Source: Chlorobiota bacterium (GTDB taxonomy: Bacteria; Bacteroidota; Bacteroidia; Bacteroidales; F082). From it: 46,081 bases of DNA. The position numbers were made by a program, and so were the translations under genes. Positions 1 through 46,081 of this stretch are shown here, piece after piece. The stretch is taken from NCBI GenBank assembly GCA_013151505.1, contig JAADID010000175.1, positions 1 through 46,081 of the forward strand, given 5' to 3'. Within the stretch, counting starts at the first letter, position 1; each line of letters opens with the position of its first letter. The notes beneath the pieces were generated by a model, which searched no databases, had not been told where the DNA came from, and saw nothing but the letters and a program-made list of their open reading frames with translations.

Positions 1-204
1 TTTATTTTTGGTAGTCTTGGGATGGATTATAATTTCATGATTTTTTCCGGTTTATAGGATATTTTCCGATTTTTTTCATTACAAAAAATATATTGCATCC
101 GTCAGATGACAGACGCAGCAAATTCCGATCGTTTAAGTGGCATGGTAATTGAAGATTTCAGACTTAATTAAAATCTCATTTATATTAAACCCAACCTTAG
201 CATC

Positions 205-792
205 ATGAAAATTCTTCCGATATCTATTTTATCAATTATAATATTCACCTTAATATCATGCAATAAAGCTGATGATTCTTCAAATGATGGTTACAAGGGA
301 TATTTCCCAAACTCAATCGGACTTCAATGGCAATACGAAAGGTATGACAGCTTAAAAAATATTACGGATACAATAAATGTAACAATAATTAGTGATACTG
401 TAATATCAGGAAAAACCTATATGATCTGGGATTATGATTACAACAGCAGTACAGAGAGATTTTATGTTTTGCAAAATAGTGATTCAATAAAAATTTTTAA
501 ATCATCAATTAGCCGCATTGACCAGTTGTATATTGTCCCGTTTCACTTGTATGATAATTGGATTAATACTGATTATAGTTTCGATTCAAGTTTTGTTTCA
601 GCAATTCAGGATATTACAATAAACAATGCAAAATATAAAGATGTGAGTTTGATTGAGCGGTACAGGTTTGCTCTTAATGATTATTTAATTGAAAGAATAT
701 GGTTTAAACCATATTTCGGCATAATAAAGAAAGATATAAAACATAATATATTAGGGCCATACAGGAATGAAACCTGGGAATTAATAGAGTGA
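205..792 (+). CDS. hypothetical lipoprotein
   Basis: 195-aa ORF. The N-terminal hydrophobic signal ends in a lipobox-like TLISC followed by NK. No recognisable catalytic motif. Confidence 0.55.
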   Translation: MKILPISILSIIIFTLISCNKADDSSNDGYKGYFPNSIGLQWQYERYDSLKNITDTINVTIISDTVISGKTYMIWDYDYNSSTERFYVLQNSDSIKIFKSSISRIDQLYIVPFHLYDNWINTDYSFDSSFVSAIQDITINNAKYKDVSLIERYRFALNDYLIERIWFKPYFGIIKKDIKHNILGPYRNETWELIE

Positions 793-894
793 TATTAAAA
801 AAAATTACACCACCTAACATAAGAGAATTCAAGCCGTTTTAAGGAATCCGTTTTTACCTGCAATTTCAACCCGTTAATTTTTGAATATCCGGCA

Positions 895-958
895 AATCGG
901 CTTATATTTACACGATAATTAATCATTCACGATTGTTTTCAGACAAACTGCCGTTGGC
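895..958 (+). repeat. 64-bp direct repeat, copy 1 (promoter/5'-leader-like, upstream of the VOC gene)
   Basis: aatcggcttatatttacacgataattaatcattcacgattgttttcagacaaactgccgttggc recurs at 1539..1602 with 4 mismatches by hand alignment. It contains a TAtaTTTA -7-like box. Confidence 0.85.
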
Positions 959-982
959 AGCAAGCAAAAAAATGGAAAAAGA

Positions 983-1384
983 ATGGATGAAAAATCAACT
1001 TCCGTTAGAAAAGATTCTGAACCACCGGTTGCTGCGGAAAAATGGGGTTGGAAATACCATCATATCGGAATTCCGACATCTGAAAAAAAACCGAATGAGA
1101 CATATATCCCGCACTTAAAGTTTTATGTTTCCGGATTCGAGAAAAGTCCTTTTGGAATTGAATGGATGCGGTTTGAGAAGGATAGTCCAATACACGAATT
1201 AATACAGAGAATTCCTCATGTAGCATTTGAAGTGGAAAATCTTGATTTTGAATTATCTAACCGGAATTTGAATATATTAACAAAACCCAATTCTCCTTCA
1301 AAAGGAATAAAAGTCGCTATGATTGAACATAATGGGGCACCTGTTGAATTGATAGAATTTGAAAAGAAAGATGCCAGTGGCTAA
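983..1384 (+). CDS. VOC (glyoxalase/bleomycin-resistance/dioxygenase fold)-like small protein
   Basis: 133-aa ORF with an ATG start. The 'YHHIGIPT' and 'PHVAFEVENLD' / 'IELIEF' pattern is typical of VOC-fold metal-binding beta-alpha-beta-beta-beta modules. Confidence 0.5.
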   Translation: MDEKSTSVRKDSEPPVAAEKWGWKYHHIGIPTSEKKPNETYIPHLKFYVSGFEKSPFGIEWMRFEKDSPIHELIQRIPHVAFEVENLDFELSNRNLNILTKPNSPSKGIKVAMIEHNGAPVELIEFEKKDASG

Positions 1385-1418
1385 CCTATTGGAATTAAAA
1401 CCCGGTAGAGCCCAAAAC

Positions 1419-1458
1419 CAGGCAGCAGATTAAAGAAAAAACCGTTGCCTGTTTTTTT
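1419..1458 (+). terminator. candidate rho-independent terminator after the VOC gene
   Basis: The caggcagc ... gttgcctg stem has 8 bp including one G-U pair, with an A-rich 17-nt loop. It is followed by T7 (1452..1458). Confidence 0.45.
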
Positions 1459-1538
1459 ATTGTTTGTCCGTACAGGACCGGCGTTCAATCGGGTTTTAAA
1501 TTATGCCCGCCCGCCTCCGTCAACCGGCGGATTGGGCT

Positions 1539-1602
1539 AATCGGCTTATATTTACACGGAAATTAATCATTCACGATGGTTTTCAGACAGACTGCCGTTG
1601 GC
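1539..1602 (+). repeat. 64-bp direct repeat, copy 2
   Basis: 60/64 identity to 895..958. It is followed not by a VOC-like gene but by AT-rich DNA leading into the AbiE module. Confidence 0.85.
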
Positions 1603-1719
1603 CGTAATTAAAAACAAAAACAATTATTATCAAATACTGTTGTTTGTATCTTGTTAATATTTATATTTGTGATTTGATAGATACATATAGCAAGTGATTA
1701 TTGTTTTGTGTATCTTTGC

Positions 1720-1738
1720 AGTCACAATAAATGTGACT
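1720..1738 (+). promoter_or_regulatory. perfect inverted repeat AGTCACA-N5-TGTGACT between a TAtcTTTG -7 box (1711..1718) and the abiEi start; candidate operator
   Basis: The palindrome was read directly from the sequence. AbiEi antitoxins are known autorepressors that bind inverted repeats in their own promoter. Confidence 0.4.
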
Positions 1739-1763
1739 ATGAAGATAATAATAGCAATTTTAT

Positions 1764-2570
1764 ATGAAATTAGAATGGGACATAATTAAGAGATTTTCTC
1801 AAAATGATACACCATGTTTCTCTACAAATGATGTAAGAGAAGAATTCGACAATGTCAGTGCATCGCACTTAAACAATACTCTAATGCGAATGGTAAAGAA
1901 CAACATGCTTATTCGTCTTAACAGAGGGTTGTATTATATCGTGCCTCTTGAACATAATAGTTCAAAGTTTATACCCAACTGGCATTTGGTGGCTAAGTAC
2001 TTGCTGCAAAATAAAAACTATTACATCGGTTATTACTCTGCACTTCAAATACACAAACTAATAACTCAACCTAGTTTGACTGAAATTGTAGTGACTGAAA
2101 TTCAAATGAAGCCAAGTAACATTGAAATTCAAGGTGTCAGATTTCAGTTTGTTTATCATAAAAAAGAGCGATTCTTTGGAATAAAAAATACTTGGATTGA
2201 TAATTACAATAAGGTAAAATGTAGTGACTTAGAAAAGACCTTGGTAGATTCATTTATTAACCCACATTACAGTAATGGAATGGTTGAGATAGCCAAAGCA
2301 GTCTATGAAGCCCGGAACAAAATTGATCAGGGTAAAATAATGGACTACTTTACCAGATCTGGTAGTAAAATTGCGGCAAGAAGGTATGTTTTCATTTGTG
2401 ACCTTTTAGAAATAAGTTCATCATATCATGAAAGTTTACTACAAAACAACCTGACAGGATCGTTTCTTCGTTTGGATACATCGGCACCAGATGAAGGGAA
2501 AATCAACACAAAATATGAACTGAAAATTAATCGTGACATAAACACGATAAAAGAAGCAATTTATACATGA
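1764..2570 (+). CDS. abiEi: AbiEi-family type IV toxin-antitoxin antitoxin / transcriptional regulator
   Basis: 268-aa ORF immediately upstream of the AbiEii-like gene, overlapping it by 4 bp (ATGA). 'IGYYSALQIHKLITQ' resembles the AbiEi_4 C-terminal domain core. Confidence 0.7.
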   Translation: MKLEWDIIKRFSQNDTPCFSTNDVREEFDNVSASHLNNTLMRMVKNNMLIRLNRGLYYIVPLEHNSSKFIPNWHLVAKYLLQNKNYYIGYYSALQIHKLITQPSLTEIVVTEIQMKPSNIEIQGVRFQFVYHKKERFFGIKNTWIDNYNKVKCSDLEKTLVDSFINPHYSNGMVEIAKAVYEARNKIDQGKIMDYFTRSGSKIAARRYVFICDLLEISSSYHESLLQNNLTGSFLRLDTSAPDEGKINTKYELKINRDINTIKEAIYT

Positions 2571-3391
2571 TTAAACCTGGAGAAATAGATAAGATTGCCA
2601 TCGAAAAGGGGGTAAGGGCTAAACAAATAGAAAAAGATTATGTAATCTCATGGATTCTTTGGGGAATTGTACGAAATGGGTTCTTAAATAATAACTTAAT
2701 ATTTAAGGGTGGTACATGCTTAAAGAAAATGCACTTTGGCGATTATAGATTCTCTGAAGATATGGATTTTACGCTTCGGGATGATAGTATGTCTGATGAA
2801 GATATTTTAGAGAATTTCCGGAGTGTTTTCAAGCAAGTATATGAAGAGTCAAGGATAAAAGTCCAAATAATCGAAGATACCATTGACAATCATGAGACCT
2901 CTGGCAGTCTTAAATTTAAGATGGAATATGTTGCCACTCACGGGTCGGACGAAATAAAAGTTGATGTCACGAGAGGTGAAATAATTGAGTTTGATATAGA
3001 GCATCGAGAAGTACTCAACAACTATAGTGATCTTATTAAAGAAGAAACACAAATACATTGCTACTCTCTTGAAGAAATTTTAATCGAAAAAGCAACTGCA
3101 TTGATGGGGAGAACAATTCCACGTGATCTATACGATTTTTACTACTTAACTGAGAAAGCAGGAATTAAACTTCGGGATGTTTATATCGAATTTATGCGTA
3201 AAGCCGAAAATAAAGGACATAACCCTAATGAGTTCATGGAGAAGGTTATTCCGAAAATGAAAACATTTGCCAGAGACTGGAATACCAGTATGAGCAAACA
3301 GATGATTGAAAATGAGCTGCCTGATTTTAAAAACCTCTGGAGGAAATCACAAGTTCATTTTAAAGAACTATTGAGACTGGTCGGTCACTGA
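2567..3391 (+). CDS. abiEii: AbiEii/AbiGii-family nucleotidyltransferase toxin (DUF1814)
   Basis: 274-aa ORF. 'EKDYVISWIL', 'FKGGTCLKK' and 'RFSEDMDF' are hallmark N-terminal motifs of the DUF1814 nucleotidyltransferases. It is translationally coupled to abiEi. Confidence 0.85.
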   Translation: MIKPGEIDKIAIEKGVRAKQIEKDYVISWILWGIVRNGFLNNNLIFKGGTCLKKMHFGDYRFSEDMDFTLRDDSMSDEDILENFRSVFKQVYEESRIKVQIIEDTIDNHETSGSLKFKMEYVATHGSDEIKVDVTRGEIIEFDIEHREVLNNYSDLIKEETQIHCYSLEEILIEKATALMGRTIPRDLYDFYYLTEKAGIKLRDVYIEFMRKAENKGHNPNEFMEKVIPKMKTFARDWNTSMSKQMIENELPDFKNLWRKSQVHFKELLRLVGH

Positions 3392-3587
3392 TTAAGTTTA
3401 GATTACACTAACTCACAAAGACAACAAATGCCGGCAATCAGTGTTCCGAAGGCCGGAACAGCCTGTCACGGTTTTTTACGGGAAGTCAAAATCTGAATCT
3501 GGTGTTAACGCCGGGAAACCGTAAACTTTAAACATCAGACTTTAAACTCAAAACTCCCCTGCCCGCCGAAGCAGAGCGCAGGAGGGA

Positions 3588-3629
3588 AACTCCAAACTCA
3601 AGACTCCAGACTCAAGACTCCAAACTCTC
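3588..3629. repeat. heptamer tandem repeat (RACTCMA) x6
   Basis: aactcca aactcaa gactcca gactcaa gactcca aactctc abuts the argS stop codon (3631..3633). Related degenerate copies lie at about 3523..3560. Confidence 0.8.
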
Positions 3630-3630
3630 C

Positions 3631-5418
3631 CTACATCCTGTCCGGTACTTCAATTCCCAGCAGCCCCATGGCCGATTTAATGGTATTGCCGGTAAATGTC
3701 GAAAGCCCGATCCGGAAATTCCGCTTCGTCAGGTCAGGTTCCTTCAAGATCGGGTAATCATGATAAAACTGGTTGTATTCTTTGGCCAGCTCATAAGCAA
3801 AATTGGCTATCAGCGCCGGGCTCATGCCGGATGCAGCCTGGTTTACGACAGCAGGATATTCGTGAAGCAGTTTCAACAGGGACCTTTCTTTGGGCTCAAG
3901 ACCGGGAACCGGTTCGGTTGCCTGCGCGTATTTTATCCCCTGCTCCGCCCCTTTTCGCAATACCGACCGGATGCGTGCATGCGTATATTGAATGAAAGTC
4001 CCCGTATTCCCGTTGAAATCAATGGATTCTTCCGGATTAAAGGTCATGTTCTTTTTGGGGTCCACTTTCAGGATAAAATATTTCAAAGCGCCCAGGCCCA
4101 GTATCCGGTAAAGGTTCTTTGATTCTTCTTCGGTGAAATCATCAAACTTACCCAGCTCTTGCGTTGTCCTGCGTGCTGTTTCTTCCATTTCATCCATCAG
4201 GTCGTCGGCGTCCACCACGGTACCTTCGCGCGATTTCATTTTGCCATGGGGAAGCTCCACCATGCCGTAATTCAAATGGTGAATATTGTCAGCCCATTTG
4301 CGCCCCAGCTTTTTCAGAATCCGCTTCAAGACGTCAAAATGATAGTTTTGTTCGTTACCTACCACATAGATCAATTCCGAAGGATGGTAATCGTCATATC
4401 GTAACTGGGCTGTTCCCAGGTCCTGCGTCATGTAAACCGATGTGCCGTCGGCACGCAGCAGAAGCTTTTCATCCAGTCCCTCATCCGACAAGTCGCACCA
4501 CACCGAACCGTCTTCTTTTTTATAAAAGACACCCTTCTCCAGCCCTTCGTTGACGATTTCCTTCCCAAGCAGGTAAGTATCTGATTCGTAGTATATTTTA
4601 TCAAAACCGATCCCCAGCCGTTTGTACGTTACCTCGAAGCCGTCATAAACCCAGCCGTTCATCTCATGCCAGAGCTTTCGGACTTCCTCATCACCTTCCT
4701 CCCATTTCTTCAACATGGCTTTCGCTTCTTTTATCAGCGGCGCCTGTTGGACTGCTTCATCTTTGTCAACACCCTGTGCAATCAGTTCCTCAACTTCTTT
4801 TTTGTAGTGCTTGTCAAACAGCACGTAAAAATCACCAACCAGTTTATCGCCTTTAATGTTTTCTTTTTCGGGTGTTTTTCCGTTACCCCATTTTTGCCAT
4901 GCCAGCATGGATTTGCAGATGTGAATACCCCGGTCATTCACCAGGTTGACTTTTACCACATTCCTGCCCCCCGCTTTCAGTATCTCCGAAACTGCCCAGC
5001 CCAACAGGTTGTTGCGTATATGCCCGAGATGAAGGGGCTTATTCGTATTTGGTGAGGAAAATTCAATGACTGCGGGGTCACCTGTTTGCTGCCGCTGTTT
5101 TCCGAAATTTTCGTCAACAACATTTCCGTCAAAAAACGATAGCCAGTAAGCATCCGAAACAACCAGGTTCAGAAACCCTTTGACCACATTGTATCCGGAT
5201 ATCTCTTTCAGATGTTCTTTCAGATATTTACCGATATCCCCGGCTGTTTGTTCAGGGCTTTTTTTTGAGAATCTTAACAATGGAAATACCACCACGGTGA
5301 GGTCGCCCTCAAATTCGGGACGGGTTTTTTGCACCTGGACCAGCGTATCATCAATTTGCTGACCGTACAATTGATGAAAGCCTTCTTTGAGCTTTTCTGT
5401 TAATATCTGTTCAATCAT
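3631..5418 (-). CDS. argS: arginine--tRNA ligase
   Basis: 595-aa ORF. It has a class I HIGH-type motif 'PNTNKPLHLGHIRN' and a KMSKS-equivalent 'GKMKSREGT'. The DALR-type C-terminal anticodon-binding region ends in '...GIEVPDRM', typical of ArgRS. Confidence 0.95.
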   Translation of the reverse strand: MIEQILTEKLKEGFHQLYGQQIDDTLVQVQKTRPEFEGDLTVVVFPLLRFSKKSPEQTAGDIGKYLKEHLKEISGYNVVKGFLNLVVSDAYWLSFFDGNVVDENFGKQRQQTGDPAVIEFSSPNTNKPLHLGHIRNNLLGWAVSEILKAGGRNVVKVNLVNDRGIHICKSMLAWQKWGNGKTPEKENIKGDKLVGDFYVLFDKHYKKEVEELIAQGVDKDEAVQQAPLIKEAKAMLKKWEEGDEEVRKLWHEMNGWVYDGFEVTYKRLGIGFDKIYYESDTYLLGKEIVNEGLEKGVFYKKEDGSVWCDLSDEGLDEKLLLRADGTSVYMTQDLGTAQLRYDDYHPSELIYVVGNEQNYHFDVLKRILKKLGRKWADNIHHLNYGMVELPHGKMKSREGTVVDADDLMDEMEETARRTTQELGKFDDFTEEESKNLYRILGLGALKYFILKVDPKKNMTFNPEESIDFNGNTGTFIQYTHARIRSVLRKGAEQGIKYAQATEPVPGLEPKERSLLKLLHEYPAVVNQAASGMSPALIANFAYELAKEYNQFYHDYPILKEPDLTKRNFRIGLSTFTGNTIKSAMGLLGIEVPDRM

Positions 5419-5569
5419 TGCTTAAAGTTCGCGCAAAAATAATGAATTCGCAGAGCCAATAACGGACTTCCGTAAAAATGAAAATAAATCCGGTAAATGA
5501 CCTGATAATTTGCAGGAGATATTAAATTTGTGGGTTTTTTAAGTATTAACTTTATTAACCATATACTCC

Positions 5570-6907
5570 ATGAAGAAAAACGTAATCATTATCGGCGCCG
5601 CCGGAAGGGATTTCCACAATTTTAATACATACTACCGTGGAAACGAGAATTACAATGTTGTGGCATTTACCGCTGCCCAGATACCTGATATTGACGGAAG
5701 AAAATATCCTGCCGAGCTGGCCGGGGACCTGTATCCCGACGGGATACCCATTTACGAAGAAGCCCGTTTGCCCGGGCTTATCAAAGACCTTGACGTGGAC
5801 GATTGTGTTTTCGCTTACAGCGATGTGCCTTATCAAAGGGTCATGGGTGTTTCGGCCATTGTCAATGCTGCCGGGGCAAACTTTATCCTTCTGGGACCGA
5901 GGGATACGATGATCAAAAGTACCAAACCGGTGATTGCCGTCGGAGCTGTCAGGACGGGTTGCGGAAAAAGCCAGACATCCAGGAAGGTGATCGAATACCT
6001 GATGGCCAAAGGATTAAAAGTGGTTGCCGTCCGTCACCCCATGCCTTACGGTGACCTGGTCGCACAAAAGGTGCAGCGCTTTGCCACCATTGACGACCTT
6101 GCCAAAAACAAATGTACGATTGAAGAAATGGAAGAATACGAACCGCATATTGTGCGCGGTAACGTGATTTATGCAGGCGTGGACTATGAAGCCATATTGC
6201 GTGCTGCGGAGCAGGACCCTGACGGCTGTGATGTGATCCTGTGGGATGGCGGCAACAATGATTTTCCGTTTTACAAACCCGACCTGAACATCACGGTTGT
6301 TGACCCGCACCGTCCGGGCCACGAACTGAAATATTATCCCGGGGAGGTTACACTCCGCCTGGCTGATGTCGTCATCATCAACAAGATGGACAGTGCGGCT
6401 CCGGAATCCATACAGACCGTCCGGGAGAACATTGCCAAAGTGGCTCCTGATGCCGTTGTAATTGACGGGGCATCGCCCATTAAGGTGGACGACCCTTCAG
6501 TGATCAAAGGCAAAAGGGTATTGGTTGTGGAAGACGGCCCGACACTCACTCACGGCGAAATGAAAATTGGCGCCGGAACGGTTGCAGCTCAAAAATTCGG
6601 CGCTGCCGAGTTGATTGACCCGAGGCCTTTTGTTGTGGGAAAACTTGCCGAGACTTTCGAGATTTATCCGAATATCGGTACATTGCTTCCCGCCATGGGT
6701 TACAGCAAGCAACAATTGCATGACCTTGAAGCTACGATCAACAACACTGATTGTGATTCGGTGGTTATCGGCACTCCCATTGACCTGAACAGGATTGTCA
6801 AGATCAAAAAACCCAATACACGTGTTTATTATGACCTTCAGGAAATCGGTTACCCCGACCTGCAAGGCGTGCTGAATGATTTTGTTAAAGAACACCATTT
6901 GGCGTAA
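5570..6907 (+). CDS. COG2403-family P-loop protein (cyclic 2,3-diphosphoglycerate synthetase-like / predicted GTPase)
   Basis: 445-aa ORF with N-terminal 'IIIGAAGRDFHNFN' and Walker A-like 'GAVRTGCGKS'. The overall layout matches the family from memory. Confidence 0.7.
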   Translation: MKKNVIIIGAAGRDFHNFNTYYRGNENYNVVAFTAAQIPDIDGRKYPAELAGDLYPDGIPIYEEARLPGLIKDLDVDDCVFAYSDVPYQRVMGVSAIVNAAGANFILLGPRDTMIKSTKPVIAVGAVRTGCGKSQTSRKVIEYLMAKGLKVVAVRHPMPYGDLVAQKVQRFATIDDLAKNKCTIEEMEEYEPHIVRGNVIYAGVDYEAILRAAEQDPDGCDVILWDGGNNDFPFYKPDLNITVVDPHRPGHELKYYPGEVTLRLADVVIINKMDSAAPESIQTVRENIAKVAPDAVVIDGASPIKVDDPSVIKGKRVLVVEDGPTLTHGEMKIGAGTVAAQKFGAAELIDPRPFVVGKLAETFEIYPNIGTLLPAMGYSKQQLHDLEATINNTDCDSVVIGTPIDLNRIVKIKKPNTRVYYDLQEIGYPDLQGVLNDFVKEHHLA

Positions 6908-6916
6908 CAGGCAGTA

Positions 6917-8728
6917 TTATAATTTTTTTTCGATGGCCTCCCCTTTCCGGGAGGTCATTTTTTTAAGCAAATCCCAAATCGAAAAAGAATCGAATTTGAT
7001 CAGGCGCTGGCTGATCAGTTTGTGTACCACTTTGCGTTCAATCCAATGGTGGAACGGCAATAATATGGCGATCAAACCGATCTTGATCAACAAGATTTTC
7101 CAGGGCTCGCCGTGTGTGAGGTGGTGAATTTTTTGATCTGCCAGCAAGATGATAAATTCAAAAAGGAAAATAAAGGAAATAAATCCCAGCGCCTGGATCA
7201 CCCACCTTGGTACTTTAAAACTTCCTAACAAGATCAGGATCACAAATATGCTCAGAATCGCAACAACGATCGCCGTATATTGAAGGTTATGCCTCCGCTG
7301 CGTTTCCAGTCGTTCACGCTTTTCGGCAAGAGCCTGTTGCTGTGCCTCGTGGTTGATCTCAAGCCTGATGAGCTTATCTTTTCCGGCAAGCCGGTTGATG
7401 CTGTCATTCAGTTTTCTGTTAAGATTTGAATAATAATAAGCCTGCCTGAACTTTTCTTCGCCGGCAAAAAGTTTTTCAAGCAACAAGGAGGCATCCAGCA
7501 TAAATTTCAAATAATTGGCTTCTCTGGCCAAAAGATAAGCGTGTTCAAGTTTTCGGATGGCAGTTTTGTCGTCTCCTGACCTGATCAGGAATTGTCCGAA
7601 ACGAAGATAAAAATTGGATTGCAGGATTTTGTTTGAATTATCTGATATATATTTCTCCGCTTCGGTAAAATAAAAGTCAGCCGAATCCGCTTTTCCTTCG
7701 TACTCATTGAAATACGCTTTTAGCCTGTAATAAAATGATGGTGAATTGAGCTTTAATTTGTGAAACTCTTCCGGGTACTGATCCATATAAAACTGTTTCA
7801 ATAAATCCATCCGGTTCAGTTTTGTCAAAACAGAGCGGTAAAGGGAAAATTCGTAATCTCTTAGTTTGGAATTATCATGACGTTTGGCAAAGGCAAGCAC
7901 CCTGCTTACTTCAGGCTCGTTTACTATTGTTTTGTCCGAGCTTAGATTGATTACCTGAAGGTCGTAGCTTATCCACATCAGGGCCAGTGAATCCACCGGT
8001 TTTGTCTTGATTAACATACTCTGCTGAAGCAGTTTGTAAGTCGCCGCCTTTTGAAACAACCTGTTGGCCAGATAAAAGCCGGAAAGTTCCGAGTAGCATT
8101 CCGTCAGCAAACCGTCATCTTGCGATTGCCTGGCCAGTTTGGTTGCCTGCAGATAATTCCTGAATGCCTCGACCTTGCGGTTGTTTCTCTCAAGTATTTT
8201 ACCGATCATTAAATAACTTTCAATAAGACCGGCATCGTTATTCATATCAGAGGCCAATGTTAACGATTTGTATGCCGAGCCCAGCGCTTTATCATAATCA
8301 TTACCCCACATATAAACCTGTGCGAGGTTCAGCGCGCATTTCCATTGCCACGAAATATTTGAAACCGTGCTGCTTATCTGTTCAGCAGCCAAAGCATAAT
8401 CCAACGCCTTTGCCTGGTTGGCGAGCAGGTCAATGTTCTCGATATAACTGTTGTAAGCCATCAGGATAAGACCGGGCCTGAAGGTTGAAGTGGCCAGCTC
8501 AACTGCCCTTTTCCCAATACTGTCAACTTTACGGTTGTCATTCTTAATACGGTTGTAAAATGCAACCTGATCGCATAATTCCGCAACACGAAGGCTATCC
8601 CGGTCGGTTGAATGGGGTTGCTTCAAATCTATTTCCGGCTCTTCTCCGGTAAAAGCAAATAATCCGGTTAACGGGGAAAAAAGTAATAAGATACAGACTC
8701 TCCAGTGTTTATGAGTTATTTTTAGCAT
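6917..8728 (-). CDS. TPR-repeat membrane protein (sensor-like, no output domain)
   Basis: 603-aa ORF. Signal/anchor, then long TPR-like helical repeats, a coiled coil ('QQQALAEKRERLETQRR') and 3-4 C-terminal TM helices. Confidence 0.65.
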   Translation of the reverse strand: MLKITHKHWRVCILLLFSPLTGLFAFTGEEPEIDLKQPHSTDRDSLRVAELCDQVAFYNRIKNDNRKVDSIGKRAVELATSTFRPGLILMAYNSYIENIDLLANQAKALDYALAAEQISSTVSNISWQWKCALNLAQVYMWGNDYDKALGSAYKSLTLASDMNNDAGLIESYLMIGKILERNNRKVEAFRNYLQATKLARQSQDDGLLTECYSELSGFYLANRLFQKAATYKLLQQSMLIKTKPVDSLALMWISYDLQVINLSSDKTIVNEPEVSRVLAFAKRHDNSKLRDYEFSLYRSVLTKLNRMDLLKQFYMDQYPEEFHKLKLNSPSFYYRLKAYFNEYEGKADSADFYFTEAEKYISDNSNKILQSNFYLRFGQFLIRSGDDKTAIRKLEHAYLLAREANYLKFMLDASLLLEKLFAGEEKFRQAYYYSNLNRKLNDSINRLAGKDKLIRLEINHEAQQQALAEKRERLETQRRHNLQYTAIVVAILSIFVILILLGSFKVPRWVIQALGFISFIFLFEFIILLADQKIHHLTHGEPWKILLIKIGLIAILLPFHHWIERKVVHKLISQRLIKFDSFSIWDLLKKMTSRKGEAIEKKL

Positions 8729-8862
8729 AAAAATACAGTTCCATCATTACAAAATATGATGTTTGGACGGTGAAAGTAATTAAAAAACATTCTAAATAAC
8801 AAAATTATACTTACTTTGCGCCCTGTATTTTAAAACTCATTAATCACTAATAACTTAATATC

Positions 8863-9300
8863 ATGAACTACAACATACTCAGAAAACCGTTATTCACCTT
8901 TACCGCCGGTATTTTTTTCGGAATATCGCTTATCTCTTTTTATGCATTTATGAACAAAAGTGCGGTGCCTCAAACGGGTCAGATTGTAAAGGTGGATATA
9001 ACTTCCGCTGCCAAACTAACCAAAAATTACAAAGCCGCGGCAAAACCCATGGACGAAGTACTTAACGGATTTACCGTCAATACATACCAACTTGAAGCCA
9101 TGAACAGGCTGTTGAAAGAAAACCCTGCTGCTGCCGGTTTCAGAATTTATTTGGGCCTAACACCCGAAGGGGCAAAAAAAAGTATTGTGGTCGGAATTGA
9201 CTCCAATGGCACGGATGCCACGTCAGGAACAAAGTACAAAACTTCTGTGAGAAATTCGGGTCCTTGTCCGACAGTGTGCGACAGCAGCAGTCCTTTTTAA
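8863..9300 (+). CDS. hypothetical membrane-anchored protein
   Basis: 145-aa ORF with one N-terminal TM helix and a C-terminal 'GPCPTVCD' motif. No family recognised. Confidence 0.45.
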   Translation: MNYNILRKPLFTFTAGIFFGISLISFYAFMNKSAVPQTGQIVKVDITSAAKLTKNYKAAAKPMDEVLNGFTVNTYQLEAMNRLLKENPAAAGFRIYLGLTPEGAKKSIVVGIDSNGTDATSGTKYKTSVRNSGPCPTVCDSSSPF

Positions 9301-9492
9301 AAAATGTTGATGCCCGAATCTCAATATAATTTTTCAGTTAGCCCGATTCGCGAATATTGCATATATCCGCTGGCAATGATTACAAAAACGGAAACGGCGG
9401 GGCGGGAACATACCGGCGGTAGTTTTTTTTCCAAAATGTTGAAAAAAAATAAATTAACTTTAATTAACGGTCGTACCTATATAAATAATAGG

Positions 9493-9500
9493 TATCTTTG
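9493..9500 (+). promoter_or_regulatory. Bacteroidota-type -7 promoter box TAtcTTTG upstream of the cold-shock gene
   Basis: Matches the TAnnTTTG consensus 32 nt upstream of the ATG at 9532. The same octamer occurs at 1711, 14441 and 38964 upstream of other genes. No clear -33 TTTG was seen. Confidence 0.3.
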
Positions 9501-9531
9501 CCGCATTAATTATTAACAATAAATTTTATCA

Positions 9532-9723
9532 ATGAGTAAAGGAACAGTAAAGTTCTTCAATGAATCGAAAGGTTTTGGATTCATCAAAGAAGACGACTCT
9601 TCGAACGAATACTTTGTTCATGCTTCCGGTCTGATCGACGAGATCAGGGAAGACGACACAGTAGAGTTTGATTTGAAAGAAGGGAAAAAAGGATTGAATG
9701 CAGTGAATGTAAAAGTAATTTAA
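9532..9723 (+). CDS. cold-shock protein (CSD family)
   Basis: 63-aa ORF with 'GTVKFFNESKGFGFI' (RNP-1) and 'YFVHAS' (RNP-2). Confidence 0.95.
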   Translation: MSKGTVKFFNESKGFGFIKEDDSSNEYFVHASGLIDEIREDDTVEFDLKEGKKGLNAVNVKVI

Positions 9724-9752
9724 CATTTTCTGAATAACTTTTTAGTACTGAA

Positions 9753-9795
9753 AAAGCCCGCCTCGTATGAAACGAGACGGGCTTTCTTCTTTTTG
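9753..9795. terminator. bidirectional rho-independent terminator between csp and the convergent peptidase gene
   Basis: The agcccgcctcgt / acgagacgggct hairpin has 12 bp with 1 mismatch and an atgaa loop. It is flanked by an A-run upstream and ttcttcttttt downstream. Confidence 0.7.
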
Positions 9796-9824
9796 ACAGG
9801 CCAGAAAATCTTTAAGCCCGATTT

Positions 9825-11081
9825 CTATTTAAACTTCTTCATATATTTTTTAAGGACATCCTTATGCACCGTAAAATCCATCATTTTCAGCTTAACGTAA
9901 TCTTCGCTGAAGAAATAATAACCAAACTCGGGGCTGTCTTCACCAACGTTCCTTGAGCCGGAACTGGAGTCTTTGATCAGATACCACATCCTGCCGTCTT
10001 TGTCTTTCAGGTATCCTACCATGTGCATGCCGTGATCGTCGGTAGTGGATTTGTTGGAAAAACGGAACTGGCGGGCATTGTCGTTGATATAATCCGAAGG
10101 AATGTCAAAATCGGGAACCAGCGCAGTGTTGGTGGTTCGCGAAAAGCCGGCTTCCGACACATCGCCGCCAATACTCATTGTATAACCTTTTTCGATGGCA
10201 TGATTCAGTATGTCCATGTACACATCCAACGGTACATTGTAATATTCTTTGCTGTGCCACCAGTTGTCAGGCACTTCATATTCCACTTTTTGCCAGAACG
10301 GCTGCTGCAGATAAGACAATACTTCCACATAATCGTCCATGTTCAGTTGAAGATAATCTTTCAAAAAAGATTTTGGCGTGTACCGTTGACCTTCGAAATC
10401 AAATTCCGCAGGCGGCTCACCCATATAGTGGTTCAGGATTGATTTGATCGTTGCCACCACCTCATCTTCGTTCCAGGCATTTGTTGCTTTAACATTCTTC
10501 AGGTAGCTTCGCATTTCTTTCATCATTTCCGAATGGTCGAAAAATTTACGGCCGCCGATCAGCCCGTCATAAACCGAACGCGGCACAGCACCGTATTTTT
10601 TATAGATCTTTGCCACGGCGTTGGATTCCGATCCCTCGTCAAACAATGACTCTCCCCGTGTTTCAACAAATCCTTTGGCTTTTTCAACATATTCCCAGTA
10701 AACGGTGAACATCTCCGATATCCTCACATCTTTGTTAAAAAGACGGTGCACTTCCGACTCATAAAACGAAGTAGTGGAAAAACACCAGCATGTTCCTGTG
10801 TTTCCCTGCGATGTTGTGGGGGTGTGCCAGTAAGTATGGTCTTTGTAATCGGCCACTTTGTTCGGCAGGTCCAGGCCCGACTGGTCCATGCGGAAATACT
10901 TCACCTTTTTTACCGGTTTTTCTTTTTGCTGAACGGCTTTCACGTCTTTCAGAATAAAATTCTGATAATAACCCGGTTCATACTTTTTGAAAAATGCTTT
11001 GTCTTTGCTCTTATCCTGGGCATTGACAACTGTGGCAGGAATGATCATGGCCACCACAAGAATTGCGATTAACTTTTTCAT
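9825..11081 (-). CDS. pepC: C1-family cysteine peptidase (aminopeptidase C / bleomycin hydrolase-like), secreted
   Basis: 418-aa ORF with a signal peptide. The active-site region 'QGNTGTCWCFS' and the 'DDHGMHMVGY' His region are typical of C1B peptidases. Confidence 0.8.
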   Translation of the reverse strand: MKKLIAILVVAMIIPATVVNAQDKSKDKAFFKKYEPGYYQNFILKDVKAVQQKEKPVKKVKYFRMDQSGLDLPNKVADYKDHTYWHTPTTSQGNTGTCWCFSTTSFYESEVHRLFNKDVRISEMFTVYWEYVEKAKGFVETRGESLFDEGSESNAVAKIYKKYGAVPRSVYDGLIGGRKFFDHSEMMKEMRSYLKNVKATNAWNEDEVVATIKSILNHYMGEPPAEFDFEGQRYTPKSFLKDYLQLNMDDYVEVLSYLQQPFWQKVEYEVPDNWWHSKEYYNVPLDVYMDILNHAIEKGYTMSIGGDVSEAGFSRTTNTALVPDFDIPSDYINDNARQFRFSNKSTTDDHGMHMVGYLKDKDGRMWYLIKDSSSGSRNVGEDSPEFGYYFFSEDYVKLKMMDFTVHKDVLKKYMKKFK

Positions 11082-11271
11082 TTTTTTAATGTTACGATTT
11101 TAATTTCATATTATTTTTAAATCCGATGGGCATCGAACACTTTTTTAAAACGGACAAATGTACATCAATTATACATTTGATGTTTGTTCGCGGAATGATA
11201 TAAAAACCGTTGATAAAACTGAAACTTAAAAACAAAAGGTTGTTTACGGCTTTTAGCGATAGCTGTCCGTT

Positions 11272-11856
11272 TTATTCAATCCAGTTATTTTTAAGTGCAT
11301 AAGCGATCAGTTCGGCGCTGGAGCCCAGTTTGTATTTGTGCAGGATATTTTTCCGGTGGGTCTGAACGGTTTCAAAAGAAATACCCAGTTTTTGAGCGAT
11401 TTCATGACTTTTTAACCCGTCGGCAATACAGCGGATGATCTGTAATTCCCTTTCGGTCGGCATGATATGATTCATTTCATGGCTTCTGCTGGTTAAAAGA
11501 ATTCTTTTTACAGTTACTATCAGTTGTTCTTCGGTAAACGGTTTTGTCAGGTAAGAATCGGGAATGGTTTCAAAAGCTTTTTGAATGACATCGTCGTTGC
11601 TGTAAGCCGAAACATAAATCACTTTTGTCTTCCCTTTCAACAATTTTAAATTTTTGACGAAATCTATTCCCGAACCGCCTTTTCCCAGGTTGATATCACA
11701 CAAAATCAAGTCAATCCCATGTTCGTCATATAAATCAAACGCGCTTTCAATTGAACTTGCAATTCCGATAACTTCAAAGTTATTCTTTTCAAGTATCTGT
11801 TGAATATCCCATGCAACAATCGCATCATCTTCAATAATCAGAATTTTTTTCTTCAT
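11272..11856 (-). CDS. LuxR/NarL-family response regulator
   Basis: REC domain ('ILIIEDD', 'LILCDINL') plus a C-terminal LuxR HTH ('TERELQIIRCIADGLKSHEIAQKLGISFETVQTHRKNI'). Confidence 0.9.
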   Translation of the reverse strand: MKKKILIIEDDAIVAWDIQQILEKNNFEVIGIASSIESAFDLYDEHGIDLILCDINLGKGGSGIDFVKNLKLLKGKTKVIYVSAYSNDDVIQKAFETIPDSYLTKPFTEEQLIVTVKRILLTSRSHEMNHIMPTERELQIIRCIADGLKSHEIAQKLGISFETVQTHRKNILHKYKLGSSAELIAYALKNNWIE

Positions 11857-11869
11857 AATAATTTAAAAT

Positions 11870-13135
11870 TTACTGATTCGGAGGATTTGTATTGTCAAGT
11901 TCGTAATCAAGTTCTATGGTGATCATATTTTTCACTTCATCAATTATCAGATTTCCACGATAATTGGATACCAGCGTATGAATGAGTTCGTAACCAAATC
12001 CCGCATTATTTTCGTCTGCCATTCTCTGGATTCCCGTTCCGCTATCTTTGACAACAATTTGAATTTTTTCATTTCCATCTCTGCGGATATCCAGATTGAT
12101 CGTCTTATTTTTCTGATCTTTAATACCATGTTTTAACGAGTTTGTTATCGTTTCGTTGATGATCAGACCGACCGAGACAGCCTCATCAACAGGCAGGATG
12201 ATTTTTTGAACATTTACATTAATGGTAATTTCATTTTCATTAGCTGTTAAAAATTTCTTTATGAACGGGATCAATTCATTTGTATATTCAGCAATATCAA
12301 TTTTTGTTGAATGCATATTATTTTTCTGATATAACTGACGGTGGATCAAAGCGATGGAAGAAATCCGTTGTATTGAATCATGGATGGCATTTTTTGCTGC
12401 TTTATCTTCCAACTGATTGGCCTGTATATTCAGCAGGCTGGAAATAACCTGCAGGTTGTTTTTTACACGATGATTCATTTCACTGAGCAGAAGGGAGGCC
12501 AGTTCCGCATGCTCCTCCGAAATTTCAGCTGTTTTTTTTAGCAACTGGTTCTGTTTTATAATTACCTCCCGGTTTTGCGCATACTGTTCCCGGAATAAAC
12601 TGACTGAAAAAATACTGAGGCCGAATGCCACTACCCCGTCAATAATAGTGATCAATTGCTGAATGCGCGGATCAGGTTTAATCGTGAAAAAAGGAAACAA
12701 ACCCTCTTCGGATACAACAAATAAAAAAAGAATTAATGAAAAATAAGTGTATAAGTAAATTTTCCTTTCAATAACAAACGCAGCGACAATAAAAAGCGGG
12801 AAAAGATAAAAATGAGCGCCGACATCAATAATCAATTCAATGGAACCAACATGGAATGCAAGTGATAAAAAAAACAGGGCCCTTGCAAAAATATAACTGT
12901 GCCTGCTGTTTAAAAACAAAACCAGCAGCATACACACTAATGTTGTAAAGTTGATAACCGTAATAAAAACATTATTCAGGACATTTCCCCAGAGAGAATT
13001 AAAAGCAAGAAAAACGATAGCGATCATTGACAGGCCATTTAAAATCCTGACCTTTTGATACAAATCAAAATCTGATTCCTCTTCAATCCCCAGGTTCAAA
13101 GCTCTGTAAAATATGTTTCTTACCTTTGACACCAT
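11870..13135 (-). CDS. membrane sensor histidine kinase (HisKA_2 / HWE-like type)
   Basis: About 6 N-terminal TM helices, an H-box 'EMNHRVKNNLQVISSLLNIQ' and a HATPase_c region ('VKDSGTGI'). It lies 13 nt upstream of its response regulator. Confidence 0.85.
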   Translation of the reverse strand: MVSKVRNIFYRALNLGIEEESDFDLYQKVRILNGLSMIAIVFLAFNSLWGNVLNNVFITVINFTTLVCMLLVLFLNSRHSYIFARALFFLSLAFHVGSIELIIDVGAHFYLFPLFIVAAFVIERKIYLYTYFSLILFLFVVSEEGLFPFFTIKPDPRIQQLITIIDGVVAFGLSIFSVSLFREQYAQNREVIIKQNQLLKKTAEISEEHAELASLLLSEMNHRVKNNLQVISSLLNIQANQLEDKAAKNAIHDSIQRISSIALIHRQLYQKNNMHSTKIDIAEYTNELIPFIKKFLTANENEITINVNVQKIILPVDEAVSVGLIINETITNSLKHGIKDQKNKTINLDIRRDGNEKIQIVVKDSGTGIQRMADENNAGFGYELIHTLVSNYRGNLIIDEVKNMITIELDYELDNTNPPNQ

Positions 13136-13358
13136 TTTCGTGGCTGATTAAATAAAGAAAAATTAGTGTTCTAAGAATAAGCTGAGCAGTCTCGGTCTTT
13201 GTAATACGCGATAAATATATAAATTTTATGCGACATTTCCATTATGAAATAAAAAATACTTTGTTTCAACATTTTACAACCTGATCTTTCGGGCAGTCAA
13301 AAAAAATTTTAACCGGGAAACGAACCCGTTTTTAATCTGTAAATTAATCTGATAAATT

Positions 13359-13904
13359 ATGAAGAACCCTGTTTTAGAAATCCTGTTTATATTCTTTTTA
13401 ATCCCTGTGATGACCATAGCCCAATCCTCTGATTTTTATGATTACTCGGTGACTGACATTGATGGGAACCCGTTTTCATTCGATCAGTTGAAAGGAAAAA
13501 AAGTGATGATCGTCAATGTGGCATCAAAATGCGGCAACACCCCACAGTACGAACAATTAGAAGCTGTTTATGAAAAATATAAAGACAAGGGGTTTATCAT
13601 CATCGGATTTCCTGCTAACAATTTTATGCATCAGGAACCGGGCACAAATCAGGAGATCAAGGAATTTTGCACCCTGAATTACGGGGTTACATTCCCCATG
13701 ATGGCCAAAATATCAGTTAAAGGAAAAGACATGGCGCCTGTTTACAAGTGGCTTACACAAAAAAGTCTTAACGGGAAAAAAGACTCAAAGGTAAAATGGA
13801 ATTTCCAGAAATACCTGATCAGCGCCGACGGAAAACTGGAGAAAGTGATCAGCCCGAAAGTCAAGCCCGATGACCCGGTGATCATCCAATGGATCGAGAA
13901 CTGA
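13359..13904 (+). CDS. gpx: glutathione peroxidase (Cys-type), secreted
   Basis: 'VNVASKCGNTPQY', 'GFPANNF' and 'KWNFQKYLI' are GPx signature motifs. An N-terminal signal peptide is present. Confidence 0.9.
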   Translation: MKNPVLEILFIFFLIPVMTIAQSSDFYDYSVTDIDGNPFSFDQLKGKKVMIVNVASKCGNTPQYEQLEAVYEKYKDKGFIIIGFPANNFMHQEPGTNQEIKEFCTLNYGVTFPMMAKISVKGKDMAPVYKWLTQKSLNGKKDSKVKWNFQKYLISADGKLEKVISPKVKPDDPVIIQWIEN

Positions 13905-13957
13905 TCATGGCGTAGTTTTTGCAATTATCTTAAACGTAAAATAATATTCAGGTCGTA

Positions 13958-14332
13958 ATGATCCGCAAATATATTTTCCCTTTTCTGGTGTCAATCGTTG
14001 TATTCTCCTTTTTGGGGTTTTACCCTACCGATTGTTCAATGGAAGGAGATGCCGGAGGCTGCCTGACCGCTAATCCGGCTCAACTTGATAATTGCACGTG
14101 GAACGACATCGAATTGAAAGGGAAAGTACAGTTTGTTGAATCTTTTCCCGATATCAAGATACAATTTGTGGATGCCTTTCCCGACCTGAAAGTTAAATTT
14201 GTGGATGCTTTCCCCGATGATTGCGGGGAATGGCAGGTTGTGGAATCTTTCCCGGATTTTAAAATCCAGATCGTAGATGCATTTCCTGACATCAAGATTC
14301 AGGTGGTGGATGCTTTCCCGGGGTTGCCTTAA
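13958..14332 (+). CDS. secreted tandem-repeat protein with six (V/I)xxV(E/D)(S/A)FP(D/G) units
   Basis: 124-aa ORF with a signal/anchor. It contains 33-bp/11-aa tandem units such as IQFVDAFPDLK from 14126 to 14329. Confidence 0.6.
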   Translation: MIRKYIFPFLVSIVVFSFLGFYPTDCSMEGDAGGCLTANPAQLDNCTWNDIELKGKVQFVESFPDIKIQFVDAFPDLKVKFVDAFPDDCGEWQVVESFPDFKIQIVDAFPDIKIQVVDAFPGLP

Positions 14333-14459
14333 GAAATGGAATCTTTAACGAACCCCGATCCTGATTCTGGGAAACTCTGATCAGTATCTTATCACAAAGA
14401 ATTTTTTAGTGGCTATTCTTTTTTGAGAAAGGATAAATTGTATCTTTGAATACCATAAA

Positions 14460-15176
14460 ATGAATCATCTGAAAAAGAAAAAAATGAAAATTATATTTAC
14501 CATTATTGTCGCGCTGGTATTTATATCAACGGGGCTGGGCCAGGATGATGCACAGTTCAACAGAGCTCATGCAGGCATCCATAAAGTGATTGTAACGAAG
14601 GTTTTACAAACTGATTCATATACTTATTTGCTGGTAAAGGAAAATGATAAAACCCAGTGGCTGGCTATGCCTAAAATTGAGGCAAAGCCGGGTGAAGTTT
14701 ATTATTATCAGGGCGGGAACGAAATGAAGGATTTTAAAAGCTCGCAACTGAACCGGACGTTTGAGTCGGTATTGTTCCTCGGTGGTGTTGTAAAAGCCGA
14801 TGATCTGAACATGAAAAAAAAGGAACCAGGTAAGGGTAAAACCGCGTCTGATAAAAAATTAGAATTAAGCCTGGAACCTGTTACAGGTGGCCTGACGATT
14901 TCCGAACTGCTTGCCAACAAATCGAAATACGCCGGGAAAACTGTTAAAGTCAAAGGGAAAGTCACACAGTTCAGTTCAGGCATTATGAAAAGAAACTGGA
15001 TACATTTGCAGGACGGGACCGAATATGACGGAAAGTATGACCTCGTTGTTACTACACAATCGAATGCTGTTGTCGGGGATACGGTCGTTTTTGAAGGAAC
15101 AATTACCCTGGATAAAGATTTTGGCTTCGGCTATTTTTACGACTTGATCATGGAAAATGCTCAAAAGATTCAGTAA
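14460..15176 (+). CDS. secreted hypothetical protein with OB-fold-like C-terminal half
   Basis: 238-aa ORF. The signal peptide is best fitted from the second ATG (14481, 'MKIIFTIIVALVFISTG'). A TAtcTTTG box lies at 14441..14448. 'KVKGKVTQFSSGIMKRNWIHLQDGT' is an OB-fold-like motif. Confidence 0.6.
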   Translation: MNHLKKKKMKIIFTIIVALVFISTGLGQDDAQFNRAHAGIHKVIVTKVLQTDSYTYLLVKENDKTQWLAMPKIEAKPGEVYYYQGGNEMKDFKSSQLNRTFESVLFLGGVVKADDLNMKKKEPGKGKTASDKKLELSLEPVTGGLTISELLANKSKYAGKTVKVKGKVTQFSSGIMKRNWIHLQDGTEYDGKYDLVVTTQSNAVVGDTVVFEGTITLDKDFGFGYFYDLIMENAQKIQ

Positions 15177-15189
15177 GCCATCTTCCTGC

Positions 15190-15429
15190 TTATATTTTAT
15201 GTTTCCTGTAAAGTTCGATACGGATCGGGCAATCACAAAAAGTTCTCTCATTGATTTTCGATTGAAACGGGCAGGGCGTTTTACTCTGGTTCAGGACAAA
15301 GTGTACATCGCAATCAAAACAGGAAAGCACTTTGCATAAATCTTTCCGCTCTCCAGACAGGCACGAAAAGTTTTTATCGCATTTAAATGCGGCCTGTTTA
15401 ATTTCATCTCTTATATATAGTCGTTCCAT
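15190..15429 (-). CDS. small cysteine-rich protein (8 Cys in 79 aa)
   Basis: The ORF lies 147 nt downstream of the 17-haem gene on the same strand. Cys pattern: C-x6-C-x9-C-x4-C-x2-C ... C-x11-C-x-C. No CXXCH motif and no signal peptide. Confidence 0.45.
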   Translation of the reverse strand: MERLYIRDEIKQAAFKCDKNFSCLSGERKDLCKVLSCFDCDVHFVLNQSKTPCPFQSKINERTFCDCPIRIELYRKHKI

Positions 15430-15576
15430 AATCTTTAACCTCTTTAATTTCTACAATCGCTTATGAGAGCTGTCTGTTGTTTTTGATAGTTACCGCATTA
15501 GTTATAAAATATTGTTTTCCCCTTGCTGTCCATTAAAGTTCATCTGGCCGTCAACAATTCAAATTCGTTCGCGCTT

Positions 15577-17901
15577 TTATTTTTGATTCAAATGAAAAAT
15601 CGTAGGATTTTCCCATTGCAGAGAATCAAGAACCTTACCGGCAAACGTTGAACCGCACGGTACCGAATTGCCGCCTCCGGCCCAGTCGTTGTTTTGCCAG
15701 GCCGCACCATGGCCGTGGCAGGTTTGACAACCGTTGCAGTAGGAATGCCATGAATAGGCATCCAACCAGTCCGCATGACAGACGTTACATAATCCTTCAC
15801 TACCGCCCCAATCAACAATGGTACCCGAGATCGTTATTTTTACCGCCCTGCTGGTGCCATAGGTATCCCATGGCGGCCCGGTCCATTGAGGGCCCGGTCT
15901 TACACCGTCGTCAACATAAGCAGTGCCGTCAACGTAATCACGGATCATATATGGGTTACCGACAGTATTGCTTGTTGTATATGAACCGTGCGGGTCATGG
16001 CAGTCGTTGCACAAAACTTCGTAATCCGGTGCACCCGAATAACCCGGCCAGTCTCTTTTCGTATCCACTCCGTGTGCAGCGTTCGTCCATGTATAATCCA
16101 CATACCAGGGCGTAGAAGTGTAATTACAACTTTCAAGACCCCGGAGCGCTATTGTCGGCCCCTTTACATTTGCAGGGAAGCCCGGATTATCGGGACCGGT
16201 TCCCCCGTTATGGCATGACAGGCAAAAACCGTTGCCGGTACCTGACCAGACAGTGGTTGCATTGAAAGGATCTATCAGTGGCGTGCTTGCAGAAGACGTG
16301 TGCGAGCCGTGGCAATTCAGACACTCCAGTTTTGCACCGCTGAAGGCCTGGTCGGCATCGCTTATATCGTGATGGCTGTTCACCCCGCGCATGGTTCCTT
16401 CGTTCCCGAAACAAACATCGCCATACCATTCGTTCCATTGCAAAGTTCCCAGAAAGCGTGTGGCAACATCAGGGGGTGTATTGCCGTTGCCGAAAGGATC
16501 GAACGGGTTGGTTAAAAACTGCGCTCCGTCGGCATCATGGCAACCCATGCAGAAATTGGAGACATCAGGATCGGTGTGTAACGAATCCGGTTTCAGGAAT
16601 GTTAAAATGCTGCCGTCATCAGGATCAATCAACTTTACGTAACCGTTTTTATGTCCGGACATGGAATGACATACTACGCAGTCGCTATTGTCAAGATTGC
16701 CACCATAATGCGCGTGTGCGTTACTTGCCGGAAACTCGGCCACGATGGCCCTCCTGCCTCCCACCGGAACGCCATCCAGGTTATCCTGGTTGTAACTGTG
16801 GCAACTTATACATCCTCCCTGTGCTACAAATTCATCGGCATGAGAGTGGCACGCTACGCAGTTAATATTCAGGTTGTGGACATGGTTGCCGCTGGAATTA
16901 TTCCTGTGATACTTTGTTGTAGTGTGGCAAACTTCGCAGATGCCATCGTAAGTATTGTCGCCATCGGCAAATGAGTTGGGCCCGGTTTCGGTAATAAACA
17001 ACACAGGTTTCAGCCCGCTGTTGGTTGTTTGCACCTCATCTTTCGTCATGTATATATTCGTAAGATTCGGGTTGTGGGTTTGATGGCATTGCTTGCAGCT
17101 TGCTCCCTGGTGACCGGTATAGGTATGGCAGGTGGTGCACAAATTGTTGTCGTTGGTCGTGCGCAGCAAATAGCCGTCACCCGTACCGCCGTTTGCCCCG
17201 CCCGAGGTGGTGTAATGAATGCCGTGGCAACTGCTGCATTCCACCTGGCCGCCGATAAGGATGATGTCAGGATTCTGCGGTGCAGCGTAAAAGCGTGAAT
17301 CTGTTGTAGGGTATGTTTTGCCTACCGGATGGCTCCCTTTGTTGTTCGGGTCATCCTGATAAGTACCCACGTTGCGGACCGAATGGCAATCCTTGCACAT
17401 GGCATCCTGATTGTTCGATGTCCTTAAAAAAGGCGAATAGGTGGAAACATGGGGGTTATGACAGGTTGAGCAGACAATTTCGTCATACATGACTTTTTCA
17501 GCCATTTTCGGGTCGGAGGGAAAATTGGCGCCATAATCCGCATTTACGATGGGTTTGTTCCACGCATGGGATGTGCCGCTGACTCCCGGTTCGGCACGAT
17601 CGGCATCTGAAAACGGGGTGCTGCTTGCCATTCCCACAGGATTGTGACAACTCATGCAAAGGTTGGCATTTCCCGCAACAGCCGTCAACTGGTCACCCGG
17701 CGCATTGTTCAAAACATGGCAGGTTAAACAGGGGATTGCATCGTTATAATGGGCGAAATCACCTTCCAGAGAATTTAACCTTTCCTTTAAATTATTGCCC
17801 GAATACTGGGAGCCCGCTTTCTTTACAATCAGAAAAGCCACTGCAATAATGAGCAGTACGGCAAACGGAAATATCGGAATATGGTATTTTGTATTTTTCA
17901 T
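15577..17901 (-). CDS. 17-haem c-type cytochrome with N-terminal membrane anchor/signal
   Basis: 774-aa ORF with an ATG start. I counted 17 CXXCH motifs. There is one N-terminal hydrophobic helix ('IPIFPFAVLLIIAVAFLIV'). The gene lies 25 nt downstream of the NHL gene. Confidence 0.9.
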   Translation of the reverse strand: MKNTKYHIPIFPFAVLLIIAVAFLIVKKAGSQYSGNNLKERLNSLEGDFAHYNDAIPCLTCHVLNNAPGDQLTAVAGNANLCMSCHNPVGMASSTPFSDADRAEPGVSGTSHAWNKPIVNADYGANFPSDPKMAEKVMYDEIVCSTCHNPHVSTYSPFLRTSNNQDAMCKDCHSVRNVGTYQDDPNNKGSHPVGKTYPTTDSRFYAAPQNPDIILIGGQVECSSCHGIHYTTSGGANGGTGDGYLLRTTNDNNLCTTCHTYTGHQGASCKQCHQTHNPNLTNIYMTKDEVQTTNSGLKPVLFITETGPNSFADGDNTYDGICEVCHTTTKYHRNNSSGNHVHNLNINCVACHSHADEFVAQGGCISCHSYNQDNLDGVPVGGRRAIVAEFPASNAHAHYGGNLDNSDCVVCHSMSGHKNGYVKLIDPDDGSILTFLKPDSLHTDPDVSNFCMGCHDADGAQFLTNPFDPFGNGNTPPDVATRFLGTLQWNEWYGDVCFGNEGTMRGVNSHHDISDADQAFSGAKLECLNCHGSHTSSASTPLIDPFNATTVWSGTGNGFCLSCHNGGTGPDNPGFPANVKGPTIALRGLESCNYTSTPWYVDYTWTNAAHGVDTKRDWPGYSGAPDYEVLCNDCHDPHGSYTTSNTVGNPYMIRDYVDGTAYVDDGVRPGPQWTGPPWDTYGTSRAVKITISGTIVDWGGSEGLCNVCHADWLDAYSWHSYCNGCQTCHGHGAAWQNNDWAGGGNSVPCGSTFAGKVLDSLQWENPTIFHLNQK

Positions 17902-17926
17902 AATTATCGCTGTTGACAGGTAAAAG

Positions 17927-19180
17927 CTATTTCAGAAAAATCATACGTCGTACTTTTCGGGAATCTTTCAGTTTAAGCTCATAAAAGTATATCCCGTTTC
18001 CGACCGGCTGCCCGTCATCACTGTTTCCATCCCAAAACAGGGCGCGTCCGTTGTCAGTATAATTTCCTTTTTTCAATAAGCCCGGATTGAACGTACGGAC
18101 AATCGTTCCTTTTAAGTTGTATATTTTGATTGTTACCTCTTCATCAACTGCCAAAATAAACGGAATCCAGGTGCCTTCCCTGAAAGGGTTCGGATAATTT
18201 TGCAATAGGTCACTGCTGACCGGCAGATTTTCATTCGGGTCATCCAGTCCGCCGGCTTTGGCGCTGAAAACATCTATCGAACCGTTATTCATTGAAGTTA
18301 TCCAGATTCGGTTACGTGAATCTATGGCAATATCCATCGGGGCGCTCAACTGTCCCGGCTCTGTTCCGAATTCACCGAACTTTGTAATAAAGCTGCCGTT
18401 TTCATCAAATATATTCACCGTTCCCAGCAGGTTATCAAGCACATAAACCCTGCCCCGGTTGTCAACAGCCAGCCCCTGGATTCTTGTGAGCTGTCCGTCT
18501 TCAAAACCGAATTCTCCGAAAGTATTCAGTAAATTGCCTTTTGTATCAAAGACGAGAACCTTTGCCGTAATCCCGTTTTCAGTTGCATCAAGCCCTGAAA
18601 CCGTGCCGCCGTGCTCGGCAACAAGTATCCTGGCGTTTTTTCTGTCGTAAGCTATGCCGGTTGGATAAGCCATAACATCGCTGCCAAATGTTCTGATAAC
18701 ATTTCCCGACAAATCCATGACGATAACCTGCTTTTGTTTGCTATCTACAACATAGAGTTTATTGTCGCCGTCAAACACGGCATCGGACGGATAAGTACAG
18801 TTTGTGTAAATTTCACTATCGCCTCCGTTGAAGTCAAACTTTTTGATGGCCCCAACCTTATTATCACTTACCACAAGCTGTTTATCATCATTTACGGCGA
18901 GGGCAAGCGGAAAGCCGCCGGAGTTCACTGTGCCGAGAAACTGTCCGGAAGTATCAAATTTAACAATCTCTTTCCTGAAAGCATCGGTTACATAAACAAC
19001 ACCGTCATCATCCAGTGCTATGCGTACCGGCGATTTCAGGCCTTCTGATATTCTGAACAAGAATCCGTTATTTCCGGCTGTTTGCTGGGCAAACAAATCG
19101 GGAGTGGATACCCATATTATCAGGAGCCAGCAAACAGCGGGAAAGAAATAACTGATGGAAAACGTAAATATCTTTTTCAT
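17927..19180 (-). CDS. NHL-repeat beta-propeller protein with T9SS-type C-terminal sorting domain
   Basis: NHL-like blades ('PTGIAYD..ILVAE', 'IQGLAVDNRGRVYVLDNLLGTVNIFDENG', 'PMDIAIDSRNRIWITS'). The C-terminal 91 aa ('QNYPNPF...IKIYNLKG...WDGNSDDGQPVGNGIYFYEL...MIFLK') match the Por_Secre_tail/FlgD-Ig pattern. The ORF track starts at a TTG (19189); the ATG at 19180 ('MKKIFTF') is the more likely start. Confidence 0.85.
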   Translation of the reverse strand: MKKIFTFSISYFFPAVCWLLIIWVSTPDLFAQQTAGNNGFLFRISEGLKSPVRIALDDDGVVYVTDAFRKEIVKFDTSGQFLGTVNSGGFPLALAVNDDKQLVVSDNKVGAIKKFDFNGGDSEIYTNCTYPSDAVFDGDNKLYVVDSKQKQVIVMDLSGNVIRTFGSDVMAYPTGIAYDRKNARILVAEHGGTVSGLDATENGITAKVLVFDTKGNLLNTFGEFGFEDGQLTRIQGLAVDNRGRVYVLDNLLGTVNIFDENGSFITKFGEFGTEPGQLSAPMDIAIDSRNRIWITSMNNGSIDVFSAKAGGLDDPNENLPVSSDLLQNYPNPFREGTWIPFILAVDEEVTIKIYNLKGTIVRTFNPGLLKKGNYTDNGRALFWDGNSDDGQPVGNGIYFYELKLKDSRKVRRMIFLK

Positions 19181-19217
19181 AGGCCTCAATTTTTGTGATC
19201 GAAATATGACCAGACGA

Positions 19218-19877
19218 TTATTTATTATGGCACGTCAGACATAAAGCGCTTCCTGCATTTGATATTCGGAGTGAGAGGGAAATAGTCTGTCCCGTAGCCA
19301 CATTGTGACATCCGGAACACCCCTGCGTATTTCTGCTGATGTGCGGATCGTGGCACGAAGTGCACTGCAAATACCCTGACTGGAGGAGATCCTCGGCAAT
19401 AGTACCGCCCAACCCTGAGGGAGTAGTAGCCGGGTCATATAACCCACCATCCGTAGCAGCCAGCGCCGAACTGTACTCAAATGAAATCGGATGATCATCA
19501 CGCAGGTCTGGTGTGATGTTTCCCCAGGTAACATACCAGGTGCCACCTGTGAAACCGCCGTGATTTTCAATGGCAACAGTTCCATCGTGACAGGAAAGGC
19601 ACAACTTTGAAAAGCCATTGGGCTGTCCGGGCGTGGCATCAAGTGTGTTGCTTGTGTAAACCTGAAAAGTTGCCGATGTAACCTCGTGATTCCATAAAGG
19701 CGAATCGTTAACTTCCATGTTTGCGTTGTGAGGCGTGTGGCATGGCCGGCAGGCCTCACCGCCACTCCACGAAGCGCCCGTAAAATCGTGGTGACTATTC
19801 AATAAACCCTGGCCGAAAGAAATGAAATATAAAAAGATCAGTAGTGAAGTAAAAATAGATCTCATAGTGGTTTTCAT
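19218..19877 (-). CDS. small pentahaem c-type cytochrome (paralog family B)
   Basis: 219 aa with a signal peptide. It has 5 CXXCH motifs (CRPCH, CLSCH, CTSCH, CSGCH, CLTCH). It is collinear with the 20113..20763 and 26260..26880 products. Confidence 0.9.
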   Translation of the reverse strand: MKTTMRSIFTSLLIFLYFISFGQGLLNSHHDFTGASWSGGEACRPCHTPHNANMEVNDSPLWNHEVTSATFQVYTSNTLDATPGQPNGFSKLCLSCHDGTVAIENHGGFTGGTWYVTWGNITPDLRDDHPISFEYSSALAATDGGLYDPATTPSGLGGTIAEDLLQSGYLQCTSCHDPHISRNTQGCSGCHNVATGQTISLSLRISNAGSALCLTCHNK

Positions 19878-19952
19878 TTGACTCTAATTTATTTGGTTTG
19901 AAATAAAAAATCTGCTTCAAAAACAAGTGGTTTTTTACGTAAAATCAGTGGA

Positions 19953-19967
19953 GCAAAAATCACGCCA
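19953..19967 (-). promoter_or_regulatory. candidate sigma-54 promoter TGGCGT-N5-TTGC
   Basis: The minus strand reads TGGCGTGATTTTTGC with exact GG-N10-GC spacing. It lies 76 nt upstream of the ATG at 19877. Confidence 0.5.
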
Positions 19968-20112
19968 AAATCACTATGTTTAAATAAAACAGATAGTAGT
20001 TTACCTATTGACAATCTTCTGTTTCGTGGTACAGAGATGTTTTTTCAATAAGTATTCAGGGATTATCTTTTTGCGTATTTGACGGTTTCCCCGTCCGACT
20101 GTATGAATCAGC

Positions 20113-20763
20113 CTATATGTTGTGACAGGTTAGACACAGTGCGCTGCCTTCATTGGACTTTCTTAGAAAGTAAGAAACAGTAGCGCCACGTCCATTCGTT
20201 TCATAATGTCTTTCGGGATTTCCCGAACCCGCAATATTGTGTACATCATGGCATGATGTACATTCCAATCTGCCGTTATCCAGCAAATCTTCTTCAATCG
20301 TACCACCCAAACCGGACATCGTAACGCTTGGATCGCGCAACTTTTTATCTTTCATTGCCAGGCTCGCATCATAGACAAAAGAGACCGGGTGACTATCTCT
20401 TATATAAATCCGGGGAGAATTATTTCCTTCGGGCGCCATAACAATGTGGTTGGAAGGAGCCACTGTTTCATCATGACACGAAAGACATTGCTTTGTTTTG
20501 CCGGAAGGAAGATTCGGATAACTTTTGACTGTACTTCTGGAATATAGCTGAAAAGTCGTAGCAGTATCATGTTGGTTCCAGTTAAGTGAAGAAGGTGGAC
20601 TCATATTGTCAGACTGGGTTATATGGCACGGTCTGCACGGATTATTACTGCTCCAGGAATTCCCTTTGAAAGAATGGTGTCCGAGTGGAAATTCCTGACC
20701 CATAATAGTTGATATAGGGTTAATTAACAACATAACCGCTATATACGCCAAGAATTTAGACAT
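20113..20763 (-). CDS. small tetrahaem c-type cytochrome (paralog family C)
   Basis: 216 aa with a signal peptide. It has 4 CXXCH motifs (CRPCH, CLSCH, CTSCH, CLTCH). It is the most diverged of the three paralogs. Confidence 0.9.
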   Translation of the reverse strand: MSKFLAYIAVMLLINPISTIMGQEFPLGHHSFKGNSWSSNNPCRPCHITQSDNMSPPSSLNWNQHDTATTFQLYSRSTVKSYPNLPSGKTKQCLSCHDETVAPSNHIVMAPEGNNSPRIYIRDSHPVSFVYDASLAMKDKKLRDPSVTMSGLGGTIEEDLLDNGRLECTSCHDVHNIAGSGNPERHYETNGRGATVSYFLRKSNEGSALCLTCHNI

Positions 20764-21218
20764 CTGTTTAAATTTTTTATATTAATGATTATTAATCTGC
20801 AAAACGATCTTTAAATTTTGTTACCCGAATAATTCAATCAATTTTCTTTCGGTTTCCTGTTTCAACTCTTTATCGTATTTCAACGAACCAATTTTCATTA
20901 TGTTTCAATTTTTTTAAACTCTTTGACATTCCGGGTCGGAAACGACATCCTTCTCCCGTTAAAGACAACGAGTGCTTTTTACCTATATAAAAGGCTAAGT
21001 ACTAATGTGTCACATCAACACGCGACAATTAAGAATATCTATACAGAATTTAAAGGAAGGAAGATAAAACCGGCAATCAGGACAGGTTTAATGCCGATTA
21101 TCATTTACAATGTCTTTTTTCATTTACTTTTTCATAAATAGTAATCAAAAAGTAACTTTCATCAAATAAAAGTTGAATGGAAATCCGGCTTTAATCAAAG
21201 GGGAAGACTGAAAATTGT

Positions 21219-22523
21219 TTAATTTCTTTTATACTCTCTTCTGGCATGGCACCCGGTCAGGCAGGAACCTCCGTTTTGAGTGACCTGATATTTTATCGGC
21301 ATTTCCCAGTTTCCAAAGGCTACACTACCTGCTATAAGATGTTCATATTGCGATCCGTGCATTTTATGGCAATCCTTGCAACTTCGCCCTTTATTTCCAT
21401 GAATATGGGCATAATGCAGGTTTTGATCCCCGTTTCTGAAACCGGTAGCGGATTTTGTTGTCTTTTTTTCGATTAAATCCGTGTCGTGACAAGTAAAACA
21501 CAATGCAAAGGTGTCGGGTTGTGCAGGGGCATAAAATCCGACAGGAAAAGCGTCCTGTAACAACGAAGGGAAAACGGAGGCATGTGGAAAATGACATCCT
21601 GAACAACCGACAAGCTCAATAGCGCCATGAATGACTTTGCTTTTGCTCAATATCTGTTTCATGTTGCTTATCTTTTTCGTCTCTGTTTTAATTGTCCGGT
21701 TATGGCAACTCAAACATAACTCCTGATTTTCTTTCAGAAGAAAATACTCCTGCGGCGAGGCATGAGGTGAATGGCAATTCACACAGGTTTCTTTAATTTT
21801 AACTGCACCATGGACAACGGGTTTACTGTCAACAGATTCTTTCACATCATCATGGCAGTCAAAGCAAAGGGCGGAAATCGTCTGATCAAGCAAATACTTA
21901 TCTCTTGAGCCATGTACCTGATGACAATTCCTGCAATCGTCTTCAAACGGCGGGTGCAGGTTTTTTGTCTTCATAAGTTTACCGACATCCTCGTGACATG
22001 AAAAACACAGATCGGGCATGGCGGATTTGAGCAAAGACCGGTATTTTGACTGATGCGGGTTATGGCAGGACTGACAATTTCCTTCACTTACAGGCTGGTG
22101 TCCGTTATCATGTTTCGCTATTTCCTCGTCGTGACATTCAAAACACAGAGAGGCAACCGGGTTAGCCAGTAGCAAATGTGGGTTCGCGCTACTGTGGGGG
22201 GAGTGGCACATCAGGCATTCACCGCCCTCAACCGGTGCATGGATATACTTTTTGGTGTTCTCATCATGACACATATAGCATAAAGCCGGCAATTCATCGG
22301 CCATTTTAAAAGCTTTTCCTTCCTCGCCCGGATGGGGCTTGCCGGTTGGTTCGTGGCAGTAATCACACGATTCTTCGGCAGGCGGGTGGACATTCTTGCC
22401 AGCCATCAGGTCTCCATGGCAGTCAAGGCAGGTTTTTTCCGGCTCGTCGTTTTGTCCCATGCCTTCGATGCCAAAAACAAGCAGTAAAGAAAAGATAAAG
22501 ATCATCCAAAAGTATTTCCTCAT
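21219..22523 (-). CDS. 14-haem (+1 CX3CH) c-type cytochrome built of seven tandem di-haem modules
   Basis: 434 aa with a signal peptide. 14 CXXCH motifs alternate as xCxxCHxPH and LCxxCH(D/E). A C-terminal CLTGCH is present. The start is 1 nt after the barrel gene stop. Confidence 0.9.
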   Translation of the reverse strand: MRKYFWMIFIFSLLLVFGIEGMGQNDEPEKTCLDCHGDLMAGKNVHPPAEESCDYCHEPTGKPHPGEEGKAFKMADELPALCYMCHDENTKKYIHAPVEGGECLMCHSPHSSANPHLLLANPVASLCFECHDEEIAKHDNGHQPVSEGNCQSCHNPHQSKYRSLLKSAMPDLCFSCHEDVGKLMKTKNLHPPFEDDCRNCHQVHGSRDKYLLDQTISALCFDCHDDVKESVDSKPVVHGAVKIKETCVNCHSPHASPQEYFLLKENQELCLSCHNRTIKTETKKISNMKQILSKSKVIHGAIELVGCSGCHFPHASVFPSLLQDAFPVGFYAPAQPDTFALCFTCHDTDLIEKKTTKSATGFRNGDQNLHYAHIHGNKGRSCKDCHKMHGSQYEHLIAGSVAFGNWEMPIKYQVTQNGGSCLTGCHARREYKRN

Positions 22524-22524
22524 T

Positions 22525-24501
22525 TTACCGCGATTTAAATTTCCTGATAACAGTTACATAGGCTCCATTGAAATTAAGGATTTCCCTGTTTAAATAGTTT
22601 CGCCGATAAACTTCAAGACCGAGCGTAATATACAATTTTCTGACAACCATGTTTAATTCCGTTTTGGCAATAAGATAGTTCAGTCCGATCTCGTAACCGT
22701 TTTGTTCCCTGTAACTTAATTCCAGGTTGAGCTTAATATTTCTGGTGAAACTGTATGCTATTCTCGCTGACACATCTCCATAGGTTTCATCTCTCCGGTC
22801 GGCAATTGTTATATAATATCTGAGATTACCTACGAGCGAAATCAATAGTTTCTGTTTAAAGCGCCAAAGCATGTTCCCGTTCAACCTGATTAACTGATAG
22901 GGAATGATCGTACTCTCGTAATCATCATATTCGATGCCAAAACGTGCAAACCCGACTTTGAACTTTATACCGTAAAGGTTTTGGTAAAAGTAATTTAACA
23001 CCAGTAAATCGGATGATTCCACAAAACTATAGTCTTGTTTAGCCCATCTGTAGTACACCTCAATAAACTGATCAAAAAACGTTAAACTGGCCGTAGCTGA
23101 CTGGCTTATCATATTAAACTTATAAGAACCGGGGAGCATGGCCGTATAATCCACCAGAACCGTTGCATTGTCCGGTATTTTTCCTCCGGGTATCCGTTTG
23201 ATCTCGATGTAATTATTCTGTTCAAACAACAGATAATCCAGGTCCAGATCGTAGATAACAGTACCTGTTACATCTTTTACAACGACAGACCCGATATCTG
23301 CATACGGTTGGTCGAGAAGAGTGATTTGATCATCGGACAGCACATGTTCTTCGTTAGTTACAAAAAACGGCACAGGTTCGCTTACCCTGTCAAAATAGCG
23401 ATCCAGGAAAGAATAAGAAAGATTTAAATTTCCTTTAGGTATTTTCTTGGTGTACCTGATCTCGAATGCAGTCCGCAGATCATCTTCGCTGTATATTGTG
23501 TGCTTGTTGCTGGTGTATTCCGCATAAATATTGGTTTTCAGGCTTTTGAACAGTTGATGGTTCAAATCTACCCTTCCCCTGTGCTGATTAAGCTGGTATA
23601 TCGGATTGGTGTATTGATAAAAATTATATGAACTTACCAACCTGAAATTTTTGGGTAACCTGAAGGTCATGCTACTCATCACCTGGAACCTGTTGAAATT
23701 GTCATACCCAGTTTGGTAGAAATTCGATATGAAAGTCAGCAGGTTATAGCGTCTCATCCTGTCAAACGGGATGCTGCTGTTCAGTTCAATATTGTGTATT
23801 TTATTCTCTCTTGGCTCGGGCAGGTAATATTCTGCATGAATGTAATCATCAAAACTGTAACTAAGCCTGTTGTCATCCTGAGTAAAAAAGGTTTTCGAAA
23901 CTTTAGCTTTGATGCTGCGTTGCCAGTACTTATAAACCTGATTTGTTTCTACTTCTTCCTGATCCCATTTCCCTTCCTCATACGTCACGGAAGCAGGAAG
24001 CACCCTGTTTTTGTAATAAATACCTCCTCCAAAAAATCTCCGGCTCATACGGGAATTGGTAAAGTTCTCCCGGTTTACGTAGCTTTGGCCCATATTGACA
24101 AAAGCATTCACAGTCAGCTTTTTTTCACGAAAGAATGTCGTTCTGAGGTTCAGCCTGCTCAGTGTTCTTGCATCGGAACGGTCGGGGATGCTTGAGTATT
24201 GGTCATTAAGTTTTTCAGGGTTAAATTCACCTTCAAAATCAATTTCCATCAGATTGGGGTTAACGATAAAACTTTTCGATTTCAAAAGAAATCTGCCCGA
24301 AAACAGTGTCCCGTTGATTATTTCCTCGAAGCCGGAGCCTAAAATGCGCTGCTGGTACCGGTAACGTCCTTTTACCCCCACTTCACCCGACAACAACTCC
24401 TGATTCCAGAAATGGTATATCCCTGCGCCGTTTTGCCCGAAACATTCAACGGAAACAAGCAACAACAAACCTACTAACCTTCTGAATCTCAAATCTCTCA
24501 T
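22525..24501 (-). CDS. putative outer-membrane beta-barrel (porin-like) protein
   Basis: 658 aa with a signal peptide ('LLLLVSVECFGQ'). The sequence is Tyr/Phe/Asn/Arg-rich with alternating hydrophobicity throughout, no Cys-rich or cofactor motif, and an aromatic-rich C-terminus. It is tightly packed between two cytochrome genes. Confidence 0.6.
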   Translation of the reverse strand: MRDLRFRRLVGLLLLVSVECFGQNGAGIYHFWNQELLSGEVGVKGRYRYQQRILGSGFEEIINGTLFSGRFLLKSKSFIVNPNLMEIDFEGEFNPEKLNDQYSSIPDRSDARTLSRLNLRTTFFREKKLTVNAFVNMGQSYVNRENFTNSRMSRRFFGGGIYYKNRVLPASVTYEEGKWDQEEVETNQVYKYWQRSIKAKVSKTFFTQDDNRLSYSFDDYIHAEYYLPEPRENKIHNIELNSSIPFDRMRRYNLLTFISNFYQTGYDNFNRFQVMSSMTFRLPKNFRLVSSYNFYQYTNPIYQLNQHRGRVDLNHQLFKSLKTNIYAEYTSNKHTIYSEDDLRTAFEIRYTKKIPKGNLNLSYSFLDRYFDRVSEPVPFFVTNEEHVLSDDQITLLDQPYADIGSVVVKDVTGTVIYDLDLDYLLFEQNNYIEIKRIPGGKIPDNATVLVDYTAMLPGSYKFNMISQSATASLTFFDQFIEVYYRWAKQDYSFVESSDLLVLNYFYQNLYGIKFKVGFARFGIEYDDYESTIIPYQLIRLNGNMLWRFKQKLLISLVGNLRYYITIADRRDETYGDVSARIAYSFTRNIKLNLELSYREQNGYEIGLNYLIAKTELNMVVRKLYITLGLEVYRRNYLNREILNFNGAYVTVIRKFKSR

Positions 24502-24508
24502 TATCCTT

Positions 24509-25078
24509 TCAGTTCAAAATAAACCTGTCCTCACCGCCATGCGGGTTATGACATTCCGTACAATCGGCATCTTCGATATCGGAATGTGCCTCATTTTTAA
24601 ATACATCTTTGGAAAGGTGGCAATTCAGGCACAAATTCTGCCCTGTCCTGATAAGTAAAAATTTGTTTTTACTCATGTGCGGATTATGGCATTGCGTACA
24701 AAAGCCTGCATCAACAGGCCCGTGTAACACTTGATACTGGTCCCCGAAACTTTCGTGGCATTGATAGCAAAGCCCCGGTAAGGGCTCAAGCAATTTTCCC
24801 ATTTGTCCCTGGTTGTGGCAGTTGGCACATTCTTTTTCCTGATAAGGTGGATGAAATATATATTCGGACTTTACCACACGGATAGTCTTAGTTTCCTTAC
24901 TGCCAGCCATTCTGATGGAATCAGCCCGTGCAATACTGTCTGCTTTATATGGATTCGGTACCCCGTCAAAAAAAAAGGAAAGCGTTTTATAATGTGTCTT
25001 TGGTGAGCATGAAATCATCAATGCGAAAGCAAAAGCAAGCAAGATAACTTTTATGTGTAGATCCCTGCGCATCGGCAT
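24509..25078 (-). CDS. pentahaem c-type cytochrome lipoprotein
   Basis: 189 aa with a lipobox-like 'LMISCS' and an 'FFFDGVPNP' motif. It has 5 CXXCH motifs of the same di-haem module type as the 14-haem protein. Confidence 0.9.
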   Translation of the reverse strand: MPMRRDLHIKVILLAFAFALMISCSPKTHYKTLSFFFDGVPNPYKADSIARADSIRMAGSKETKTIRVVKSEYIFHPPYQEKECANCHNQGQMGKLLEPLPGLCYQCHESFGDQYQVLHGPVDAGFCTQCHNPHMSKNKFLLIRTGQNLCLNCHLSKDVFKNEAHSDIEDADCTECHNPHGGEDRFILN

Positions 25079-25087
25079 CCCCGCTTA

Positions 25088-26158
25088 TCATTTGGGCTCT
25101 ACATAACCATATACATTCACTTTATCAGGACCATACTGGTTGGTAACGAATATCAGGTATTTGAGTCGGAAACTATCGTCAACATAGTTTTCAAAGTATT
25201 TTAAATTGTCATAGTCAATAACCACCTTTGCTGGCAACCACATACCACCCGGACCTTTGTAGGGACCTCCGAAAAACATCAACAGATTCCCATCTTTATC
25301 GAATATCTGAATATTCTCAAATCCTGCATCCACAACGTACAGGTGTCCATCTCTGTCAACAGCGATACCTTTGGGACGAACAAACTGACCGATGCTTTTC
25401 CCGTAACTACCCACAGACCTTACGAACTCGCCGTCATGGGTATAAACTTTTATCCTGAAATCCCCAAAATCAGTAACATATACATATTTATCGGTAACAT
25501 AGATGTTGGATGGTGAAAACAGGAAATCTTTATCCCCCGGCTCTGCATCGGGAATGCGTTTTAACAGTTTGTAATCATCTTTGTTGTACACATCAATACT
25601 ATGGCTTGTGAAATTGGCAACCCATATTTTATTATCCTTCACAAAAACGTCGGTGGGTTTTGCATTTTCAGCCTCTCCAAAACTTGCCAGATAACTTCCG
25701 TCACTGTTAAAAACGACAATCTGTCTGCGTTTGGGATCAGCAACATAGAGTTTATTGTCATCATCCAGGAAACAATTAACGGGTTTTTTCAGTTGTCCCA
25801 TGCCTTCCGGGGAAAAGTAATTAAAGTTATGTTTTTCAAGATTAATGACCTCCAGCGCATCCATTTGTGTGTCACAAATATAAATTTTACCGTCGCGTAT
25901 GGCCAGGCCATAAGGTTTTACTATACCCATGTCGGGCAACTCGCCAAACAGGAATCGTGCAAATCCCGATCGTTTTCCCGTTATATCAAGTGAGCTACTG
26001 ATTTTCGTCAGGTACTGTATCCTTGTTGTGTCGGGCGGTGAGGGATAAATGATGATGTTTTCAGATGATATATTTTTATGTATCTTCCGCGAACATGATA
26101 TCGAAAGCATTAAAAACAAACTACTTATCAGGATAACATAAAGCTTTATGCCTTTCAT
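25088..26158 (-). CDS. NHL-repeat beta-propeller lipoprotein
   Basis: 356 aa with lipobox 'LSISCS'. Canonical NHL blades are present ('GQFVRPKGIAVDRDGHLYVVDAGFENIQIFDKDGNLLMFFG'). Confidence 0.85.
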   Translation of the reverse strand: MKGIKLYVILISSLFLMLSISCSRKIHKNISSENIIIYPSPPDTTRIQYLTKISSSLDITGKRSGFARFLFGELPDMGIVKPYGLAIRDGKIYICDTQMDALEVINLEKHNFNYFSPEGMGQLKKPVNCFLDDDNKLYVADPKRRQIVVFNSDGSYLASFGEAENAKPTDVFVKDNKIWVANFTSHSIDVYNKDDYKLLKRIPDAEPGDKDFLFSPSNIYVTDKYVYVTDFGDFRIKVYTHDGEFVRSVGSYGKSIGQFVRPKGIAVDRDGHLYVVDAGFENIQIFDKDGNLLMFFGGPYKGPGGMWLPAKVVIDYDNLKYFENYVDDSFRLKYLIFVTNQYGPDKVNVYGYVEPK

Positions 26159-26206
26159 AAATATAGCCCTTAAATTTTTGGATAAATATACTAAAATGCT
26201 AAGAAT

Positions 26207-26236
26207 AAAAAAGGTGATTTCTCAATCACCTTTTTT
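26207..26236 (-). terminator. rho-independent terminator after the tetrahaem gene 26260..26880
   Basis: The aaggtgat / atcacctt 8-bp perfect stem has a 6-nt loop. It is flanked by A- and T-runs, giving T-rich tails on both strands. Confidence 0.6.
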
Positions 26237-26259
26237 AAACTCATATTTTTCAAATAATG

Positions 26260-26880
26260 TTATTTGTTGTGGCAGGTCAGGCATAATGCGCTGGCTGCAT
26301 TACTTTTGACAAGCAATTTAGCCACACCTGATCCGTTGTGTACATCATGGCAGGAAGCACACTCCAATTTCGTACCGAATAACATATCAGCATCTATGGT
26401 GCCGCCCAGACCGGAGTTTGTTGTCGTCGGGTCATACAATCCACCGTCGGTGCTTGCAAGGGTAGCATCATAAACAAACGATATCGGATGGTCATCACTC
26501 AAATCCGTACCAAGAAGTTCGTCACCGGAAATGAATGTAGTTCCATTGGTTTTTCCGCCGAAATTGTCAAGTGCAACGGTTCCGTCGTGACAACTCAGAC
26601 ACAATTTCGAAATCCCGTCAGGTTGCCCTACTGTAGCATCCAGTGTGGAGGATGAATAAACAGTATACGTCGCGGTAGATAACTGGTGGTTCCACAAAGG
26701 GGCATCAGTTACGCTAATATCAGCGTGGTGCGGTGTATGGCAAACAATGCAGATTTCGCCCGATGGGTTCCAGGTTTCGCTCGAAAAATCATGAGCAGAA
26801 CCGGAAATGTTCTGTCCCAAAGTAACCTGGGCCAAAAAAAGGATAAATAATCCTGCAAAAAGTTTAATCAGTGTTTTCAT
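26260..26880 (-). CDS. small tetrahaem c-type cytochrome (paralog family A)
   Basis: 206 aa with a signal peptide. It has 4 CXXCH motifs (CIVCH, CLSCH, CASCH, CLTCH). It appears monocistronic, lying between a sigma-54 promoter candidate and a terminator. Confidence 0.9.
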   Translation of the reverse strand: MKTLIKLFAGLFILFLAQVTLGQNISGSAHDFSSETWNPSGEICIVCHTPHHADISVTDAPLWNHQLSTATYTVYSSSTLDATVGQPDGISKLCLSCHDGTVALDNFGGKTNGTTFISGDELLGTDLSDDHPISFVYDATLASTDGGLYDPTTTNSGLGGTIDADMLFGTKLECASCHDVHNGSGVAKLLVKSNAASALCLTCHNK

Positions 26881-26950
26881 TTTAATTTTGTTTAATGATT
26901 AATTAATGATTTTCTTTTTCTTTTGATAATAAATTCACATTGCAAAGATA

Positions 26951-26967
26951 TTGCAAAGTTCGTGCCT
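26951..26967 (-). promoter_or_regulatory. candidate sigma-54 promoter aGGCACG-N4-TTGCAA
   Basis: The minus strand reads AGGCACGAACTTTGCAA with exact GG-N10-GC spacing. It is a near-perfect match to TGGCACG-N4-TTGCW and lies about 73 nt upstream of the ATG at 26880. Confidence 0.6.
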
Positions 26968-27278
26968 GTTGTGATGCTTAAAGAAATTTAGAATTAATCC
27001 AAATATAGTATGTTCAACAAAAAGCCAATGGCAGATAATCAAACGCGGCTTTACAAAAATATAAAAATGTCAATACATCCGTTGTTAACCCGGTATTTAT
27101 GAATTAATGAGGTTAAGATATTCAAATCTCCGGTTTTTTTAGCCGGCTTAAAATTATCAATATTAGGGGATGATACATATAACCTGTTAGAAATTTTTGT
27201 TAAAAATCAATTTTTTTTGGGTTCCTGATAATAAAAACAACAAAATATGTGTTTATAGCAGCAGCCGCAAACAAAACC

Positions 27279-27315
27279 GGGGCATTTCACCCAGGTGGCG
27301 TGGGGCATTTCACCC
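27279..27315. repeat. 14-bp direct repeat GGGGCATTTCACCC x2 (23-bp periodicity)
   Basis: Perfect copies at 27279..27292 and 27302..27315, immediately downstream of the sigma-54 activator stop codon (27325). Confidence 0.75.
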
Positions 27316-27324
27316 TATCCCGCA

Positions 27325-28704
27325 TTACAAACCGTATTTCTTTTTTTTATACCGCAGCGCATCCCTTGAAATACCTAACATTTTCGAGGCTTTGGTTTGA
27401 TTATACTCACTTTTCTGAAGAGCTTGCAGAATTAATTGTTTTTCCAGGGTTTCCAGTGAAATGCCTTCTTCGGGAATATCAAACTGATATGGGTTTCCGG
27501 TTTCAGGCGCCTGACCGGTAACCAAAGCTGTATTAATCTCACACGGCAGGTTATCCGGTCGGATTTTATCATTATTTTCAAGAATAATGGCGCGTTCCAT
27601 TACATTGCGCAATTCCCTTATATTACCCGGCCATTTATAATGAGACATCAGTTCCAGGGCATTACGCTCAACACCCTTTATTTTTTTGTTAAACTGACTG
27701 TTGAACAGCTCTATGAAATAGTCTATCAACAAGGGGATATCTTCTTTGTGTTCCCGAAGCGGAGGAATATCAATCTGAAATACCTTCAGACGATAATATA
27801 GATCCTCCCTGAAAGTTTTTTGCTCGATGGAGTTTATAAGGTCTTTGTTCGTGGCGGCAATAATGCGAATATCCACGGGAATTTCTGAAGTGCTTCCCAG
27901 ACGCTTTATTGTTCTGTTCTCAAGCACACTCAATAGTTTTACCTGTGTAGCGAGGTTTATTTCACCGATTTCATCAAGGAAAACCGTACCCCCTTCAGCT
28001 ATTTCAAAAAGTCCCTTTTTCATTTTGGCTGCATCCGTAAAGGCTCCTTTTTCATGCCCGAAAAGTTCACTTTCAAGCAGGGTATCGGGAAAAGTAGAAC
28101 AATTAATGGTCACAAAGGGATTTTCTTTTCGACTACTTTCGTTGTGGATTGCGCGCGCAAACAAATCTTTCCCTGTTCCGCTTTCGCCCAAAAGCAAAAT
28201 GGTGGTCGTTTCGGAACGGGCAATTTTTTTGGAAATCTGGACAATTTGTTTGAAGACCGGTGACTCGCCGATAATATTGTCGAAGGTAATTTTCTCCCGT
28301 TGCTGCCGCCTCAGCAACTTGATCTCGGTATTGATGTTGATGTTGTTTTTAATGTTTTCGATGAGCAGGTTAACTTCATCAAACGAAAACGGTTTGTTAA
28401 TGTATTCGTTTGCGCCGTTTTTCATCGCCGTCACAGCGGTATCAATTGAGCCATAGGCGGTCATAAAAACAATGATGGCATCCTCGTCTATGGATTTGAT
28501 TTTTGTAATCACTTCAAGTCCCTGAATGCCGGGCAGACGGTTGTCAACAAAAACAATGTCAGGATAATATTTCTCAAACAATTCGATTCCTTCCTCGCCT
28601 GTTTCCGCCAGGTAAACCCTGTAGCCTTTTACATTTAAATGTTTCTCGAACGACCACCGGATGAGTTTTTCATCGTCAATGACCAGGATTTTCAATAACT
28701 TCAT
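27325..28704 (-). CDS. sigma-54-dependent response regulator (NtrC family)
   Basis: REC domain ('ILVIDDE', 'IVFVDNRLPG'), an AAA+ domain with Walker A 'GESGTGKD' and a 'GAFTDA' loop, then a C-terminal Fis-type HTH ('NQTKASKMLGISRDALRYKKKKYGL'). Confidence 0.95.
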   Translation of the reverse strand: MKLLKILVIDDEKLIRWSFEKHLNVKGYRVYLAETGEEGIELFEKYYPDIVFVDNRLPGIQGLEVITKIKSIDEDAIIVFMTAYGSIDTAVTAMKNGANEYINKPFSFDEVNLLIENIKNNININTEIKLLRRQQREKITFDNIIGESPVFKQIVQISKKIARSETTTILLLGESGTGKDLFARAIHNESSRKENPFVTINCSTFPDTLLESELFGHEKGAFTDAAKMKKGLFEIAEGGTVFLDEIGEINLATQVKLLSVLENRTIKRLGSTSEIPVDIRIIAATNKDLINSIEQKTFREDLYYRLKVFQIDIPPLREHKEDIPLLIDYFIELFNSQFNKKIKGVERNALELMSHYKWPGNIRELRNVMERAIILENNDKIRPDNLPCEINTALVTGQAPETGNPYQFDIPEEGISLETLEKQLILQALQKSEYNQTKASKMLGISRDALRYKKKKYGL

Positions 28705-28738
28705 GGTTGTTTCACTAAATATGCCGGTTTTAAAAAAA

Positions 28739-30190
28739 TTATCCTGTTGGTAAAATTACATAGAATCTGGTCCCTTTTGATTCTTCACTTTCAACCCGGA
28801 TTCTGCCTTTGTGTTTTTCCACAATTTCCTTGGAAATAGCGAGGCCCAGTCCTGTTCCTTCTGTGTGTGTAGTATAAAACGGGTTAAATATATTCTCTAA
28901 AACGTCCTTTGGTATCCCCGTGCCTGTGTCCTCAACGATAATCGTCACCTTCTTGTTTTCCGGGTCGTAAGCTGTTTTAAAAGTAATAACTCCTTTTTGC
29001 GGTATGGCCCGAATGGCATTCAGACCCAGGTTGTGCAAAACGTTCTCTATTTTCTCATTATCGAACGGAAATAAGGGTATGTCTTCCTGTAATTCTTGTC
29101 TGAATTCAATTTTTTTGTTCCGGGTCTGGTTTCTGATAAAAAAGATCAGCGTCCTTATTACGTCGTTTATGTTGTTCATTTCCGGGTTGATGCCGCTGGG
29201 GCGTGAAAATCTCAACATGTTTGTAATGGCATTGTTCACCCGCTCTGCCTGCCGACGGATTTCTTCAAGTATTGGTTTGTTTTCATCTTCCGGTACTTGT
29301 CTGACCAGTATTTCGGCAGCATTGGCAATACCGGTCAGGGGATTTCTGATTTCATGTGCCAGTCTTGAGGCCATCTCGCCGATGGTGGCCATTTTCCTCT
29401 TGTCGTCCAGTTCTTTTTGATGATAAATCTGAAGCTGCTGCTGTGTTTTCTGAAAAGTGTCAACCATTTCGTTAAAGCTCTTTCCAAGCTCAGCAAGTTC
29501 CCTGGATTTTGGGATGGCAATTCGTTCGTTCAGGTTTCCTTTATTTATCCGGTTGATTGTATTGTGAAAACTGTTCAGAGACCTTCTGACTAAGCGGTAA
29601 TGCACCAGAAAGGCAGAAGCCAATACAAGAAAAACGATCATAGCCGAATACCCTAAACTAAAATTCCGCATTAAGGCAATATGCTGGTTTGTCCTTTCCA
29701 AAGTTATATCAAACACAAGCATGCCCAGATATTTTTTGGAAGAGTGGTGGCATTGATAACATTCCGGTGAGTTCCGAAAGCGGATATAAGCCCATAACCC
29801 GGGTTCATTACCATCCTTATAGGACTGTATGTAAGTATCTTCCGGTAATTCGGATATTTTTTTAAACCCTAAAATTTCTCTTGAAAGCGAGTCAGGTCCT
29901 GACAGATAGACGAGGCTGTCATTCGAATTGAATAAGTATAAGCGGTAAAAATATTTGTTTTTTTTAAAACTATCCAGCAACGGATGCAATGCCTTGCCGC
30001 CAACCTGCGAAATTGTTTGCAGGAACTGGGCATGCATTATGCTTAAGCTGCTGTAAATGTCCTCTTCTGCATGTTTGTACATCTCTCTCGACATGTAGCT
30101 GTTAAATAAGAAAAGCGCAAAAAACGACATGGTACTGACCACCAGGAAAATGGTAATACTAATGATCAGTCTGAATGAATACCGCTTCAT
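28739..30190 (-). CDS. sensor histidine kinase with CXXCH-containing periplasmic domain, HAMP, HisKA and HATPase_c
   Basis: 483 aa with two TM helices (aa about 8-30 and about 176-197) flanking a loop that carries 'SPECYQCHH' (nt 29747..29761). H-box 'RLAHEIRNPLTGI' and G-box 'DTGTGI...GTGLGLAI'. Confidence 0.9.
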   Translation of the reverse strand: MKRYSFRLIISITIFLVVSTMSFFALFLFNSYMSREMYKHAEEDIYSSLSIMHAQFLQTISQVGGKALHPLLDSFKKNKYFYRLYLFNSNDSLVYLSGPDSLSREILGFKKISELPEDTYIQSYKDGNEPGLWAYIRFRNSPECYQCHHSSKKYLGMLVFDITLERTNQHIALMRNFSLGYSAMIVFLVLASAFLVHYRLVRRSLNSFHNTINRINKGNLNERIAIPKSRELAELGKSFNEMVDTFQKTQQQLQIYHQKELDDKRKMATIGEMASRLAHEIRNPLTGIANAAEILVRQVPEDENKPILEEIRRQAERVNNAITNMLRFSRPSGINPEMNNINDVIRTLIFFIRNQTRNKKIEFRQELQEDIPLFPFDNEKIENVLHNLGLNAIRAIPQKGVITFKTAYDPENKKVTIIVEDTGTGIPKDVLENIFNPFYTTHTEGTGLGLAISKEIVEKHKGRIRVESEESKGTRFYVILPTG

Positions 30191-30205
30191 AATCCTGCTT
30201 TAGAA

Positions 30206-31891
30206 TCAGTATGATTTTCTCCTGTGATTTTTTCCATGGCATTTCAGGGTACACCTGCCTTTATAAGAGCCTAAATCCTCAAAATACAGTTGGCCCATGT
30301 TATTGGGGTGAACAATACCTATATCAAAATTTATCAAATGGGTATTGTTAGTGGTATTCCCCTGTGTACTGCTTATGCCGTGCGGATCATGGCAGGCATT
30401 GCAGGGTGCATCTTCCTCCGTAATATGTTTTTTGTGAACTTTCTCCTGAAAGTTGTTACCCCCACCGATGATCTCATTCCGGTCATGGCACTGATAACAC
30501 AGTTCATAAGCTGAATAGGATTCCGGGGTATAATCCGCCGTCGTATAATTGAACTTCAGTATCTGCGGATAAATTGATCCGTGGGGCCCTGCAGGCGAAC
30601 CGGTTCCGTCGCTGGCGTGGCAATCGGTGCAATAGATCAAACTGCTCTCGGTAAGAGGAGGAATCAGGCTGGGAACATCGGGGTTGGTTCCCGGTCCGGC
30701 GATGGGGTGAAAAGACGGGTTGCCCACGTCGAACTCAAGTCTGACATTGTTCTGTTCGATTTGTCTTGACGTCGGGCTGGCCGGTTTATCGGGGCTATCA
30801 GCATGACATCTGAAACATATTTCGTACTCATATTGCACCGGATCCACATCTCCTCCTGAAAGGTTAATGCCTTTCACACCTTTGTTAAATCCACGGACAT
30901 AAGGAGCATTGGCGCTTGTATTGTTTACTGCATGAGGGTTGTGACAGTCTTCGCACTCAACATGCTTGGTCAAAACCAGCGCTCCCTCCGAAGCATCATG
31001 AATTAGATTATAAGCATAGACATCATGGATATACGCTTTGGTCAATTGAAGCTGAATGTCAGTTGATGCCACATTTCCATTATGGCAATACAGACAATTG
31101 TTCTCCTCAGCCTGATAATTCAACAGTCGTTCGTTAAGTCCGGCATTATGCGGATTATGACAATTCTCGCAGCCATTTTCAGCTACCGTGGTGTAAGGCG
31201 TATGGAACCAGGGATCATTACCCGATCCGTTCCAGGTTGCAGTAGAGTTTCGGTGACTTGATGATATCCAGTAATTCTTGTCGTGACATTGTGTGCACAG
31301 ATTAGAATATTGGGTGGTGATCACAAGAAAATCGGTGTAAATATTTTTATGCGGATCATGGCAGGCCGTACATTGCAATTTATCATTCTCGAGGACAATG
31401 GGCCAGGAGATATTGACAGGATCCACCAATTCGCCGTCGGCAGCAGCCAGGGCAGAATTGTAAACAAACGAAACCGGATGGTCATCAGTCAGGTCGGTTG
31501 TCAGGTTGGTATTTCCGGCAGGCATGACAGTGATACCCCCGCTGAAATCAATTGGCACAGGGCGGCTTAAAACACTTCCCAGCGCTATTGTTCCATCGTG
31601 ACACGAAAGACAAAGTATGGATGAACCGTCGGGCTGACCAATAACTGCCTGCGTGGTTGTGCTGTTATACAACGAATAATTCAAACCCGGATCCTCCCGG
31701 TTCCATAATGGTCCCTTCGGAGCGCTGTTGTGAGGCGTATGACAAAAAATGCATATTTCCGTTTCACTCACTGCTTTGATCTGACCCGGCCCGCTGACCG
31801 ATAAATTGTGAACCGTATTCACAATCGACTGCGAAAACAACCACGCCGGGATCAAAAACAACAGTATTAATTTAATCCTTATCATTATCAT
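30206..31891 (-). CDS. 11-haem (+1 CX3CH) c-type cytochrome; N-terminal approx. 200 aa homologous to the small tetrahaem paralogs
   Basis: 561 aa with a signal peptide. It has 11 CXXCH motifs plus a C-terminal CTLKCH. The first four haem motifs and the 'DDHPVSFVY' box are collinear with the 206-219-aa cytochromes. The gene overlaps the upstream NHL gene by 20 nt. Confidence 0.9.
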   Translation of the reverse strand: MIMIRIKLILLFLIPAWLFSQSIVNTVHNLSVSGPGQIKAVSETEICIFCHTPHNSAPKGPLWNREDPGLNYSLYNSTTTQAVIGQPDGSSILCLSCHDGTIALGSVLSRPVPIDFSGGITVMPAGNTNLTTDLTDDHPVSFVYNSALAAADGELVDPVNISWPIVLENDKLQCTACHDPHKNIYTDFLVITTQYSNLCTQCHDKNYWISSSHRNSTATWNGSGNDPWFHTPYTTVAENGCENCHNPHNAGLNERLLNYQAEENNCLYCHNGNVASTDIQLQLTKAYIHDVYAYNLIHDASEGALVLTKHVECEDCHNPHAVNNTSANAPYVRGFNKGVKGINLSGGDVDPVQYEYEICFRCHADSPDKPASPTSRQIEQNNVRLEFDVGNPSFHPIAGPGTNPDVPSLIPPLTESSLIYCTDCHASDGTGSPAGPHGSIYPQILKFNYTTADYTPESYSAYELCYQCHDRNEIIGGGNNFQEKVHKKHITEEDAPCNACHDPHGISSTQGNTTNNTHLINFDIGIVHPNNMGQLYFEDLGSYKGRCTLKCHGKNHRRKSY

Positions 31892-32960
31892 TTAAACGTC
31901 CGTTAATAAGTTGAAAAACCTGAATGCGCGAATTATAACTATCTGCAACATAAATAAAATCGTTGTCATCAATGAATATCCCCGTAGGCAGCCAGAATTT
32001 ACCGTCTTTTCTACCCTGCCCGCCAAAATAATACAGGAAGTTACCGTTCTTGTCAAAAATTTGCACGGCATGAAATAAAGCATCAACAATATAAATGTTT
32101 CCAAACGAATCGGTTGCGATTCCTTTAGGCCGTGAAAAATAACCCGTAGCATCACCTATCTCTCCAAACATGCTTATAAACTCCCCCTCGCTGTTCAGTA
32201 TCTGTACCCTGAAGTTCATTGCATCAACTATGTAAACAAGTCCTGATTTGTCAATCCAGAGGAAAGTGGGGAAATTAAATTCAAGCGGGCCGTCGCCTCT
32301 TTTGCCGATATGCCGGATCACCTTGCCCTGTAAATCCAAAACCGTGATCCTGTGCAGGGCGGTTTCCACTACCCAAACTTCATTTTTTAAAGAGGAAAAA
32401 GCAATCCCTGTCGGTTGGTCTAATTTCACCGCAGGACAAAATTCAAGTAATTTGTCTGCACTTTCATCCTTATTCAATTTAAATACTTTATTAAGCCTTG
32501 ATTCGGTAAAAAGCAGGTCGCCCTGCGGCAAAGCACAAATGCCCACCAGTGAAGTATAGTGTTGATGAAACGACTGGGGGATTTCACCCACCCCATCCTG
32601 TACTTTCAACAAACTACCCAGTCCCTGGTCAAGTACCCAGAATGAATCCGGGTTTTCGGCAAAAACGGAAATAGGCTTGCTTAAAACTATTGCCTCCTTC
32701 TTGCCAAAAAAGAACTCTGCTATCCGGTCAACCAGATTAACCTCTACCTTACTTTTCTCCGTTGGGAACTTGGTTACCAGACGTAAACGATTGATCTCAA
32801 CCCCTTTTTGATCATAAATCCCTTCCGTTTCCTGTGCCCTCACCGGTAGAAGAAAAACAAGGTACAAAAGACAAAAAACAACCGCCTTTAAGGATAGTTT
32901 ACGAAAAGAATAAATACTCAAACCGTTCATTTGCTCCATAAAATGGATTTTAAAACTCAT
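31872..32960 (-). CDS. NHL-repeat beta-propeller protein (secreted)
   Basis: 362 aa with a signal peptide. NHL blades are present ('GYFSRPKGIATDSFGNIYIVDALFHAVQIFDKNGNFLYYFG', 'PTGIFIDDNDFIYVADSYNSRIQVFQL'). Confidence 0.85.
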   Translation of the reverse strand: MSFKIHFMEQMNGLSIYSFRKLSLKAVVFCLLYLVFLLPVRAQETEGIYDQKGVEINRLRLVTKFPTEKSKVEVNLVDRIAEFFFGKKEAIVLSKPISVFAENPDSFWVLDQGLGSLLKVQDGVGEIPQSFHQHYTSLVGICALPQGDLLFTESRLNKVFKLNKDESADKLLEFCPAVKLDQPTGIAFSSLKNEVWVVETALHRITVLDLQGKVIRHIGKRGDGPLEFNFPTFLWIDKSGLVYIVDAMNFRVQILNSEGEFISMFGEIGDATGYFSRPKGIATDSFGNIYIVDALFHAVQIFDKNGNFLYYFGGQGRKDGKFWLPTGIFIDDNDFIYVADSYNSRIQVFQLINGRLNDNDKD

Positions 32961-33128
32961 TACCTGAATCCAGGCTATACAAGATACTTCAATTTTATTG
33001 CCAAATATAAGTTATTACCGATAAAATTGACAATAATACGATAAAAGCATTCCCAATTACCCTGTCTGTTATACGGTATAATTGTATTGCAGGTTCTGCC
33101 TTCAGGTACAAAAGAATAATTTTTAAAG

Positions 33129-33905
33129 TTACCCGAAAAATCCCTGAATAATCCCACCGTCATGCGAGAAGGTCTGTCCGGTTACATACCGTGACAGAGG
33201 AGACAACAGCCAAAGGGACAGAGGCGCCATTTCATCGGGGGAAGCCATCTGCCCGACAGGTATTTCATTTTCAAATGCTTGTCTGGCTTCTTCGGTTGTG
33301 ATATTTTCCAACTCGCTTTTCTTGATGAACAGGCGTTCCAGGGCTGCTGTGGAATGATAACCCGGCGCCAGGATATTGGCCGTTATGCCCACGGCGGCAA
33401 CTTCCTGTGAGAGCGTTTTTACAAAGCCCACGACGGCAGGTCGTAAAGCGTTACTGAGAATAAGATTTTTTACGGGCTGCTTTACCGACACGCTTTCGAT
33501 GTAAACCAACCGCCCGTAATGTTGCTTCCTGAAAACGGGTAAAAGCCTTTTTGTAAATCTGATCTTCCATTTTACCACACTGAGCCATGATGCTTCCCAT
33601 TGCTCCATGTTGATCTCATCAAATCCACCCGCAGGCGGTCCTCCCGCATTGATCAACACGCCGGAAAGATTTTTCATGCCTTCCCATCGTGTCACCTTAT
33701 CCTGTGTGCCTTCAAGCGTAATATCCCCCGCAAAGTATTCGATCAGACCGGGAAACTGTTCTTTAAGTTTTTTCAGTTTCTCTTCAGTCCGGCTGACTGC
33801 CAGCACATTTGCACCTTCTTTTGCCAGCGCTTCGGCAATGGCACGCCCGAAACCGCTTCCGGCGCCCGTAACGATGAAGTTCTTATCTTTTATCTGAAAA
33901 TCCAT
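33129..33905 (-). CDS. SDR-family oxidoreductase (atypical active-site region)
   Basis: Rossmann motif 'VTGAGSGFGRAIA'. The likely start is the internal ATG ('MDFQIKDKNF', 33905) rather than the ORF-track 33941. The expected YxxxK position reads 'SNALR' by eye. Confidence 0.8.
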   Translation of the reverse strand: MDFQIKDKNFIVTGAGSGFGRAIAEALAKEGANVLAVSRTEEKLKKLKEQFPGLIEYFAGDITLEGTQDKVTRWEGMKNLSGVLINAGGPPAGGFDEINMEQWEASWLSVVKWKIRFTKRLLPVFRKQHYGRLVYIESVSVKQPVKNLILSNALRPAVVGFVKTLSQEVAAVGITANILAPGYHSTAALERLFIKKSELENITTEEARQAFENEIPVGQMASPDEMAPLSLWLLSPLSRYVTGQTFSHDGGIIQGFFG

Positions 33906-34197
33906 GAAACTTTTATTTGACCTCAAATATAAGAAATTCATCCTTCTGGTTTTTCAGACGTATATAGGTTATGATTTTTTTGCCGCGGATGGGTTTTGAA
34001 GCCGAAGAATGAATTCTACGGCTCTGTGTCATTCTATCCCTTCGGGTGAGGGGCTGCCATGAAAATAATGTTCTATGGTTCATCTGCGGATATTTGCGTC
34101 GGATTTTTTGAATTGTTTATCTCAAAAGTTATATTTCCTTGTTTAATCTTAAATCTGCCCGCCTTTTCTCTATTTTTGCCAACCGAATCATACCGGA

Positions 34198-35097
34198 ATG
34201 AAAAAGAACAACCAGATTGTACGAGGAACTATTGCCATCAGCATTTCCGCCATTATGTGGGGATTCGACGGCGTGGTACTTACGCCCCGGTTGTATAACC
34301 TGGATGTTATTTATGTCGTTTTCATTTTACACCTGATCCCATTTGTACTGATGAATGTCATTTTTTTCAGGCAATATGCGCAGATCAGGAATTTTGTCAG
34401 ACAGGATTATATCACATTCACGCTGATAGCCGTTTTCGGCGGGACCCTTGGTACCTATGCCATTGTAAAAGCCTTATTTCTGGTCAATTTTCAACAATTA
34501 TCGGTTGTTGTGTTACTCCAGAAACTGCAACCCATCTTTGCCATTGTACTGGCAGGTCTGCTCCTCGGTGAAAAAATCAGGAAGGATTTTGCGCTATGGG
34601 CTTCCGTGGCAATCGTTGCCAGTTACTTCTTAACATTCGGACTACACCTCCCAAACCTGAATACCGAAAAGAACACCATTCTGGCTGCCCTGTTTGCTTT
34701 GTTGGCTGCTTTCTCATTTGGCAGCTCAACGGTTTTTTCAAAAAAAATATTGCTGAACTATAATTTTATCACAGCCACTTTTTACCGTTATGGTTTTACC
34801 ACACTCATCACCGGGTTAGTTGTTTTAATTGGTGGAAAATTTCACTGGATCTACCAGACTACCGAAACAAACTGGCTTTATTTTATTATCATCGGACTGA
34901 CTACCGGCTCGGGGGCCATCTTTATTTATTATTACGGCTTGCGCCGGGTTAAAGCCATCATTGCTACAATCAGCGAACTCCTGTTTCCCATATCCGCCAT
35001 ACTGTTCGATTACCTGATCAATGGCAGCATCCTCTCCCCTGTCCAGTTGGTCAGCGCTGCCGTAATGGTATTTGCCATCATCAAATTAAACAACTAA
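34198..35097 (+). CDS. EamA/DMT-family transporter
   Basis: 299 aa with about 10 TM helices in two EamA-like halves. Confidence 0.8.
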   Translation: MKKNNQIVRGTIAISISAIMWGFDGVVLTPRLYNLDVIYVVFILHLIPFVLMNVIFFRQYAQIRNFVRQDYITFTLIAVFGGTLGTYAIVKALFLVNFQQLSVVVLLQKLQPIFAIVLAGLLLGEKIRKDFALWASVAIVASYFLTFGLHLPNLNTEKNTILAALFALLAAFSFGSSTVFSKKILLNYNFITATFYRYGFTTLITGLVVLIGGKFHWIYQTTETNWLYFIIIGLTTGSGAIFIYYYGLRRVKAIIATISELLFPISAILFDYLINGSILSPVQLVSAAVMVFAIIKLNN

Positions 35098-35235
35098 CGC
35101 TGTGGTGTCCTGTTAACAGGTAAAACAGAAGTTTTTTGGCGAAATCAAAAAAATTTACCTCAACATTAGCCTGTTTTTAAAACTTAAAAAAGATATATCT
35201 TTACACGCTCCTTTTATCAATAAAAATGTGATATT

Positions 35236-35496
35236 ATGTCTGAAGAAATTAAATTGGTTTATACCGGTTCAAGAGCAGAAGGATTATGGGTCCAGGAGAT
35301 TTTAAAAGAAAACGGAATCGGATCAATACTGAAAGATACGCTTTCCTCAAGTGTGCAGGGAGGCTGGGCTGACGGGTCCCCTGAAGATGCACTCCTGATC
35401 TACGTGGAATCTTTTAACTATAAAAAGGCAAAATCTGTTCTTGATGAATATTTTAAAAAGCGTAAACCGCTAAAAAATGACAACGATAATAGTTGA
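35236..35496 (+). CDS. small DUF2007-like (putative signal-transducing) protein
   Basis: 86 aa. 'LVYTGSRAEGLWVQEILKENGI' resembles the DUF2007 N-terminus. It overlaps the downstream GNAT gene by 20 nt. Confidence 0.5.
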   Translation: MSEEIKLVYTGSRAEGLWVQEILKENGIGSILKDTLSSSVQGGWADGSPEDALLIYVESFNYKKAKSVLDEYFKKRKPLKNDNDNS

Positions 35497-36019
35497 TGAC
35501 GGTTTTGAACTCCGGCCGGTAACGCCGGCTTCCGCACAAACTATCTTTAAAAGTATTATACGTTCCGGCGACCATCTTCGCCGGTGGCTGCCTTTTATTG
35601 AAAATACAAAATCAGTCGGCGACACGCGTCGCTTTATCAAAACAACAATCAAGACCCCCTGTCCGAAAAAGGATATGATCTTCGAGATCAGCGTAAACAA
35701 TGTTTTTGCCGGATTGATCAGCCTTAAAGAAATAGACAATCTCAATGCCAAAGCCGAGATCGGTTATTGGCTGGATGTAAACATGACCGGAAAAGGGATC
35801 ATGCAGCGGGCCTGCAAAGCGCTTATCAGTTATTCTTTTGATGAATTGAAATTGAACAGGGTCTGGATCAAAACTGCCGTCGGGAATAAAAAAAGCGCCG
35901 CAATACCGGTTAACCTGGGTTTTTATTTCGAAGGCATCGAAAGAGATGGCGAACTACTGAATGGTAAGTTTCATGACCTTATGGTTTACAGTATGTTAAA
36001 AAACGAATGGAAACAATGA
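35477..36019 (+). CDS. GNAT N-acetyltransferase (RimJ/RimL-like)
   Basis: 180 aa. 'IGYWLDVNMTGKGIMQRACKALISYSF' and 'AAIPVNLGFYFEGIER' fit the Acetyltransf_3 pattern. Confidence 0.8.
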   Translation: MTTIIVDDGFELRPVTPASAQTIFKSIIRSGDHLRRWLPFIENTKSVGDTRRFIKTTIKTPCPKKDMIFEISVNNVFAGLISLKEIDNLNAKAEIGYWLDVNMTGKGIMQRACKALISYSFDELKLNRVWIKTAVGNKKSAAIPVNLGFYFEGIERDGELLNGKFHDLMVYSMLKNEWKQ

Positions 36020-36849
36020 TGGAACCCGCATTGCTTAACTATTTTATTTACAATGACGAGTTAAAAGACACCTGCGATTTCAACAGCCGTTTTATTGAAA
36101 AAGGCCCGGGAATATATGAGGTCATCCGGTTTCAGGACGGGAAGCCGCTTTTTCTCGACGAACACATCCGGCGGTTTTTCCAATCGGCAAAATATGAAAA
36201 ACTCCCGCTTGAACTTACTGAAGAACAAATACGGGAACGCATCAAAACATTAATTATAAGCAACCGTGCAAAACAAGGCAACATTTTCTTCGAACTGACG
36301 ATCAACCCGGAAAAAGGCCCTGTTTTTACGGCGTGGGTCATGCCCTCCTATTATCCCTCGAAAGAGGAATTAACAAACGGCGTGGTAATCAAAACCATGA
36401 CCGGAGCACGAAAAAAACCGCATTCAAAAAGGATCAACCTGCCCGTACGTAAAACGGCGGATAAAATAATACAAGGTGAACACGTTGCCGAAGTACTGAT
36501 GATCTCCGACAGCGGGCTGGTCACCGAGGGCAGTCGGTCGAATATCTTTTTTGTAAAAGATACCGCACTTTACACTCCTCCGCTCAAGCTGGTACTTCCC
36601 GGTATAACCCGTTCGGTTATCATCCGTCTGGCCCGGGAAAACGGGATAAAGGTGTTTGAAGAAGACATACGGTTTGACCACATTCAAAGATTTGATTCCT
36701 GCTTTTTGACCAGCACTTCAAGGGACGTCTTGCCTGTCAGGCAGATAGATAAACTCCGCTATTCCGTTTCAAGCCCGGTAATCCGGAAATTAATATCCCT
36801 TTTCGAGGATATGGCTTTTGAATATTTTCTGAATTTTTCGTGGGACTGA
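36007..36849 (+). CDS. class IV (fold type IV) PLP aminotransferase/lyase
   Basis: 280 aa. 'VTEGSRSNIFFVKDTALYTPP...LPGITR' is the class IV signature region. Confidence 0.8.
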   Translation: METMMEPALLNYFIYNDELKDTCDFNSRFIEKGPGIYEVIRFQDGKPLFLDEHIRRFFQSAKYEKLPLELTEEQIRERIKTLIISNRAKQGNIFFELTINPEKGPVFTAWVMPSYYPSKEELTNGVVIKTMTGARKKPHSKRINLPVRKTADKIIQGEHVAEVLMISDSGLVTEGSRSNIFFVKDTALYTPPLKLVLPGITRSVIIRLARENGIKVFEEDIRFDHIQRFDSCFLTSTSRDVLPVRQIDKLRYSVSSPVIRKLISLFEDMAFEYFLNFSWD

Positions 36850-36859
36850 CCTGACGGTA

Positions 36860-37960
36860 TTATTCCGAAGCATCATCATAATAGATCCTGTAAATACAAC
36901 CGGCATAATCATCCGAAACATACAGCGCGCCATCCGGCCCCACAGCCACATCGGCCGGACGACCCCAGAAATTCTCGTTTTCGAGCCATCCTTTGGCAAA
37001 AACTTCGTAACGGATTGCTTTGCCATTCTTTACGGTAACAAATGAAACCTGGTATCCTACTTTTTTCGACCGATTCCACGATCCGTGTTCCGCAATGAAT
37101 ATTCCGTTTTTGTATTTGTTTTCAAACATTTCGCCTGTGTAAAAGCACATGCCGAGGGTTGCGCTGTGTGCCTGGATTTCCCATTGAGGCAGAGTAAACC
37201 TGACGCCTTCGGGCCTCTTATTCCAAAATACAGGATCTTTTATATTTTTCCCGTGCAGATACGGAAAACCGAAATGCAATCCCGCCACCGGAGCCCTGTT
37301 CAATTCGTCGGGAGGTATATCATCCCCCATCATATCACGTCCGTTATCGGTAAACCACAATACCCCTGTTTCAGGGTGAAAATCGAATCCGACCGTATTT
37401 CTTACTCCCCGGGCAAATATCTCAAAACCGCTACCATCTTTGTTTATCCGGCAGATTGTCGCATAAACGGGGTTCACGCTGTCACAAACATTACACGCCG
37501 CCCCTACCGGAACATACAGTTTTCCATCCGGCCCGAAACGGATATATTTCCAGCCATGCCATGTGGCCGTGGGGAACCGGTCTGTCACAATCTCCCTGAC
37601 CGGCGAATCGAGGTGTTCAAGGATATCGGGATATTTATAAATGGTCGAAACCGCCCCCACATAAAGGTCACCTTCATAAAAATCAAGTCCTGATGGCATG
37701 TTCAGCCCTGAATCAATGACAATTGCTTTGTTGTTTTGAATGGCATAAACATTGCCGGCATTTCTCGACCCGGCAAACAAGGTACCGTCCGGCGCAAAAG
37801 CCAAAGCCCTTGCATTTTTTACTCCTTTGGCAAAAATTTCAATATGATAATGCTCAGGCAACCTGATGTTTTCAATATAAACAGGCCTCTCCTGTGCCCA
37901 ACCGGATATTCCCGGCCCGAAGACAAACAAAAGACACTGAAACCAAATAATCGTTTTCAT
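36860..37960 (-). CDS. PQQ-dependent sugar (sorbosone/glucose) dehydrogenase-family beta-propeller
   Basis: The signal peptide fits from the internal ATG ('MKTIIWFQCLLFVFG', 37960). 'LWFTDNGRDMMGDDIPPDELN', 'HFGFPY' and 'GPDGALYVSDDYAGCIYRI' are typical of the family. Confidence 0.8.
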   Translation of the reverse strand: MKTIIWFQCLLFVFGPGISGWAQERPVYIENIRLPEHYHIEIFAKGVKNARALAFAPDGTLFAGSRNAGNVYAIQNNKAIVIDSGLNMPSGLDFYEGDLYVGAVSTIYKYPDILEHLDSPVREIVTDRFPTATWHGWKYIRFGPDGKLYVPVGAACNVCDSVNPVYATICRINKDGSGFEIFARGVRNTVGFDFHPETGVLWFTDNGRDMMGDDIPPDELNRAPVAGLHFGFPYLHGKNIKDPVFWNKRPEGVRFTLPQWEIQAHSATLGMCFYTGEMFENKYKNGIFIAEHGSWNRSKKVGYQVSFVTVKNGKAIRYEVFAKGWLENENFWGRPADVAVGPDGALYVSDDYAGCIYRIYYDDASE

Positions 37961-37996
37961 AAGCAGTAAACTGATTTTTCCAAAGATAACAAAACT

Positions 37997-38947
37997 ATGA
38001 CAGATTTTCATCGGGAATTACTCTCTATTTTTGTACATTTACTCGTTTTTTACAAATCAAAAGAGCAGGTGACCTTATTCTGTAAAACAATTAACAAATT
38101 GATTCTTCCGGAAATTTTCTTGTTGTTTGTTTCCCTGTCCGCGATAAGTATTCCGGGAAATGCACAAAAGAAAGTGCCGGATGATTTTTGTATCACGTCA
38201 GAAGAAAAAAAACTTTTTGATGACATCAATGCATTGCTTACCGATTATAATAAAAAAGCGTTAAAACTTTCGGCCTCTTTGTCGTATGTGGCCCGTCTTC
38301 ACGTGGACGACCTGTTGAAAAACAGACCGGATACCAGCATTTGCAACCTCTCGAGCTGGAGCGACAAAGGTGCGTGGACCGCCTGTTGTTACAATAAATA
38401 TGTAGCGGACCAGGAATGTATGTGGGGTAAACCCAAAGAGCTGACTACTTACCCTTACCGCGGATATGAACTGGCCGGTTATTTTCAGGATGAGTTTACA
38501 GCCGATTCGGTGATTGAATTGTGGTCATCGCAAAAGGAAGTCCTGGATATGATTCTTGCCCGCGAAAACTATTCAAAAAAAGAATGGGTTTGTATGGGGG
38601 TAGGGATGAACGGGCATTATGTTTCCGTTTGGTTTGGCCAGCGGCCTGATAAGGTAAAACCACCTCCTGTATGCGATACTTCCGAAATTGTTCTGACAAC
38701 TTCAAAAAAAACGAAAAAAAAATCAACTGTCAGCTATTATCTGATCATTGCTTCTTTTACAAACGAAAGAGATGCGCGTGAAGCCATTAAAAGGTTCAAA
38801 AAAAACGGATTTAATAATGTCGGATATTTAAAAACCAACGGAAAAGTGCGCATTTATCTCGACCGTTATTCCAACATTAAAGAAGCCATGTACGCCAAAC
38901 AAAACCTTCCGTACACCTATCGTGATGCATGGATATACAAGGAATGA
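37997..38947 (+). CDS. secreted CAP/SCP-like + SPOR-domain protein
   Basis: The C-terminal 'YYLIIASFTNERDAREAIKRFKKNGF...VRIYLDRYSNIKEAMYAKQNL' is a SPOR-type fold pattern. The true start is uncertain; a TTG at 38099 would give a cleaner signal peptide. Confidence 0.6.
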   Translation: MTDFHRELLSIFVHLLVFYKSKEQVTLFCKTINKLILPEIFLLFVSLSAISIPGNAQKKVPDDFCITSEEKKLFDDINALLTDYNKKALKLSASLSYVARLHVDDLLKNRPDTSICNLSSWSDKGAWTACCYNKYVADQECMWGKPKELTTYPYRGYELAGYFQDEFTADSVIELWSSQKEVLDMILARENYSKKEWVCMGVGMNGHYVSVWFGQRPDKVKPPPVCDTSEIVLTTSKKTKKKSTVSYYLIIASFTNERDAREAIKRFKKNGFNNVGYLKTNGKVRIYLDRYSNIKEAMYAKQNLPYTYRDAWIYKE

Positions 38948-39094
38948 TCTCCAAAAAATAATCTATCTTTGAACCCTTCTATTTTTTAGGGAGTACTTGT
39001 CAACAACCGGGTTAATTATAGGAAAAGTGGAAAATATCATCTAAAATTCTGATTTCTGTTGAAATAAATTTTGAATATTCAAATAAACGAGGTC

Positions 39095-40273
39095 ATGCCT
39101 GAATACAAGCTAACAGAAGTAACTGATAAAAAAACCGTTAAAAAGTTCCTTGAGCTTCCTGTTGAGATCAACCGGGGTGATGACAACTGGATCAGGCCTT
39201 TGGATGATGATATCGAAAAAATATTTGACCGCAAAAAGAACAAGCTGTTCAGAAACGGAGATGCCATCAGGTGGATCATGGAAGACAACAACGGGAAAGT
39301 CGTAGGGCGTGTTGCTGCTTTCTATGATGAAGCCACTGCAAAGAAAAACGACCAGCCCACAGGCGGCATCGGTTTTTTTGAATGCATAAACGATCAGCAG
39401 GCTGCCAACCTGCTCTTTGATACCTCGCGTGAATGGCTCAAAAACAAAGGCATGGAAGCCATGGACGGCCCGGTCAACTTCGGTTCGCGTGAAAATTTCT
39501 GGGGATGCCTTGCCGATGGCTTCTATGAACCTATTTACAAGATGCCCTATAACCCCAAATATTATAATGACCTGTTTGAAGGATACGGTTTTCGGAATTA
39601 TTTCAATCAGTACACTTATCACATGCCGTTGAACCCCGACCTGCTGGATCCTGTGATCAGGGAAAAGGCCGACAGGTTATCAAAAAACCCAAAATACCGT
39701 TTCATTATTTATGATAAAAAGCAAATGGAGAAATTTGCTGAAGATTTCATGATCATCTTCAACAAAGCCTGGGGACCCTTTTCCGGCGTCAAACCCTTTA
39801 GCAGGCAACAAGCCCTTGGTATGTTCAAATCCATGAAACCTGTGGCTGACCCGCGAACCCTTATTTTCGGATATTATGATAACCAACCCATTGGGTTTTT
39901 TATCATGATCCCCGACCTGTACCAGGCATACCGGCATTTTGACGGCAGGTTCGGAACGGTTAACAAATTGCGACTCCTCTATAAATTAAAAGTCAGCAAA
40001 AATTTCACCCGGCTGGTCGGGTTGATTTTCGGAGTAATTCCCGAATTTCAAAAAAAAGGGGCCACATCGGGACTTATATTACGTTTTGAAAAAGAAGTCG
40101 TTAAACCTGATTTTCACTATACCGACCTCGAAATGAACTGGATAGGAGACTTCAATCCCGCTATGATGAAAATTGCTGAACTTATCGGCTCAAAGATCAG
40201 GAAAACACACATTACCTACCGGTATTTGTTCGACCGGAAAAAAGAATTCAAACGGGCAAAAAAGGTCAGTTAG
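39095..40273 (+). CDS. hypothetical protein, possible GNAT-fold
   Basis: The ORF-track start (39071) is a TTG; the ATG at 39095 ('MPEYKLTEV') is preferred. 'FGVIPEFQKKGATSGLI' resembles an acetyl-CoA-binding Q/RxxGxA loop. Confidence 0.55.
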   Translation: MPEYKLTEVTDKKTVKKFLELPVEINRGDDNWIRPLDDDIEKIFDRKKNKLFRNGDAIRWIMEDNNGKVVGRVAAFYDEATAKKNDQPTGGIGFFECINDQQAANLLFDTSREWLKNKGMEAMDGPVNFGSRENFWGCLADGFYEPIYKMPYNPKYYNDLFEGYGFRNYFNQYTYHMPLNPDLLDPVIREKADRLSKNPKYRFIIYDKKQMEKFAEDFMIIFNKAWGPFSGVKPFSRQQALGMFKSMKPVADPRTLIFGYYDNQPIGFFIMIPDLYQAYRHFDGRFGTVNKLRLLYKLKVSKNFTRLVGLIFGVIPEFQKKGATSGLILRFEKEVVKPDFHYTDLEMNWIGDFNPAMMKIAELIGSKIRKTHITYRYLFDRKKEFKRAKKVS

Positions 40274-40281
40274 TTGCTTTT

Positions 40282-41772
40282 ATGAAAGTTAAAACCATTC
40301 TTTTTTCAGGCTTGTTTGCCTTATCCCATTCCGTTTACTCACAGGGTATCTATCAGCCCACACAGGTTTGTTGCGACATCACCGATGAAATACTGAACCT
40401 GAATGTTATTTCGGCAAAAAACAATATCAGAGGACAATTAAGGAAAACGCCCGATAATTTTTATCTGTATTATCTTGATCAATATGCCGATTTTATCAAC
40501 TTGCTGATTGCCCCCAATGAAAACAAATTCAGGCGCTTTAAAGACAACTACTCTGCTTACCGGGAGATAATGGATGACAATGATAATGATTCCCCGTATT
40601 ATTATTTTATCAAATCAACCATGCAATTGCAAATGGGACTGGTCAAATTAAAATTCGGCGATTACATCACGGGGATCAATCATGTGTTCAGGGCTTACCG
40701 GAATACAAGGAAAAACACAGAGAAATTTCCTGATTTTTACGGGAACAAAAAAATGAACGGACTTTTCAATCTTATTCTGACCAACATTCCTCCGTTTATC
40801 AGAAATGTGGCAAAAGTATTTGGCGTGAAACCCAGTAACCAAAATCCGATTGATTTGCTTGAGCAATACAAAACCGGCGTAACCGGTAAAAAAGGTTTAA
40901 AAGTTGAAGCGGATATTTTCATCACGCTGGCCTATTTGCTTGAAAAAGAACCGGATAAAGGTTTCCTCCACATTTCTTCTTTGGATCCTGCAGAATACAA
41001 TAATTTTCTTGTAAAATATTTTTACGGCAACCTGGCTTACCATGCCCGTGAAAACGAGAAAGCCCTGAAAGTGTTCCGCACCATAGACATCAACAGGACA
41101 GAGGTTCCGTTTTATCCCTATTATTTCCTGTACGGAAAAATATTAATGAATAAACTGGATCCGCACGCAAGCGACTACTTCGTGAAGTTCATCAGCGAAA
41201 CCAACGGAATAGACTACCTGAAACAGGCCCATCTTTATCTGGCATACGGTTACCTGCTGAAAGGGGAGAAAGAAAAATATGAGATTGAGTTGACCCTGGT
41301 AAAAAAGACGGGATCGGATAAAACCGAACGTGACCGGGATGCACTCTGTGATCTAAAATCGGGTTATACGCCTGATACAACCCTGCTTCAGGCATCGTTT
41401 CTTGAAAAGGGCGGGTATTTTACCGAAGCCAGCGTGAAATTATCACATTATAACTTTTCTCATCAACAACCGGTCCCCGACAAATTAAATTACATGTTGC
41501 TTAACGGTAACGTTGCACTGGGGCTTCACGATACGATCAGCGCCACCGGCTATTATAAAGAAACCATTGCCATCGGCGAAAAGGAAAAGTACTTTTTTGC
41601 CTGTAATGCAGCTTTAAATCTGGGAATGATATATGAAAGCCGGGGTGATCTCATAACCGCCCGGTCATATTATGATCTTTGCAAAGACCTGTATGATTCG
41701 GGTTATTATGAATCCATCATAGACAAAGCTGAAAAAGGCCTGGCGCGCATTGAAGCCGGATTGAAAAAATAA
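40282..41772 (+). CDS. secreted hypothetical protein with TPR-like helical C-terminus
   Basis: 496 aa with a signal peptide ('LFSGLFALSHSVYSQ'). The C-terminal 'ALNLGMIYESRGDLITARSYYDLC' is a TPR-like motif. Confidence 0.5.
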   Translation: MKVKTILFSGLFALSHSVYSQGIYQPTQVCCDITDEILNLNVISAKNNIRGQLRKTPDNFYLYYLDQYADFINLLIAPNENKFRRFKDNYSAYREIMDDNDNDSPYYYFIKSTMQLQMGLVKLKFGDYITGINHVFRAYRNTRKNTEKFPDFYGNKKMNGLFNLILTNIPPFIRNVAKVFGVKPSNQNPIDLLEQYKTGVTGKKGLKVEADIFITLAYLLEKEPDKGFLHISSLDPAEYNNFLVKYFYGNLAYHARENEKALKVFRTIDINRTEVPFYPYYFLYGKILMNKLDPHASDYFVKFISETNGIDYLKQAHLYLAYGYLLKGEKEKYEIELTLVKKTGSDKTERDRDALCDLKSGYTPDTTLLQASFLEKGGYFTEASVKLSHYNFSHQQPVPDKLNYMLLNGNVALGLHDTISATGYYKETIAIGEKEKYFFACNAALNLGMIYESRGDLITARSYYDLCKDLYDSGYYESIIDKAEKGLARIEAGLKK

Positions 41773-41853
41773 AACATTCGTATTTCCGAAAGCAGGCGTT
41801 TGTCATCCGTAACCCAAAATCTTAGTATCTTTAGCCCGCATTTGTCAATCAAA

Positions 41854-44373
41854 ATGTTAACCATGTTTCACAGACCAATCCGAATTCTTTTCATTTTACT
41901 CCTCGTGATCCTGGCAGGGTATGCCGCTTTTCCACAGGAATCCAAACCGCAGATAATGATATCACCTGAGGGCGATACGATTACAATTAAGGCGATAGAA
42001 TTATCCCAGATCACTTCAAGTATTGAAGAATCCTATAATACCATCAAAAATGTTCGTCAGGTTCTCGCAGACAACAAAGACCTGCAGGGGTTTGATTCGC
42101 TTTACGTTTTGGGGATGAAATATTTGAAAGAGGAAAAGGAAAAAATACTGAAAAATGAAGATGAATTTACCCTTATCCAGATTGATAATTTCATGAAACA
42201 ATGGGAAGCAAATCAGGCAAAAGCCGATATGTGGAAAACAAGAATACAAAAACGGGTAAAAATATTAAACGATAATTTATTTATTGTTTCCGTTTTAAAG
42301 GAGAAGTGGCTGGTAACCTATAAAAAATCGAGGAAAGCAGGTGTTCCCGAGAACGTTTTGACAAGCGTTTCGGATCTCATCGTAAAACTGAAAGACCTTG
42401 AGAAAGAGATTAAACGGGAACAAAACAAAACGCTGGATATGCAAAACAACATCACCAAGGTGATGCTTATGATAGATCAAACACTCACGGAGTTAAATAA
42501 GATCCAAACGGTCGTTCAGTCCGACTACCTTCGCCAGGATAGTCCGCCATTATGGAGCGCGGGCGATTCAACCATTAATCCGCGCAGTACAAGCTTACTC
42601 ATTAAACAATCAGTGGCGTCCAACCAAAAAAGTATTTCCCTGTTTTTTGGTGAAAACAAAAACACAATGATTTTCCACGTGATCCTCTTTTTCCTGATCT
42701 GGGGAATACTGTATTTATTATACAAACAGTCGGATAAACTGGAAGCAAAAGTCGAATCCGAAGGTATGCAAACAATACTTTCCAAATCCAGGGAGATCAT
42801 TTCACGACATGTTGCCGACGCGCTTATCATCGCCATGTTTCTCACTTTATGGCTGTATCCTCCTATGATCAGTTCGATTAGTAAAGTTATCCAACTGGTT
42901 TTTCTCATCATTGCCATTATCATCCTGCCCGGTTTTACCAACAAGAAAATAAAACCTTTTCTGTACATCGTACTCGTGCTTTATCTTATCAATCTTTTTC
43001 ATGTGATGATCCCGGGCAAAACTTTATTTATAAGGATTATTTTAGTGGTGGAAAATATTCTCTCCGCATGGTTACTCTATAAGATATTTAAATCCGTTGA
43101 AATAATTTTCCCGGGGTTTAAATCAAGCCGGTGGGGATTTTTTGTGTACCTGATACCCGTGTTCCTTCTTTTTCTCGCTACATCATTTATAGGGAACCTG
43201 ATTGGCTTTGTGAATATTGCTTTGCTGTTGAATAATGCGGTGACAGATGCCCTCATCAGTATTGTCATTTTAACCCTGGCGGTAATGGTCTTCATAGCCA
43301 CTTTCTCGATTTTGATCAGGATGCCCTGGGTACTTAAATCGAATCTGATCAGGAATCACTTTACATTGACCGAAAAACGGATCTATCAAATAATCCGGAT
43401 CGTCGGAATATGGCTATGGATTAAATCGGTATTGACAGATTTAAGTCTTTATTCCATTCTTTACGACTGGTTCACCGGGTTAACATCAATTTCATGGAAG
43501 GTTGGGAAAACAACGATCGAGTTAGGAGGAATAATCAATTTCTTCCTGATCATCATCATTACTTATTATGTAACCAGGTTTATTAAAATCATACTAAACG
43601 AAGAAGTTTTTCCGCGTATCAGGTTACCGCGGGGTGTTCCCGGCGCCATTACCATGATTACCGGATACTTTATTGCCGGATACGGCCTTTTTCTTGCCAT
43701 CGCCGCCATGGGAGTTGATTTGGGAAAATTCGGATTGCTTGCCGGAACGCTGGGCGTTGGTATCGGTTTTGGCCTTCAGGGAATTGTTGCCAATTTTATT
43801 GCCGGGCTGGTACTGGCTTTTGAACGGCCCATCCAGGTAGGCGATACCATTGAAGTAAACGGTATGATGGGTGATGTGGTCTCTATCGGTGTCAGGTCGA
43901 GTTCCATCAGGACTTTTGACGGCAGCGAAGTAATCATTCCCAACAGTACGCTCATCACCAACGATGTGATAAACTGGACATTGTCAGACCGCAAAAAAAG
44001 ACGGGATATCCAGGTAGGTGTTGCTTATGGTACCGATCCGCACAAAGTATTGGAGATCATCAAAAAAGTAGCTAACGAACATCCCAATGTGTTAAAAACA
44101 CCCGCCCCGTGGGCCTTGTTTGACGGTTTTGGCGACAGCGCTCTGAATTTCAGAATAAGGATATGGACTACCATGGACACGGGGATGACAACAAAAAGTG
44201 AAGTGGCCATTGCCATTTATGATGCTTTGCAGGAAGCCGGCATTCAGATACCTTTCCCTCAGCACGACTTGCATCTTAAATCAATTGATCCTGAAATTGA
44301 GAAAGTGGCATTCAGAAAAACAAATGTTCAGTCGGGGAAAAAGAATACACCCGAAACTGATAAAAACAAATAA
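41854..44373 (+). CDS. large MscS-family mechanosensitive channel (MscK/KefA-like architecture)
   Basis: The ORF-track start is a TTG; the ATG at 41854 gives 'MLTMFHRPIRILFILLL'. Periplasmic coiled-coil region, about 10 TM helices and an MscS core 'GIGFGLQGIVANFIAGLVLAFERPIQVGDTIEV'. Confidence 0.85.
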   Translation: MLTMFHRPIRILFILLLVILAGYAAFPQESKPQIMISPEGDTITIKAIELSQITSSIEESYNTIKNVRQVLADNKDLQGFDSLYVLGMKYLKEEKEKILKNEDEFTLIQIDNFMKQWEANQAKADMWKTRIQKRVKILNDNLFIVSVLKEKWLVTYKKSRKAGVPENVLTSVSDLIVKLKDLEKEIKREQNKTLDMQNNITKVMLMIDQTLTELNKIQTVVQSDYLRQDSPPLWSAGDSTINPRSTSLLIKQSVASNQKSISLFFGENKNTMIFHVILFFLIWGILYLLYKQSDKLEAKVESEGMQTILSKSREIISRHVADALIIAMFLTLWLYPPMISSISKVIQLVFLIIAIIILPGFTNKKIKPFLYIVLVLYLINLFHVMIPGKTLFIRIILVVENILSAWLLYKIFKSVEIIFPGFKSSRWGFFVYLIPVFLLFLATSFIGNLIGFVNIALLLNNAVTDALISIVILTLAVMVFIATFSILIRMPWVLKSNLIRNHFTLTEKRIYQIIRIVGIWLWIKSVLTDLSLYSILYDWFTGLTSISWKVGKTTIELGGIINFFLIIIITYYVTRFIKIILNEEVFPRIRLPRGVPGAITMITGYFIAGYGLFLAIAAMGVDLGKFGLLAGTLGVGIGFGLQGIVANFIAGLVLAFERPIQVGDTIEVNGMMGDVVSIGVRSSSIRTFDGSEVIIPNSTLITNDVINWTLSDRKKRRDIQVGVAYGTDPHKVLEIIKKVANEHPNVLKTPAPWALFDGFGDSALNFRIRIWTTMDTGMTTKSEVAIAIYDALQEAGIQIPFPQHDLHLKSIDPEIEKVAFRKTNVQSGKKNTPETDKNK

Positions 44374-44376
44374 AAA

Positions 44377-45453
44377 ATGAAAAAAACTTTTGAAAAATTA
44401 ATACCCTGGGCAAGCGGTTTACGATTCTGGATAATTCTTGCCTCCCTGGTAATCGTTCTCGCCGCCATGAAAGAATCACGGTACATCATCAACATCATCT
44501 TACTTTCTTTTTTTGCCACATCCATCTCCATCGGGCCGATTGAATGGATGAAGAAAAAAGGAATCCCCGAATTGTTTGCCAATCTGATCATGGTTCTGAT
44601 CTTCATAATCATTGTCGGTCTTACGATCCTGATTATAAGTTCAAGTGTAAATAATTTTGTTTCGAGGGTGCCTTATTACAACGAAAAATTTAATGAACTT
44701 TGGTTTGCAACGCATCAATGGCTTGTGGAACATCAGTTGATGGACGAAGATTTCAGCCCGTTGAAAGAACTCAACCCGGGAAATATTATTAACATTGCAG
44801 GAGGTCTTTTCGCCGGTATCGGCAATGTGCTGGGCACTTTCTTCCTGGTTTTTATCATTTACATTTTTATGCTGTTCGAGATTTCCGTTTTCTCAAGAAA
44901 ACTCAAACTGATCAACCCAAAATCAGTCCATTCGGTTGACAATGTTCTGCGAAGCCTGGTGAAATATTTCGGAATTAAAACTTTAACCAGTTTTGCAACG
45001 GGATTTTTCATTACCATCGGATTACTTATTCTGGGTGTTGATTTTCCTGTTTTGTGGGGATTTCTTGCATTCATTCTGAATTTTATACCCAGTATCGGAT
45101 CGTTTGTCGCAGCCATCCCCGCCGTATTGTTGTCATTGATCCTGCTGGGACCCATCGGAGCTTTGATAACGATAATCATGTATTTTGTCATTAACACCAT
45201 TATCGGAAACATCATCGAACCGCAATTGATGGGACGTAATCTCGGCATATCTCCCTTATTTGTTTTCATTGCCATGATCTTTTGGGGCTATATATTAGGC
45301 CCTGTCGGGATGTTGATCGCTACACCTCTGATTATCATGATCAAGATCATTCTTGACAGCAGACCGGTAACAAAAGATATCGGCACCATGCTTGGCAACG
45401 GCATTACTGTCCAGGCGCTGGAAGAAGAACAGAAGAAGCTGGACCTTATGTAA
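44377..45453 (+). CDS. AI-2E family transporter (PerM/UPF0118)
   Basis: 358 aa, polytopic. 'FILNFIPSIGSFVAAIP' and 'GPVGMLIATPL' are family-typical. Confidence 0.85.
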   Translation: MKKTFEKLIPWASGLRFWIILASLVIVLAAMKESRYIINIILLSFFATSISIGPIEWMKKKGIPELFANLIMVLIFIIIVGLTILIISSSVNNFVSRVPYYNEKFNELWFATHQWLVEHQLMDEDFSPLKELNPGNIINIAGGLFAGIGNVLGTFFLVFIIYIFMLFEISVFSRKLKLINPKSVHSVDNVLRSLVKYFGIKTLTSFATGFFITIGLLILGVDFPVLWGFLAFILNFIPSIGSFVAAIPAVLLSLILLGPIGALITIIMYFVINTIIGNIIEPQLMGRNLGISPLFVFIAMIFWGYILGPVGMLIATPLIIMIKIILDSRPVTKDIGTMLGNGITVQALEEEQKKLDLM

Positions 45454-45469
45454 TCGTAATAATAATTTT

Positions 45470-45964
45470 TTGGAAGACATCATCGGCTATATTATCCTTT
45501 TTGTATCGGGACTGGGAGCGCTTTACCTGTACCAGTGGCGGAAAGACAAAATCCGGCTGTTTCCGTTGTCGGAACAGCATTATCCCGAGTCGGTACTGAC
45601 GGTGCTGATCCTTAAAAAAAGCGGGGAAATTAAATCTCTTGTTCTGCGGTTTTATGCAAAAAAAGAAATGACGCTGCAGGAGTTACGGGTCGAAATGATC
45701 TCACCGGAAAACGAGATATTCTCGGTTTCATTAAATAAAATTTTAAACGCACAATTATTTCCTGTAAAAATTGCGCCGGACAGCTCTTTTGATTTTGAAT
45801 TCGAAATGGATGCCTTCAAAGATGAGCTAACCGGGCAATCGGTAAGATTCAGTGCCTTCAGGCTGGTAGCTCAAAACGCAAAAGGGAAAAAATTCAAATC
45901 CCATCGCCTTGCTTTCGATAAACGCTGGGCTATCTTCAAACCTGATACGGGGAAGTACAATTAG
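45470..45964 (+). CDS. hypothetical single-TM protein
   Basis: The ORF has no in-frame ATG until aa about 92. TTG starts are available at 45392 (62-nt overlap) or 45470 (just after the AI-2E stop); the latter is preferred. TM helix 'IIGYIILFVSGLGALYLY'. Confidence 0.4.
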   Translation: MEDIIGYIILFVSGLGALYLYQWRKDKIRLFPLSEQHYPESVLTVLILKKSGEIKSLVLRFYAKKEMTLQELRVEMISPENEIFSVSLNKILNAQLFPVKIAPDSSFDFEFEMDAFKDELTGQSVRFSAFRLVAQNAKGKKFKSHRLAFDKRWAIFKPDTGKYN

Positions 45965-46006
45965 GATGCCGGATAACGGTAAACGGAAAATAGTTAATGG
46001 AGAATA

Positions 46007-46081
46007 GTTGAATCGGTTGAATCGGTTGAATCAGTTGAATCAGTTGAATCAGTTGAATCAGTTAAATCGGTTGAATCGGTT
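46007..46081. repeat. nonamer tandem repeat GTTGAATCR, more than 8 copies, truncated by the window end
   Basis: gttgaatcg x2, gttgaatca x4, gttaaatcg, gttgaatcg, gtt... A degenerate copy (agttaatgg) lies at 45992..46000. Confidence 0.85.

Follow-up and report, generated by a model that had tools for sequence, protein, structure and literature searches.

A proposed OmcE-type extracellular electron-transfer gene cluster in the FCB group (Bacteroidota)

The window, by which we mean the whole 46,081-nucleotide stretch of DNA that was analysed, carries on its minus strand a run of 13 genes in the same direction between positions 15577 and 32960, made up of seven c-type cytochromes, three NHL propellers, one barrel and two regulators (Table 1). 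The original prediction had placed these ORFs with the right orientation and coordinates, although it counted 12 genes; its suggestion that the run might reach 15190 is not upheld, the cluster ending at 15577 and a 91-aa ORF at 14976-15251 overlapping a plus-strand ORF at 14460-15176. Its haem motif counts for the seven cytochromes (17, 5, 4, 14+1, 5, 4 and 11+1 CXXCH/CX3CH) agree exactly with ours, and one further CXXCH lies in the sensor kinase. Family scans gave Paired_CXXCH_1, Cytochrome_C7 and c3_2 matches in all seven cytochromes and NHL and DUF5128 (six-bladed propeller) matches in three proteins.

Table 1. Features of the cluster and the evidence on which each assignment is based.
Feature	Position	Strand	Evidence
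NHL362, six-bladed NHL beta-propeller, Sec-type signal peptide	31872..32960	-	NHL 74 bits, DUF5128 51 bits
c561, cytochrome, 11 CXXCH + 1 CX3CH	30206..31891	-	PDB sequence matches, PF22113
HK483, sensor histidine kinase, HAMP-HisKA-HATPase	28739..30190	-	Pfam
RR459, NtrC/AtoC-type sigma-54 enhancer-binding response regulator	27325..28704	-	REC, AAA+ sigma-54 interaction domain, Fis-type HTH
Putative sigma-54 promoter and upstream conserved block	26953..27003	-	pattern match, conservation
c206, OmcE-type tetrahaem cytochrome, Sec signal peptide	26260..26880	-	OmcE alignment
NHL356, NHL beta-propeller lipoprotein, lipobox LSISC (read from sequence)	25088..26158	-	NHL 54 bits, DUF5128
c189, pentahaem lipoprotein cytochrome, lipobox MISC	24509..25078	-	Paired_CXXCH_1 92 bits
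barrel658, outer-membrane beta-barrel, ~28-30 strands	22525..24501	-	AF2 fold, PDB fold match
c434, MtrA-like cytochrome, 14 CXXCH + 1 CX3CH, Sec signal peptide	21219..22523	-	PDB/TIGR/phmmer matches
c216, divergent OmcE-like tetrahaem paralogue	20113..20763	-	alignment, locus distribution
c219, five-haem OmcE-like paralogue	19218..19877	-	alignment, identity to c206
NHL420, NHL beta-propeller, C-terminal T9SS type-A sorting domain	17927..19189	-	NHL 72 bits, TIGR04183
c774, cytochrome, 17 CXXCH, single N-terminal hydrophobic anchor/signal sequence	15577..17901	-	motif count

As judged from sequence, the small tetra- and pentahaem proteins and the N-terminal third of c561 are OmcE homologues, an identity that the original prediction missed and that shifts the mechanism from a porin-cytochrome conduit to a conduit plus a probable polymerising cytochrome. 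The candidate major filament subunit is c206, which aligns end to end with the OmcE chains of both solved filaments, 7tfs_A (E 4.8e-25, residues 3-206 against 3-232; 7TFS is the OmcE filament, PMC12954529) and 9yuq_N (E 2.8e-23), 9YUQ being the OmcE bundle of D. soudanensis. Its eight cysteines and eight haem-ligand histidines are invariant in an alignment of 30 FCB-type and Geobacter-type sequences; an AF2 model, built without haems, is of low confidence (pLDDT 44) and lends the fold no independent support. The paralogue c219, 52% identical to c206, has an additional CSGCH between motifs 3 and 4, is kept in L001, L002, L004, L005, L006 and L009, and fits the "5-haem OmcE-like proteins" described previously (bioRxiv 10.1101/2025.10.22.684050), while c216 (38% identical to c206 and 45% to c219) has lost one distal histidine, TPH having become ITQ, and occurs only in the window and L002 among the loci compared. 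The larger c561 begins with an OmcE-like tetrahaem domain (residues 1-205; 7tfs_A E 1.2e-27 and 9yuq_N E 1.3e-23, neither match extending beyond residues 10-205) and continues with an extension (residues 206-561; 7 CXXCH and 1 CX3CH) that holds a region like domain II/IV of MtrC/MtrF (PF22113, 46 bits against a 30-bit cutoff). Over nine FCB loci it is 60-83% identical, with all eight histidines of the OmcE domain invariant.

The 658-aa protein, predicted to be porin-like, folds in AF2 as a confident large beta-barrel (mean pLDDT 87.9, pTM 0.67), and the PDB entry closest to it in fold is MtrB (6r2q_B, E 8.8e-9, TMq 0.45). No Pfam family matched it; it ends, as read from the sequence, in the aromatic residue typical of outer-membrane proteins, and its most conserved stretch is an inserted domain of ~80 residues (roughly 381-460). 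Its family has 2116 representatives at 50% clustering. Two cytochrome genes flank it closely, c189 ending 7 nt ahead of it and c434 starting 1 nt past its end. The cytochrome that may thread the barrel as its wire is c434, which matches chain A of 6r2q (E 1.3e-14), which we take to be MtrA of the Mtr complex, and also the TIGR03508 DmsE family (149 bits, under the 192-bit cutoff) and the GSU2203 family (125 bits); c189 is 35% identical to c434.

Among the propellers, the NHL362 gene overlaps the start of the c561 gene by 20 nt, and in L001-L006, L010 and L011 the c561 homologue always has the NHL362 homologue immediately upstream; in L009, from Lutibacter, the latter was called as two fragments. 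The Lutibacter homologue of NHL356 has a lipobox-like cysteine too. NHL420 was expected to be T9SS-sorted, and its sorting domain passes the NCBIfam cutoff (TIGR04183, 34.1 bits against 23) and falls just under that of Pfam (PF18962, 25.4 against 27); cell-surface display is therefore predicted for it. NHL420 and the 17-haem c774 are accessory genes, found as a pair only in the window, L001 (where the contig end cuts the c774 gene) and L004 among the loci compared. We found no PDB sequence relative of c774 and could assign it to no NapC/NrfH family, the one signal being a weak TIGR03153 match (37 bits, residues 135-264). Paralogy within the cluster is plain, with four OmcE-like domains, three propellers and two MtrA-like cytochromes, but the three equal modules once read into it are not borne out: comparison across loci shows a single conserved core to which this accessory pair is added.

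The two regulators form the dedicated two-component system that had been foreseen. HK483 has two TM helices around a ~150-aa periplasmic domain with one CXXCH (CYQCH), which is kept in all five homologues counted (L001, L002, L004, L005 and L006); its kinase core is AtoS/ZraS-like, and no PDB sequence relative of the sensor domain was found. RR459 shows the REC-Sigma54_activat-HTH_8 arrangement (Response_reg 91 bits, Sigma54_activat 232 bits, HTH_8 49.5 bits) and scores 459 bits against an AtoC model, under that model's cutoff. Just past its stop codon lies a terminator-like hairpin (27294-27277), and a putative sigma-54 promoter (GGCAC-N5-TTGC, 26966-26953) lies 86 nt ahead of the start codon (ATG) of c206, with a conserved semi-palindromic block, TATTTGGATTAATTCTAAATTTC, in front of it. 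Bare matches to the sigma-54 pattern are at chance level over the whole window (2.6 expected), so the argument for the promoter rests on position and conservation. The block with its -24/-12 element is conserved in L001, L002, L004 and L005, all with the kinase-regulator pair, and not in L003, which is without it; among the loci aligned the element thus tracks the two-component system, in keeping with the haem-sensor/sigma-54 control originally suggested. The kinase would use its c-type haem to sense the redox state of the periplasm and the activator would act on this promoter, and together they probably switch on expression of the filament and conduit genes.

A search for the gene order recovered a ten-gene core across FCB-group loci, syntenic in six Bacteroidota MAGs (Bacteroidales), Lutibacter profundi LP1, a Calditrichota-like contig and a Chlorobi/Ignavibacteria-like MAG, Lutibacter profundi LP1 being a cultured carrier. 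Many uncultured bacteria of the FCB group, and at least one cultured, probably pass electrons to something outside the cell or receive them from it. The window had been thought to hold no quinol dehydrogenase, and none of the NrfD, NapC/NrfH and cytochrome-b families was found among its scanned ORFs, which were all but a few small ones. Candidate quinol oxidoreductases adjoin the cluster in relatives: Lutibacter has an NrfC/NrfD-like pair there, and L003 a CbcL-like fusion.

We propose, as the reading that we think rather probable, that the cluster is an FCB-group version of the OmcE-type apparatus for extracellular electron transfer. The candidate system seen originally thereby gains the backing of homology (OmcE homologues, and an MtrA-like cytochrome beside a large barrel) beyond motif counts. 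Its weakest step is the first, in which quinone-pool electrons would enter or leave through a dehydrogenase encoded outside the window, with the membrane-anchored c774 perhaps making the connection across the periplasm to the inner membrane. Next, c434, c189 and barrel658 would form a trans-outer-membrane conduit and/or a secretion or anchoring pore, as suggested by MtrA homology, by homology to two cytochromes of the Geobacter omcE cluster and by a gene spacing of 1-9 nt. By analogy with OmcE, whose homologue it is, we infer that c206 polymerises outside the cell into a haem wire, which would be held together, as in the solved OmcE structure, by His-haem ligation between subunits; c219 and c216 would serve as alternatives to c206, and c561 is a candidate adaptor, base or tip subunit, coupling the filament to the conduit or capping it. 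The three propellers may be partners in assembly or stabilisation, one as a lipoprotein, one paired with c561 and one exported by the T9SS. Electrons might flow outward, to minerals, humics or partner cells, or inward. The physiological role is disputed even in model systems, and in D. ferrophilus the NHL-associated cytochrome clusters could be deleted without a phenotype on Fe(III) oxide (PMC9769857).

Conservation of the eight histidines is not proof of polymerisation because it is equally expected of a monomeric bis-His tetrahaem cytochrome, and the locus could instead encode a porin-cytochrome conduit only, the barrel, c434 and c189 forming an MtrAB/Pcc-like trans-outer-membrane wire without a filament, and the OmcE-like proteins acting as monomers, either periplasmic shuttles or loosely bound cytochromes of the outer surface. 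We regard this as unlikely, if a serious competitor, and it agrees with the likeness of c434 to MtrA and of the barrel fold to MtrB. It agrees also with the signals of the OmcE-like proteins, which are of Sec type only: family scans found no T9SS domain in them and reading of the sequences no lipobox, and since Bacteroidota proteins usually reach the cell surface by one of these two means, the proteins are without an obvious export route. Moreover, OmcE-like tetrahaem cytochromes occur widely, and not all are necessarily nanowire subunits (bioRxiv 10.1101/2025.10.22.684050). However, the barrel and the nearby propeller lipoprotein together give the complete genomic signature by which the OmcE authors selected nanowire-competent homologues, and the way in which c561 conserves an OmcE domain joined to a second haem module is hard to square with a freely diffusing shuttle. 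In addition, c206 is far more conserved (67-93% identity in the best 120 of more than 7800 relatives, the named ones from several phyla) than the barrel (34-62% for most relatives among the matches listed), which would fit a protein whose whole surface is constrained.

Somewhat less likely again is that the same architecture is used inward, for electron uptake from Fe(II) minerals, metallic iron, cathodes or syntrophic partners. The hydrothermal-vent origin of Lutibacter profundi would suit such use, which is modelled on proposals for two systems whose parts lists resemble ours: Uet of Ca. Tenderia (a tetrahaem cytochrome, a barrel, two NHL proteins and an undecahaem cytochrome) and DFE_448-451/461-465 of D. 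ferrophilus (NHL proteins and a 14-haem cytochrome). Multihaem wires can run both ways, bidirectional transport having been reported for the Mtr complex (PMC9473688) and conduction in either direction suggested for MtoA/MtrA (PMC10734462), yet the closest tested relatives, the OmcE clusters of Geobacter and Desulfuromonas, sit in metal and electrode reducers. A multihaem enzyme system confined to the periplasm and acting on a soluble substrate, e.g. a nitrogen or sulfur oxyanion, with the barrel as an ordinary substrate porin and the propellers as enzymes, is already disfavoured and most improbable: propellers of the NHL/SGL type include enzymes (there are weak matches here of SGL, arylesterase and Vgb-lyase-like kinds) and several cytochromes weakly match NrfB/NrfH models, but the motif count found no CXXCK, every catalytic-family match in the Pfam/NCBIfam-type scans lies far under its cutoff, the specific homologies point to OmcE, MtrA and omcE-cluster partners, and the barrel, with its ~30 strands and a conserved domain inside, greatly exceeds a diffusion porin in size.

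The OmcE-type apparatus that we favour was not recognised as a described system in the original prediction, which does not hold for the core, the parts of which are those of the published "omcE gene cluster", a cytochrome, an NHL propeller lipoprotein, a large barrel and a tetrahaem subunit; in its minimal form that cluster has two multihaem cytochromes, beta-propeller lipoproteins, OmcE and a large barrel, and none of the five phyla listed for it belongs to the FCB group (bioRxiv 10.1101/2025.10.22.684050). When the window proteins were compared by phmmer with the omcE locus of G. sulfurreducens (L007), homologues were present here for four of the five component types. The 370-aa cytochrome MHC370 matches c434 at 4.3e-87, MHC330 matches c434 at 9.8e-35, and c189 is homologous to both of these multihaem cytochromes (1.1e-23 and, for MHC330, 8.1e-16); the NHL lipoprotein matches NHL362 (1.8e-46) and NHL356 (3.8e-28), and OmcE matches c561 (9.9e-31), c206 (8.1e-29) and c219 (9.5e-21). 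Between barrel658 and the 752-aa barrel protein of the Geobacter cluster no sequence similarity was detected, and the two hold like positions. What is still new is the FCB-group version of the cluster with its extra parts: an OmcE-domain/8-haem fusion paired with its own propeller (no c561 counterpart was found in L007), a five-haem paralogue of the OmcE type, a T9SS-sorted propeller with a membrane-anchored 17-haem cytochrome next after it, and a conserved putative sigma-54 promoter ahead of the OmcE-like gene.

Thirteen co-directional minus-strand ORFs occupy positions 15577-32960 of the window (see the table), one more than the twelve genes of the original prediction, whose haem-motif counts for the seven cytochromes (60 CXXCH and two CX3CH motifs) came out identical on recount, with one further CXXCH in the kinase HK483; for the possible extension of the run below 15577 nothing was found in its favour. 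Searches against Pfam and NCBIfam bear out both the multihaem c-type domains and the three six-bladed NHL propellers that had been read from the sequence. Gene spacing suggests four transcription blocks: NHL362-c561-HK483-RR459, c206 followed by NHL356-c189-barrel658-c434, c216, and c219-NHL420-c774, where labels give the type of product (c for cytochromes, HK and RR for the two-component system) and its length in residues. The NHL362 and c561 genes overlap by 20 nt, and the gaps within the NHL356-c189-barrel658-c434 group are 9, 7 and 1 nt. NHL420 is the only cluster product to match a T9SS sorting-domain family in the Pfam and NCBIfam scans; its score of 34.1 bits against TIGR04183 (cutoff 23) places a type-A C-terminal sorting domain on this propeller, and against PF18962 it reaches 25.4 bits, slightly short of the 27-bit cutoff.

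Coordinates of the cluster genes and of other features in the window and in related loci
Feature	Locus	Position	Strand	Description
NHL362	window	31872-32960	-	NHL propeller
c561	window	30206-31891	-	cytochrome, OmcE-like N-terminal domain + 8-haem module
HK483	window	28739-30190	-	HAMP-HisKA-HATPase kinase (Pfam, NCBIfam)
RR459	window	27325-28704	-	REC/sigma-54/HTH_8 regulator (Pfam, NCBIfam)
c206	window	26260-26880	-	OmcE-like tetrahaem cytochrome
NHL356	window	25088-26158	-	NHL propeller, lipobox read from sequence
c189	window	24509-25078	-	multihaem cytochrome, lipobox read from sequence
barrel658	window	22525-24501	-	large beta-barrel (AF2)
c434	window	21219-22523	-	MtrA-like cytochrome, 15 haem motifs
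c216	window	20113-20763	-	divergent OmcE paralogue
c219	window	19218-19877	-	five-haem OmcE-like paralogue
NHL420	window	17927-19189	-	NHL propeller + T9SS type-A sorting domain
c774	window	15577-17901	-	17-haem cytochrome, N-terminal hydrophobic segment
Semi-palindromic block	window	26953-27003	-	directly upstream of sigma-54 -24/-12 element
Counterpart of semi-palindromic block	L001	about 7500-7540		
Second two-component system	window	11272-13135	-	HisKA_2/HWE-type kinase + LuxR-type regulator, outside cluster
GSDH/DUF7133 beta-propeller	window	36860-38011	-	separate from and unrelated to cluster; marginal NHL match
AbiEi/AbiEii pair	window	1764-3391	+	probable type IV toxin-antitoxin or abortive-infection system
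AbiEii (PF08843)	window	2567-3391		130 bits
NrfC/NrfD-like genes upstream and ResB/CcsB downstream	L009	2920-6768 and 18564-20618		
936-aa protein	L003	15425-18235	+	19 CXXCH
ChaN-like / c554-like genes	L003; L006; L001; L003	2590-3483; 187-1071; 369-860; 3594-4130	;; -; -	

Ordinary genes make up the flanks, among them those for ArgRS, an SDR, an EamA transporter, a glutathione peroxidase and the second two-component system. The idea that the cluster is an island acquired recently by transfer was rejected, as its GC content is about that of its flanks and the SDR neighbour is also adjacent in L002, one of six Bacteroidota MAG loci (L001-L006) compared here. Rfam and tRNA scans across the window were empty. 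The AbiEi/AbiEii pair lies where the GC content of the window is lowest (33-35%), the AbiEii start overlapping the end of the upstream 268-aa ORF.

By sequence, c206 is a full-length homologue of solved OmcE filament subunits. In a PDB sequence search its residues 3-206 align with residues 3-232 of 7tfs_A (E 4.8e-25), from the Geobacter sulfurreducens OmcE filament (PMC12954529), and it also matches 9yuq_N (E 2.8e-23), from the OmcE nanowire bundle of Desulfuromonas soudanensis (Petersen et al. 2025, bioRxiv 10.1101/2025.10.22.684050); residues 10-205 of c561 match the same two structures (1.2e-27 and 1.3e-23, respectively). Eight cysteines and eight histidines are invariant in an alignment of 30 FCB-type and Geobacter-type sequences, the histidines (H30, H48, H51, H98, H131, H178, H181 and H204 in c206) being the four of the CXXCH motifs and those at the N-terminal H-D, TPH, DHP and D-x-H positions. 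This Cys/His set is also retained in c219 and in the N-terminal domain of c561, which is 39% identical to c206. At 52% identity to c206 and with an additional, fifth CXXCH separating motifs 3 and 4, c219 fits the description of the 5-haem OmcE-like proteins of uncultured bacteria, regarded as a possible new nanowire family (bioRxiv 10.1101/2025.10.22.684050). Geobacter OmcE matches c219 at 9.5e-21 and c216 at only 3.7e-6; c216 (38% identity to c206) has lost the TPH histidine equivalent to H51, so that the distal ligand of its first haem is replaced (CHTPH to CHITQ...M). Either a changed axial ligand and potential of that haem or decay of this gene copy could lie behind the loss.

Whether OmcE filaments are physiologically necessary is contested in Geobacter itself (PMC13194489; PMC11077965). 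The conserved bis-His ligands are compatible with polymer and monomer alike, and a haem-free AF2 model of c206 built from the 30-sequence alignment has a mean pLDDT of 44, too low for a reading of the fold. The OmcE-like proteins carry no T9SS domain in family scans and no lipobox by reading of their sequences.

The cluster was compared with the omcE cluster of G. sulfurreducens (L007; GSU0618 region). The gene order there is ResB, CcsB, a 370-aa 9-haem cytochrome, a 330-aa 8-haem cytochrome, a 361-aa NHL lipoprotein, OmcE, a 752-aa protein without Pfam family, and glycosyltransferases. In phmmer comparisons the 370-aa cytochrome matches c434 at 4.3e-87, the 330-aa cytochrome matches c434 at 9.8e-35 and c189 at 8.1e-16, and the NHL lipoprotein matches NHL362 at 1.8e-46 and NHL356 at 3.8e-28. 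The cytochrome matches are not mere CXXCH bias, since unrelated multihaem pairs inside the window reach no more than about 30-45 bits. The smallest omcE clusters always combine a pair of multihaem cytochromes and a pair of beta-propeller lipoproteins with OmcE and a large beta-barrel (bioRxiv 10.1101/2025.10.22.684050), and every one of these component types is present in the window. Four of the five types are homologous by sequence comparison and the barrel is the exception. The core does not amount to a system of a new kind; the original prediction had not recognised the combination as a described one. Shared with the omcE cluster are a tetrahaem subunit that is homologous over its full length and keeps every haem ligand, two homologous MtrA-like multihaem cytochromes and a homologous NHL propeller lipoprotein, and an adjoining large barrel without Pfam family. 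The two differ in the barrel (658 aa in the window, 752 aa in Geobacter, with no detectable sequence similarity), in gene order, and in the glycosyltransferase block, which is absent from the window. The window in turn has extras: an OmcE fusion (c561) that has a propeller to itself, one paralogue with five haems and one that has lost a His, a T9SS-sorted propeller, a 17-haem anchored cytochrome, and an embedded two-component system with a haem sensor and a sigma-54 regulator.

AF2 models barrel658 with confidence (mean pLDDT 87.9) as a beta-barrel of about 28-30 strands, into which a domain of some 80 residues is inserted. Among PDB folds the model comes closest to MtrB (6r2q_B; E 8.8e-9, TMq 0.45, 10% identity), a predicted resemblance at the level of a large barrel only, and it has no Pfam family and no MtrB_PioB match. 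Against the Geobacter 752-aa protein no similarity was found by phmmer, by hhalign (probability 0.3) or with a 234-sequence HMM, a weak negative in that the Geobacter side is a single sequence. Because this homology test was negative we do not file the cluster as a full member of the omcE clusters, and we treat the two barrels as equivalent in position and size class only. The inserted small beta domain (residues about 381-460) is the most conserved part of the protein among 234 homologues, with a mean top-residue frequency of 0.57-0.69 against roughly 0.45 for most other parts, and may be a plug, or a docking site for a cytochrome or propeller. A profile search finds 2116 representatives of the barrel family at 50% clustering, and a word-indexed search finds 144 close relatives, all 'hypothetical' where named; the named ones come from MAGs labelled Bacteroidales/Bacteroidota, KSB1 and Chlorobi.

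Genome loci were located with a 9-sequence barrel alignment. The order NHL362-c561-(HK-RR)-c206-NHL356-c189-barrel-c434 is common to all six Bacteroidota MAG loci. A c219 homologue follows c434 in five of the six and is missing from L003, which also lacks the HK/RR pair; among the loci compared, NHL420 and c774 are confined to the window, L001 and L004, and c216 to the window and L002. The core cluster is also present in a Calditrichota-like contig (L010, with kinase and sigma-54 regulator), in a Chlorobi-labelled MAG (L011) and in the cultured flavobacterium Lutibacter profundi LP1 (complete genome CP013355.1; L009). More than 7800 relatives of c206 were found, the best 120 of which are 67-93% identical, those named among these 120 including members of Calditrichota, Chlorobi, KSB1, Gemmatimonadota and Oligoflexia; for c561 the identity over nine loci is 60-83%. 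In conservation the two cytochromes far exceed the barrel, whose listed relatives are mostly 34-62% identical. Petersen et al. report OmcE homologues with cluster context in Thermodesulfobacteriota, Pseudomonadota, Aquificota, Campylobacterota and Nitrospirota, and in no FCB phylum (bioRxiv 10.1101/2025.10.22.684050), and a lake study mentions unspecified 'putative PCCs' in Bacteroidetes MAGs (PMC6344600). Full-text literature on OmcE with Bacteroidota or Ignavibacteria yielded no description of the FCB cluster. We conclude that it represents a widespread FCB-group lineage of OmcE machinery with several lineage-specific additions, not described in the literature searched. Its taxonomic placement is based on the T9SS domain and on how the MAGs with syntenic loci are titled.

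A Rhodocyclaceae-labelled OmcE homologue (P0255) was considered as a Uet-type locus and proved instead to sit in a Geobacter-type cluster with glycosyltransferases. Contigs L012 and L013, binned as Rhodocyclaceae, carry an omcE cluster of the Geobacter type with an NHL protein, an OmcE 65% identical to that of G. sulfurreducens, a 752-aa barrel and glycosyltransferases, which indicates either mis-binning or lateral transfer of a whole cluster.

Family scans of the scanned window ORFs found no quinol dehydrogenase, as the original prediction had noted. For c774, with its 17 haems and single N-terminal hydrophobic segment, the only NapC/NrfH-type match is to TIGR03153 (37 bits, cutoff 134; residues 135-264, away from the anchor), and neither a Pfam family of that type nor a PDB sequence relative was found. 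In Lutibacter the genes immediately upstream of the cluster encode a 4Fe-4S protein like NrfC, a membrane protein of the NrfD family and a monohaem cytochrome c, and a fused ResB/CcsB gene for cytochrome c maturation lies downstream, making them candidates for a link to the quinone pool and a dedicated maturation system, both lacking in the window. In L003 the 936-aa protein encoded downstream of the cluster, at the position of NHL420 and c774 in the window, has a weak cytochrome b561/Ni_hydr_CYTB domain (24.8 bits, below cutoff) and would be a CbcL-like fusion. Different inner-membrane modules thus appear, by inference, to be plugged into one outer apparatus according to lineage. Some relatives, unlike the window, carry immediately upstream of the cluster genes for haem-binding proteins of the ChaN type (PF04187, about 210 bits) and for small tetrahaem proteins resembling cytochrome c554.

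The embedded regulators are, judged by their domains, an NtrC-family sigma-54 two-component system with a putative -24/-12 target promoter. Two TM helices of HK483 enclose a periplasmic domain of ~150 aa with a single CXXCH that is kept in all five homologues counted; no PDB sequence relative of this sensor domain was found. RR459 is an AtoC/NtrC-type sigma-54 activator by domains, and a terminator-like hairpin 3' of its gene is the one informative result of the sigma-70 and terminator scans. The putative promoter, GGCAC-N5-TTGC, stands 86 nt upstream of c206, directly preceded by the semi-palindromic block TATTTGGATTAATTCTAAATTTC, which may be a regulator or IHF site, unusually close to the promoter. 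Bare matches to the sigma-54 pattern occur in the window at chance frequency; the argument rests on position and co-conservation: element and semi-palindrome are kept in L001, L002, L004 and L005, where the two-component system is present, and not in L003, where it is absent.

In the model best supported here, barrel658, c434 and c189 would form a trans-outer-membrane conduit, an anchoring pore or both, in whichever direction electrons may flow. The major extracellular polymerising subunit would be c206, of which c219 and c216 would be variants, with c561 as a putative adaptor or terminal subunit; the propellers would be assembly or stabilising partners, one of them carried to the surface by T9SS, and the whole would be under redox-sensing control through sigma-54. 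A more far-reaching combination of these ideas, which we put forward tentatively and consider rather doubtful as a whole, is that FCB bacteria (Bacteroidota, Calditrichota, Ignavibacteriota, KSB1) widely build OmcE-type nanowires with a toolkit more complete and self-contained than that of Geobacter, with c561 as the long-sought initiator, anchor or tip coupling the filament to conduit or minerals, the 5-haem paralogue as a 'leaky' wire variant, and assembly triggered by a periplasmic haem redox sensor via sigma-54. Were it true, major and mostly fermentative or organotrophic sediment phyla would join long-range extracellular electron transfer.

To our knowledge, bacterial cytochrome nanowire structures come from Desulfuromonadia only, and Bacteroidota and related FCB phyla now appear to have a large family of OmcE-type machinery. 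In sediments, peat and wastewater these phyla are abundant, and they are commonly classed as fermenters; if extracellular electron transfer works in them, the view of their role in iron, humic and carbon cycling would be altered. The OmcE authors had no tip or initiator candidate in their operons (bioRxiv 10.1101/2025.10.22.684050), and c561 is a concrete candidate for filament start, end or docking. The cluster merits attention for its breadth, for this candidate for initiation or termination, and for its cultured carrier: L. profundi LP1, a cultured strain whose complete genome includes the cluster, makes the question directly testable.

Other known systems close to the cluster include the conduits MtrCAB of Shewanella and Pcc/Ext of Geobacter, in which, as here, the gene for a periplasmic MtrA-like cytochrome adjoins that for a large outer-membrane barrel and a haem protein lies outside (locations that in our cluster are predicted). 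In a PDB sequence search c434 matches 6R2Q chain A, which we take to be MtrA, at 1.3e-14, and c561 has a segment like domains II/IV of MtrC. Unlike MtrA, however, c434 has 15 haem motifs and not 10, and scores 149 bits against the DmsE/MtrA family TIGR03508, short of the 192-bit cutoff; barrel658 differs from MtrB in having ~30 strands instead of 26, in its inserted domain and in failing to match MtrB_PioB; and an MtrC/OmcA-type decahaem lipoprotein is absent from the cluster. As read here, the cluster works like an Mtr/Pcc conduit, yet it falls below the MtrA and MtrB family thresholds.

Uet, proposed for electron uptake in Ca. Tenderia electrophaga and some Gallionella, can be likened by its parts list only: the extracellular tetrahaem protein UetA, the barrel UetC with 28 strands, the NHL propellers UetH and UetI, encoded immediately before the extracellular 11-haem cytochrome UetJ, and cytochrome c maturation genes close by, as in the Lutibacter locus. 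In contrast to the window, Uet lacks an MtrA-like cytochrome and includes a cupredoxin, a prolyl isomerase and three trihaem c7 proteins. By the family scans the 13 products of our cluster include no chaperone-type protein and no counterpart of the Osc folding factor OscH, which is presumably a prolyl isomerase.

Similar parts are found in Desulfovibrio ferrophilus IS5, where NHL propellers are co-transcribed with multihaem cytochromes, one of 14 haems (DFE_0448-0451 and DFE_0461-0465), in a proposed outer-membrane complex that the propellers would stabilise as beta-barrels do in iron reducers; no barrel gene is mentioned for the two clusters in the passages considered. Deletion of NHL-associated cytochrome clusters in this organism gave no Fe(III) oxide phenotype (PMC9769857). 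OmcS is reported to have no sequence or fold similarity to OmcE (PMC9473688). The osc (omcS-companion) operon of G. sulfurreducens (Shen et al. 2025, Cell Chem Biol 32:239), as summarised in PMC13194489, follows the same logic as our cluster, joining a filament cytochrome to a channel-like secretion complex (OscEFG) and a protein with an effect on filament morphology (OscD).

Follow-up and report, generated by a model that had tools for sequence, protein, structure and literature searches.

What would a beta-propeller protein with a C-terminal sorting domain (CTD) for the type IX secretion system (T9SS) be doing among multihaem cytochrome genes? The question is raised by the NHL-CTD gene in the window (the whole 46,081-nt stretch, a contig of an uncultured Bacteroidales bacterium, analysed here), which the initial annotation placed in a cytochrome operon and took to encode a surface protein, a link between T9SS and extracellular redox chemistry that it was not aware of being characterised. 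No paper linking T9SS to multihaem cytochromes was found in the literature searched. The comparisons described below suggest that the propeller works on the cell surface, tying Bacteroidota-type secretion to extracellular electron transfer, and a docking or organising role towards cytochromes is plausible.

Structure of the NHL-CTD gene and its propeller

The NHL-CTD gene occupies 17927–19180 on the minus strand, as do all features given below, and encodes 417 aa from an ATG, as judged from the ORF list, the public gene call (P0001) and the alignment of orthologues. The 420-aa ORF of the initial annotation (17927–19189) was recovered at exactly those positions on the minus strand and begins at an alternative TTG start at 19189; the ATG at 19180, three codons further on, is the start used in P0001 and in all orthologues and is probably the true one. 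In the encoded protein a signal peptide precedes a six-bladed NHL propeller, which a short linker joins to the C-terminal domain.

The Sec signal peptide (aa 1–31; 19088–19180) was recognised by inspection, from a helix at aa 9–24 in the AF2 model, followed by a low-confidence stretch, and from the N-termini of orthologues, most of which are hydrophobic with Q just after. Cleavage is predicted, by inspection only, at LFA|QQ (MKKIFTFSISYFFPAVCWLLIIWVSTPDLFA|QQ), leaving an N-terminal Gln. No Cys-containing lipobox, as found in the lipoprotein propellers of OmcE clusters, was seen on inspection of the N-terminus.

The propeller (aa 40–306; 18263–19063) was identified by Pfam, AF2 and Foldseek. 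Its score for NHL (PF01436; 72.1 bits, cutoff 20) and its fold both place it among the six-bladed NHL propellers, and DUF5128 also matches (41.9 bits). AF2 pLDDT is mostly >90 across the domain, which is matched by the NHL domains of TRIM2, TRIM71 and Thin (target-normalised TM 0.82–0.86). Identity is 26–30% to NHL-1 and NHL-2, the two other propellers encoded in the window, and 28% to the propeller of the Manganitrophus cluster. A family-specific AEHGG motif, nearly invariant in the orthologue alignment, precedes a variable loop. Among enzyme-type propeller families, Vgb_lyase is below its cutoff (33 vs 50), SGL passes marginally (32.4 vs 26.3) without any single significant stretch, and arylesterase-type families give weak Pfam matches. 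The best-scoring NCBIfam propeller model is that of ScyF (NF035926), an identity rejected at 116.6 bits against a cutoff of 350, the tail being a T9SS CTD rather than PEP-CTERM.

Between the propeller and the C-terminal domain lies a flexible linker (~aa 307–326; 18203–18262), with pLDDT <50 at aa 313–319 and alignment columns that are poorly conserved and variable in length. This is likely the PorU-type cleavage region, at which the C-terminal domain would be removed.

A T9SS type A sorting domain of FlgD-Ig-like flavour

The last 91 aa (17930–18202), previously read as a CTD, do contain QNYPNPF, IKIYNLKG, WDGNSDDGQPVGNGIYFYEL and MIFLK, and this domain follows the disordered linker at the extreme C-terminus of the protein, which ends ...RRMIFLK. 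Of the two HMMs named in the initial annotation, NCBIfam TIGR04183 (‘T9SS type A sorting domain’) passes over aa 332–417 (34.1 bits vs cutoff 23), while Pfam Por_Secre_tail (PF18962) falls marginally under its cutoff (25.4 vs 27); Pfam FlgD_ig also passes (33.0 vs 27). NCBIfam models for PorU (NF033707) and PorZ (NF052228) align to the domain, the former at model positions 998–1080 of 1095, but these identities were rejected (35.2 vs cutoff 420 and 37.6 vs cutoff 260, respectively), the alignments covering the shared CTD region only.

As whole-protein Foldseek saw the propeller only, a CTD-only model was needed. This was predicted with a pLDDT of 93 as an Ig-like beta-sandwich like that of solved CTDs. 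Its best PDB match is Porphyromonas gingivalis PorU (6ZA2; E 1e-4, query-normalised TM 0.64). Further matches are FlgD Ig domains (at similar scores), PorZ (5M11) and, with a target-normalised TM of 0.64–0.65, chain D of two T9SS translocon complexes, 8GL8 and the RemA-CTD substrate-bound 8GL6. By Pfam and Foldseek the domain thus resembles FlgD Ig domains about as well as T9SS CTDs.

The domain is strongly conserved among the 31 orthologues aligned, with TIGR04183 scores of 22.5–41 bits, one orthologue (P0022; 22.5) lying just below the cutoff of 23. A chance match can be set aside because an HMM with a curated threshold passes on a strongly conserved domain. A profile search of genome contigs with the family alignment was swamped by the common NYPNPF motif and returned 80 unrelated CTD proteins, which served as background loci and to gauge the taxonomic range of the CTD type. 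Among the matches listed in this search the CTD type is almost confined to genomes of the FCB group, and its flavour (WDG...G.YFY...LLLK) is common in FCB phyla other than Bacteroidota. By HMM, position and fold the domain is a genuine CTD of T9SS type A, and NHL-CTD combines it with an N-terminal signal peptide, as T9SS type A cargo does. No T9SS gene was found within the 46-kb contig. T9SS is typical of Bacteroidota and their FCB relatives, and its presence in the host genome is presumed from the Bacteroidales taxonomy.

An OmcE-type nanowire/porin-cytochrome cluster

The tight linkage to cytochrome genes implied by the ‘cytochrome operon’ of the initial annotation is real and conserved, but the operon is not a generic one: judged by OmcE and MtrA matches and by composition, the genes at 15577–32960 are an OmcE-type cytochrome-nanowire/porin-cytochrome cluster. 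The immediate neighbours are as annotated, with five CXXCH motifs in cyt-219 upstream and 17 in MHC-774 downstream, and gaps of 28 nt and 25 nt; the former, counted from the TTG, becomes 37 nt if counted from the ATG.

Three stand-alone OmcE homologues are present. The OmcE-like tetrahaem subunit cyt-206 (26260–26880), recognised by PDB matches and homologues, aligns over its full length with 7TFS (the OmcE filament; E 4.8e-25) and 9YUQ (E 2.8e-23) and has >7750 homologues, 120 of them, among the matches listed, at 67–93% identity; it is the best candidate for the filament-forming protein. Its paralogues are cyt-216 (20113–20763; four haems, OmcE-like HMM 293 bits), which is 41% identical to cyt-206 in alignment, and cyt-219 (19218–19877; with a fifth haem motif), which matches 7TFS over its full length by phmmer (E 1.7e-17) and the OmcE-like HMM at 328 bits. 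An OmcE-like N-domain (aa 10–205; 7TFS, E 1.2e-27) is also found in MHC-561 (30206–31891; 11 CXXCH and one CX3CH), where it is followed by a 7-haem extension.

Next to these, MHC-434 (21219–22523; 14 CXXCH and one CX3CH) appears to be an MtrA/DmsE-like periplasmic or trans-barrel cytochrome, matching PDB 6R2Q chain A (E 1.3e-14) and, under cutoff in both cases, TIGR03508 (149 bits) and the GSU2203-family model (125 bits). Adjoining it is a gene for a putative outer-membrane barrel of 658 aa (22525–24501), which has no match in Pfam, NCBIfam or PDB; we infer a barrel from its position and from the published description of OmcE clusters (bioRxiv 10.1101/2025.10.22.684050). A counterpart ORF of 589–700 aa, without Pfam match, is found at the same position in 10 of 12 related loci (absent from L002 and L004), and that of Lutibacter is 34% identical. 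The remaining cytochrome, cyt-189 (24509–25078), is a five-haem lipoprotein (lipobox ...LMISC; Paired_CXXCH 92 bits).

The other propellers are NHL-2 (25088–26158; NHL 54 bits), a lipoprotein with a lipobox (...LSISC) conserved in every locus, and NHL-1 (31872–32960; NHL 74 bits), which has a plain signal peptide and overlaps MHC-561 by 20 nt. With the CTD of NHL-CTD, these make up the three modes of targeting recognised initially. NHL-CTD is thus encoded alongside OmcE homologues, other multihaem cytochromes and a putative large barrel, as the propellers of OmcE clusters are.

Genes for a sensor histidine kinase and a sigma54-dependent response regulator (27325–30190; identified by Pfam) separate cyt-206 from MHC-561. 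The kinase has one periplasmic CXXCH, kept in the kinases of five loci, and is a haem-sensor kinase; the kinase/regulator pair is found in L001, L003, L005, L006, L088 and L091, and L090 has only the regulator, at its edge. A scan for sigma54 -24/-12 sites gave 44 in the window vs 37 expected, no higher than chance. The site upstream of cyt-206 is the only one with a positional counterpart in L001. As the one upstream of cyt-219 lacks conservation, we do not propose a sigma54 promoter for a unit of cyt-219, NHL-CTD and MHC-774. No tRNA or Rfam feature was found within the window.

Conserved pairing with a large multihaem cytochrome

MHC-774 (15577–17901) was defined by haem count and profiles and consists of an N-terminal module and a multihaem extension; it has a signal peptide, but no CTD and no lipobox. 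The N-module is 45–55% identical across the partner cytochromes of all loci. Its first ~170 aa are remotely OmcE-like in MHC-774, a likeness visible by profile-profile comparison only (hhalign against the OmcE-like profile, 97.9% probability, E 6.7e-13), the plain OmcE-like HMM giving no match and phmmer against 7TFS only E 0.069.

In each of the nine related loci examined, the gene for a large partner cytochrome is preceded by that of a CTD-propeller, in one of them with a VWA-CTD gene between the two. With loci chosen through the propeller, an HMM of the partner module matches 10/10 sources with the propeller and 0/83 others, the latter including three OmcE-type loci without a propeller. Neither the CTD-propeller nor the partner cytochrome is present in the core OmcE-type clusters of Lutibacter and of a Caldithrix-type contig. 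Extensions of the partner vary and are of extracellular type (cadherin repeats, NosD beta-helix, Laminin_G), and no CTD is found on the partner in any locus; that of L005 has at least 2637 aa before it is cut by the locus end (gene call, 2902 aa).

In L089, the gene in this position, ahead of that for an orthologous partner cytochrome, encodes a protein with NHL, PKD and classical Por_Secre_tail domains, and such NHL + PKD variants score 42–50 bits on TIGR04183. Two architectures at one position suggest that what is selected is export and not a given Ig domain. In the Nitrospirota locus L092 (Ca. Manganitrophus), which served as a comparison outside the FCB group, the cluster propeller has a lipobox and no CTD-type domain. 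SurA-like isomerase genes are present in KSB1-type loci. From this pairing, the downstream 17-haem MHC-774 appears to be the specific partner that the propeller would bind.

Proposed role of NHL-CTD and alternatives

The explanation that we favour, with moderate confidence, is that NHL-CTD is a T9SS-exported surface adaptor or scaffold for MHC-774, accessory to the OmcE-type nanowire cluster, with the CTD replacing a lipid anchor. The Sec signal peptide would take the protein into the periplasm, where T9SS would recognise the folded propeller via its type A CTD and move it across the outer membrane. Outside, the CTD would be removed and the propeller linked to the cell surface or set free nearby, as type A cargo is not always anchored and may be released. 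There it would act as a dedicated adaptor or scaffold of MHC-774, the two together forming an accessory module of the OmcE-type nanowire/porin-cytochrome cluster. In Bacteroidota and related FCB lineages a paralogue would have swapped its lipid anchor for a T9SS tag, the non-FCB equivalents being lipoproteins. If so, respiratory electron-transfer hardware joins the known cargo of T9SS. We think it rather unlikely that T9SS is integral to nanowire biogenesis in the FCB group, with the CTD-propeller, as an extracellular assembly or anchoring factor or even as an export carrier, positioning a giant OmcE-module-fused cytochrome at the filament's base or tip; if true, conductive filaments would be made in Bacteroidota, KSB1 and their relatives in a way that Geobacter does not have.

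In one alternative the protein would not be T9SS cargo and its C-terminus would be an FlgD-type Ig-like binding domain, with the whole staying periplasmic as a chaperone or scaffold for cytochrome maturation. Pfam does score FlgD_ig above Por_Secre_tail, FlgD hook-cap structures are among the top fold matches and the contig lacks T9SS genes, but TIGR04183 passes its curated cutoff, the best fold match is PorU and the PKD variant with a classical Por_Secre_tail occurs at the same position; with a domain type almost confined to FCB lineages among the matches listed and a Nitrospirota homologue that has a lipobox in its place, we regard a periplasmic protein as improbable. An extracellular enzyme, namely a lyase or lactonase of NHL/SGL type with an external substrate and no tie to the cytochromes beyond co-regulation, is highly improbable: the weak matches to SGL, Vgb_lyase and arylesterase-type families and the AEHGG motif could be read this way, but Vgb_lyase is below cutoff and SGL marginal, the nearest structural matches are NHL domains that bind protein or RNA, and a free enzyme would hardly be expected to pair strictly with one cytochrome family.

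Two further possibilities accept export and differ in what the propeller does. As a secretion carrier, it would bind the folded, haem-loaded partner in the periplasm and its CTD would take the complex through the T9SS translocon. T9SS transports folded proteins, gene adjacency is strict, and such a carrier would explain how a large extracellular-type cytochrome leaves the cell without a CTD or lipobox of its own, the cadherin, NosD and Laminin_G extensions included. However, T9SS hitch-hiking has no precedent known to us or found in the literature searched, and partners of the size seen in L005 seem unlikely passengers. The cluster also encodes a large putative barrel, the proposed export or anchor route for OmcE-type proteins (bioRxiv 10.1101/2025.10.22.684050), and a carrier role is on balance quite unlikely. 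Alternatively, the exported propeller may bind OmcE-like filaments, either along their length or at the end, and control how long they are or how they bundle or attach, without being specific to MHC-774. The NHL-CTD gene is directly downstream of the OmcE-like paralogues cyt-216 and cyt-219, and a parallel role has been proposed for OscD, the beta-propeller-like protein of the OmcS companion cluster, in the accounts given in PMC13194489 and in bioRxiv 10.1101/2025.10.22.684050, though OscD is likened by description only. Core OmcE-type clusters without the CTD-propeller, and a propeller whose presence tracks the large partner cytochrome rather than OmcE-like subunits, make such a filament-morphology factor unlikely.

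The export, anchoring, start and stop of nanowires are an acknowledged gap (bioRxiv 10.1101/2025.10.22.684050, discussion). Propellers recur in nanowire clusters, and a T9SS-tagged paralogue is a clue to the side of the outer membrane on which they act: at least the NHL-CTD propeller should, from its tag, work outside. The tag also makes the propeller open to experiment, since work with T9SS mutants and CTD swaps is routine in Bacteroidota. OmcE-type clusters are extended here to Bacteroidota, KSB1, Calditrichota and other FCB lineages, including the cultured Lutibacter profundi; they had been listed for five phyla, none FCB (bioRxiv 10.1101/2025.10.22.684050). From this wider range, respiration through conductive filaments seems to extend, in sediments, beyond those five phyla.

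Comparison with known systems

In the minimal OmcE cluster, OmcE is accompanied by cytochromes, two propeller lipoproteins and a large barrel (bioRxiv 10.1101/2025.10.22.684050), a composition that the cluster in the window matches. Like the propeller lipoproteins of such clusters in Desulfuromonadia, NHL-CTD is encoded beside an OmcE-type tetrahaem subunit, multihaem cytochromes and a large putative barrel, and NHL-2 is a lipoprotein propeller of this kind. Unlike them, and comparing with the Geobacter propellers by description only, NHL-CTD has a T9SS type A CTD and no lipobox; the accessory pair of a propeller and a large OmcE-module-fused cytochrome is also absent from OmcE core clusters.

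In the OmcS companion (osc) cluster of Geobacter sulfurreducens, OscD is described as a beta-propeller-like protein (Shen et al. 2025, Cell Chem Biol, cited in PMC13194489). As there described, it is likewise a propeller accessory of a nanowire cluster, beside a prolyl-isomerase chaperone and channel-like proteins, but belongs to the OmcS rather than the OmcE nanowire family. NHL propellers adjoining outer-membrane cytochromes are also known as UetH/UetI (Ca. Tenderia electrophaga), DFE_0451/DFE_0463 (Desulfovibrio ferrophilus) and Gmet_0556 (Geobacter metallireducens). All have genes for multihaem cytochromes, isomerases and barrels around their own, and a part in stabilising or structuring the cytochrome complex has been proposed for them. 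These are from non-FCB phyla and a T9SS CTD is reported for none. To our knowledge Geobacter has no T9SS, so that OscD would carry no T9SS signal. Fusion of an NHL propeller to a C-terminal envelope-sorting signal is shared with ScyF (scytonemin biosynthesis), which differs in the signal (PEP-CTERM), pathway and phylum.

With T9SS type A cargo (RgpB, PorU and PorZ of P. gingivalis; RemA of Flavobacterium johnsoniae), NHL-CTD shares a signal peptide and a C-terminal beta-sandwich of ~80–90 aa, which scores above the TIGR04183 cutoff and can be superposed on PorU, PorZ and chain D of 8GL6/8GL8. It differs in the FlgD-Ig-like flavour of the CTD and in its passenger, a propeller tied to respiratory cytochromes rather than a protease, adhesin or glycanase. 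Propeller accessories of OmcE clusters are already known as lipoproteins (bioRxiv 10.1101/2025.10.22.684050), and the new part is the T9SS-tagged propeller.

An OmcE-type cytochrome cluster

The co-oriented block at 15577-32960 (features here are on the minus strand unless stated) comprises, in order of transcription, the propeller gene NHL-1, multihaem cytochrome MHC-561, a sensor kinase, a sigma54-dependent regulator, cyt-206, lipoprotein propeller NHL-2, lipoprotein cyt-189, a 658-aa protein without a family match, MHC-434, cyt-216, cyt-219, NHL-CTD (the propeller under study) and MHC-774 (cytochromes named by aa length). Over their full length, cyt-206 and cyt-219 are homologous to OmcE, subunit of a tetrahaem cytochrome nanowire (PDB 7TFS; E 4.8e-25 and 1.7e-17, respectively; both also matched 9YUQ), and cyt-216 belongs to the same family. 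These three stand-alone paralogues occupy 26260-26880, 20113-20763 (cyt-216) and 19218-19877. MHC-561 is OmcE-like as well over residues 1-205 (7TFS, E 1.2e-27). MHC-434 is MtrA/DmsE-like (TIGR03508, 149 bits, under cutoff) and matches chain A of 6R2Q (E 1.3e-14), labelled 'Cystathionine beta-synthase' in an entry that we take to be the Shewanella MtrCAB complex. The 'cytochrome operon' of the initial annotation holds as a cytochrome cluster, and the 7TFS matches of cyt-206, cyt-219 and the MHC-561 N-domain make it specifically OmcE-type. Its core agrees with the published description of OmcE clusters, reported from five phyla with the FCB group (Bacteroidota and related phyla) absent (bioRxiv 10.1101/2025.10.22.684050).

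The cyt-206 family has >7750 relatives; the 120 matches listed are 67-93% identical, those with named sources coming from Caldithrix/Calditrichota, KSB1, Chlorobi, Gemmatimonadota, Oligoflexia and Lutibacter profundi. Cultured organisms among them include the flavobacterium L. profundi and Caldithrix abyssi. Such identity among listed matches from several phyla suggests strong constraint or horizontal spread.

MHC-561 (30206-31891) joins its OmcE-like tetrahaem N-domain to an extension that carries 7 haems and has similarity to MtrC domains, and has counterparts in L. profundi (L087, 8080-9759) and in L088, a contig with an OmcE-like protein annotated as C. abyssi (5193-6887). The gene directly upstream of MHC-561 is NHL-1 in the window, in L088 and in L004; in L. 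profundi it is not. The OmcE preprint notes an 'OmcE-like protein with more exposed haems' as missing, a candidate filament tip or initiator (bioRxiv 10.1101/2025.10.22.684050); MHC-561 fits that description. The histidine kinase (28739-30190) has, within its periplasmic sensor domain, a single CXXCH at aa 144, kept at the same position in the kinases of L003, L005, L006 and L088, and is probably a c-haem redox sensor governing the cluster via the sigma54 regulator. A sigma54-type -24/-12 element, AGGCACGAACTTTGC, lies ~75 nt upstream of cyt-206 (26953-26967), and a similar one precedes the orthologous gene in L001 (3104-3118, plus strand); across the whole window the count of sigma54-type matches is not above chance.

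Architecture of NHL-CTD

The NHL-CTD ORF (17927..19189) encodes 420 aa counted from a TTG; an ATG three codons on, at 19180, is the start in the public call P0001 (417 aa) and in all orthologues. The gene lies, as initially annotated, between 5-haem and 17-haem cytochrome genes (CXXCH counts of cyt-219 and MHC-774), with gaps of 28 nt upstream (37 nt when measured to the ATG) and 25 nt downstream; the fifth CXXCH of cyt-219 comes from a duplicated C-terminal motif. The propeller and sorting domain (CTD) of the type IX secretion system (T9SS) proposed for this ORF were both recovered: Pfam NHL scored 72 bits, and aa 332-417 matched TIGR04183, the NCBIfam model of the T9SS type A sorting domain, at 34.1 bits (cutoff 23). 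Pfam Por_Secre_tail fell under its cutoff (25.4 vs 27), and aa 350-406 matched FlgD_ig (33.0 bits; cutoff 27).

In an AlphaFold2 model from a 31-sequence alignment (mean pLDDT 85.7), aa 9-24 form an N-terminal helix corresponding to the signal peptide, probably cleaved at LFA|QQ; aa 40-306 fold into a six-bladed propeller, aa 313-319 are a linker modelled with low confidence, and the C-terminus is a beta-sandwich. By Foldseek the propeller resembles the NHL domains of TRIM2, TRIM71 and Thin (target-normalised TM 0.82-0.86). For the last 100 aa modelled alone (pLDDT 93, pTM 0.84), the top PDB match was Porphyromonas gingivalis PorU (6ZA2, E 1e-4), after which came FlgD Ig domains, PorZ (5M11) and, from two T9SS translocon complexes, chain D (8GL6, RemA-CTD substrate-bound; 8GL8). 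Positions 998-1080 (of 1095) of the NCBIfam PorU model align onto this stretch, which is strongly conserved among orthologues (LLQNYPNPF..GT.IPF, IYN..G, WDG.N..G..VASG.YFYEL, VRRMLLLK).

A T9SS is a characteristic feature of Bacteroidota and of related FCB phyla. The arginyl-tRNA synthetase encoded in the window shares 71-74% identity with its counterparts in Bacteroidales MAGs and 71% with the one of Ca. Sulfidibacterium hydrothermale, and the nearest source-named propeller orthologue (P0003, 63% identity) is from a Bacteroidales MAG. Neither T9SS genes nor further CTD proteins were found on the 46,081-bp contig, all of which the window covers. A genome-collection scan with the family alignment, in which the CTD motif outweighed everything else, gives indirect support: nearly all occurrences of this CTD type that it yielded were in FCB lineages (Cloacimonadota, Calditrichota, Zixibacteria, KSB1, Latescibacterota, Gemmatimonadota, Ignavibacteriota, Bacteroidota, Rhodothermales and Chlorobiaceae).

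The propeller-cytochrome pair

Nine loci with a CTD-bearing propeller (8 distinct proteins) were compared: Bacteroidales L001/L002, KSB1 L003, and MAGs or contigs L004, L005, L006, L089, L090 and L091. A large multihaem gene lies directly downstream in 8/9; in L005 a gene for a von Willebrand-type (VWA) protein with a CTD intervenes. Partners range from 693 to >2600 aa, carry a signal peptide and share an N-terminal module of ~370-480 aa (45-55% identity), followed by variable extensions (extra haems, NosD beta-helix, cadherin repeats or Laminin_G). In KSB1-type L005, the VWA protein (11272-13305) has the same CTD as the propeller, and the >2600-aa protein (13339-21251) combines the conserved module at its N-terminus with 21 CXXCH and many cadherin repeats. 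In profile-profile comparison the module's first ~170 aa span the full OmcE-like profile and all four of its haem motifs (97.9% probability, E 6.7e-13); the similarity is remote, a plain OmcE-like HMM giving no match.

The partner-module HMM matched 10/10 sources with an NHL-CTD-family propeller and 0/83 others (core OmcE-type clusters L087 and L088, Nitrospirota L092 and 80 background CTD-protein loci), which makes the pair an accessory module of the OmcE-type cluster. The loci were chosen via the propeller, so the counts cover one direction of dependence.

Each of the cluster's three propeller genes lies directly upstream of a cytochrome gene, and the three proteins carry three signals: a T9SS tag (NHL-CTD) and, as initially annotated for the paralogues, a lipobox (NHL-2; kept in all loci, followed by basic or neutral residues) and a plain signal peptide (NHL-1).

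Proposed role and alternatives

It is on balance probable that NHL-CTD is a T9SS-exported propeller, at or near the surface, that docks or organises its partner cytochrome. Sec would export it and it would fold in the periplasm; the T9SS would then translocate it via the CTD, which would be removed, and the propeller would position the partner relative to a barrel/MtrA-like conduit and OmcE-like filament. The initial annotation offered much this reading, which is supported in part and gains precision from the OmcE context. The domain architecture, the nature of the cluster and the gene pairing follow directly from the data; export, surface location and binding we infer.

That NHL-CTD is instead periplasmic, its tail merely a FlgD-type Ig domain, would suit the FlgD matches and is decidedly unlikely. 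At the same position L089 has a propeller built of NHL, PKD and a Por_Secre_tail of the classical form (TIGR04183, 48.5 bits), and the partner encoded after it is orthologous (N-module 50% identity). That a single genomic position holds CTDs of two flavours speaks for selection on export rather than on any one Ig domain, and from sequence the CTD is likely functional. Piggy-back carriage on NHL-CTD through the T9SS would give an exit route to the partner cytochromes, in which neither CTD nor lipobox was found at the loci compared, and is unlikely. A role in filament morphology, like that of OscD, the beta-propeller-like protein reported for the OmcS companion cluster, is fairly unlikely, and an extracellular enzyme highly improbable. 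Compared with these, the docking or organising propeller remains our preferred reading, and the finding offers a concrete and testable way into the question of where the propellers of nanowire clusters act.

Other features of the window

On the plus strand, an AbiEi-family antitoxin-like gene (1764-2570) and an overlapping ORF without a family match (2567-3391) may form a type IV toxin-antitoxin pair, and a 124-aa secreted-looking ORF without a Pfam match (13958-14332) has tandem VESFPD/VDAFPD-[IL]K[IV][QK] repeats. A further beta-propeller (36860-38011, minus strand), glucose/sorbosone dehydrogenase-like with a weak NHL match, lies ~4 kb outside the cluster.

Comparison with known systems

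The initial annotation knew of no characterised link between the T9SS and extracellular redox chemistry. Full-text searches, of incomplete coverage, likewise found no report linking the T9SS with multihaem cytochromes, and only irrelevant literature on the T9SS with extracellular electron transfer or c-type cytochromes; in the same literature, the few papers combining OmcE, nanowires and Bacteroidota named OmcE and Bacteroidota just once or twice apiece and, by title and abstract, do not treat such clusters. Cultured Bacteroidota (L. profundi) are candidates for OmcE-type filaments.

T9SS cargo is very diverse, and the NHL-CTD/cytochrome module does not constitute a new type of system. NHL propellers beside outer-membrane cytochromes are a recurrent, uncharacterised theme (Tenderia UetH/UetI, D. 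ferrophilus DFE_0451/0463, Gmet_0556), and propellers are a stated component of OmcE clusters (bioRxiv 10.1101/2025.10.22.684050) and also of OmcS clusters. The Nitrospirota cluster L092 (Ca. Manganitrophus, GCA_028439565.1; 7265-16828), from outside the FCB group, is a CTD-less counterpart: its propeller, unlike the T9SS-tagged NHL-CTD, is a lipoprotein (LLITGC) without such a C-terminal domain, encoded between an OmcE-like cytochrome and a 396-aa cytochrome, followed by a SurA-like gene, a barrel-sized 613-aa ORF ending in Phe and a 1013-aa multihaem cytochrome. Two points appear new: that such a propeller bears a T9SS tag and is at the same time obligately paired with a giant cytochrome fused to an OmcE module, and that OmcE-type clusters occur in Bacteroidota and further FCB phyla.

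Follow-up and report, generated by a model that had tools for sequence, protein, structure and literature searches.

A candidate OmcE-type cytochrome nanowire locus with four divergent OmcE-like modules in a member of the Bacteroidota/FCB group

Four related multihaem cytochrome modules are encoded in the window, i.e., the whole 46,081-nt stretch of DNA analysed here, which raises the question of whether their products polymerize into conductive filaments, an idea that the first-pass annotation of this DNA had offered as pure speculation. As that annotation had described, four collinear modules (here A, B, C and D; Table 1) were found on the minus strand, and their MAFFT alignment contained 46 invariant columns that include every motif of the shared scaffold it had listed. 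In this alignment, B, C and the N-terminal 224 aa of D were 57%, 41% and 45% identical to A, respectively. CxxCH motifs numbered four in A, C and the D module and five in B, and the whole D protein carried 11 CxxCH and one CxxxCH (the invariant CTLKCH). A profile of the four modules revealed no fifth full module in the window; the 774-aa cytochrome, considered as a further module, was rejected, its match being confined to generic paired-CxxCH pieces. The copies are old, since DNA similarity between them was limited to short patches of 66–92% identity, and they belong to four ancient orthogroups that occupy fixed positions within the cluster, which bears out the earlier view of old duplications that have been maintained.

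The relationship of these modules to known filament subunits was evident along their entire length. The four-module profile matched end to end the cryo-EM filament subunits 7TFS (OmcE; E=1e-31) and 9YUQ (Desulfuromonas soudanensis OmcE; E=3.6e-28), and the D-family profile matched 7TFS with E=8.8e-42, covering D residues 8–206. Moreover, each copy separately matched Geobacter sulfurreducens OmcE by BLASTP (D, 4e-33; A, 2e-31, with 35% identity over the full length; B, 8e-23; C, 1.6e-9), which excludes a chance resemblance. Identity to the two solved OmcE subunits was 31–38% for A, B and D and 22–27% for C. As judged from their sequences, the three free-standing proteins and the first 205 aa of D are thus homologous over their full length to OmcE, a tetrahaem protein that forms filaments; orthology between A and OmcE does not follow, because the solved OmcEs scored equally against the A-type and D-type profiles. 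The free-standing copies, A included, share with OmcE a two-residue tail: the last CxxCH plus exactly 2 aa formed the C-terminus in 104 of 108 free-standing copies from the loci and in 113 of 121 library representatives, and D differs in this respect. Two AlphaFold2 models had pLDDT values of about 40, too low to read fold or interfaces.

The published signature of omcE nanowire clusters consists of OmcE, a large β-barrel, β-propeller lipoproteins and two multihaem cytochromes, and the OmcE literature uses this cluster type to select nanowire-competent homologues (bioRxiv 10.1101/2025.10.22.684050). The neighbouring genes in the window encode β-propellers, a likely β-barrel and multihaem cytochromes, and the cluster matches this signature in its predicted products. 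OmcE, a β-propeller and a multihaem cytochrome were common to this cluster and the G. sulfurreducens omcE locus: MHC434 was 36% identical to its Geobacter counterpart MHC370 (E=3e-62), and the propeller whose gene overlaps the start of D resembled the one adjoining Geobacter omcE (NHL362 and NHL361, 34% identity, E=3e-48). The 658-aa barrel candidate had no Pfam or PDB relative and no detectable homology to the Geobacter barrel; it presented the highest β-amphipathic moment and aromatic content among the cluster proteins, close to the values of the 752-aa Geobacter barrel, and its position was kept in about 60 loci. The gene order recurred across phyla, Calditrichota, Bacteroidota and Ignavibacteriota among them, in a total of 80 loci. 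Close homologues of the A-type came from Lutibacter profundi, Caldithrix abyssi and, in locus L064, a MAG of Ignavibacterium album. The lipoprotein propeller kept its position 3′ of A-type genes in 74 loci, the 189-aa cytochrome gene is separated from its neighbours by 9 nt, and, at the distal end, locus L067 had a propeller in the same place after B and a 77%-identical orthologue of the 774-aa cytochrome in the same place. Membership in the OmcE family, together with the cluster type, is therefore very probable. Because the modules are full-length homologues of two OmcE filaments solved by cryo-EM and lie in a nanowire-type gene cluster, the filament idea is much better founded than the first-pass annotation allowed, polymerization being here a prediction from sequence. 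On balance, we read the region from 15.6 to 33.0 kb as an OmcE-type cytochrome nanowire locus, in which A would be the major subunit and the other three OmcE-like modules specialised minor components. What cytochrome filaments do for the cell is itself a matter of dispute (PMC11077965).

Table 1. Coordinates and assignments of the features of the cluster.
Feature	Coordinates	Strand	Remarks
A, 206-aa tetrahaem OmcE-family protein	26260..26880	(-)	Proposed major filament subunit
B, 219-aa pentahaem OmcE-family protein	19218..19877	(-)	Extra CSGCH
C, 216-aa tetrahaem OmcE-family protein	20113..20763	(-)	CHITQ instead of CHTPH; degenerate N-terminal third
D, 561-aa cytochrome	30206..31891	(-)	N-terminal OmcE-like module plus eight further haem sites
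D OmcE-like module (aa ~21-205)	~31277..31831	(-)	N-terminus of the 561-aa cytochrome
NHL-repeat six-bladed β-propeller	31872..32960	(-)	Pfam NHL/DUF5128; gene overlaps D start
Sensor histidine kinase	28739..30190	(-)	HAMP/HisKA/HATPase; CxxCH haem-c motif in predicted outer (N-terminal) sensor region
Sigma-54-dependent response regulator (NtrC type)	27325..28704	(-)	Pfam Response_reg + Sigma54_activat + HTH_8
Sigma-54-like -24/-12 element AGGCACGAACTTTGC	26953..26967	(-)	72 nt upstream of A start codon; weak lead
Intrinsic-terminator-like hairpin AAAAAAGGUGAUU-GAGA-AAUCACCUUUUUU	26207..26236	(-)	Between A and downstream assembly genes; fold z = -3.25
NHL-repeat β-propeller, lipoprotein signal (LSIS|C)	25088..26158	(-)	Pfam NHL/DUF5128; lipobox read from sequence
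189-aa pentahaem lipoprotein cytochrome	24509..25078	(-)	5 CxxCH; Paired_CXXCH_1 x3
658-aa probable outer-membrane β-barrel	22525..24501	(-)	β-amphipathic moment, aromatic content
434-aa cytochrome (MHC434)	21219..22523	(-)	14 CxxCH; Paired_CXXCH_1 x7; orthologue of the 370-aa cytochrome of the Geobacter omcE locus
NHL β-propeller with C-terminal type IX secretion sorting domain	17927..19189	(-)	Pfam NHL; NCBIfam TIGR04183 Por_Secre_tail above cut-off
774-aa cytochrome	15577..17901	(-)	17 CxxCH; distal cluster end

Among the four copies, A is probably the major polymerizing subunit, because an intrinsic-terminator-like hairpin lies 3′ of its gene, as one does 3′ of Geobacter omcE. A comparable hairpin with a T-run followed the A-type gene in 37 of 74 loci, and none was found at four other junction types (0/61, 0/60, 0/47 and 0/56), where the gaps measure about 8 nt. 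A retains all four CxxCH motifs and all four distal histidines, and the A-type is the universal copy, present in 77 of the 80 loci; with few exceptions, the A-type gene of these 77 loci lay immediately upstream of an NHL356-type propeller gene. The same genes could encode an ordinary porin-cytochrome conduit, formed by the barrel and the 189-aa and 434-aa cytochromes, with A, B and C as monomeric, non-polymerizing carriers in the periplasm or at the surface. The order of periplasmic-type cytochrome, barrel and large cytochrome indeed recalls Pcc/Mtr clusters, the 434-aa and 189-aa proteins give sub-threshold matches to the NCBIfam DmsE/GSU2203 decahaem families, and OmcE-like tetrahaem proteins are reported to be widespread beyond nanowire loci, so that not all need be nanowires (bioRxiv 10.1101/2025.10.22.684050). 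In addition, a ninth histidine, H65 (PLWNH), is invariant in A-type proteins, the solved OmcEs having Arg at this position; nine histidines could in principle self-ligate four haems and are considered the mark of a non-extending 'stopper' (bioRxiv 10.1101/2025.10.22.684050). However, H65 is unlikely to reach haem 3, because the PLWN motif adjoins haem 1, and the conduit explanation is rendered unlikely by the full-length homology to two solved filament subunits, with all ligand positions and the exact two-residue tail, by the three protein families in common with the Geobacter omcE locus, and by the terminator after A, which suits a structural protein in large excess.

The manner in which subunits would be joined bears directly on the histidines. 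In OmcE and OmcS filaments, which have a common ligation pattern and superimposable haems (PMC9473688), one haem is ligated by a histidine of the neighbouring subunit (PMC9473688; PMC7096707), haem 5 in the case of OmcS (PMC7096707, PMC6584659). The first-pass annotation had noted four conserved non-motif histidines and deemed them enough for bis-His ligation of four haems; their conservation stands, but full intramolecular ligation does not agree with this neighbour-supplied ligand. We take the donated histidine of OmcS to be His16, which is the +3 His of its CEGCHTMH motif (6EF8 numbering), and by analogy the TPH histidine, at +3 of the first haem motif, would be the one donated here. C reads CRPCHITQ where the other copies have CHTPH, as previously noticed; given the His16 analogy and the family-wide patterns, this substitution more likely reflects loss of the donated histidine than the altered haem 1 ligation then suggested. 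The TPH histidine, the only one ever lost among the internal distal histidines, was missing from 11 of 167 modules in the loci and from 52 of 134 full modules in a library of 1.84 billion proteins, all 134 of which kept the internal distal H131 and H181, and the residues replacing it followed no pattern and included no Met. The N-terminal-arm H30 is an alternative donor; its four clear substitutions all occurred in proteins that also lack H51.

The divergence of the C- and D-types is consistent with such a polarity. The C-type, alone among the four in lacking the CHTPH histidine, has a degenerate N-terminal third, PLWN motif included, with identities to the A-type consensus of 0.27 in the N-arm, 0.34 from the haem-1 motif to PLWN, and 0.73 and 0.73 in the C-terminal half. 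The D-type kept the N-terminal third and diverged in the C-terminal half (0.38, 0.74, and 0.49 and 0.59, respectively) before eight more haems; by these values, the two divergences are mirror images. D has 26 invariant histidines and six [CxxCHxxH + CxxCH]-like units, giving 12 haems, and its C-terminal 356 aa have no sequence relative in the PDB. Its gene is tied to the propeller: 56 of 58 D-type modules were directly 3′ of an NHL362-type gene, with a median gap of -4 nt. The extra haem motif of B belongs to an insert, SRNTQGCxGCH, that is conserved and separates haem motifs 3 and 4, and B corresponds to a 5-CxxCH class of OmcE-like proteins already flagged (bioRxiv 10.1101/2025.10.22.684050); the core B-type orthogroup, which shares this insert, occurred in 10 other loci, mostly just 3′ of an MHC434-type gene, and the C-type in 10 other loci, nine of them 3′ of MHC434 or B. 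The B- and C-types are not essential parts, because among the 43 loci with enough sequence downstream they were found in only nine and 10, respectively.

These patterns suggest an assembly in which A, made in excess owing to the terminator hairpin that separates it from the downstream genes, would polymerize head to tail, the +3 His of CHTPH ligating haem 3 of the preceding subunit as OmcS His16 would ligate haem 5. The propeller lipoprotein, the pentahaem lipoprotein, the barrel and the 14-haem cytochrome would constitute the machinery for outer-membrane export, anchoring and electron conduction, and B would be a "leaky" subunit variant, its fifth haem probably solvent-exposed. C, which retains an A-like acceptor side but has lost its donor histidine together with the entire donor-side third, could only start a filament, and D, whose donor side is kept and whose acceptor side runs covalently into four more di-haem units, could only end one; the CENCHNPH histidine of its extension could satisfy its own haem 3, and D would prolong the filament by a 12-haem wire. 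Assembled in this way, the filament would be polar and heteropolymeric: C-(A, some B)n-D. Such capping by C and D is put forward tentatively, as a possibility that we consider rather doubtful; more generally, B, C and D look like specialised end or side pieces. We know of no end or side piece of OmcE-type nanowires identified so far.

Somewhat less plausible than a conduit is that A, B and C are alternative major subunits, each forming a homopolymer under different conditions, after the model of OmcS/OmcE/OmcZ switching in Geobacter, with D unrelated to filaments. In B the eight ligand histidines and the two halves of the interface are intact, its gene is preceded by a 235-nt gap of its own containing a weak sigma-54-like site, and 5-haem OmcE-like proteins were proposed as a separate nanowire family (bioRxiv 10.1101/2025.10.22.684050). 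Nevertheless, at 11 of 12 MHC434-to-B junctions no terminator-like hairpin was found after the MHC434 gene, the next gene begins 28 nt after B, the D OmcE module is strongly conserved (63–84% identity across phyla), and the C-type, whose presumed donor histidine is absent and whose N-terminal third has degenerated, would be unable to form a canonical His-bridged homopolymer. It is improbable, too, that in the C-type a haem is left open on purpose, or given another ligand, to serve in catalysis or sensing, instead of C being a filament starter: one axial-type histidine has been lost in a conserved and widespread manner, and it has been suggested that catalysis could take place at a terminal haem that is five-coordinate (PMC7096707), but the residues at the lost position vary freely (S, T, P, E, Q, D, A, R, K, G and others), with no conserved Met, Lys or Tyr, and the entire N-terminal third degenerates, PLWN included, with no new conserved pocket. 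Least credible of all is that D is the nanowire subunit, a 12-haem homopolymer resembling a double-length OmcS in which the TPH histidine ligates haem 11 of the next copy and A is accessory, as its six OmcS/OmcE-like di-haem units with the donor histidine kept, the score of solved OmcE against the D-type profile (167 bits, versus 139 for the A-type) and the mirroring of the NHL362-D pair by the Geobacter propeller-omcE pair are outweighed by the overlap with the propeller gene and the lack of a terminator 3′ of D (0/19 and 0/19 junctions), which suggest low, stoichiometric expression, by a C-terminus (CTLKCHGKNH plus 5 aa, with invariant H556) that breaks the two-residue tail rule of polymerizing ends, and by 14 non-proximal invariant histidines for 12 haems, enough for self-capping.

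Returning to the reading of A as major subunit, its expression is probably controlled, with that of the cluster, by the haem-binding sensor kinase and the sigma-54 activator encoded between D and A. The sigma-54-like element upstream of A, which adjoins the activator gene, has one mismatch to TGGCAC-N5-TTGC, and its GG and TTTG cores are conserved in L067 and in two close relatives, L083 and L084; such a site occurred in only five of 87 A-type upstream regions, against a background of 2.8%. In 29 loci the gene of the NtrC-type regulator immediately preceded an A-type gene, and the CxxCH near residue 143 of the kinase was present in 22 of 22 orthologues.

The four OmcE-like modules of the window, comprising three free-standing proteins (A, B and C) and the N-terminus of a 561-aa cytochrome (D), were recovered as ORFs on the minus strand where the first-pass annotation had placed them. 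They aligned collinearly, with 46 invariant columns that cover every motif which that annotation had listed, and this shared scaffold far exceeds chance. In the alignment, identity to A was 57% for B, 41% for C and 45% for D, and at the DNA level only short patches of 66–92% identity were left between the copies, as the reported nucleotide divergence had implied. A profile of the four modules found no fifth OmcE module in the window; the 774-aa cytochrome, considered as a candidate, was rejected, since only generic paired-CxxCH pieces were matched.

Coordinates of the OmcE-like modules, neighbouring genes and other features discussed in the text
Feature	Coordinates (nt)	Strand	Description
NHL propeller	31872..32960	minus	gene overlaps D
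D	30206..31891	minus	561-aa cytochrome; OmcE-like module = first ~205 residues
D residues 547-556	30206..30250	minus	terminal CTLKCH and GKNH
Sensor histidine kinase	28739..30190	minus	between D and A
Sigma-54 response regulator		minus	with the kinase, between D and A; sigma-54 activator
A upstream region	26881..27080	minus	conserved block and sigma-54-like element
A	26260..26880	minus	206 aa, 4 CxxCH
Hairpin and U-run	26207..26236		between A and the next gene
NHL propeller lipoprotein	25088..26158	minus	next after A
Pentahaem lipoprotein	24509..25078	minus	cluster member
658-aa probable barrel	22525..24501	minus	by position, composition, C-terminal aromatic
14-haem cytochrome (434 aa)	21219..22523	minus	followed by C, then B
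C	20113..20763	minus	216 aa, 4 CxxCH
B	19218..19877	minus	219 aa, 5 CxxCH
NHL propeller with T9SS sorting domain	17927..19189	minus	after B
17-haem cytochrome (774 aa)	15577..17901	minus	after the T9SS propeller
AbiEii nucleotidyltransferase	1764..3391	plus	toxin

Pfam and NCBIfam offered only generic multihaem models for these modules, such as Paired_CXXCH_1 and Cytochrome_C7, which is why databases label the proteins "cytochrome c3 family". Among PDB sequences, the four-module profile matched end to end the G. sulfurreducens OmcE filament 7TFS (E=1e-31) and 9YUQ (E=3.6e-28). On the strength of its 16 chains and of its homology, 9YUQ is very probably the bundle of OmcE filaments described for D. 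soudanensis (bioRxiv 10.1101/2025.10.22.684050). The D-family profile matched 7TFS with E=8.8e-42 across D residues 8–206, and each copy on its own retrieved G. sulfurreducens OmcE (E-values of 2e-31 for A, 4e-33 for D, 8e-23 for B and 1.6e-9 for C). Because the profiles match solved OmcE chains, the idea of an OmcE-like filament, first put forward as pure speculation, is now a matter of direct sequence homology. Like the solved OmcEs (7TFS, 9YUQ), the family presents four CxxCH motifs in the same order, the same four additional His, the PLWN and DHP motifs, a Sec signal peptide and a C-terminus 2 residues past the last haem motif, although identity is only about 31–38% for A, B and D and 22–27% for C. 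All Cys and proximal His were invariant in 166–167 of 167 modules, and the four further conserved His, the distal ligands, were all present in A, B and D, C being devoid of the CHTPH His. On these sequence grounds, A–D can be assigned to the OmcE family with high confidence. Overall similarity to OmcS (6EF8) was not found, the four-module profile giving unit-level matches only (E=0.0045) and the D-family profile leaving OmcS unmatched at E<=1 in the PDB sequence search. A could not be singled out over D as the orthologue of Geobacter OmcE, since the solved OmcEs score similarly against A-type and D-type profiles. AlphaFold2 models reached unusably low mean pLDDT values, 40.5 for A (40-sequence alignment) and 38.4 for D (45 sequences), which would be expected of folds that are rich in coil and depend on haem.

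Nanowire-competent OmcE homologues have been picked by their neighbours, namely a large beta-barrel, beta-propeller lipoproteins and two multihaem cytochromes (bioRxiv 10.1101/2025.10.22.684050). The window cluster shows exactly those neighbours, all on one strand, the barrel being recognized by composition and position only. In the G. sulfurreducens omcE locus, the 370-aa cytochrome was 36% identical to the 434-aa one of the window (E=3e-62), the propeller was 34% identical to that upstream of D (E=3e-48), and OmcE itself matched both A and D. Both clusters also hold a large barrel gene, yet no homology was detectable between the 658-aa protein and the Geobacter 752-aa barrel (hhalign probability 0.2). 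The 658-aa protein had no relative in Pfam or among PDB chains; its beta-amphipathic moment and aromatic content were the highest in the cluster, its C-terminal aromatic residue was conserved and, together with its position, these features make it a probable outer-membrane beta-barrel. Unlike the Geobacter cluster, the window showed no glycosylation genes. What it adds are the three further paralogues B, C and D, of which no counterparts were found within 10 kb of G. sulfurreducens omcE, and also a haem-sensor kinase paired with a sigma-54 regulator and a propeller sorted by T9SS; none of these occurs in the Geobacter locus.

The T9SS-sorted propeller and the 17-haem cytochrome follow B in the window, and the same pair follows B in the closest genome locus (L067), and a surface component sorted by T9SS, for which Geobacter has no counterpart, seems to have joined the nanowire cluster. 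As to the Geobacter side, a 330-aa cytochrome beside omcE (L081:7290-8282) ends in ...CISCHNPH...LCQMCHNK-stop, an OmcE-like last di-haem unit with the same two-residue tail. It might offer an OmcE-type acceptor end, or the likeness (domain E=1.9e-6) may be no more than that of generic paired-CxxCH proteins.

In protein searches, about 7,800 homologues were scored for A and 7,900 for D, and a genome scan confirmed 537 relatives, from which 80 loci were retained. A BLAST map of these loci revealed a recurrent order, [propeller-D]-(kinase-regulator)-A-propeller-pentahaem-barrel-large cytochrome-(B/C-like), in Calditrichota, Bacteroidota, Ignavibacteriota/Chlorobiota, KSB1, Gemmatimonadota, Woeseiaceae, Desulfobacteraceae and others. 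The closest genome locus, L067, belonged to a Bacteroidales MAG and preserved this gene order down to B, the T9SS propeller and the 17-haem cytochrome, with 57–80% identity; the closest relatives of the window (L083 and L084, A 93% identical) lie on contigs that stop before the B/C region. The five phyla listed for OmcE clusters in bioRxiv 10.1101/2025.10.22.684050 exclude those of the FCB group, to which the host of the window belongs, and a literature search on OmcE with Ignavibacteria, Bacteroidota or Calditrichota clusters found nothing specific among the papers covered. By gene content and homology, the locus is best described as a predicted OmcE-type nanowire locus, of a widespread and undescribed FCB-group variant.

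A tree and synteny table of 167 modules, drawn from the loci and the window and including OmcE, resolved four orthogroups, each with its own conserved position. A-types (4 haems) lay nearly always directly upstream of the propeller lipoprotein; D-types formed the N-terminus of a ~560-aa cytochrome, right behind its own propeller in 56/58; B-types (5 haems), with the conserved insert SRNTQGCxGCH between the haem-3 and haem-4 motifs, usually followed the large cytochrome; and C-types (4 haems) followed the large cytochrome or B. B-types were present in nine and C-types in ten of the 43 loci with sufficient downstream sequence. These fixed places imply that the duplications are ancient, and the earlier view of old and maintained copies holds. 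The OmcE-like module was also found embedded in cytochromes of 459–1400 aa with 8–20 CxxCH (P0362, P0364, P0375, P0399, P0402 and P0408), in some of them internally and in some without the TPH histidine; given these varied architectures, fusion of OmcE modules to longer haem wires must have been recurrent.

In the context of these loci, the A-type gene was present in 77/80, and a terminator-like element, in the window a perfect hairpin with a U-run (z=-3.25), followed it in 37 of 74 loci according to a crude detector. The same detector found none at the other cluster junctions (0/61, 0/60, 0/47 and 0/56), where gaps were about 8 nt or the genes overlapped, and G. sulfurreducens omcE carries a terminator of the same kind downstream. 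Structural subunits that greatly outnumber their assembly machinery are usually encoded in this way, with a terminator behind the gene. Because of its near-universal presence and the hairpin, A can be taken with moderate confidence as the major subunit. A-type proteins and most B-types also have an invariant ninth His in PLWNH (A residue 65), which is Arg in D and in both solved OmcEs and which complicates plain His counting as a test for "stopper" proteins.

The assignment of an inter-subunit ligand relied on the parallel with OmcS, in which the distal ligand of haem 5 is supplied by a neighbouring subunit (PMC7096707, PMC6584659); OmcE shares this neighbour-ligation pattern, and its haems superimpose on OmcS haems 1–4 (PMC9473688). 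The modules resemble OmcS in the repeating di-haem unit (CxxCHxxH ... CxxCH) and in the +3 His of the first haem motif, which in OmcS ligates the neighbour's penultimate haem. The OmcS donor is His16, the +3 His of CEGCH13TMH16 in 6EF8 numbering. In the OmcE family, the unit (His ... CxxCHxxH ... CxxCH) occurs twice. Following this period, haem 1 would take the +3 His of haem 3 as its ligand, and the +3 His of haem 1 (TPH) would reach across to haem 3 of the subunit before it. From the OmcS parallel and this periodicity, we infer that the TPH His would be the inter-subunit donor.

The distribution of the histidines singles out the same residue. Among the 167 modules, the four proximal His, the DHP His (H131 in A numbering) and the DxH His (H181) were invariant and the HDF His (H30) was kept in 165, the CHTPH His (H51) alone being lost in a substantial set, 11 modules, all of them C-type. 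With C as the query, an exhaustive phmmer search of 1.84 billion representatives retrieved 1,983 matches; among the best 150 of these, 134 were full modules, with H131 and H181 in 134/134 and H51 in 82/134, the replacement residues being unconstrained and 16 of the top 20 matches lacking H51. The N-terminal His is an alternative donor, with four clear substitutions, each accompanied by the loss of H51.

The C-type copies diverged unevenly. Measured as identity to the A-type consensus at conserved positions, they reached 0.27 in the N-terminal arm, 0.34 from the haem-1 motif to PLWN and 0.73/0.73 in the C-terminal half, the last as high as in B-types. C would accordingly keep the side that receives a donor His: it would accept a neighbour and donate to none, and could therefore, in the filament model, be only the first subunit. 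A rival reading sees the open haem in C as catalytic. As to the origin of the starter candidate, the C-types closest to that of the window (L003:6668-7285, L011:16479-17111 and L033:11756-12388) carry CxxCP (CRSCPP, CSTCPP and CSSCPT) at the site of the B-type's fifth CxxCH, where window C has an insert with no Cys; C-types therefore seem, from these remnants, to go back to a B-like protein with five haems, the additional one having since been lost.

B has an OmcE-like length, all OmcE ligands and one extra CxxCH, as do the OmcE-like proteins with five CxxCH for which a possible new family of "leaky" nanowires has been proposed and in which AlphaFold3 placed the extra haem at the surface (bioRxiv 10.1101/2025.10.22.684050). 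That proposal is akin to a rival reading in which the copies form alternative homopolymers; unlike that class, B sits within an omcE-type cluster beside a 4-haem copy, and so looks more like a minor subunit than a nanowire of its own. As such, B would be an A-like subunit with an extra haem serving as a side exit. A second 5-haem type, with the additional CxxCH between the DHP and haem-3 motifs, was encoded right after the A-type gene in two loci (L058:10726-11361 and L044:10661-11365), indicating an independent origin of the fifth haem.

D-types showed the reverse pattern along the module, with identities of 0.38 in the N-terminal arm, 0.74 from the haem-1 motif to PLWN and 0.49/0.59 in the C-terminal half. 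Free-standing copies end two residues past the last CxxCH (104/108 locus copies and 113/121 library representatives; compare CHKK in OmcE), whereas the D chain continues beyond that end, and the His of its CENCHNPH stands where the TPH His of the next subunit would be. Its haem sites, 11 CxxCH and an invariant CTLKCH, form six di-haem units, and 26 His are invariant, 14 of them non-proximal, for 12 haems. CTLKCH (CxxxCH) is probably the 12th haem site, with an unusual three-residue spacer, and the invariant His at +4 (GKNH) is possibly a self-capping ligand. No PDB relatives were found for the C-terminal 356 aa. D would donate without a standard acceptor end, and could therefore be only the last subunit in the model, its N-terminal OmcE module plugging the open haem at the filament end and the rest adding a 12-haem wire as anchor or tip. 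Alternatively, D could be a homopolymer. Its six di-haem units recall a longer OmcS-like wire; the OmcS homopolymer subunit has no fused OmcE module and no overall sequence similarity to the modules.

Taken together, the locus encodes additional OmcE paralogues whose sequences have the properties expected of the start, side-exit and end pieces of a filament. In the full model, A would polymerise head to tail within a complete, polar and heteromeric nanowire, with C as starter or tip, A as major component, B as side exit and D as 12-haem terminator or anchor; this assembly is put forward tentatively, as a possibility with the odds against it, and sequence cannot tell which filament end faces the cell. 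As an analogy only, chaperone-usher and type IV pili have an attenuating terminator behind the gene of the major subunit, and minor paralogues with just one of the two polymerisation interfaces, although their proteins are unrelated and the model invokes haem-histidine coordination, not donor-strand exchange. The main competing reading regards A, B and C as monomeric shuttles in a porin-cytochrome conduit. It draws on a real likeness to MtrCAB and Geobacter OmaB-OmbB-OmcB, since the window cluster, too, encodes a barrel between a small and a large cytochrome, here with gaps of 1–9 nt, but the family-level match is absent: on the cluster cytochromes, TIGR03508 scored 149 bits against a cut-off of 192 and NF041028 scored 125 against 325, the DmsE and GSU2203 decahaem models thus falling far below their cut-offs, and the barrel has no Pfam or PDB relative.

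The heteromeric nanowire would bear on stated open questions, namely how nanowires start, stop, attach to the cell and receive or release electrons, and by what means the filament ends are closed. Another is whether tip or stopper proteins exist, OmcE operons being said to encode no candidate for either (bioRxiv 10.1101/2025.10.22.684050). The physiological role of cytochrome filaments is debated (PMC11077965). This locus type supplies sequence-defined candidates within the operon, by the logic of which interface half is kept, whether the donor His is present and whether the chain runs past haem 4. If the model is true, the nanowire literature, which calls the capping, initiation and anchoring proteins unknown, would gain its first candidates encoded within the cluster, and the solution would be common to thousands of uncultured Bacteroidota, Calditrichota and Ignavibacteriota. 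OmcE-type nanowire loci are very common in FCB-group bacteria of sediments and hydrothermal settings, and long-range extracellular electron transfer would then be expected in a broader set of organisms; several of the host organisms are cultured.

Regarding regulation, the kinase between D and A carries a CxxCH (PECYQCH, residues ~143-147) in its N-terminal sensor region, conserved in 22/22 orthologues, which suggests that it senses redox state through haem and controls the nanowire genes by way of the neighbouring sigma-54 activator. The region upstream of A contains a conserved block, ATTTGGAT..ATTCTAAATTTC, and a sigma-54-like -24/-12 element (AGGCAC-N5-TTTGC, one mismatch) 72 nt upstream of the gene. 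Both are common to relatives as distant as L067 (72% protein identity), the GG and TTTG cores of the element being kept in L083, L084 and L067. A general sigma-54 promoter upstream of A-type genes was not supported, as such sites showed no enrichment over all loci (5/87 regions versus a 2.8% background) and conservation of the site was confined to the nearest relatives.

At least eight cluster proteins (minus-strand starts 26880, 19877, 20763, 31891, 22523, 24501, 19189 and 32960) have Gln directly after the predicted signal-peptidase I site (cleavage at the slash: TLG/Q, SFG/Q, IMG/Q, LFS/Q, GMG/Q, CFG/Q, LFA/Q and VRA/Q). This pattern fits the Bacteroidetes "Q-rule", by which such proteins bear an N-terminal pyroglutamate, and a Bacteroidota host is supported by it and the T9SS domain alike. 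On the plus strand, a 268-aa ORF without a Pfam match lies ahead of the AbiEii toxin gene (Pfam E=2e-37) and overlaps it, and the pair is probably an AbiE-type toxin-antitoxin system unrelated to the nanowire locus.

What the first reader, a model, noticed from the sequence alone, without database searches (positions are those of the whole stretch)
21219..26158. Tight four-gene operon: NHL lipoprotein, 5-haem lipoprotein, 658-aa barrel, 14-haem wire (porin-cytochrome-like core)
Intergenic gaps are 9, 7 and 1 nt, which implies co-translation.
- The barrel candidate is MtrB-sized and is flanked by two cytochromes built from the same di-haem module: H-x8-10-CxxCH-x-PH ... LCxxCH-D/E.
- The lipoprotein cytochrome has 2.5 of these modules and the 14-haem protein has 7.
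- This is what would be expected if one haem chain were threaded from the periplasm through a barrel to a surface lipoprotein.
- An NHL propeller lipoprotein as the first gene has no counterpart in the MtrCAB or OmaB/OmbB/OmcB paradigms.
Basis: partly seen in the sequence, partly recalled or inferred. Interest (0 to 1): 0.85.

Follow-up and report, generated by a model that had tools for sequence, protein, structure and literature searches.

The report
Bacteroidota OmcE-type cytochrome nanowire cluster
The four genes are real and tightly packed, but together with the gene just upstream they form a Bacteroidota version of the recently described gene cluster for OmcE cytochrome "nanowires", which suggests that many uncultured Bacteroidota can pass electrons across their outer membrane.

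Summary
Four minus-strand genes lie 9, 7 and 1 nt apart: an NHL propeller lipoprotein, a 5-haem lipoprotein cytochrome, a 658-aa protein and a multihaem cytochrome. The last has 14 CxxCH plus a conserved CxxxCH, so 15 sites.

AlphaFold models the 658-aa protein confidently (pLDDT 88) as a barrel of about 30 strands with very short loops.

It is a full-length homologue of OmcE, the tetrahaem nanowire subunit of Geobacter (PDB 7TFS, E=5e-25), and keeps all eight haem ligands.

I fetched the Geobacter omcE locus. Its 9-haem cytochrome, NHL lipoprotein and OmcE all have homologues here (E=3e-62, 3e-48/8e-28, 2e-31). Its barrel does not (hhalign probability 7%).

In 38 related loci, all uncultured Bacteroidota, the order OmcE-like, NHL, 5-haem, barrel, multihaem cytochrome is essentially invariant.

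A 2025 preprint defines minimal omcE clusters by these same parts in five other phyla. The NHL protein therefore has a known counterpart.

Verdict: a new variant of a known but functionally untested kind. Most likely it is an outer-membrane conduit or base for an OmcE-like filament.

The parts
26260..26880 (-). cyt206: OmcE-like tetrahaem cytochrome, the putative filament subunit. It has a type I signal peptide (..TLG|Q) and no T9SS C-terminal domain.
   Evidence: Full-length match to the OmcE filament 7TFS_A (E=4.8e-25) and to the D. soudanensis OmcE bundle 9YUQ_N (E=2.8e-23). It is 35% identical to Geobacter OmcE (E=2e-31). All 4 CxxCH and the 4 distal His align. It sits directly upstream of the NHL gene in 32/33 loci.
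26205..26237 (-). Hairpin plus T-run (AAAAAAGGTGATT-GAGA-AATCACCTTTTTT) between cyt206 and NHL356, resembling an intrinsic terminator or attenuator.
   Evidence: Sequence. RNAfold of the 101-nt spacer gives -22.2 kcal/mol. An equivalent GC-rich hairpin plus T-run is present in 12 of 24 related loci, and the other clade has a spacer of about 40 nt without one.
25088..26158 (-). NHL356: NHL-repeat beta-propeller lipoprotein.
   Evidence: Pfam NHL at 54 bits and DUF5128 6-bladed propeller. Lipobox Cys conserved in 34/34 homologues. Homologous over its full length to the Geobacter omcE-cluster NHL lipoprotein (26% identity, E=7.5e-28). Present in 35/35 loci.
24509..25078 (-). cyt189: 5-haem lipoprotein cytochrome with a conserved LSFFFDGVP segment after the lipid Cys.
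   Evidence: 5 CxxCH. PF09699 in 3 stretches. Matches MtrA chain 6R2Q_A at E=1.3e-10. Matches the Geobacter cluster 8-haem cytochrome at E=3e-14. Lipid Cys in 29/29 homologues, none followed by an acidic export signal. Directly upstream of the barrel in 36/36 loci.
22525..24501 (-). barrel658: outer-membrane beta-barrel of about 30 strands. It carries a strongly conserved insert of about 57 aa (residues 389-445) at a predicted periplasmic turn.
   Evidence: AF2 model has pLDDT 88 and pTM 0.68, with 18 + 12 long strands and loops mostly of 3-9 residues. No Pfam or NCBIfam family. No PDB sequence hit, even with a profile. Foldseek's best TM-score is to MtrB 6R2Q_B (0.45). The family has 2173 representatives at E<=1e-3. 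The insert holds many invariant residues (D422, Y423, R436, P438, G440, I442).
21219..22523 (-). cyt434: 15-site multihaem cytochrome (14 CxxCH plus a C-terminal CxxxCH). It is MtrA-like, has a type I signal peptide, and is the candidate haem wire inside the barrel and in the periplasm.
   Evidence: Motifs. PF09699 in 7 stretches. Matches 6R2Q_A (MtrA) at E=1.3e-14. It is 36% identical over 317 aa to the 9-haem cytochrome of the Geobacter omcE cluster (E=3e-62), including the shared C-terminal CxxxCH module. A homologue is directly downstream of the barrel in 33/33 loci, with 8 to 26 haems.
31872..32960 (-). orf362: second NHL beta-propeller protein, overlapping cyt561 by 20 nt.
   Evidence: Pfam NHL at 74 bits. 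It is the best match in the window to the Geobacter omcE-cluster NHL protein (34% identity, E=3e-48). Paired with cyt561 directly downstream of the cluster in 18/28 loci; cyt561 is upstream in 8 more.
30206..31891 (-). cyt561: 11-haem cytochrome. It has an OmcE-like N-terminal tetrahaem domain (residues 10-205) fused to a 7-haem part with an MtrC/MtrF-type domain.
   Evidence: 7TFS_A match at E=1.2e-27 covers the whole OmcE chain. Geobacter OmcE match at 35% identity, E=4e-33. All OmcE haem ligands align. Pfam Mtrc-MtrF_II-IV_dom scores 46.4 bits against a cut-off of 30.
27325..30190 (-). HK483 / RR459: two-component system inserted in the cluster. It consists of a sensor kinase with a CxxCH in its periplasmic part and a sigma-54-dependent NtrC-type response regulator.
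   Evidence: Pfam HAMP/HisKA/HATPase_c, and Response_reg/Sigma54_activat/HTH_8. One CxxCH in the kinase here and in its full-length homologues in related loci. Same position in L001, L002, L004-L006, L019 and L023.
26952..26967 (-). Sigma-54-like -24/-12 element (AGGCACGAACTTTGCA), 72-87 nt upstream of the cyt206 start.
   Evidence: One mismatch to TGGCAC-N5-TTGCW. Similar elements occur upstream of cyt219 (19952-19967) and orf362 (32988-33003). The total number of matches in the window is no more than chance (26 against 22 expected). A stricter version of the motif (xGGYRY-N5-YTGCH) is found upstream of the cyt206 homologue in only 3 of 32 loci. This is a weak lead.
15577..20763 (-). Second cytochrome module of the same island:
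- cyt216 (20113-20763), a degenerate OmcE paralogue.
- cyt219 (19218-19877), an OmcE-like protein with 5 haems.
- An NHL propeller with a T9SS sorting domain (17927-19189).
- cyt774 (15577-17901), 17 haems with an N-terminal hydrophobic anchor.
   Evidence: OmcE matches cyt219 at E=8e-23 and cyt216 at E=1.6e-9. NCBIfam T9SS type A sorting domain scores 34.1 bits against a cut-off of 23.

Best explanation
The four-gene operon is the outer-membrane module of a Bacteroidota version of the omcE-type cytochrome-nanowire gene cluster.

Shown here:
- The gene directly upstream encodes a complete OmcE homologue with all eight haem ligands.
- The 434-aa cytochrome, the two NHL propellers and, more weakly, the 189-aa cytochrome are homologues of the proteins encoded next to omcE in Geobacter.
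- The 658-aa protein is predicted to be a beta-barrel of about 30 strands with almost no loops to close it.
- The whole arrangement is conserved across dozens of uncultured Bacteroidota.

Inferred:
- The 15-haem MtrA-like cytochrome inserts into the barrel from the periplasm and carries electrons across the outer membrane, as MtrA does in MtrB.
- The 5-haem lipoprotein and the NHL propeller lipoprotein are tethered to the inner leaflet of the outer membrane. There they dock or assemble the complex, possibly on the conserved periplasmic insert of the barrel.
- The OmcE-like subunit has no T9SS tail. It is exported through, or polymerises on, this barrel complex to form an extracellular haem filament that is charged by the conduit.
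- The terminator-like hairpin after the subunit gene would give more subunit than machinery.
- An adjacent haem-containing sensor kinase and sigma-54 activator would switch the cluster on.
- The direction of electron flow, out to minerals or partners or in from them, cannot be told from sequence.
For: 1. OmcE homology. cyt206 matches 7TFS_A at E=4.8e-25 and 9YUQ_N at E=2.8e-23, both full length. The 4 CxxCH and 4 distal His are conserved.

2. Geobacter omcE locus, fetched as L039 and compared by BLASTP:
- 9-haem cytochrome to cyt434: 36% identity, E=3e-62, with a shared C-terminal CxxxCH module.
- 8-haem cytochrome to cyt434 (E=1e-19) and to cyt189 (E=3e-14).
- NHL lipoprotein to orf362 (E=3e-48) and to NHL356 (E=7.5e-28).

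3. [quoted passage not shown] It proposes the barrel as a secretion pore or anchor. The window holds exactly this set.

4. Barrel. The AF2 model has pLDDT 88 and about 30 strands with short loops. The Geobacter cluster barrel models as 32-36 strands at pLDDT 86.7.

5. cyt434 and cyt189 match MtrA (6R2Q_A) at E=1e-14 and 1e-10.

6. Synteny. The gene order is kept in 32-36 of 33-36 informative loci, and in a MAG labelled Chlorobi.

7. A terminator-like hairpin follows the subunit gene here and in 12 of 24 loci.

8. cyt206 ends at its last haem motif (..CLTCHNK), so it has no T9SS sorting domain.
Against: - The barrel family shows no detectable sequence homology to the Geobacter omcE-cluster barrel (hhalign probability 7%; no BLAST hit). 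It shows none to MtrB or any solved structure either. The barrel may have been recruited independently.
- No function of any accessory gene in an omcE cluster has been tested experimentally. The secretion or anchor role is a hypothesis of the preprint.
- OmcE homology does not prove filament formation. Tetrahaem OmcE-like proteins are widespread.
- All carriers are uncultured MAGs, so there is no physiology.
- The physiological importance of OmcE filaments in Geobacter itself is disputed (PMC13194489).
Confidence: 0.6

Rival explanations
1. A plain porin-cytochrome conduit of the Pcc/Ext/Mtr kind. The 15-haem cytochrome threads the barrel and hands electrons to the 5-haem lipoprotein on the cell surface. 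That lipoprotein is the terminal reductase. The OmcE-like proteins are loosely associated or soluble cytochromes and do not polymerise.
For: - The architecture of periplasmic multihaem cytochrome, barrel and lipoprotein cytochrome is the same as in the Geobacter OmaB/OmbB/OmcB and ExtABCD clusters (PMC6148476 and PMC4282303, listed; my knowledge of those systems).
- Both cytochromes match MtrA by sequence.
- The barrel is predicted with confidence.
- The gaps of 9, 7 and 1 nt couple these four genes more tightly than the subunit gene, which is separated by a hairpin.
Against: - The OmcE-like gene is kept next to the operon in 32/33 loci.
- It retains every haem ligand of the filament-forming OmcE, including the His near the mature N-terminus.
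- The lipoprotein cytochrome lacks the Bacteroidota surface-export signal in all 29 homologues (PMC5080379).
- This model leaves the two NHL propellers unexplained.
Confidence: 0.2
2. The barrel is only a secretion pore or usher for folded OmcE-like subunits, and perhaps for cyt561, in a phylum whose usual exporter (T9SS) needs a C-terminal tag that these cytochromes lack. It is not itself an electron conduit. cyt434 and cyt189 are periplasmic carriers or chaperones. The propeller controls assembly, as proposed for OscD in the OmcS system.
For: - The preprint proposes a porin-like export or anchor role for the large barrels next to omcE and omcS.
- The osc operon is proposed to provide secretion (OscEFG) and morphology control (OscD) for OmcS.
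- A barrel of about 30 strands with very short loops would be wide enough for a folded protein of about 20 kDa. This is my inference.
- cyt206 has no T9SS domain, whereas a neighbouring NHL protein does.
Against: - A filament outside the cell still needs an electrical connection through the outer membrane.
- cyt434 is MtrA-like. Its haem count varies by whole di-haem modules, from 8 to 26 across loci, as expected of a spanning wire rather than a chaperone.
- An open pore of about 40 Å would need gating, and no plug domain is evident apart from the 57-aa insert.
Confidence: 0.13
3. The cluster is not for extracellular electron transfer. It is a periplasmic or outer-membrane redox system acting on a soluble or imported substrate. 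The NHL propellers would be the catalytic or binding components, and the barrel a substrate channel.
For: - NHL and related six-bladed propellers include enzymes. Weak hits to SGL/gluconolactonase, arylesterase and Vgb lyase families appear.
- There are no physiological data for any carrier.
Against: - All of those enzyme-family hits are weak and mostly near or below the curated cut-offs. SGL only just clears its cut-off for two of the three NHL proteins; the Vgb_lyase hits are below theirs.
- Five parts are homologous to the omcE cluster.
- Nothing in the island encodes a recognisable catalytic redox enzyme.
Confidence: 0.05

Closest known systems
omcE nanowire gene cluster of Geobacter sulfurreducens and relatives (OmcE = GSU0618; cluster described in bioRxiv 10.1101/2025.10.22.684050; OmcE filament PDB 7TFS; D. 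soudanensis bundle PDB 9YUQ)
   Same: - The parts list is the same: an OmcE-like tetrahaem subunit, two multihaem cytochromes, NHL beta-propeller proteins and a very large beta-barrel, all adjacent.
- Sequence homology is shown for the subunit (E=2e-31), for the larger cytochrome including its C-terminal CxxxCH module (E=3e-62), and for the propellers (E=3e-48 and 7.5e-28).
   Different: - Phylum: Bacteroidota is not among the five phyla listed in the preprint.
- Barrel: the families are not detectably homologous. This one has 658 aa and about 30 strands; the Geobacter one has 752 aa and about 32-36 strands.
- Gene order: here subunit, NHL, 5-haem, barrel, cytochrome. In Geobacter cytochrome, cytochrome, NHL, OmcE, barrel.
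- The smaller cytochrome here is a 5-haem lipoprotein.
- There is no glycosylation gene block.
- Extra here: the OmcE-MtrC fusion cytochrome cyt561, three OmcE paralogues, a T9SS-tagged propeller and an embedded sigma-54 two-component system.
OmcS companion (osc) operon of G. sulfurreducens (Shen et al. 2025, as summarised in PMC13194489)
   Same: A filament-forming cytochrome gene is accompanied by a beta-propeller-like protein (OscD, morphology) and channel-like proteins (OscEFG, secretion). This is the same logic of subunit plus propeller plus outer-membrane channel.
   Different: - The subunit here is OmcE-type with 4 haems, not OmcS-type with 6. Only a marginal hit to OmcS 6EF8 was seen, at E=0.043.
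- No prolyl-isomerase OscH equivalent was seen in the island.
- Homology to the Osc proteins was not tested, because I had no way to obtain the sequences.
MtrCAB of Shewanella (PDB 6R2Q)
   Same: - A multihaem cytochrome of the MtrA/DmsE type lies next to a large barrel. cyt434 and cyt189 match MtrA at E=1e-14 and 1e-10.
- MtrB gives the best TM-score to the barrel model (0.45).
   Different: - The barrel has no sequence similarity to MtrB and no MtrB Pfam hit. It has about 30 strands; MtrB has 26 by my recollection.
- There is no MtrC-type decahaem surface lipoprotein in the operon.
- NCBIfam DmsE-family score for cyt434 is 149 bits, below the cut-off of 192.
- MtrCAB has no propeller and no filament subunit.
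Geobacter porin-cytochrome conduits OmaB/OmbB/OmcB and ExtABCD/ExtEFG (PMC4282303, PMC6148476)
   Same: The three-part architecture is the same: periplasmic multihaem cytochrome, barrel and lipoprotein multihaem cytochrome encoded together. ExtC/D/F are, by my recollection, 5-haem lipoproteins like cyt189.
   Different: - Those clusters, as far as I recall, have no NHL propeller and no OmcE-like gene.
Desulfovibrio ferrophilus IS5 outer-membrane cytochrome clusters DFE_448-451 / DFE_461-465 (PMC5815863)
   Same: Multihaem cytochromes are co-encoded and co-expressed with NHL-repeat beta-propeller proteins. The authors proposed that the propellers stabilise an outer-membrane cytochrome complex.
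   Different: There the propeller was proposed to stand in for a beta-barrel. Here both a propeller and a barrel are present. Homology was not tested.

Membership tests
omcE-type cytochrome nanowire cluster | OmcE-like tetrahaem subunit with four CxxCH and four further haem-ligand His | tested here: met
   cyt206 matches 7TFS_A at E=4.8e-25 over its full length. All 8 ligands align.
omcE-type cytochrome nanowire cluster | Beta-propeller lipoprotein(s) encoded in the cluster | tested here: met
   - NHL356 has an NHL domain and a lipobox, and is homologous to the Geobacter cluster NHL lipoprotein (E=7.5e-28).
- orf362 has an NHL domain and matches at E=3e-48, but its signal peptide shows no clear lipobox.
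omcE-type cytochrome nanowire cluster | Two further multihaem cytochromes adjacent | tested here: met
   cyt434 matches the Geobacter 9-haem cytochrome at E=3e-62, with a shared CxxxCH end module. cyt189 matches the Geobacter 8-haem cytochrome at E=3e-14.
omcE-type cytochrome nanowire cluster | Large outer-membrane beta-barrel adjacent (by presence and size) | tested here: met
   AF2 gives pLDDT 88 and about 30 strands for barrel658. The Geobacter counterpart gives pLDDT 86.7 and about 32-36 strands.
omcE-type cytochrome nanowire cluster | Barrel homologous to the Geobacter omcE-cluster barrel | tested here: not met
   No BLASTP hit. hhalign of 43 against 33 sequences gives probability 7%, E=0.005 over 61 columns. 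Deep homology of barrels cannot be excluded.
omcE-type cytochrome nanowire cluster | Subunit polymerises into an extracellular filament | not testable with these tools
   This needs microscopy or biochemistry. Only ligand conservation is available.
MtrCAB porin-cytochrome complex | MtrB/PioB-family barrel | tested here: not met
   No Pfam or NCBIfam hit. phmmer and a profile search against PDB sequences, including 6R2Q_B, find nothing. The Foldseek TM-score of 0.45 is only generic large-barrel similarity.
MtrCAB porin-cytochrome complex | MtrA/DmsE-family decahaem cytochrome | tested here: inconclusive
   cyt434 matches 6R2Q_A at E=1.3e-14. However, TIGR03508 scores 149 bits against a cut-off of 192, and the protein has 15 haem sites, not 10.
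MtrCAB porin-cytochrome complex | MtrC/OmcA-type surface decahaem lipoprotein | tested here: not met
   cyt189 has 5 haems, and its Mtrc-MtrF_II-IV_dom score of 24.4 is below the cut-off of 30. Only cyt561, outside the operon, passes at 46.4.
Geobacter Pcc/Ext conduits | Periplasmic multihaem cytochrome, barrel and lipoprotein multihaem cytochrome in one cluster | tested here: met
   Gene content, signal peptides and lipobox.
Geobacter Pcc/Ext conduits | Barrel homologous to OmbB/ExtB/ExtE/ExtI | not tested
OmcS companion (osc) system | OmcS-type hexahaem subunit with OscD/OscEFG/OscH homologues | not tested
   No OmcS-like protein was seen; the best hit to 6EF8 is E=0.043.

The most novel reading that the evidence does not exclude
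Uncultured Bacteroidota carry a self-contained machine that exports, anchors and electrically feeds OmcE-type cytochrome filaments.

- It is built on a barrel family of about 30 strands that arose independently of the Geobacter one.
- The cluster's 11-haem fusion protein cyt561 has an OmcE domain plus an MtrC-like domain. It would be the filament's tip or base adaptor. The OmcE structural study said it could not find such a component in known omcE operons.

If true, a phylum usually treated as fermentative would be a widespread player in extracellular electron transfer. The cluster would also offer the first genetic handle on how OmcE filaments start or end.
Probability: 0.3. Interest if true: 0.8.

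Novelty: new variant of a known kind. Interest (0 to 1): 0.6.

Why it matters
- How cytochrome nanowires cross the outer membrane, assemble and are wired to the periplasm is an open question.
- This cluster is a compact, strongly conserved variant in a sixth phylum. Four of the five part types are homologous to the Geobacter ones, but the barrel is not. That points to the parts that are indispensable (subunit, MtrA-like cytochrome, propeller) and the part that can be swapped (barrel).
- It adds a candidate tip or base protein, cyt561. It also shows that the periplasmic wire is lengthened by whole di-haem modules, from 8 to 26 haems.
- The barrel family is large: 2173 representatives at 50% identity. 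All named carriers are uncultured Bacteroidota from sediments, soils and vents. Extracellular electron transfer may therefore be far commoner in this phylum than assumed.
- The held literature has no paper that links OmcE clusters to Bacteroidota.

Tried and rejected
- **Pfam and NCBIfam on the barrel.** Only sub-threshold noise appeared (DUF7840 at 17.5 bits, a phage tail tube model at 17.1 bits). I rejected both.
- **PDB sequence searches with the barrel.** Neither the single sequence nor the 43-sequence profile found anything.
- **Foldseek against the PDB.** All large barrels (TonB-dependent receptors, LptD, MtrB) score E~1e-8 with TM-scores of 0.25-0.45. I did not take this as evidence of family membership. 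No TonB-dependent receptor family was detected in the sequence.
- **Barrel homology to the Geobacter omcE-cluster barrel.** BLASTP, profile against sequence, and profile against profile were all negative.
- **First genome scan.** The attempt with the 43-sequence alignment failed for lack of a conserved stretch. I repeated it with 11 closer sequences.
- **Sigma-70 promoter and terminator scan.** It was uninformative. Counts were near those of shuffles, and the consensus is wrong for Bacteroidota.
- **Sigma-54 motif.** It is well placed upstream of three cytochrome units, but the window-wide count equals chance, and a stricter form of the motif (xGGYRY-N5-YTGCH) is kept in only 3 of 32 loci. I keep it as a weak lead.
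- **Literature searches.** NHL combined with porin-cytochrome was swamped by lymphoma papers. The Osc primary paper is not in the searchable library.
- **Model coordinates.** They are not exposed to scripts. Strand count comes from the DSSP string, and the lumen size is only a geometric estimate.

Full report

Yes. The ORF list and a motif count give four minus-strand genes:

| Name | Coordinates | Length | Features |
|---|---|---|---|
| NHL356 | 25088-26158 | 356 aa | NHL propeller |
| cyt189 | 24509-25078 | 189 aa | 5 CxxCH |
| barrel658 | 22525-24501 | 658 aa | one Cys, no haem motif |
| cyt434 | 21219-22523 | 434 aa | 14 CxxCH |

- The gaps are 9, 7 and 1 nt.
- NHL356 and cyt189 have signal peptides ending in a lipobox (LSIS-C and LMIS-C). 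The Cys is present in all 34 and all 29 homologues I inspected.
- Pfam confirms NHL repeats in the first protein.
- One correction: cyt434 consists of one single CxxCH followed by seven di-haem modules. The last module ends in CLTGCH. The same CxxxCH ends the Geobacter homologue (CVVGCH), so 15 haem sites is the better count.

**2. The barrel**

- The 658-aa protein matches no Pfam or NCBIfam family above noise. It matches no PDB sequence, even as a 43-sequence profile.
- It has more than 140 close homologues, all annotated 'hypothetical'. In a library of 1.84 billion representatives, the profile finds 2173 proteins at E<=1e-3 and 671 at E<=1e-30.
- AlphaFold2 with that alignment gives pLDDT 88 and pTM 0.68. 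The protein is all-beta: 18 long strands, an insert of about 57 residues (389-445), then 12 more strands.
- Loops on both sides are mostly 3-9 residues long. Only the strand 3-4 connection, about 12-17 residues and modelled at low confidence, is longer.
- The insert falls after an even number of strands. With the usual topology it is therefore periplasmic. It is the best-conserved part of the family.
- Homologues end in ...RKF, an aromatic C-terminus of the kind typical of outer-membrane barrels (the rule is from my knowledge).
- Standard barrel geometry (n=30, shear about n+2) gives a C-alpha diameter of about 54 Å and a lumen of roughly 40 Å.
- Foldseek against the PDB gives generic large-barrel matches at E~1e-8. 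The best TM-score is to MtrB (0.45). That shows resemblance, not membership.

**3.

The gene 101 nt upstream (cyt206, 26260-26880, 4 CxxCH) matches two solved filaments over its whole length:
- the OmcE filament subunit of Geobacter sulfurreducens (PDB 7TFS_A, E=4.8e-25);
- the Desulfuromonas soudanensis OmcE bundle (9YUQ_N, E=2.8e-23; identity of the entry confirmed).

All four CxxCH motifs and the four other conserved haem-ligand histidines align.

Both cytochromes of the operon match chain A of 6R2Q at E=1.3e-14 and 1.3e-10. That chain is 333 aa and belongs to the Mtr complex; from my knowledge of the entry it is MtrA. The molecule name printed for it by the tool is clearly wrong.

**4. Direct comparison with the Geobacter omcE locus**

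I rebuilt the OmcE sequence from the alignment, found the Geobacter protein and fetched its locus (L039). The locus reads purHDE, resB, ccsB, a 9-haem cytochrome, an 8-haem cytochrome, an NHL lipoprotein, OmcE, a 752-aa protein with no Pfam family, then glycosyltransferases.

BLASTP against the window proteins:

| Geobacter protein | Window protein | Identity | E-value |
|---|---|---|---|
| 9-haem cytochrome | cyt434 | 36% over 317 aa | 3e-62 |
| 8-haem cytochrome | cyt434 | 29% | 1e-19 |
| 8-haem cytochrome | cyt189 | 28% | 3e-14 |
| NHL lipoprotein | orf362 | 34% | 3e-48 |
| NHL lipoprotein | NHL356 | 26%, full length | 7.5e-28 |
| OmcE | cyt206 | 35% | 2e-31 |
| OmcE | cyt561, residues 2-205 | 35% | 4e-33 |
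| OmcE | cyt219 | 30% | 8e-23 |
| OmcE | cyt216 | 27% | 1.6e-9 |
| 752-aa protein | barrel658 | none | no hit |

- Neither a profile-against-sequence nor a profile-against-profile comparison (43 against 33 sequences) detects homology between the two barrels (probability 0.4% and 7%).
- The 752-aa protein is nevertheless also predicted to be a very large barrel, with pLDDT 86.7 and about 32-36 strands.

**5. Conservation**

A scan of one genome per species found 38 loci. All are uncultured Bacteroidota MAGs, labelled Bacteroidales, Lentimicrobiaceae, Marinilabiliaceae, Rikenellaceae and similar. Counts where the flank is long enough:

| Feature | Loci |
|---|---|
| cyt189 homologue directly upstream of the barrel | 36/36 |
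| NHL gene before that | 35/35 |
| OmcE-like gene before that | 32/33 (downstream in the other) |
| cyt434 homologue directly downstream | 33/33 |
| Second NHL protein plus the 11-haem cyt561, directly downstream | 18/28 |
| cyt561 upstream instead, as in the window | 8/28 |

- In the loci with cyt561 upstream, a sensor kinase and sigma-54 activator usually lie between it and the OmcE-like gene, as they do in the window.
- A MAG labelled Chlorobi has the same order.
- The downstream cytochrome has 8 haems in 16 loci. Others have 10, 14, 18 or 26. The upstream lipoprotein has 5 haems in 27 loci and 8-13 in five.

**6. What is known**

[quoted passage not shown] It found such clusters in Thermodesulfobacteriota, Pseudomonadota, Aquificota, Campylobacterota and Nitrospirota. 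It suggests that the barrel is a secretion pore or anchor.
- For OmcS, an osc operon is proposed to provide folding (OscH), secretion (OscEFG) and morphology control (OscD). OscD is a beta-propeller-like protein by my recollection of Shen et al. 2025.
- NHL propellers also accompany outer-membrane cytochromes in Desulfovibrio ferrophilus.
- The NHL protein therefore has known counterparts, though not in MtrCAB or Pcc.
- No paper in the held library links OmcE clusters with Bacteroidota.

**7. Most likely mechanism**

Shown:
- homology of four part types to the omcE cluster;
- a confident giant barrel;
- invariant synteny.

Inferred:
- cyt434 sits in the barrel as MtrA sits in MtrB, and extends into the periplasm. 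Its length is adjusted by adding or losing di-haem modules.
- cyt189 and NHL356 are tethered to the inner leaflet of the outer membrane. The residues after their lipid Cys are basic or neutral in the window and in nearly all homologues. Isolated acidic residues occur, but none has the acidic K-(D/E)2 export signal that takes Bacteroidota lipoproteins to the surface (PMC5080379).
- The OmcE-like subunit ends at its last haem motif and has no T9SS tail. It would be exported through, or assembled on, this complex.
- A GC-rich hairpin plus T-run follows the subunit gene here and in 12 of 24 loci. This would fit more subunit than machinery being made, as in pilus operons.
- The direction of electron flow is unknown.
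- I put this reading at 0.6. The rivals are a plain conduit without filaments (0.2), a barrel that is only an export pore (0.13) and a function other than extracellular electron transfer (0.05).

**8. Limits**

- No accessory gene of any omcE cluster has been tested experimentally.
- OmcE homology does not prove polymerisation.
- The importance of OmcE filaments is debated even in Geobacter.
- The barrels are not demonstrably homologous.
- I could not model the complex.

**9. Verdict**

A porin-cytochrome core is plausible. The 'unprecedented NHL' and 'surface lipoprotein' points are not, and the key neighbour was missed.
- Novelty: a new variant of a known kind. The cluster is in a sixth phylum, with a different barrel family, a 5-haem lipoprotein, an OmcE-MtrC fusion cytochrome and a link to T9SS.
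- Interest: 0.6.

Noticed in passing
window 30206-31891 (-), with 31872-32960 (-): - cyt561 is an 11-haem fusion. Residues 10-205 form a complete OmcE-like domain (7TFS E=1.2e-27, all ligands kept).
- The rest carries an MtrC/MtrF domain II/IV (Pfam 46 bits against a cut-off of 30).
- It overlaps by 20 nt with a second NHL propeller gene and accompanies the cluster in 26 of 28 loci.
- The OmcE structural preprint asked for an OmcE-like protein with extra haems as a filament tip and found none in known operons. This protein is such a candidate.
   Followed up: partly
window 28739-30190 (-) and 27325-28704 (-): A two-component system is inserted in the cluster.
- The sensor kinase has a CxxCH (CYQCH, about residue 143) in its predicted periplasmic part just before the second transmembrane helix, so it may be a c-type haem redox sensor.
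- The regulator is a sigma-54-dependent NtrC type.
- The pair sits in the same place in L001, L002, L004-L006, L019 and L023. The kinase CxxCH is kept in all of these except the truncated L023 ORF.
   Followed up: partly
window 26952-26967, 19952-19967, 32988-33003 (all -): Sigma-54-like -24/-12 elements lie 28-90 nt upstream of the starts of cyt206, cyt219 and orf362. The window-wide count of such matches is no more than chance. A stricter form of the motif is found in only 3 of 32 related loci.
   Followed up: partly
window 17927-19189 (-), flanked by 19218-19877 and 15577-17901: - A third NHL propeller carries a type IX secretion C-terminal sorting domain, so it is probably displayed on the cell surface.
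- It sits between a 5-haem OmcE paralogue (cyt219) and a 17-haem cytochrome (cyt774).
- The N-terminus of cyt774 looks like an uncleaved membrane anchor.
- This trio recurs in L001 and L004.
   Followed up: no
window 20113-20763 (-): cyt216 is a diverged OmcE paralogue (E=1.6e-9). It has lost one of the conserved distal histidines (TPH replaced by ITQ). It is separated from cyt434 by an unusually long spacer of 455 nt.
   Followed up: no
barrel658 residues 389-445 (window about 23167-23337): The most conserved part of the barrel family is a small beta-rich insert of about 57 residues at a predicted periplasmic turn (consensus VVVKDxTGTIIYQ...DYxLIERNxYxEIQRIPGGQIP). It has no detectable relatives. 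It could be a docking site or a plug.
   Followed up: no
cyt189 residues 24-42 (window about 24953-25009): Directly after the lipidated Cys, the 5-haem lipoproteins share a conserved stretch, C-S-P-x(3-5)-(Y)K-x-L-(S/T)-F-F-F-D-G-V-P. It lies well before the first haem motif and has no known function.
   Followed up: no
L017, L019, L023, L026 (cyt189 position); L019, L001, L004 (cyt434 position): In some loci the lipoprotein cytochrome has grown to 8-13 haems and the downstream cytochrome to 18-26 haems. In the commonest clade the downstream cytochrome has only 8. Both proteins seem to change length by whole di-haem modules.
   Followed up: partly
PDB entry 28pb chain A (hit): An unidentified 278-aa 'Cytochrome c' structure matches cyt189 (E=3e-5) and cyt434 (E=0.005). 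I could not find out what the entry is. It might be a newly solved conduit cytochrome.
   Followed up: no

Follow-up and report, generated by a model that had tools for sequence, protein, structure and literature searches.

A predicted haem-c single-Cache sensor kinase beside a putative sigma-54-dependent multihaem cytochrome operon in Bacteroidia

The closest described relatives of the sensor considered here are the Geobacter chemoreceptors GSU0935 (PDB 3B42) and GSU0582 (3B47), both covered by Pfam PF21563. In these proteins, a domain with a Cache/PDC-type fold lies between two transmembrane (TM) helices, with HAMP after it; its single CXXCH motif is situated between the final two core strands and has an LG-strand after it. 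Their distal ligand, Met60, comes from the N-terminal helices, so that the haem is His/Met-ligated when reduced and His/water-ligated when oxidised (PMC8396549). Deshpande et al. (2026) defined the sCache_heme family for DUF3365/Tll0287 (PF11845), including the Cache_heme-HAMP NO receptor of P. azotoformans; the family combines an extracytoplasmic Cache fold with an inserted, strictly conserved CXXCH, is found fused to HAMP and histidine kinases, and has signalling-type members devoid of a Cys axial ligand (PMC12889525). The output of the P. azotoformans receptor passes via a Ser/Thr kinase and not via an intrinsic histidine kinase (10.64898/2026.05.25.727664). A c-type haem within a PAS/Cache-like fold is also known from Thermosynechococcus Tll0287 (PDB 5B82), a stand-alone protein whose haem has Cys/His ligation. 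The searched text of PMC12889525 makes no mention of Bacteroidota or of a link to multihaem cytochrome operons. As regards gene content as described, the nearest analogue of the island presented below would be the DFE_448-451 and DFE_461-465 clusters of Desulfovibrio ferrophilus IS5, where multihaem cytochromes are interleaved with NHL-repeat beta-propellers in what was proposed to be an outer-envelope electron conduit (PMC5815863). That organism belongs to another phylum, and no description of a haem-c sensor kinase or sigma-54 regulator was found for these clusters.

The locus examined here lies in a stretch of 46,081 nucleotides of contig JAADID010000175.1 from an uncultured member of the Bacteroidia, referred to as the window (Table 1). 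A periplasmic haem-c sensor kinase is a sensor type already described; the genomic context is new. The reading that we consider likely is that a haem-c single-Cache kinase and an NtrC-type regulator drive a sigma-54-dependent cytochrome operon, with redox poise as the likeliest signal.

Table 1. Features of the kinase locus, with positions in the window and the evidence behind each assignment
Feature	Position	Strand	Basis or remark
Element TGGCAAtaaaaTTGAA, upstream of sensor operon	32988-33003		Candidate promoter element (see text)
NHL-repeat beta-propeller, first gene of sensor operon	31872..32960	(-)	Pfam NHL/DUF5128; position conserved in related loci
Extra regulator-type palindrome inside NHL coding sequence	32576-32589		
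561-aa multihaem cytochrome directly upstream of kinase	30206..31891	(-)	11 CXXCH + 1 CX3CH (CTLKCH)
Sensor histidine kinase gene, 483 aa	28739..30190	(-)	ORF list, Pfam, hydropathy
TM1, signal-anchor helix, about aa 8-30	30101..30169	(-)	Kyte-Doolittle window >1.6; K2/R3/R7 before
Periplasmic sensor domain, aa 31-177 (147 aa), predicted haem-c binding	29660..30100	(-)	AF2, Foldseek, profile, Pfam
CXXCH, predicted haem-c attachment motif, C144/C147, proximal ligand H148	29747..29761	(-)	Sequence, conservation, GSU0935 alignment
TM2, about aa 178-198	29597..29659	(-)	Hydropathy; 'HYRLVRRS' and HAMP after
H279 codon, predicted phospho-accepting His, H-box 'AHEIRNPL'	29354..29356	(-)	Inside HisKA match
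Response regulator: receiver, sigma-54 AAA+ (GAFTDA loop), HTH_8	27325..28704	(-)	Pfam, NCBIfam AtoC/NtrC-like
Tandem 14-bp palindromes GGGTGAAATGCCCC, predicted upstream activator sites of sigma-54 regulator	27279..27315 (27279-27292 + 27302-27315)		
Putative sigma-54-type -24/-12 element AGGCACgaactTTGCA	26952..26967	(-)	71 nt upstream of tetrahaem cytochrome start codon
Predicted target operon	21219..26880	(-)	Haem-motif counts, gene spacings, Pfam, gene order
Gene 1: tetrahaem cytochrome (cyt4), 206 aa	26260-26880	(-)	
Gene 2: NHL lipoprotein	25088-26158	(-)	
Gene 3: pentahaem lipoprotein (cyt5)	24509-25078	(-)	
Gene 4: conserved 658-aa protein of unknown family	22525-24501	(-)	
Gene 5: 14/15-haem cytochrome	21219-22523	(-)	

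The kinase consists of TM1, a periplasmic sCache_heme-like domain, TM2, HAMP, HisKA and HATPase_c, with Pfam matches at aa 199-245 (HAMP), 271-331 (HisKA) and 377-482 (HATPase_c), and its signalling core is intact, both H-box and HATPase being present. Exactly two hydrophobic segments are found in it, positive charges lie on their cytoplasmic sides (ahead of TM1 and in the stretch that follows TM2), and HAMP comes after TM2; the residues in between are therefore predicted, by hydropathy alone, to form an extracytoplasmic loop, as haem c attachment needs. This is where the first-pass annotation had placed a haem-c motif, and hydropathy, flanking charges and HAMP position agree with it. The motif itself was read correctly, as TGT TAT CAA TGC CAC on the minus strand, i.e., C144-Y-Q-C-H148 within 'SPECYQCHH', and it contains the only two cysteines of the whole kinase.

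Homologues were collected by a full-length kinase search and an exhaustive HMMER search; word-indexed searches with the sensor domain alone or with its alignment returned no matches, and a single-protein GTDB scan yielded only three true orthologue loci, plus matches to the kinase core. The same annotation had named lack of conservation in orthologues as a possible refutation. The two cysteines and the histidine of the motif are invariant in 119/119 full-length homologues (Bacteroidia, 43-88% identity), while the XX positions vary freely, with 29 combinations among them. G156 is the sole other residue of the sensor domain that is equally invariant, and the CXXCH is also present in 24/24 more distant representatives covering the site. 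In all likelihood, and almost certainly in our view, the periplasmic domain bears a covalent c-type haem.

Both HMM and fold comparisons lead from the sensor domain to GSU0935 and bear out the proposed kinship to the Geobacter haem sensors. A profile of the domain matches 3B42 with a HMMER E-value of 5.9e-5, the motifs being aligned, and hhalign (90.5%, E 1.4e-6, 94 columns) aligns the CXXCH to CQSCH of the crystallised protein. The AlphaFold (AF2) model of the domain (pLDDT 86, pTM 0.80) adopts a single-Cache fold, with helices at domain residues 2-33, 35-45 and 135-147 and five strands, i.e., the long N-terminal helix, five-stranded sheet and C-terminal helix into TM2 expected of Cache domains. 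In this model, the motif is carried by a short helix (domain residues 112-114) between strands 101-109 and 124-133, the fourth and fifth as counted in the model (beta3/beta4 in the published numbering); in the 3B42 alignment, the short helical insertion with the CXXCH and the LG-strand next to it occupy the same position as in GSU0935, whose proximal His is residue 144 versus 148 here. The best PDB match of the model in Foldseek is again 3B42, then WalK, CusS, KinD and CitA, with DcuS found as well. TM-scores to 3B42 are low (0.44-0.49), which is attributable to the domain-swapped dimers of the crystal, although the match is still weak, and identity between the Geobacter domains and that of the window is about 15-18%.

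At the level of Pfam families, 40/51 family members match PF21563 (best E 2e-6), and two distant relatives retrieved with the window's domain (P0139 and P0146) exceed its gathering score of 27, below which the kinase of the window itself falls with 16.7 bits. PF11845 is matched weakly by 17/51 members (best E 8.7e-4). Direct membership of the window's kinase in PF11845/Tll0287 was dropped, as it has no Pfam match to PF11845, the sensor-domain profile matches Tll0287 only with an E-value of 1.8 and Tll0287 is not among the best 50 Foldseek matches. Assignment to dCache_1 was likewise dropped: the matches are sub-threshold and the domain is a single module. The earlier suggestion of kinship to either GSU0582/GSU0935 or DUF3365/Tll0287 can thus be narrowed, the GSU0935 type being nearer and the PF11845/Tll0287 link weak. 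Its description of these sensors as PAS-like needs updating: the haem-c sensors are indeed related, but their family is now classed with Cache domains instead of PAS, under the name sCache_heme (PMC12889525). On these comparisons, the sensor domain is a putative divergent member of the sCache_heme family, which groups GSU0582/0935 with DUF3365/Tll0287.

The fold is also like that of the metal-sensing sensor domain of CusS, and CXXC motifs can be redox-active disulfides. Together with the sub-threshold Pfam scores of the window's kinase for haem sensors, this would allow the CXXCH to be a thiol/disulfide switch or a Cu/Zn motif, the Cache domain around it being of the usual ligand-binding kind. 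We regard such a role as very improbable: the His after the second Cys is invariant too, in all 119 homologues, and a disulfide switch needs none; the motif matches the haem-bound CQSCH of the GSU0935 crystal residue for residue; and the host matures many c-type cytochromes, with seven multihaem cytochrome genes in the window and a CcsBA-type gene adjoining the island in one related locus.

With a haem c as the preferred reading, the question of its second axial ligand arises. No conserved distal ligand was found in the family alignment. The likely distal ligand of the family, His63, is present in 76% of members and replaced by Val in the window's kinase; R133, found in 97% of the family, is Trp; and His69 is common to this kinase and its 8 closest relatives. 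The family His63 lies 85 residues from the proximal His, versus 84 for Met60 of the GSU proteins (PMC8396549), and no Met is conserved in the family, which thus mostly has His63 in place of a GSU0935-like distal Met, the window's kinase having neither. No second conserved Cys was found in the sensor-domain alignment, an axial Cys being absent from the Geobacter sensors as well. The domain therefore resembles signalling-type haem sensors (His/water or His/Met) and not the Cys/His-ligated Tll0287 (PMC8396549; PMC12889525). With Val63 and Trp133, the subclade of the window's kinase may coordinate its haem differently and so respond to another signal, and the lack of His63 hints at a distal site that is either open or weakly ligated.

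The same circuit could then respond to NO or another diatomic gas bound at a labile sixth position, in which case the island would answer NO, nitrosative stress or N-oxide respiration. The sole biochemically characterised signalling-type member of sCache_heme, the P. azotoformans receptor, binds NO tightly (PMC12889525), which favours a gas sensor; it releases NO with a slow off-rate and does not give a stable oxy complex (PMC12889525; 10.64898/2026.05.25.727664). GSU0582 and GSU0935 also take NO and CO, with displacement of Met60 (PMC8396549). The absence of His63 from the window's kinase points the same way, but this candidate distal ligand is present in most family members. For these reasons and others that come from the island itself (see below), gas sensing is, in our view, a serious but rather unlikely alternative to the sensing of redox poise.

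Where the Geobacter proteins are chemoreceptors, the protein of the window is a histidine kinase with a sigma-54 regulator. An NHL-repeat protein, a multihaem cytochrome, the kinase and the regulator follow each other at spacings of -20 nt (an overlap), 15 nt and 34 nt, which fit one operon and agree with the co-transcription proposed in the first-pass annotation. The cytochrome had been counted as a 12-haem protein; eleven of its sites are canonical and twelve haems are plausible, but one site is a non-canonical CX3CH. Over the N-terminal 205 aa, it is a paralogue of the tetrahaem cytochrome (206 aa) in the second operon (BLASTP, 39% identity, E 4e-41). The gene after the kinase does encode a sigma-54 activator, as had been stated: its domains are above Pfam cut-offs, with receiver, Walker A (GESGTGK) and HTH_8 present, and in 10/10 loci the loop that contacts sigma-54 reads GAFTDA instead of GAFTGA. 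Kinase and regulator are thus a predicted two-component system of the NtrB/NtrC type, and the regulator is the conserved partner of the kinase in all related loci that extend that far.

The predicted target operon comprises five genes separated by 101, 9, 7 and 1 nt, in an order kept in loci L001-L007, L084, L085 and L087. The order of the sensor operon is kept in every related locus examined, and that of both operons together, i.e., NHL protein, multihaem cytochrome, kinase, regulator, gap, cyt4, NHL protein, cyt5, a protein of ~650 aa and a further multihaem cytochrome, in nine related loci, down to about 27% sensor-domain identity. Adjacency of cytochrome and kinase is also kept on two truncated contigs. 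A distant relative with two CXXCH motifs and another type of kinase and regulator also adjoins a multihaem cytochrome/cytochrome b operon. Porin-cytochrome and NHL-cytochrome clusters for extracellular electron transfer would be expected to encode an outer-membrane beta-barrel between their periplasmic and outer cytochromes. A signal peptide is present in the 658-aa protein, haem motifs are absent, and its family consensus ends in ...RKF; no match was found for it in Pfam, NCBIfam or the PDB, a profile of seven homologues retrieved nothing from the PDB and nothing meaningful from NCBIfam, and its single-sequence AlphaFold model has a pLDDT of 29. By analogy, the target operon resembles an outer-envelope electron-transfer apparatus. 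This bears on the gas-sensing alternative: no gene for NO detoxification or N-oxide reduction was recognised in the island or window, and a regulon of multihaem, NHL and envelope proteins is like extracellular electron-transfer clusters (PMC5815863) and not like nitrosative-stress regulons.

Two kinds of DNA element may connect the operons. Palindromes of the form GGG-NN-AWWT-NN-CCC occur as a pair, 22-23 nt apart, at the same position in 9/10 loci, and are counted 31 times in 225 kb of related loci versus twice in 1.05 Mb of unrelated sequence, an enrichment of about 70-fold per nucleotide. They adjoin the regulator gene and, judged from this position alone, are its putative binding sites. 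The exception, L003, has neither the tandem pair nor the copy within the NHL gene, though it encodes the same peptide there. Sigma-54 promoters lie upstream of the gene that they control and combine a -24 GG with a -12 GC at a spacing of 10 nt (TGGCAC-N5-TTGC). Ahead of the target operon, AGGCACgaactTTGCA shows one mismatch to this consensus, and GG(C)(A)(Y)-N5-TTG, located 39-71 nt before the cyt4 ATG, is the only invariant block in the intergenic alignment of 10 loci. The final C of the -12 element is not conserved, TTG-N replacing the canonical TTGC outside the close relatives of the window. Strict sigma-54 consensus matches are not enriched across the window (26 found versus 22 expected from shuffles), so that the case for a promoter is built on the conserved position of the element, from which sigma-54 dependence of the target operon is inferred. 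Upstream of the sensor operon, TGGCAAtaaaaTTGAA is conserved only among close relatives and could be a sigma-54-type element or, equally, a Bacteroidetes primary-sigma -7 box (TAnnTTTG).

The non-canonical -12 element of most loci and the purely positional assignment of the palindromes to the regulator would also be compatible with a kinase that has no control over the adjacent cytochrome genes, the two being merely co-inherited and the regulator having its targets elsewhere. That is quite improbable in view of a gene order kept across about 27-88% identity, an intergenic alignment in which the -24/-12-like block alone is invariant, a palindrome enriched next to the regulator gene, and the absence from L003 of tandem pair and intragenic copy alike despite the unchanged peptide. 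Conserved synteny, the -24/-12 element and the locus-specific palindromes together strengthen the earlier proposal that the kinase is tied to the cytochrome island via its sigma-54 activator.

Taken together, the kinase probably reports the redox or ligand state of its haem and drives sigma-54 transcription of the island, the most likely signal being the redox poise of the periplasmic cytochrome pool. C144 and C147 would anchor one haem c, and H148 would be its proximal ligand. The iron could be reduced or oxidised, with a concomitant switch of spin state or distal ligand, or could take up a small ligand where its sixth position is labile; either event would change how the N-terminal helices pack on the sheet, and the movement would pass via TM2 and HAMP to the HisKA/HATPase core. 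The kinase would thereby control whether the neighbouring NtrC-type regulator is phosphorylated. Bound to the palindrome pair that comes directly after its own gene, this regulator would activate the sigma-54 promoter ahead of the tetrahaem/NHL/pentahaem/658-aa/multihaem operon. An additional, speculative idea, which we consider unlikely, is that the system is cytochrome-wired, the NHL protein and the 11/12-haem cytochrome of the sensor operon acting as a co-sensor that swaps electrons with the kinase haem. These two genes always precede the kinase, and the regulated conduit starts with paralogues of them. If this were true, the kinase would directly read the electron load of the extracellular chain and feed back on conduit expression, and the palindrome within the NHL coding sequence would add autoregulation.

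For periplasmic haem-c Cache sensors, few physiological signals or regulons have been described; the known outputs are chemotaxis for the Geobacter examples and a Ser/Thr kinase for that of Pseudomonas. The present kinase family offers a simple and fully specified circuit, with sensor, sigma-54 regulator, predicted sites, promoter and cytochrome operon, so that its input-output relation is directly testable. Bacteroidia such as Lentimicrobiaceae recur in consortia that are electroactive or methanogenic, and the circuit gives a first handle on the control of large multihaem cytochrome/NHL islands in such Bacteroidia.

The CXXCH that the first-pass annotation had placed in the sensor domain of the kinase is confirmed at the codon level: TGT TAT CAA TGC CAC on the minus strand (nt 29761-29747) encodes C144-Y-Q-C-H148, within 'SPECYQCHH', and the kinase has no other cysteines. 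Its HAMP (199-245), HisKA (271-331) and HATPase_c (377-482) domains all exceed the Pfam cut-offs. By hydropathy, two hydrophobic helices lie at residues ~8-30 and ~178-198, with basic residues preceding the first and following the second, an arrangement that predicts a periplasmic location for residues 31-177 and agrees with the position originally proposed for the motif, i.e., between two TM helices.

A full-length search retrieved thousands of kinases, of which the best 119 full-length matches were analysed (43-88% identity, ~100% query coverage; those with names are Bacteroidales or Bacteroidota MAGs). Exactly one CXXCH is found at the same alignment position in all 119, with 29 different XX pairs; the only one of the 120 listed matches without it is a fragment lacking its N terminus. 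Invariance within the periplasmic domain is limited to C144, C147, H148 and G156, with D161, N140 and R133 close to it. With this domain alone as query, an exhaustive HMMER search returned only 26 cluster representatives, and all those covering the site have the motif. This conservation in orthologues, raised as a point to check in the first-pass annotation, indicates that the CXXCH is under selection.

Comparison with the haem sensors suggested at that stage, GSU0582/GSU0935 and DUF3365/Tll0287, gave the periplasmic sensor of the Geobacter chemoreceptor GSU0935 (PDB 3B42) as best match. It is hit by a profile built from 51 non-redundant sensor domains of the family (E-value 5.9e-5), with the pattern N-x3-C-x2-C-H-x5-LG aligned, and hhalign comparison with the aligned 3B42 segment yields a probability of 90.5% (E 1.4e-6, 94 columns); GSU0582 (3B47) and Tll0287 (5B82) match weakly. 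Scanned one by one, 40 of the 51 members match PF21563, the GSU0582/0935-type model, versus 17 for the Tll0287-like PF11845 (weakly) and seven for dCache_1. The window domain itself scores 16.7 bits on PF21563, for a cut-off of 27 that is passed by P0139 and P0146, distant relatives retrieved with it. The AlphaFold2 model built on the profile alignment (pLDDT 86, pTM 0.80) comprises a long N-terminal helix followed by a second one, five strands, the last two of which are separated by a short helix at the CXXCH, and a C-terminal helix running into TM2. In Foldseek searches of the PDB, 3B42 ranks first, followed by the extracellular sCache/PDC domains of WalK, CusS, KinD, CitA and DcuS. TM-scores to 3B42 are low (0.44-0.49), as expected from the domain-swapped dimers in the crystals of the Geobacter domains (PMC8396549). 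GSU0582/0935 and DUF3365/Tll0287 were merged in a 2026 preprint as 'sCache_heme', in which the CXXCH is 99% conserved and histidine kinases are among the architectures (PMC12889525). Taken with this definition, the profile and fold matches identify the window kinase as a predicted new, though divergent, representative of an already known type of sensor.

The haem of GSU0935 has His144 as proximal ligand and, as distal one, Met60 from the N-terminal helices; in the oxidised high-spin form Met60 gives way to water, and NO or CO can also displace Met60 (PMC8396549). The proximal histidine of the Bacteroidia family is residue 148, and the sole frequent candidate ligand in its N-terminal helices is His63 (76%), 85 residues away, compared to 84 in GSU0935. 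The window protein and the eight proteins closest to it have V, I, Y, F, N, E or D in place of the lost His63, and have in common a His69 seen in no His63-containing sequence; as these proteins form a single clade, this is one event and not independent covariation. Arg133, present in 97% of the family, is Trp in the window protein and its relative P0002, and Leu in P0003. The haem pocket of this subclade appears remodelled, and we infer that the sixth haem position of the window protein may be labile or open. A Tll0287-type Cys/His ligation was ruled out, because no further cysteine is conserved in the sensor domain.

The kinase belongs to a ~17 kb island on the minus strand (32960 to 15577) with seven multihaem cytochromes (~60 haem motifs), three NHL propellers and a 658-aa protein (see table). 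Spacings of -20, 15 and 34 nt within the sensor operon agree with the proposed co-transcription with an NHL gene and a 12-haem cytochrome, except that the latter has 11 CXXCH and one CTLKCH, and the sigma-54 activator does follow the kinase. After a 444-nt gap, the next operon encodes, in order, a tetrahaem cytochrome, an NHL lipoprotein, a pentahaem lipoprotein, the 658-aa protein and a 14/15-haem cytochrome. The nearest relatives of the window are an uncultured Lentimicrobiaceae MAG, whose kinase is 88% identical, and other Bacteroidia MAGs. Gene order is identical in every related locus of sufficient length (L001-L007, L084, L085 and L087), even though kinase identity is 43-65% in L001-L004, L084 and L085 and the sensor domain of L087 is just 27% identical; two truncated contigs keep the cytochrome-kinase adjacency. 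Over its N-terminal 205 residues, the 561-aa cytochrome shares 39% identity (E 4e-41) with the full-length 206-aa tetrahaem cytochrome, whose CxxCH spacing recurs in the 216-aa and 219-aa cytochromes. The genes of the pentahaem lipoprotein and the large multihaem cytochrome always flank that of the 658-aa protein, for which Pfam, NCBIfam and PDB give no match, even to a seven-sequence profile; it may be the outer-membrane component of a conduit. The Por_Secre_tail of another NHL propeller, adjoining a 774-aa, 17-CXXCH cytochrome, implies surface display.

Features of the window (all positions in nt)
Feature	Position	Strand	Remarks
NHL protein	31872-32960	-	sensor operon, gene 1
Palindrome copy	32576-32589		inside preceding NHL gene
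561-aa cytochrome	30206-31891	-	sensor operon, gene 2
Kinase	28739-30190	-	483 aa
Kinase residues 63, 69, 133	about 29791-30003		haem-pocket positions
Sigma-54 regulator	27325-28704	-	sensor operon, gene 4, after kinase
Palindrome pair GGGTGAAATGCCCC x2	27279-27292, 27302-27315		23 nt apart, directly after regulator stop codon
Sigma-54-like element AGGCACgaactTTGCA	26952-26967	-	71 nt upstream of tetrahaem gene
Tetrahaem cytochrome	26260-26880		206 aa
658-aa protein	22525-24501	-	signal peptide, conserved, no haem motif
216-aa cytochrome	20113-20763
Second sigma-54-like element TGGCGTgatttTTGCT	19952-19967	-	75 nt upstream of 219-aa cytochrome gene
219-aa cytochrome	19218-19877
Palindrome copy	19432-19445		within 219-aa cytochrome gene
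NHL propeller	17927-19189	-	FlgD_ig and Por_Secre_tail (type IX secretion C-terminal sorting)

In L088, the contig of P0145, a more distant HisKA_3 kinase with two CXXCH in its sensor region and a LuxR-type regulator adjoins an operon for a multihaem cytochrome and a Ni_hydr_CYTB-type cytochrome b, which is a separate, independent example of a predicted haem-c sensor lying next to genes for cytochromes. Elsewhere in the window, a gene for an AbiEii-type nucleotidyltransferase toxin (2567-3391) overlaps the 268-aa ORF upstream of it, which has no family match; the two probably form a type IV toxin-antitoxin pair (1764-3391, plus strand). A second, unrelated two-component pair (HisKA_2/HWE-type kinase and LuxR-type regulator, 11272-13135, minus strand) adjoins a glutathione peroxidase gene in divergent orientation (13359-13904, plus strand).

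The element upstream of the tetrahaem gene has one mismatch to the sigma-54 consensus. At the other loci, the corresponding site reads TGGCAY/TGGCGT/TGGTAT-N5-TTG-N, 39-71 nt before the ATG, and GG..-N-TTG is the sole invariant block in a ten-locus alignment of the region (C and A reach 90%); conservation does not extend to the canonical -12 C. Matches to the strict consensus show no enrichment across the whole window. The overall frequency of the loosened motif is 7.8e-5 per nt, so that its repeated position is not due to chance. In all ten regulators, the sigma-54 contact loop (residue 220 in that of the window) is GAFTDA and not the canonical GAFTGA; it co-occurs with promoters having a -12 TTG-N instead of TTGC. 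In nine of ten loci (the window, L001, L002, L004-L007, L084 and L085), the regulator gene is followed by two 14-bp palindromes, GGG-NN-AWWT-NN-CCC, with a spacing of 22-23 nt; those of the window lie ~320-345 bp from the promoter element. The motif has 31 copies in 225 kb of related loci versus 2 in 1.05 Mb of unrelated ones, and the two copies are strong candidate upstream activator sites of the regulator. The copy inside the NHL gene, also present in L001, L002, L004-L007, L084 and L089, encodes V-G-E-I-P/T with near-identical codons (GTG GGT GAA ATC/ATA CCC/ACC) despite highly diverged proteins. L003 keeps GEIP with other codons, and the intergenic pair is missing there too, pointing to a site that serves both coding and regulation. 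Given the second sigma-54-like element and the palindrome within the 219-aa cytochrome gene, the regulon may extend to the operon of this cytochrome, the type IX-tailed NHL protein and the 17-haem cytochrome.

The earlier view of a haem-c sensor linked to the cytochrome island is thus supported by family match, conserved synteny and predicted cis-elements, and the best-supported reading is that a haem-c Cache sensor kinase would control sigma-54 transcription of the adjacent cytochrome/NHL operon. As to the signal, biochemistry of the only characterised signalling-type sCache_heme member favours NO (PMC12889525), while the regulon content favours periplasmic redox poise, given its similarity to the Desulfovibrio ferrophilus clusters of cytochrome and NHL genes, for which a role as outer-membrane conduits has been proposed (PMC5815863). 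Lentimicrobium MAGs, too, were noted to carry porin-multihaem clusters, of unknown type (PMC13013709). In a more novel reading, the co-transcribed NHL/cytochrome pair could possibly be a co-sensor electrically coupled to the kinase haem. The sensor domain type is already known and the novelty is modest; what is new is a conserved, well-delimited circuit linking this type of sensor to a multihaem cytochrome island of Bacteroidia, its predicted cis-elements, and a haem pocket that is atypical in the subclade of the window protein.
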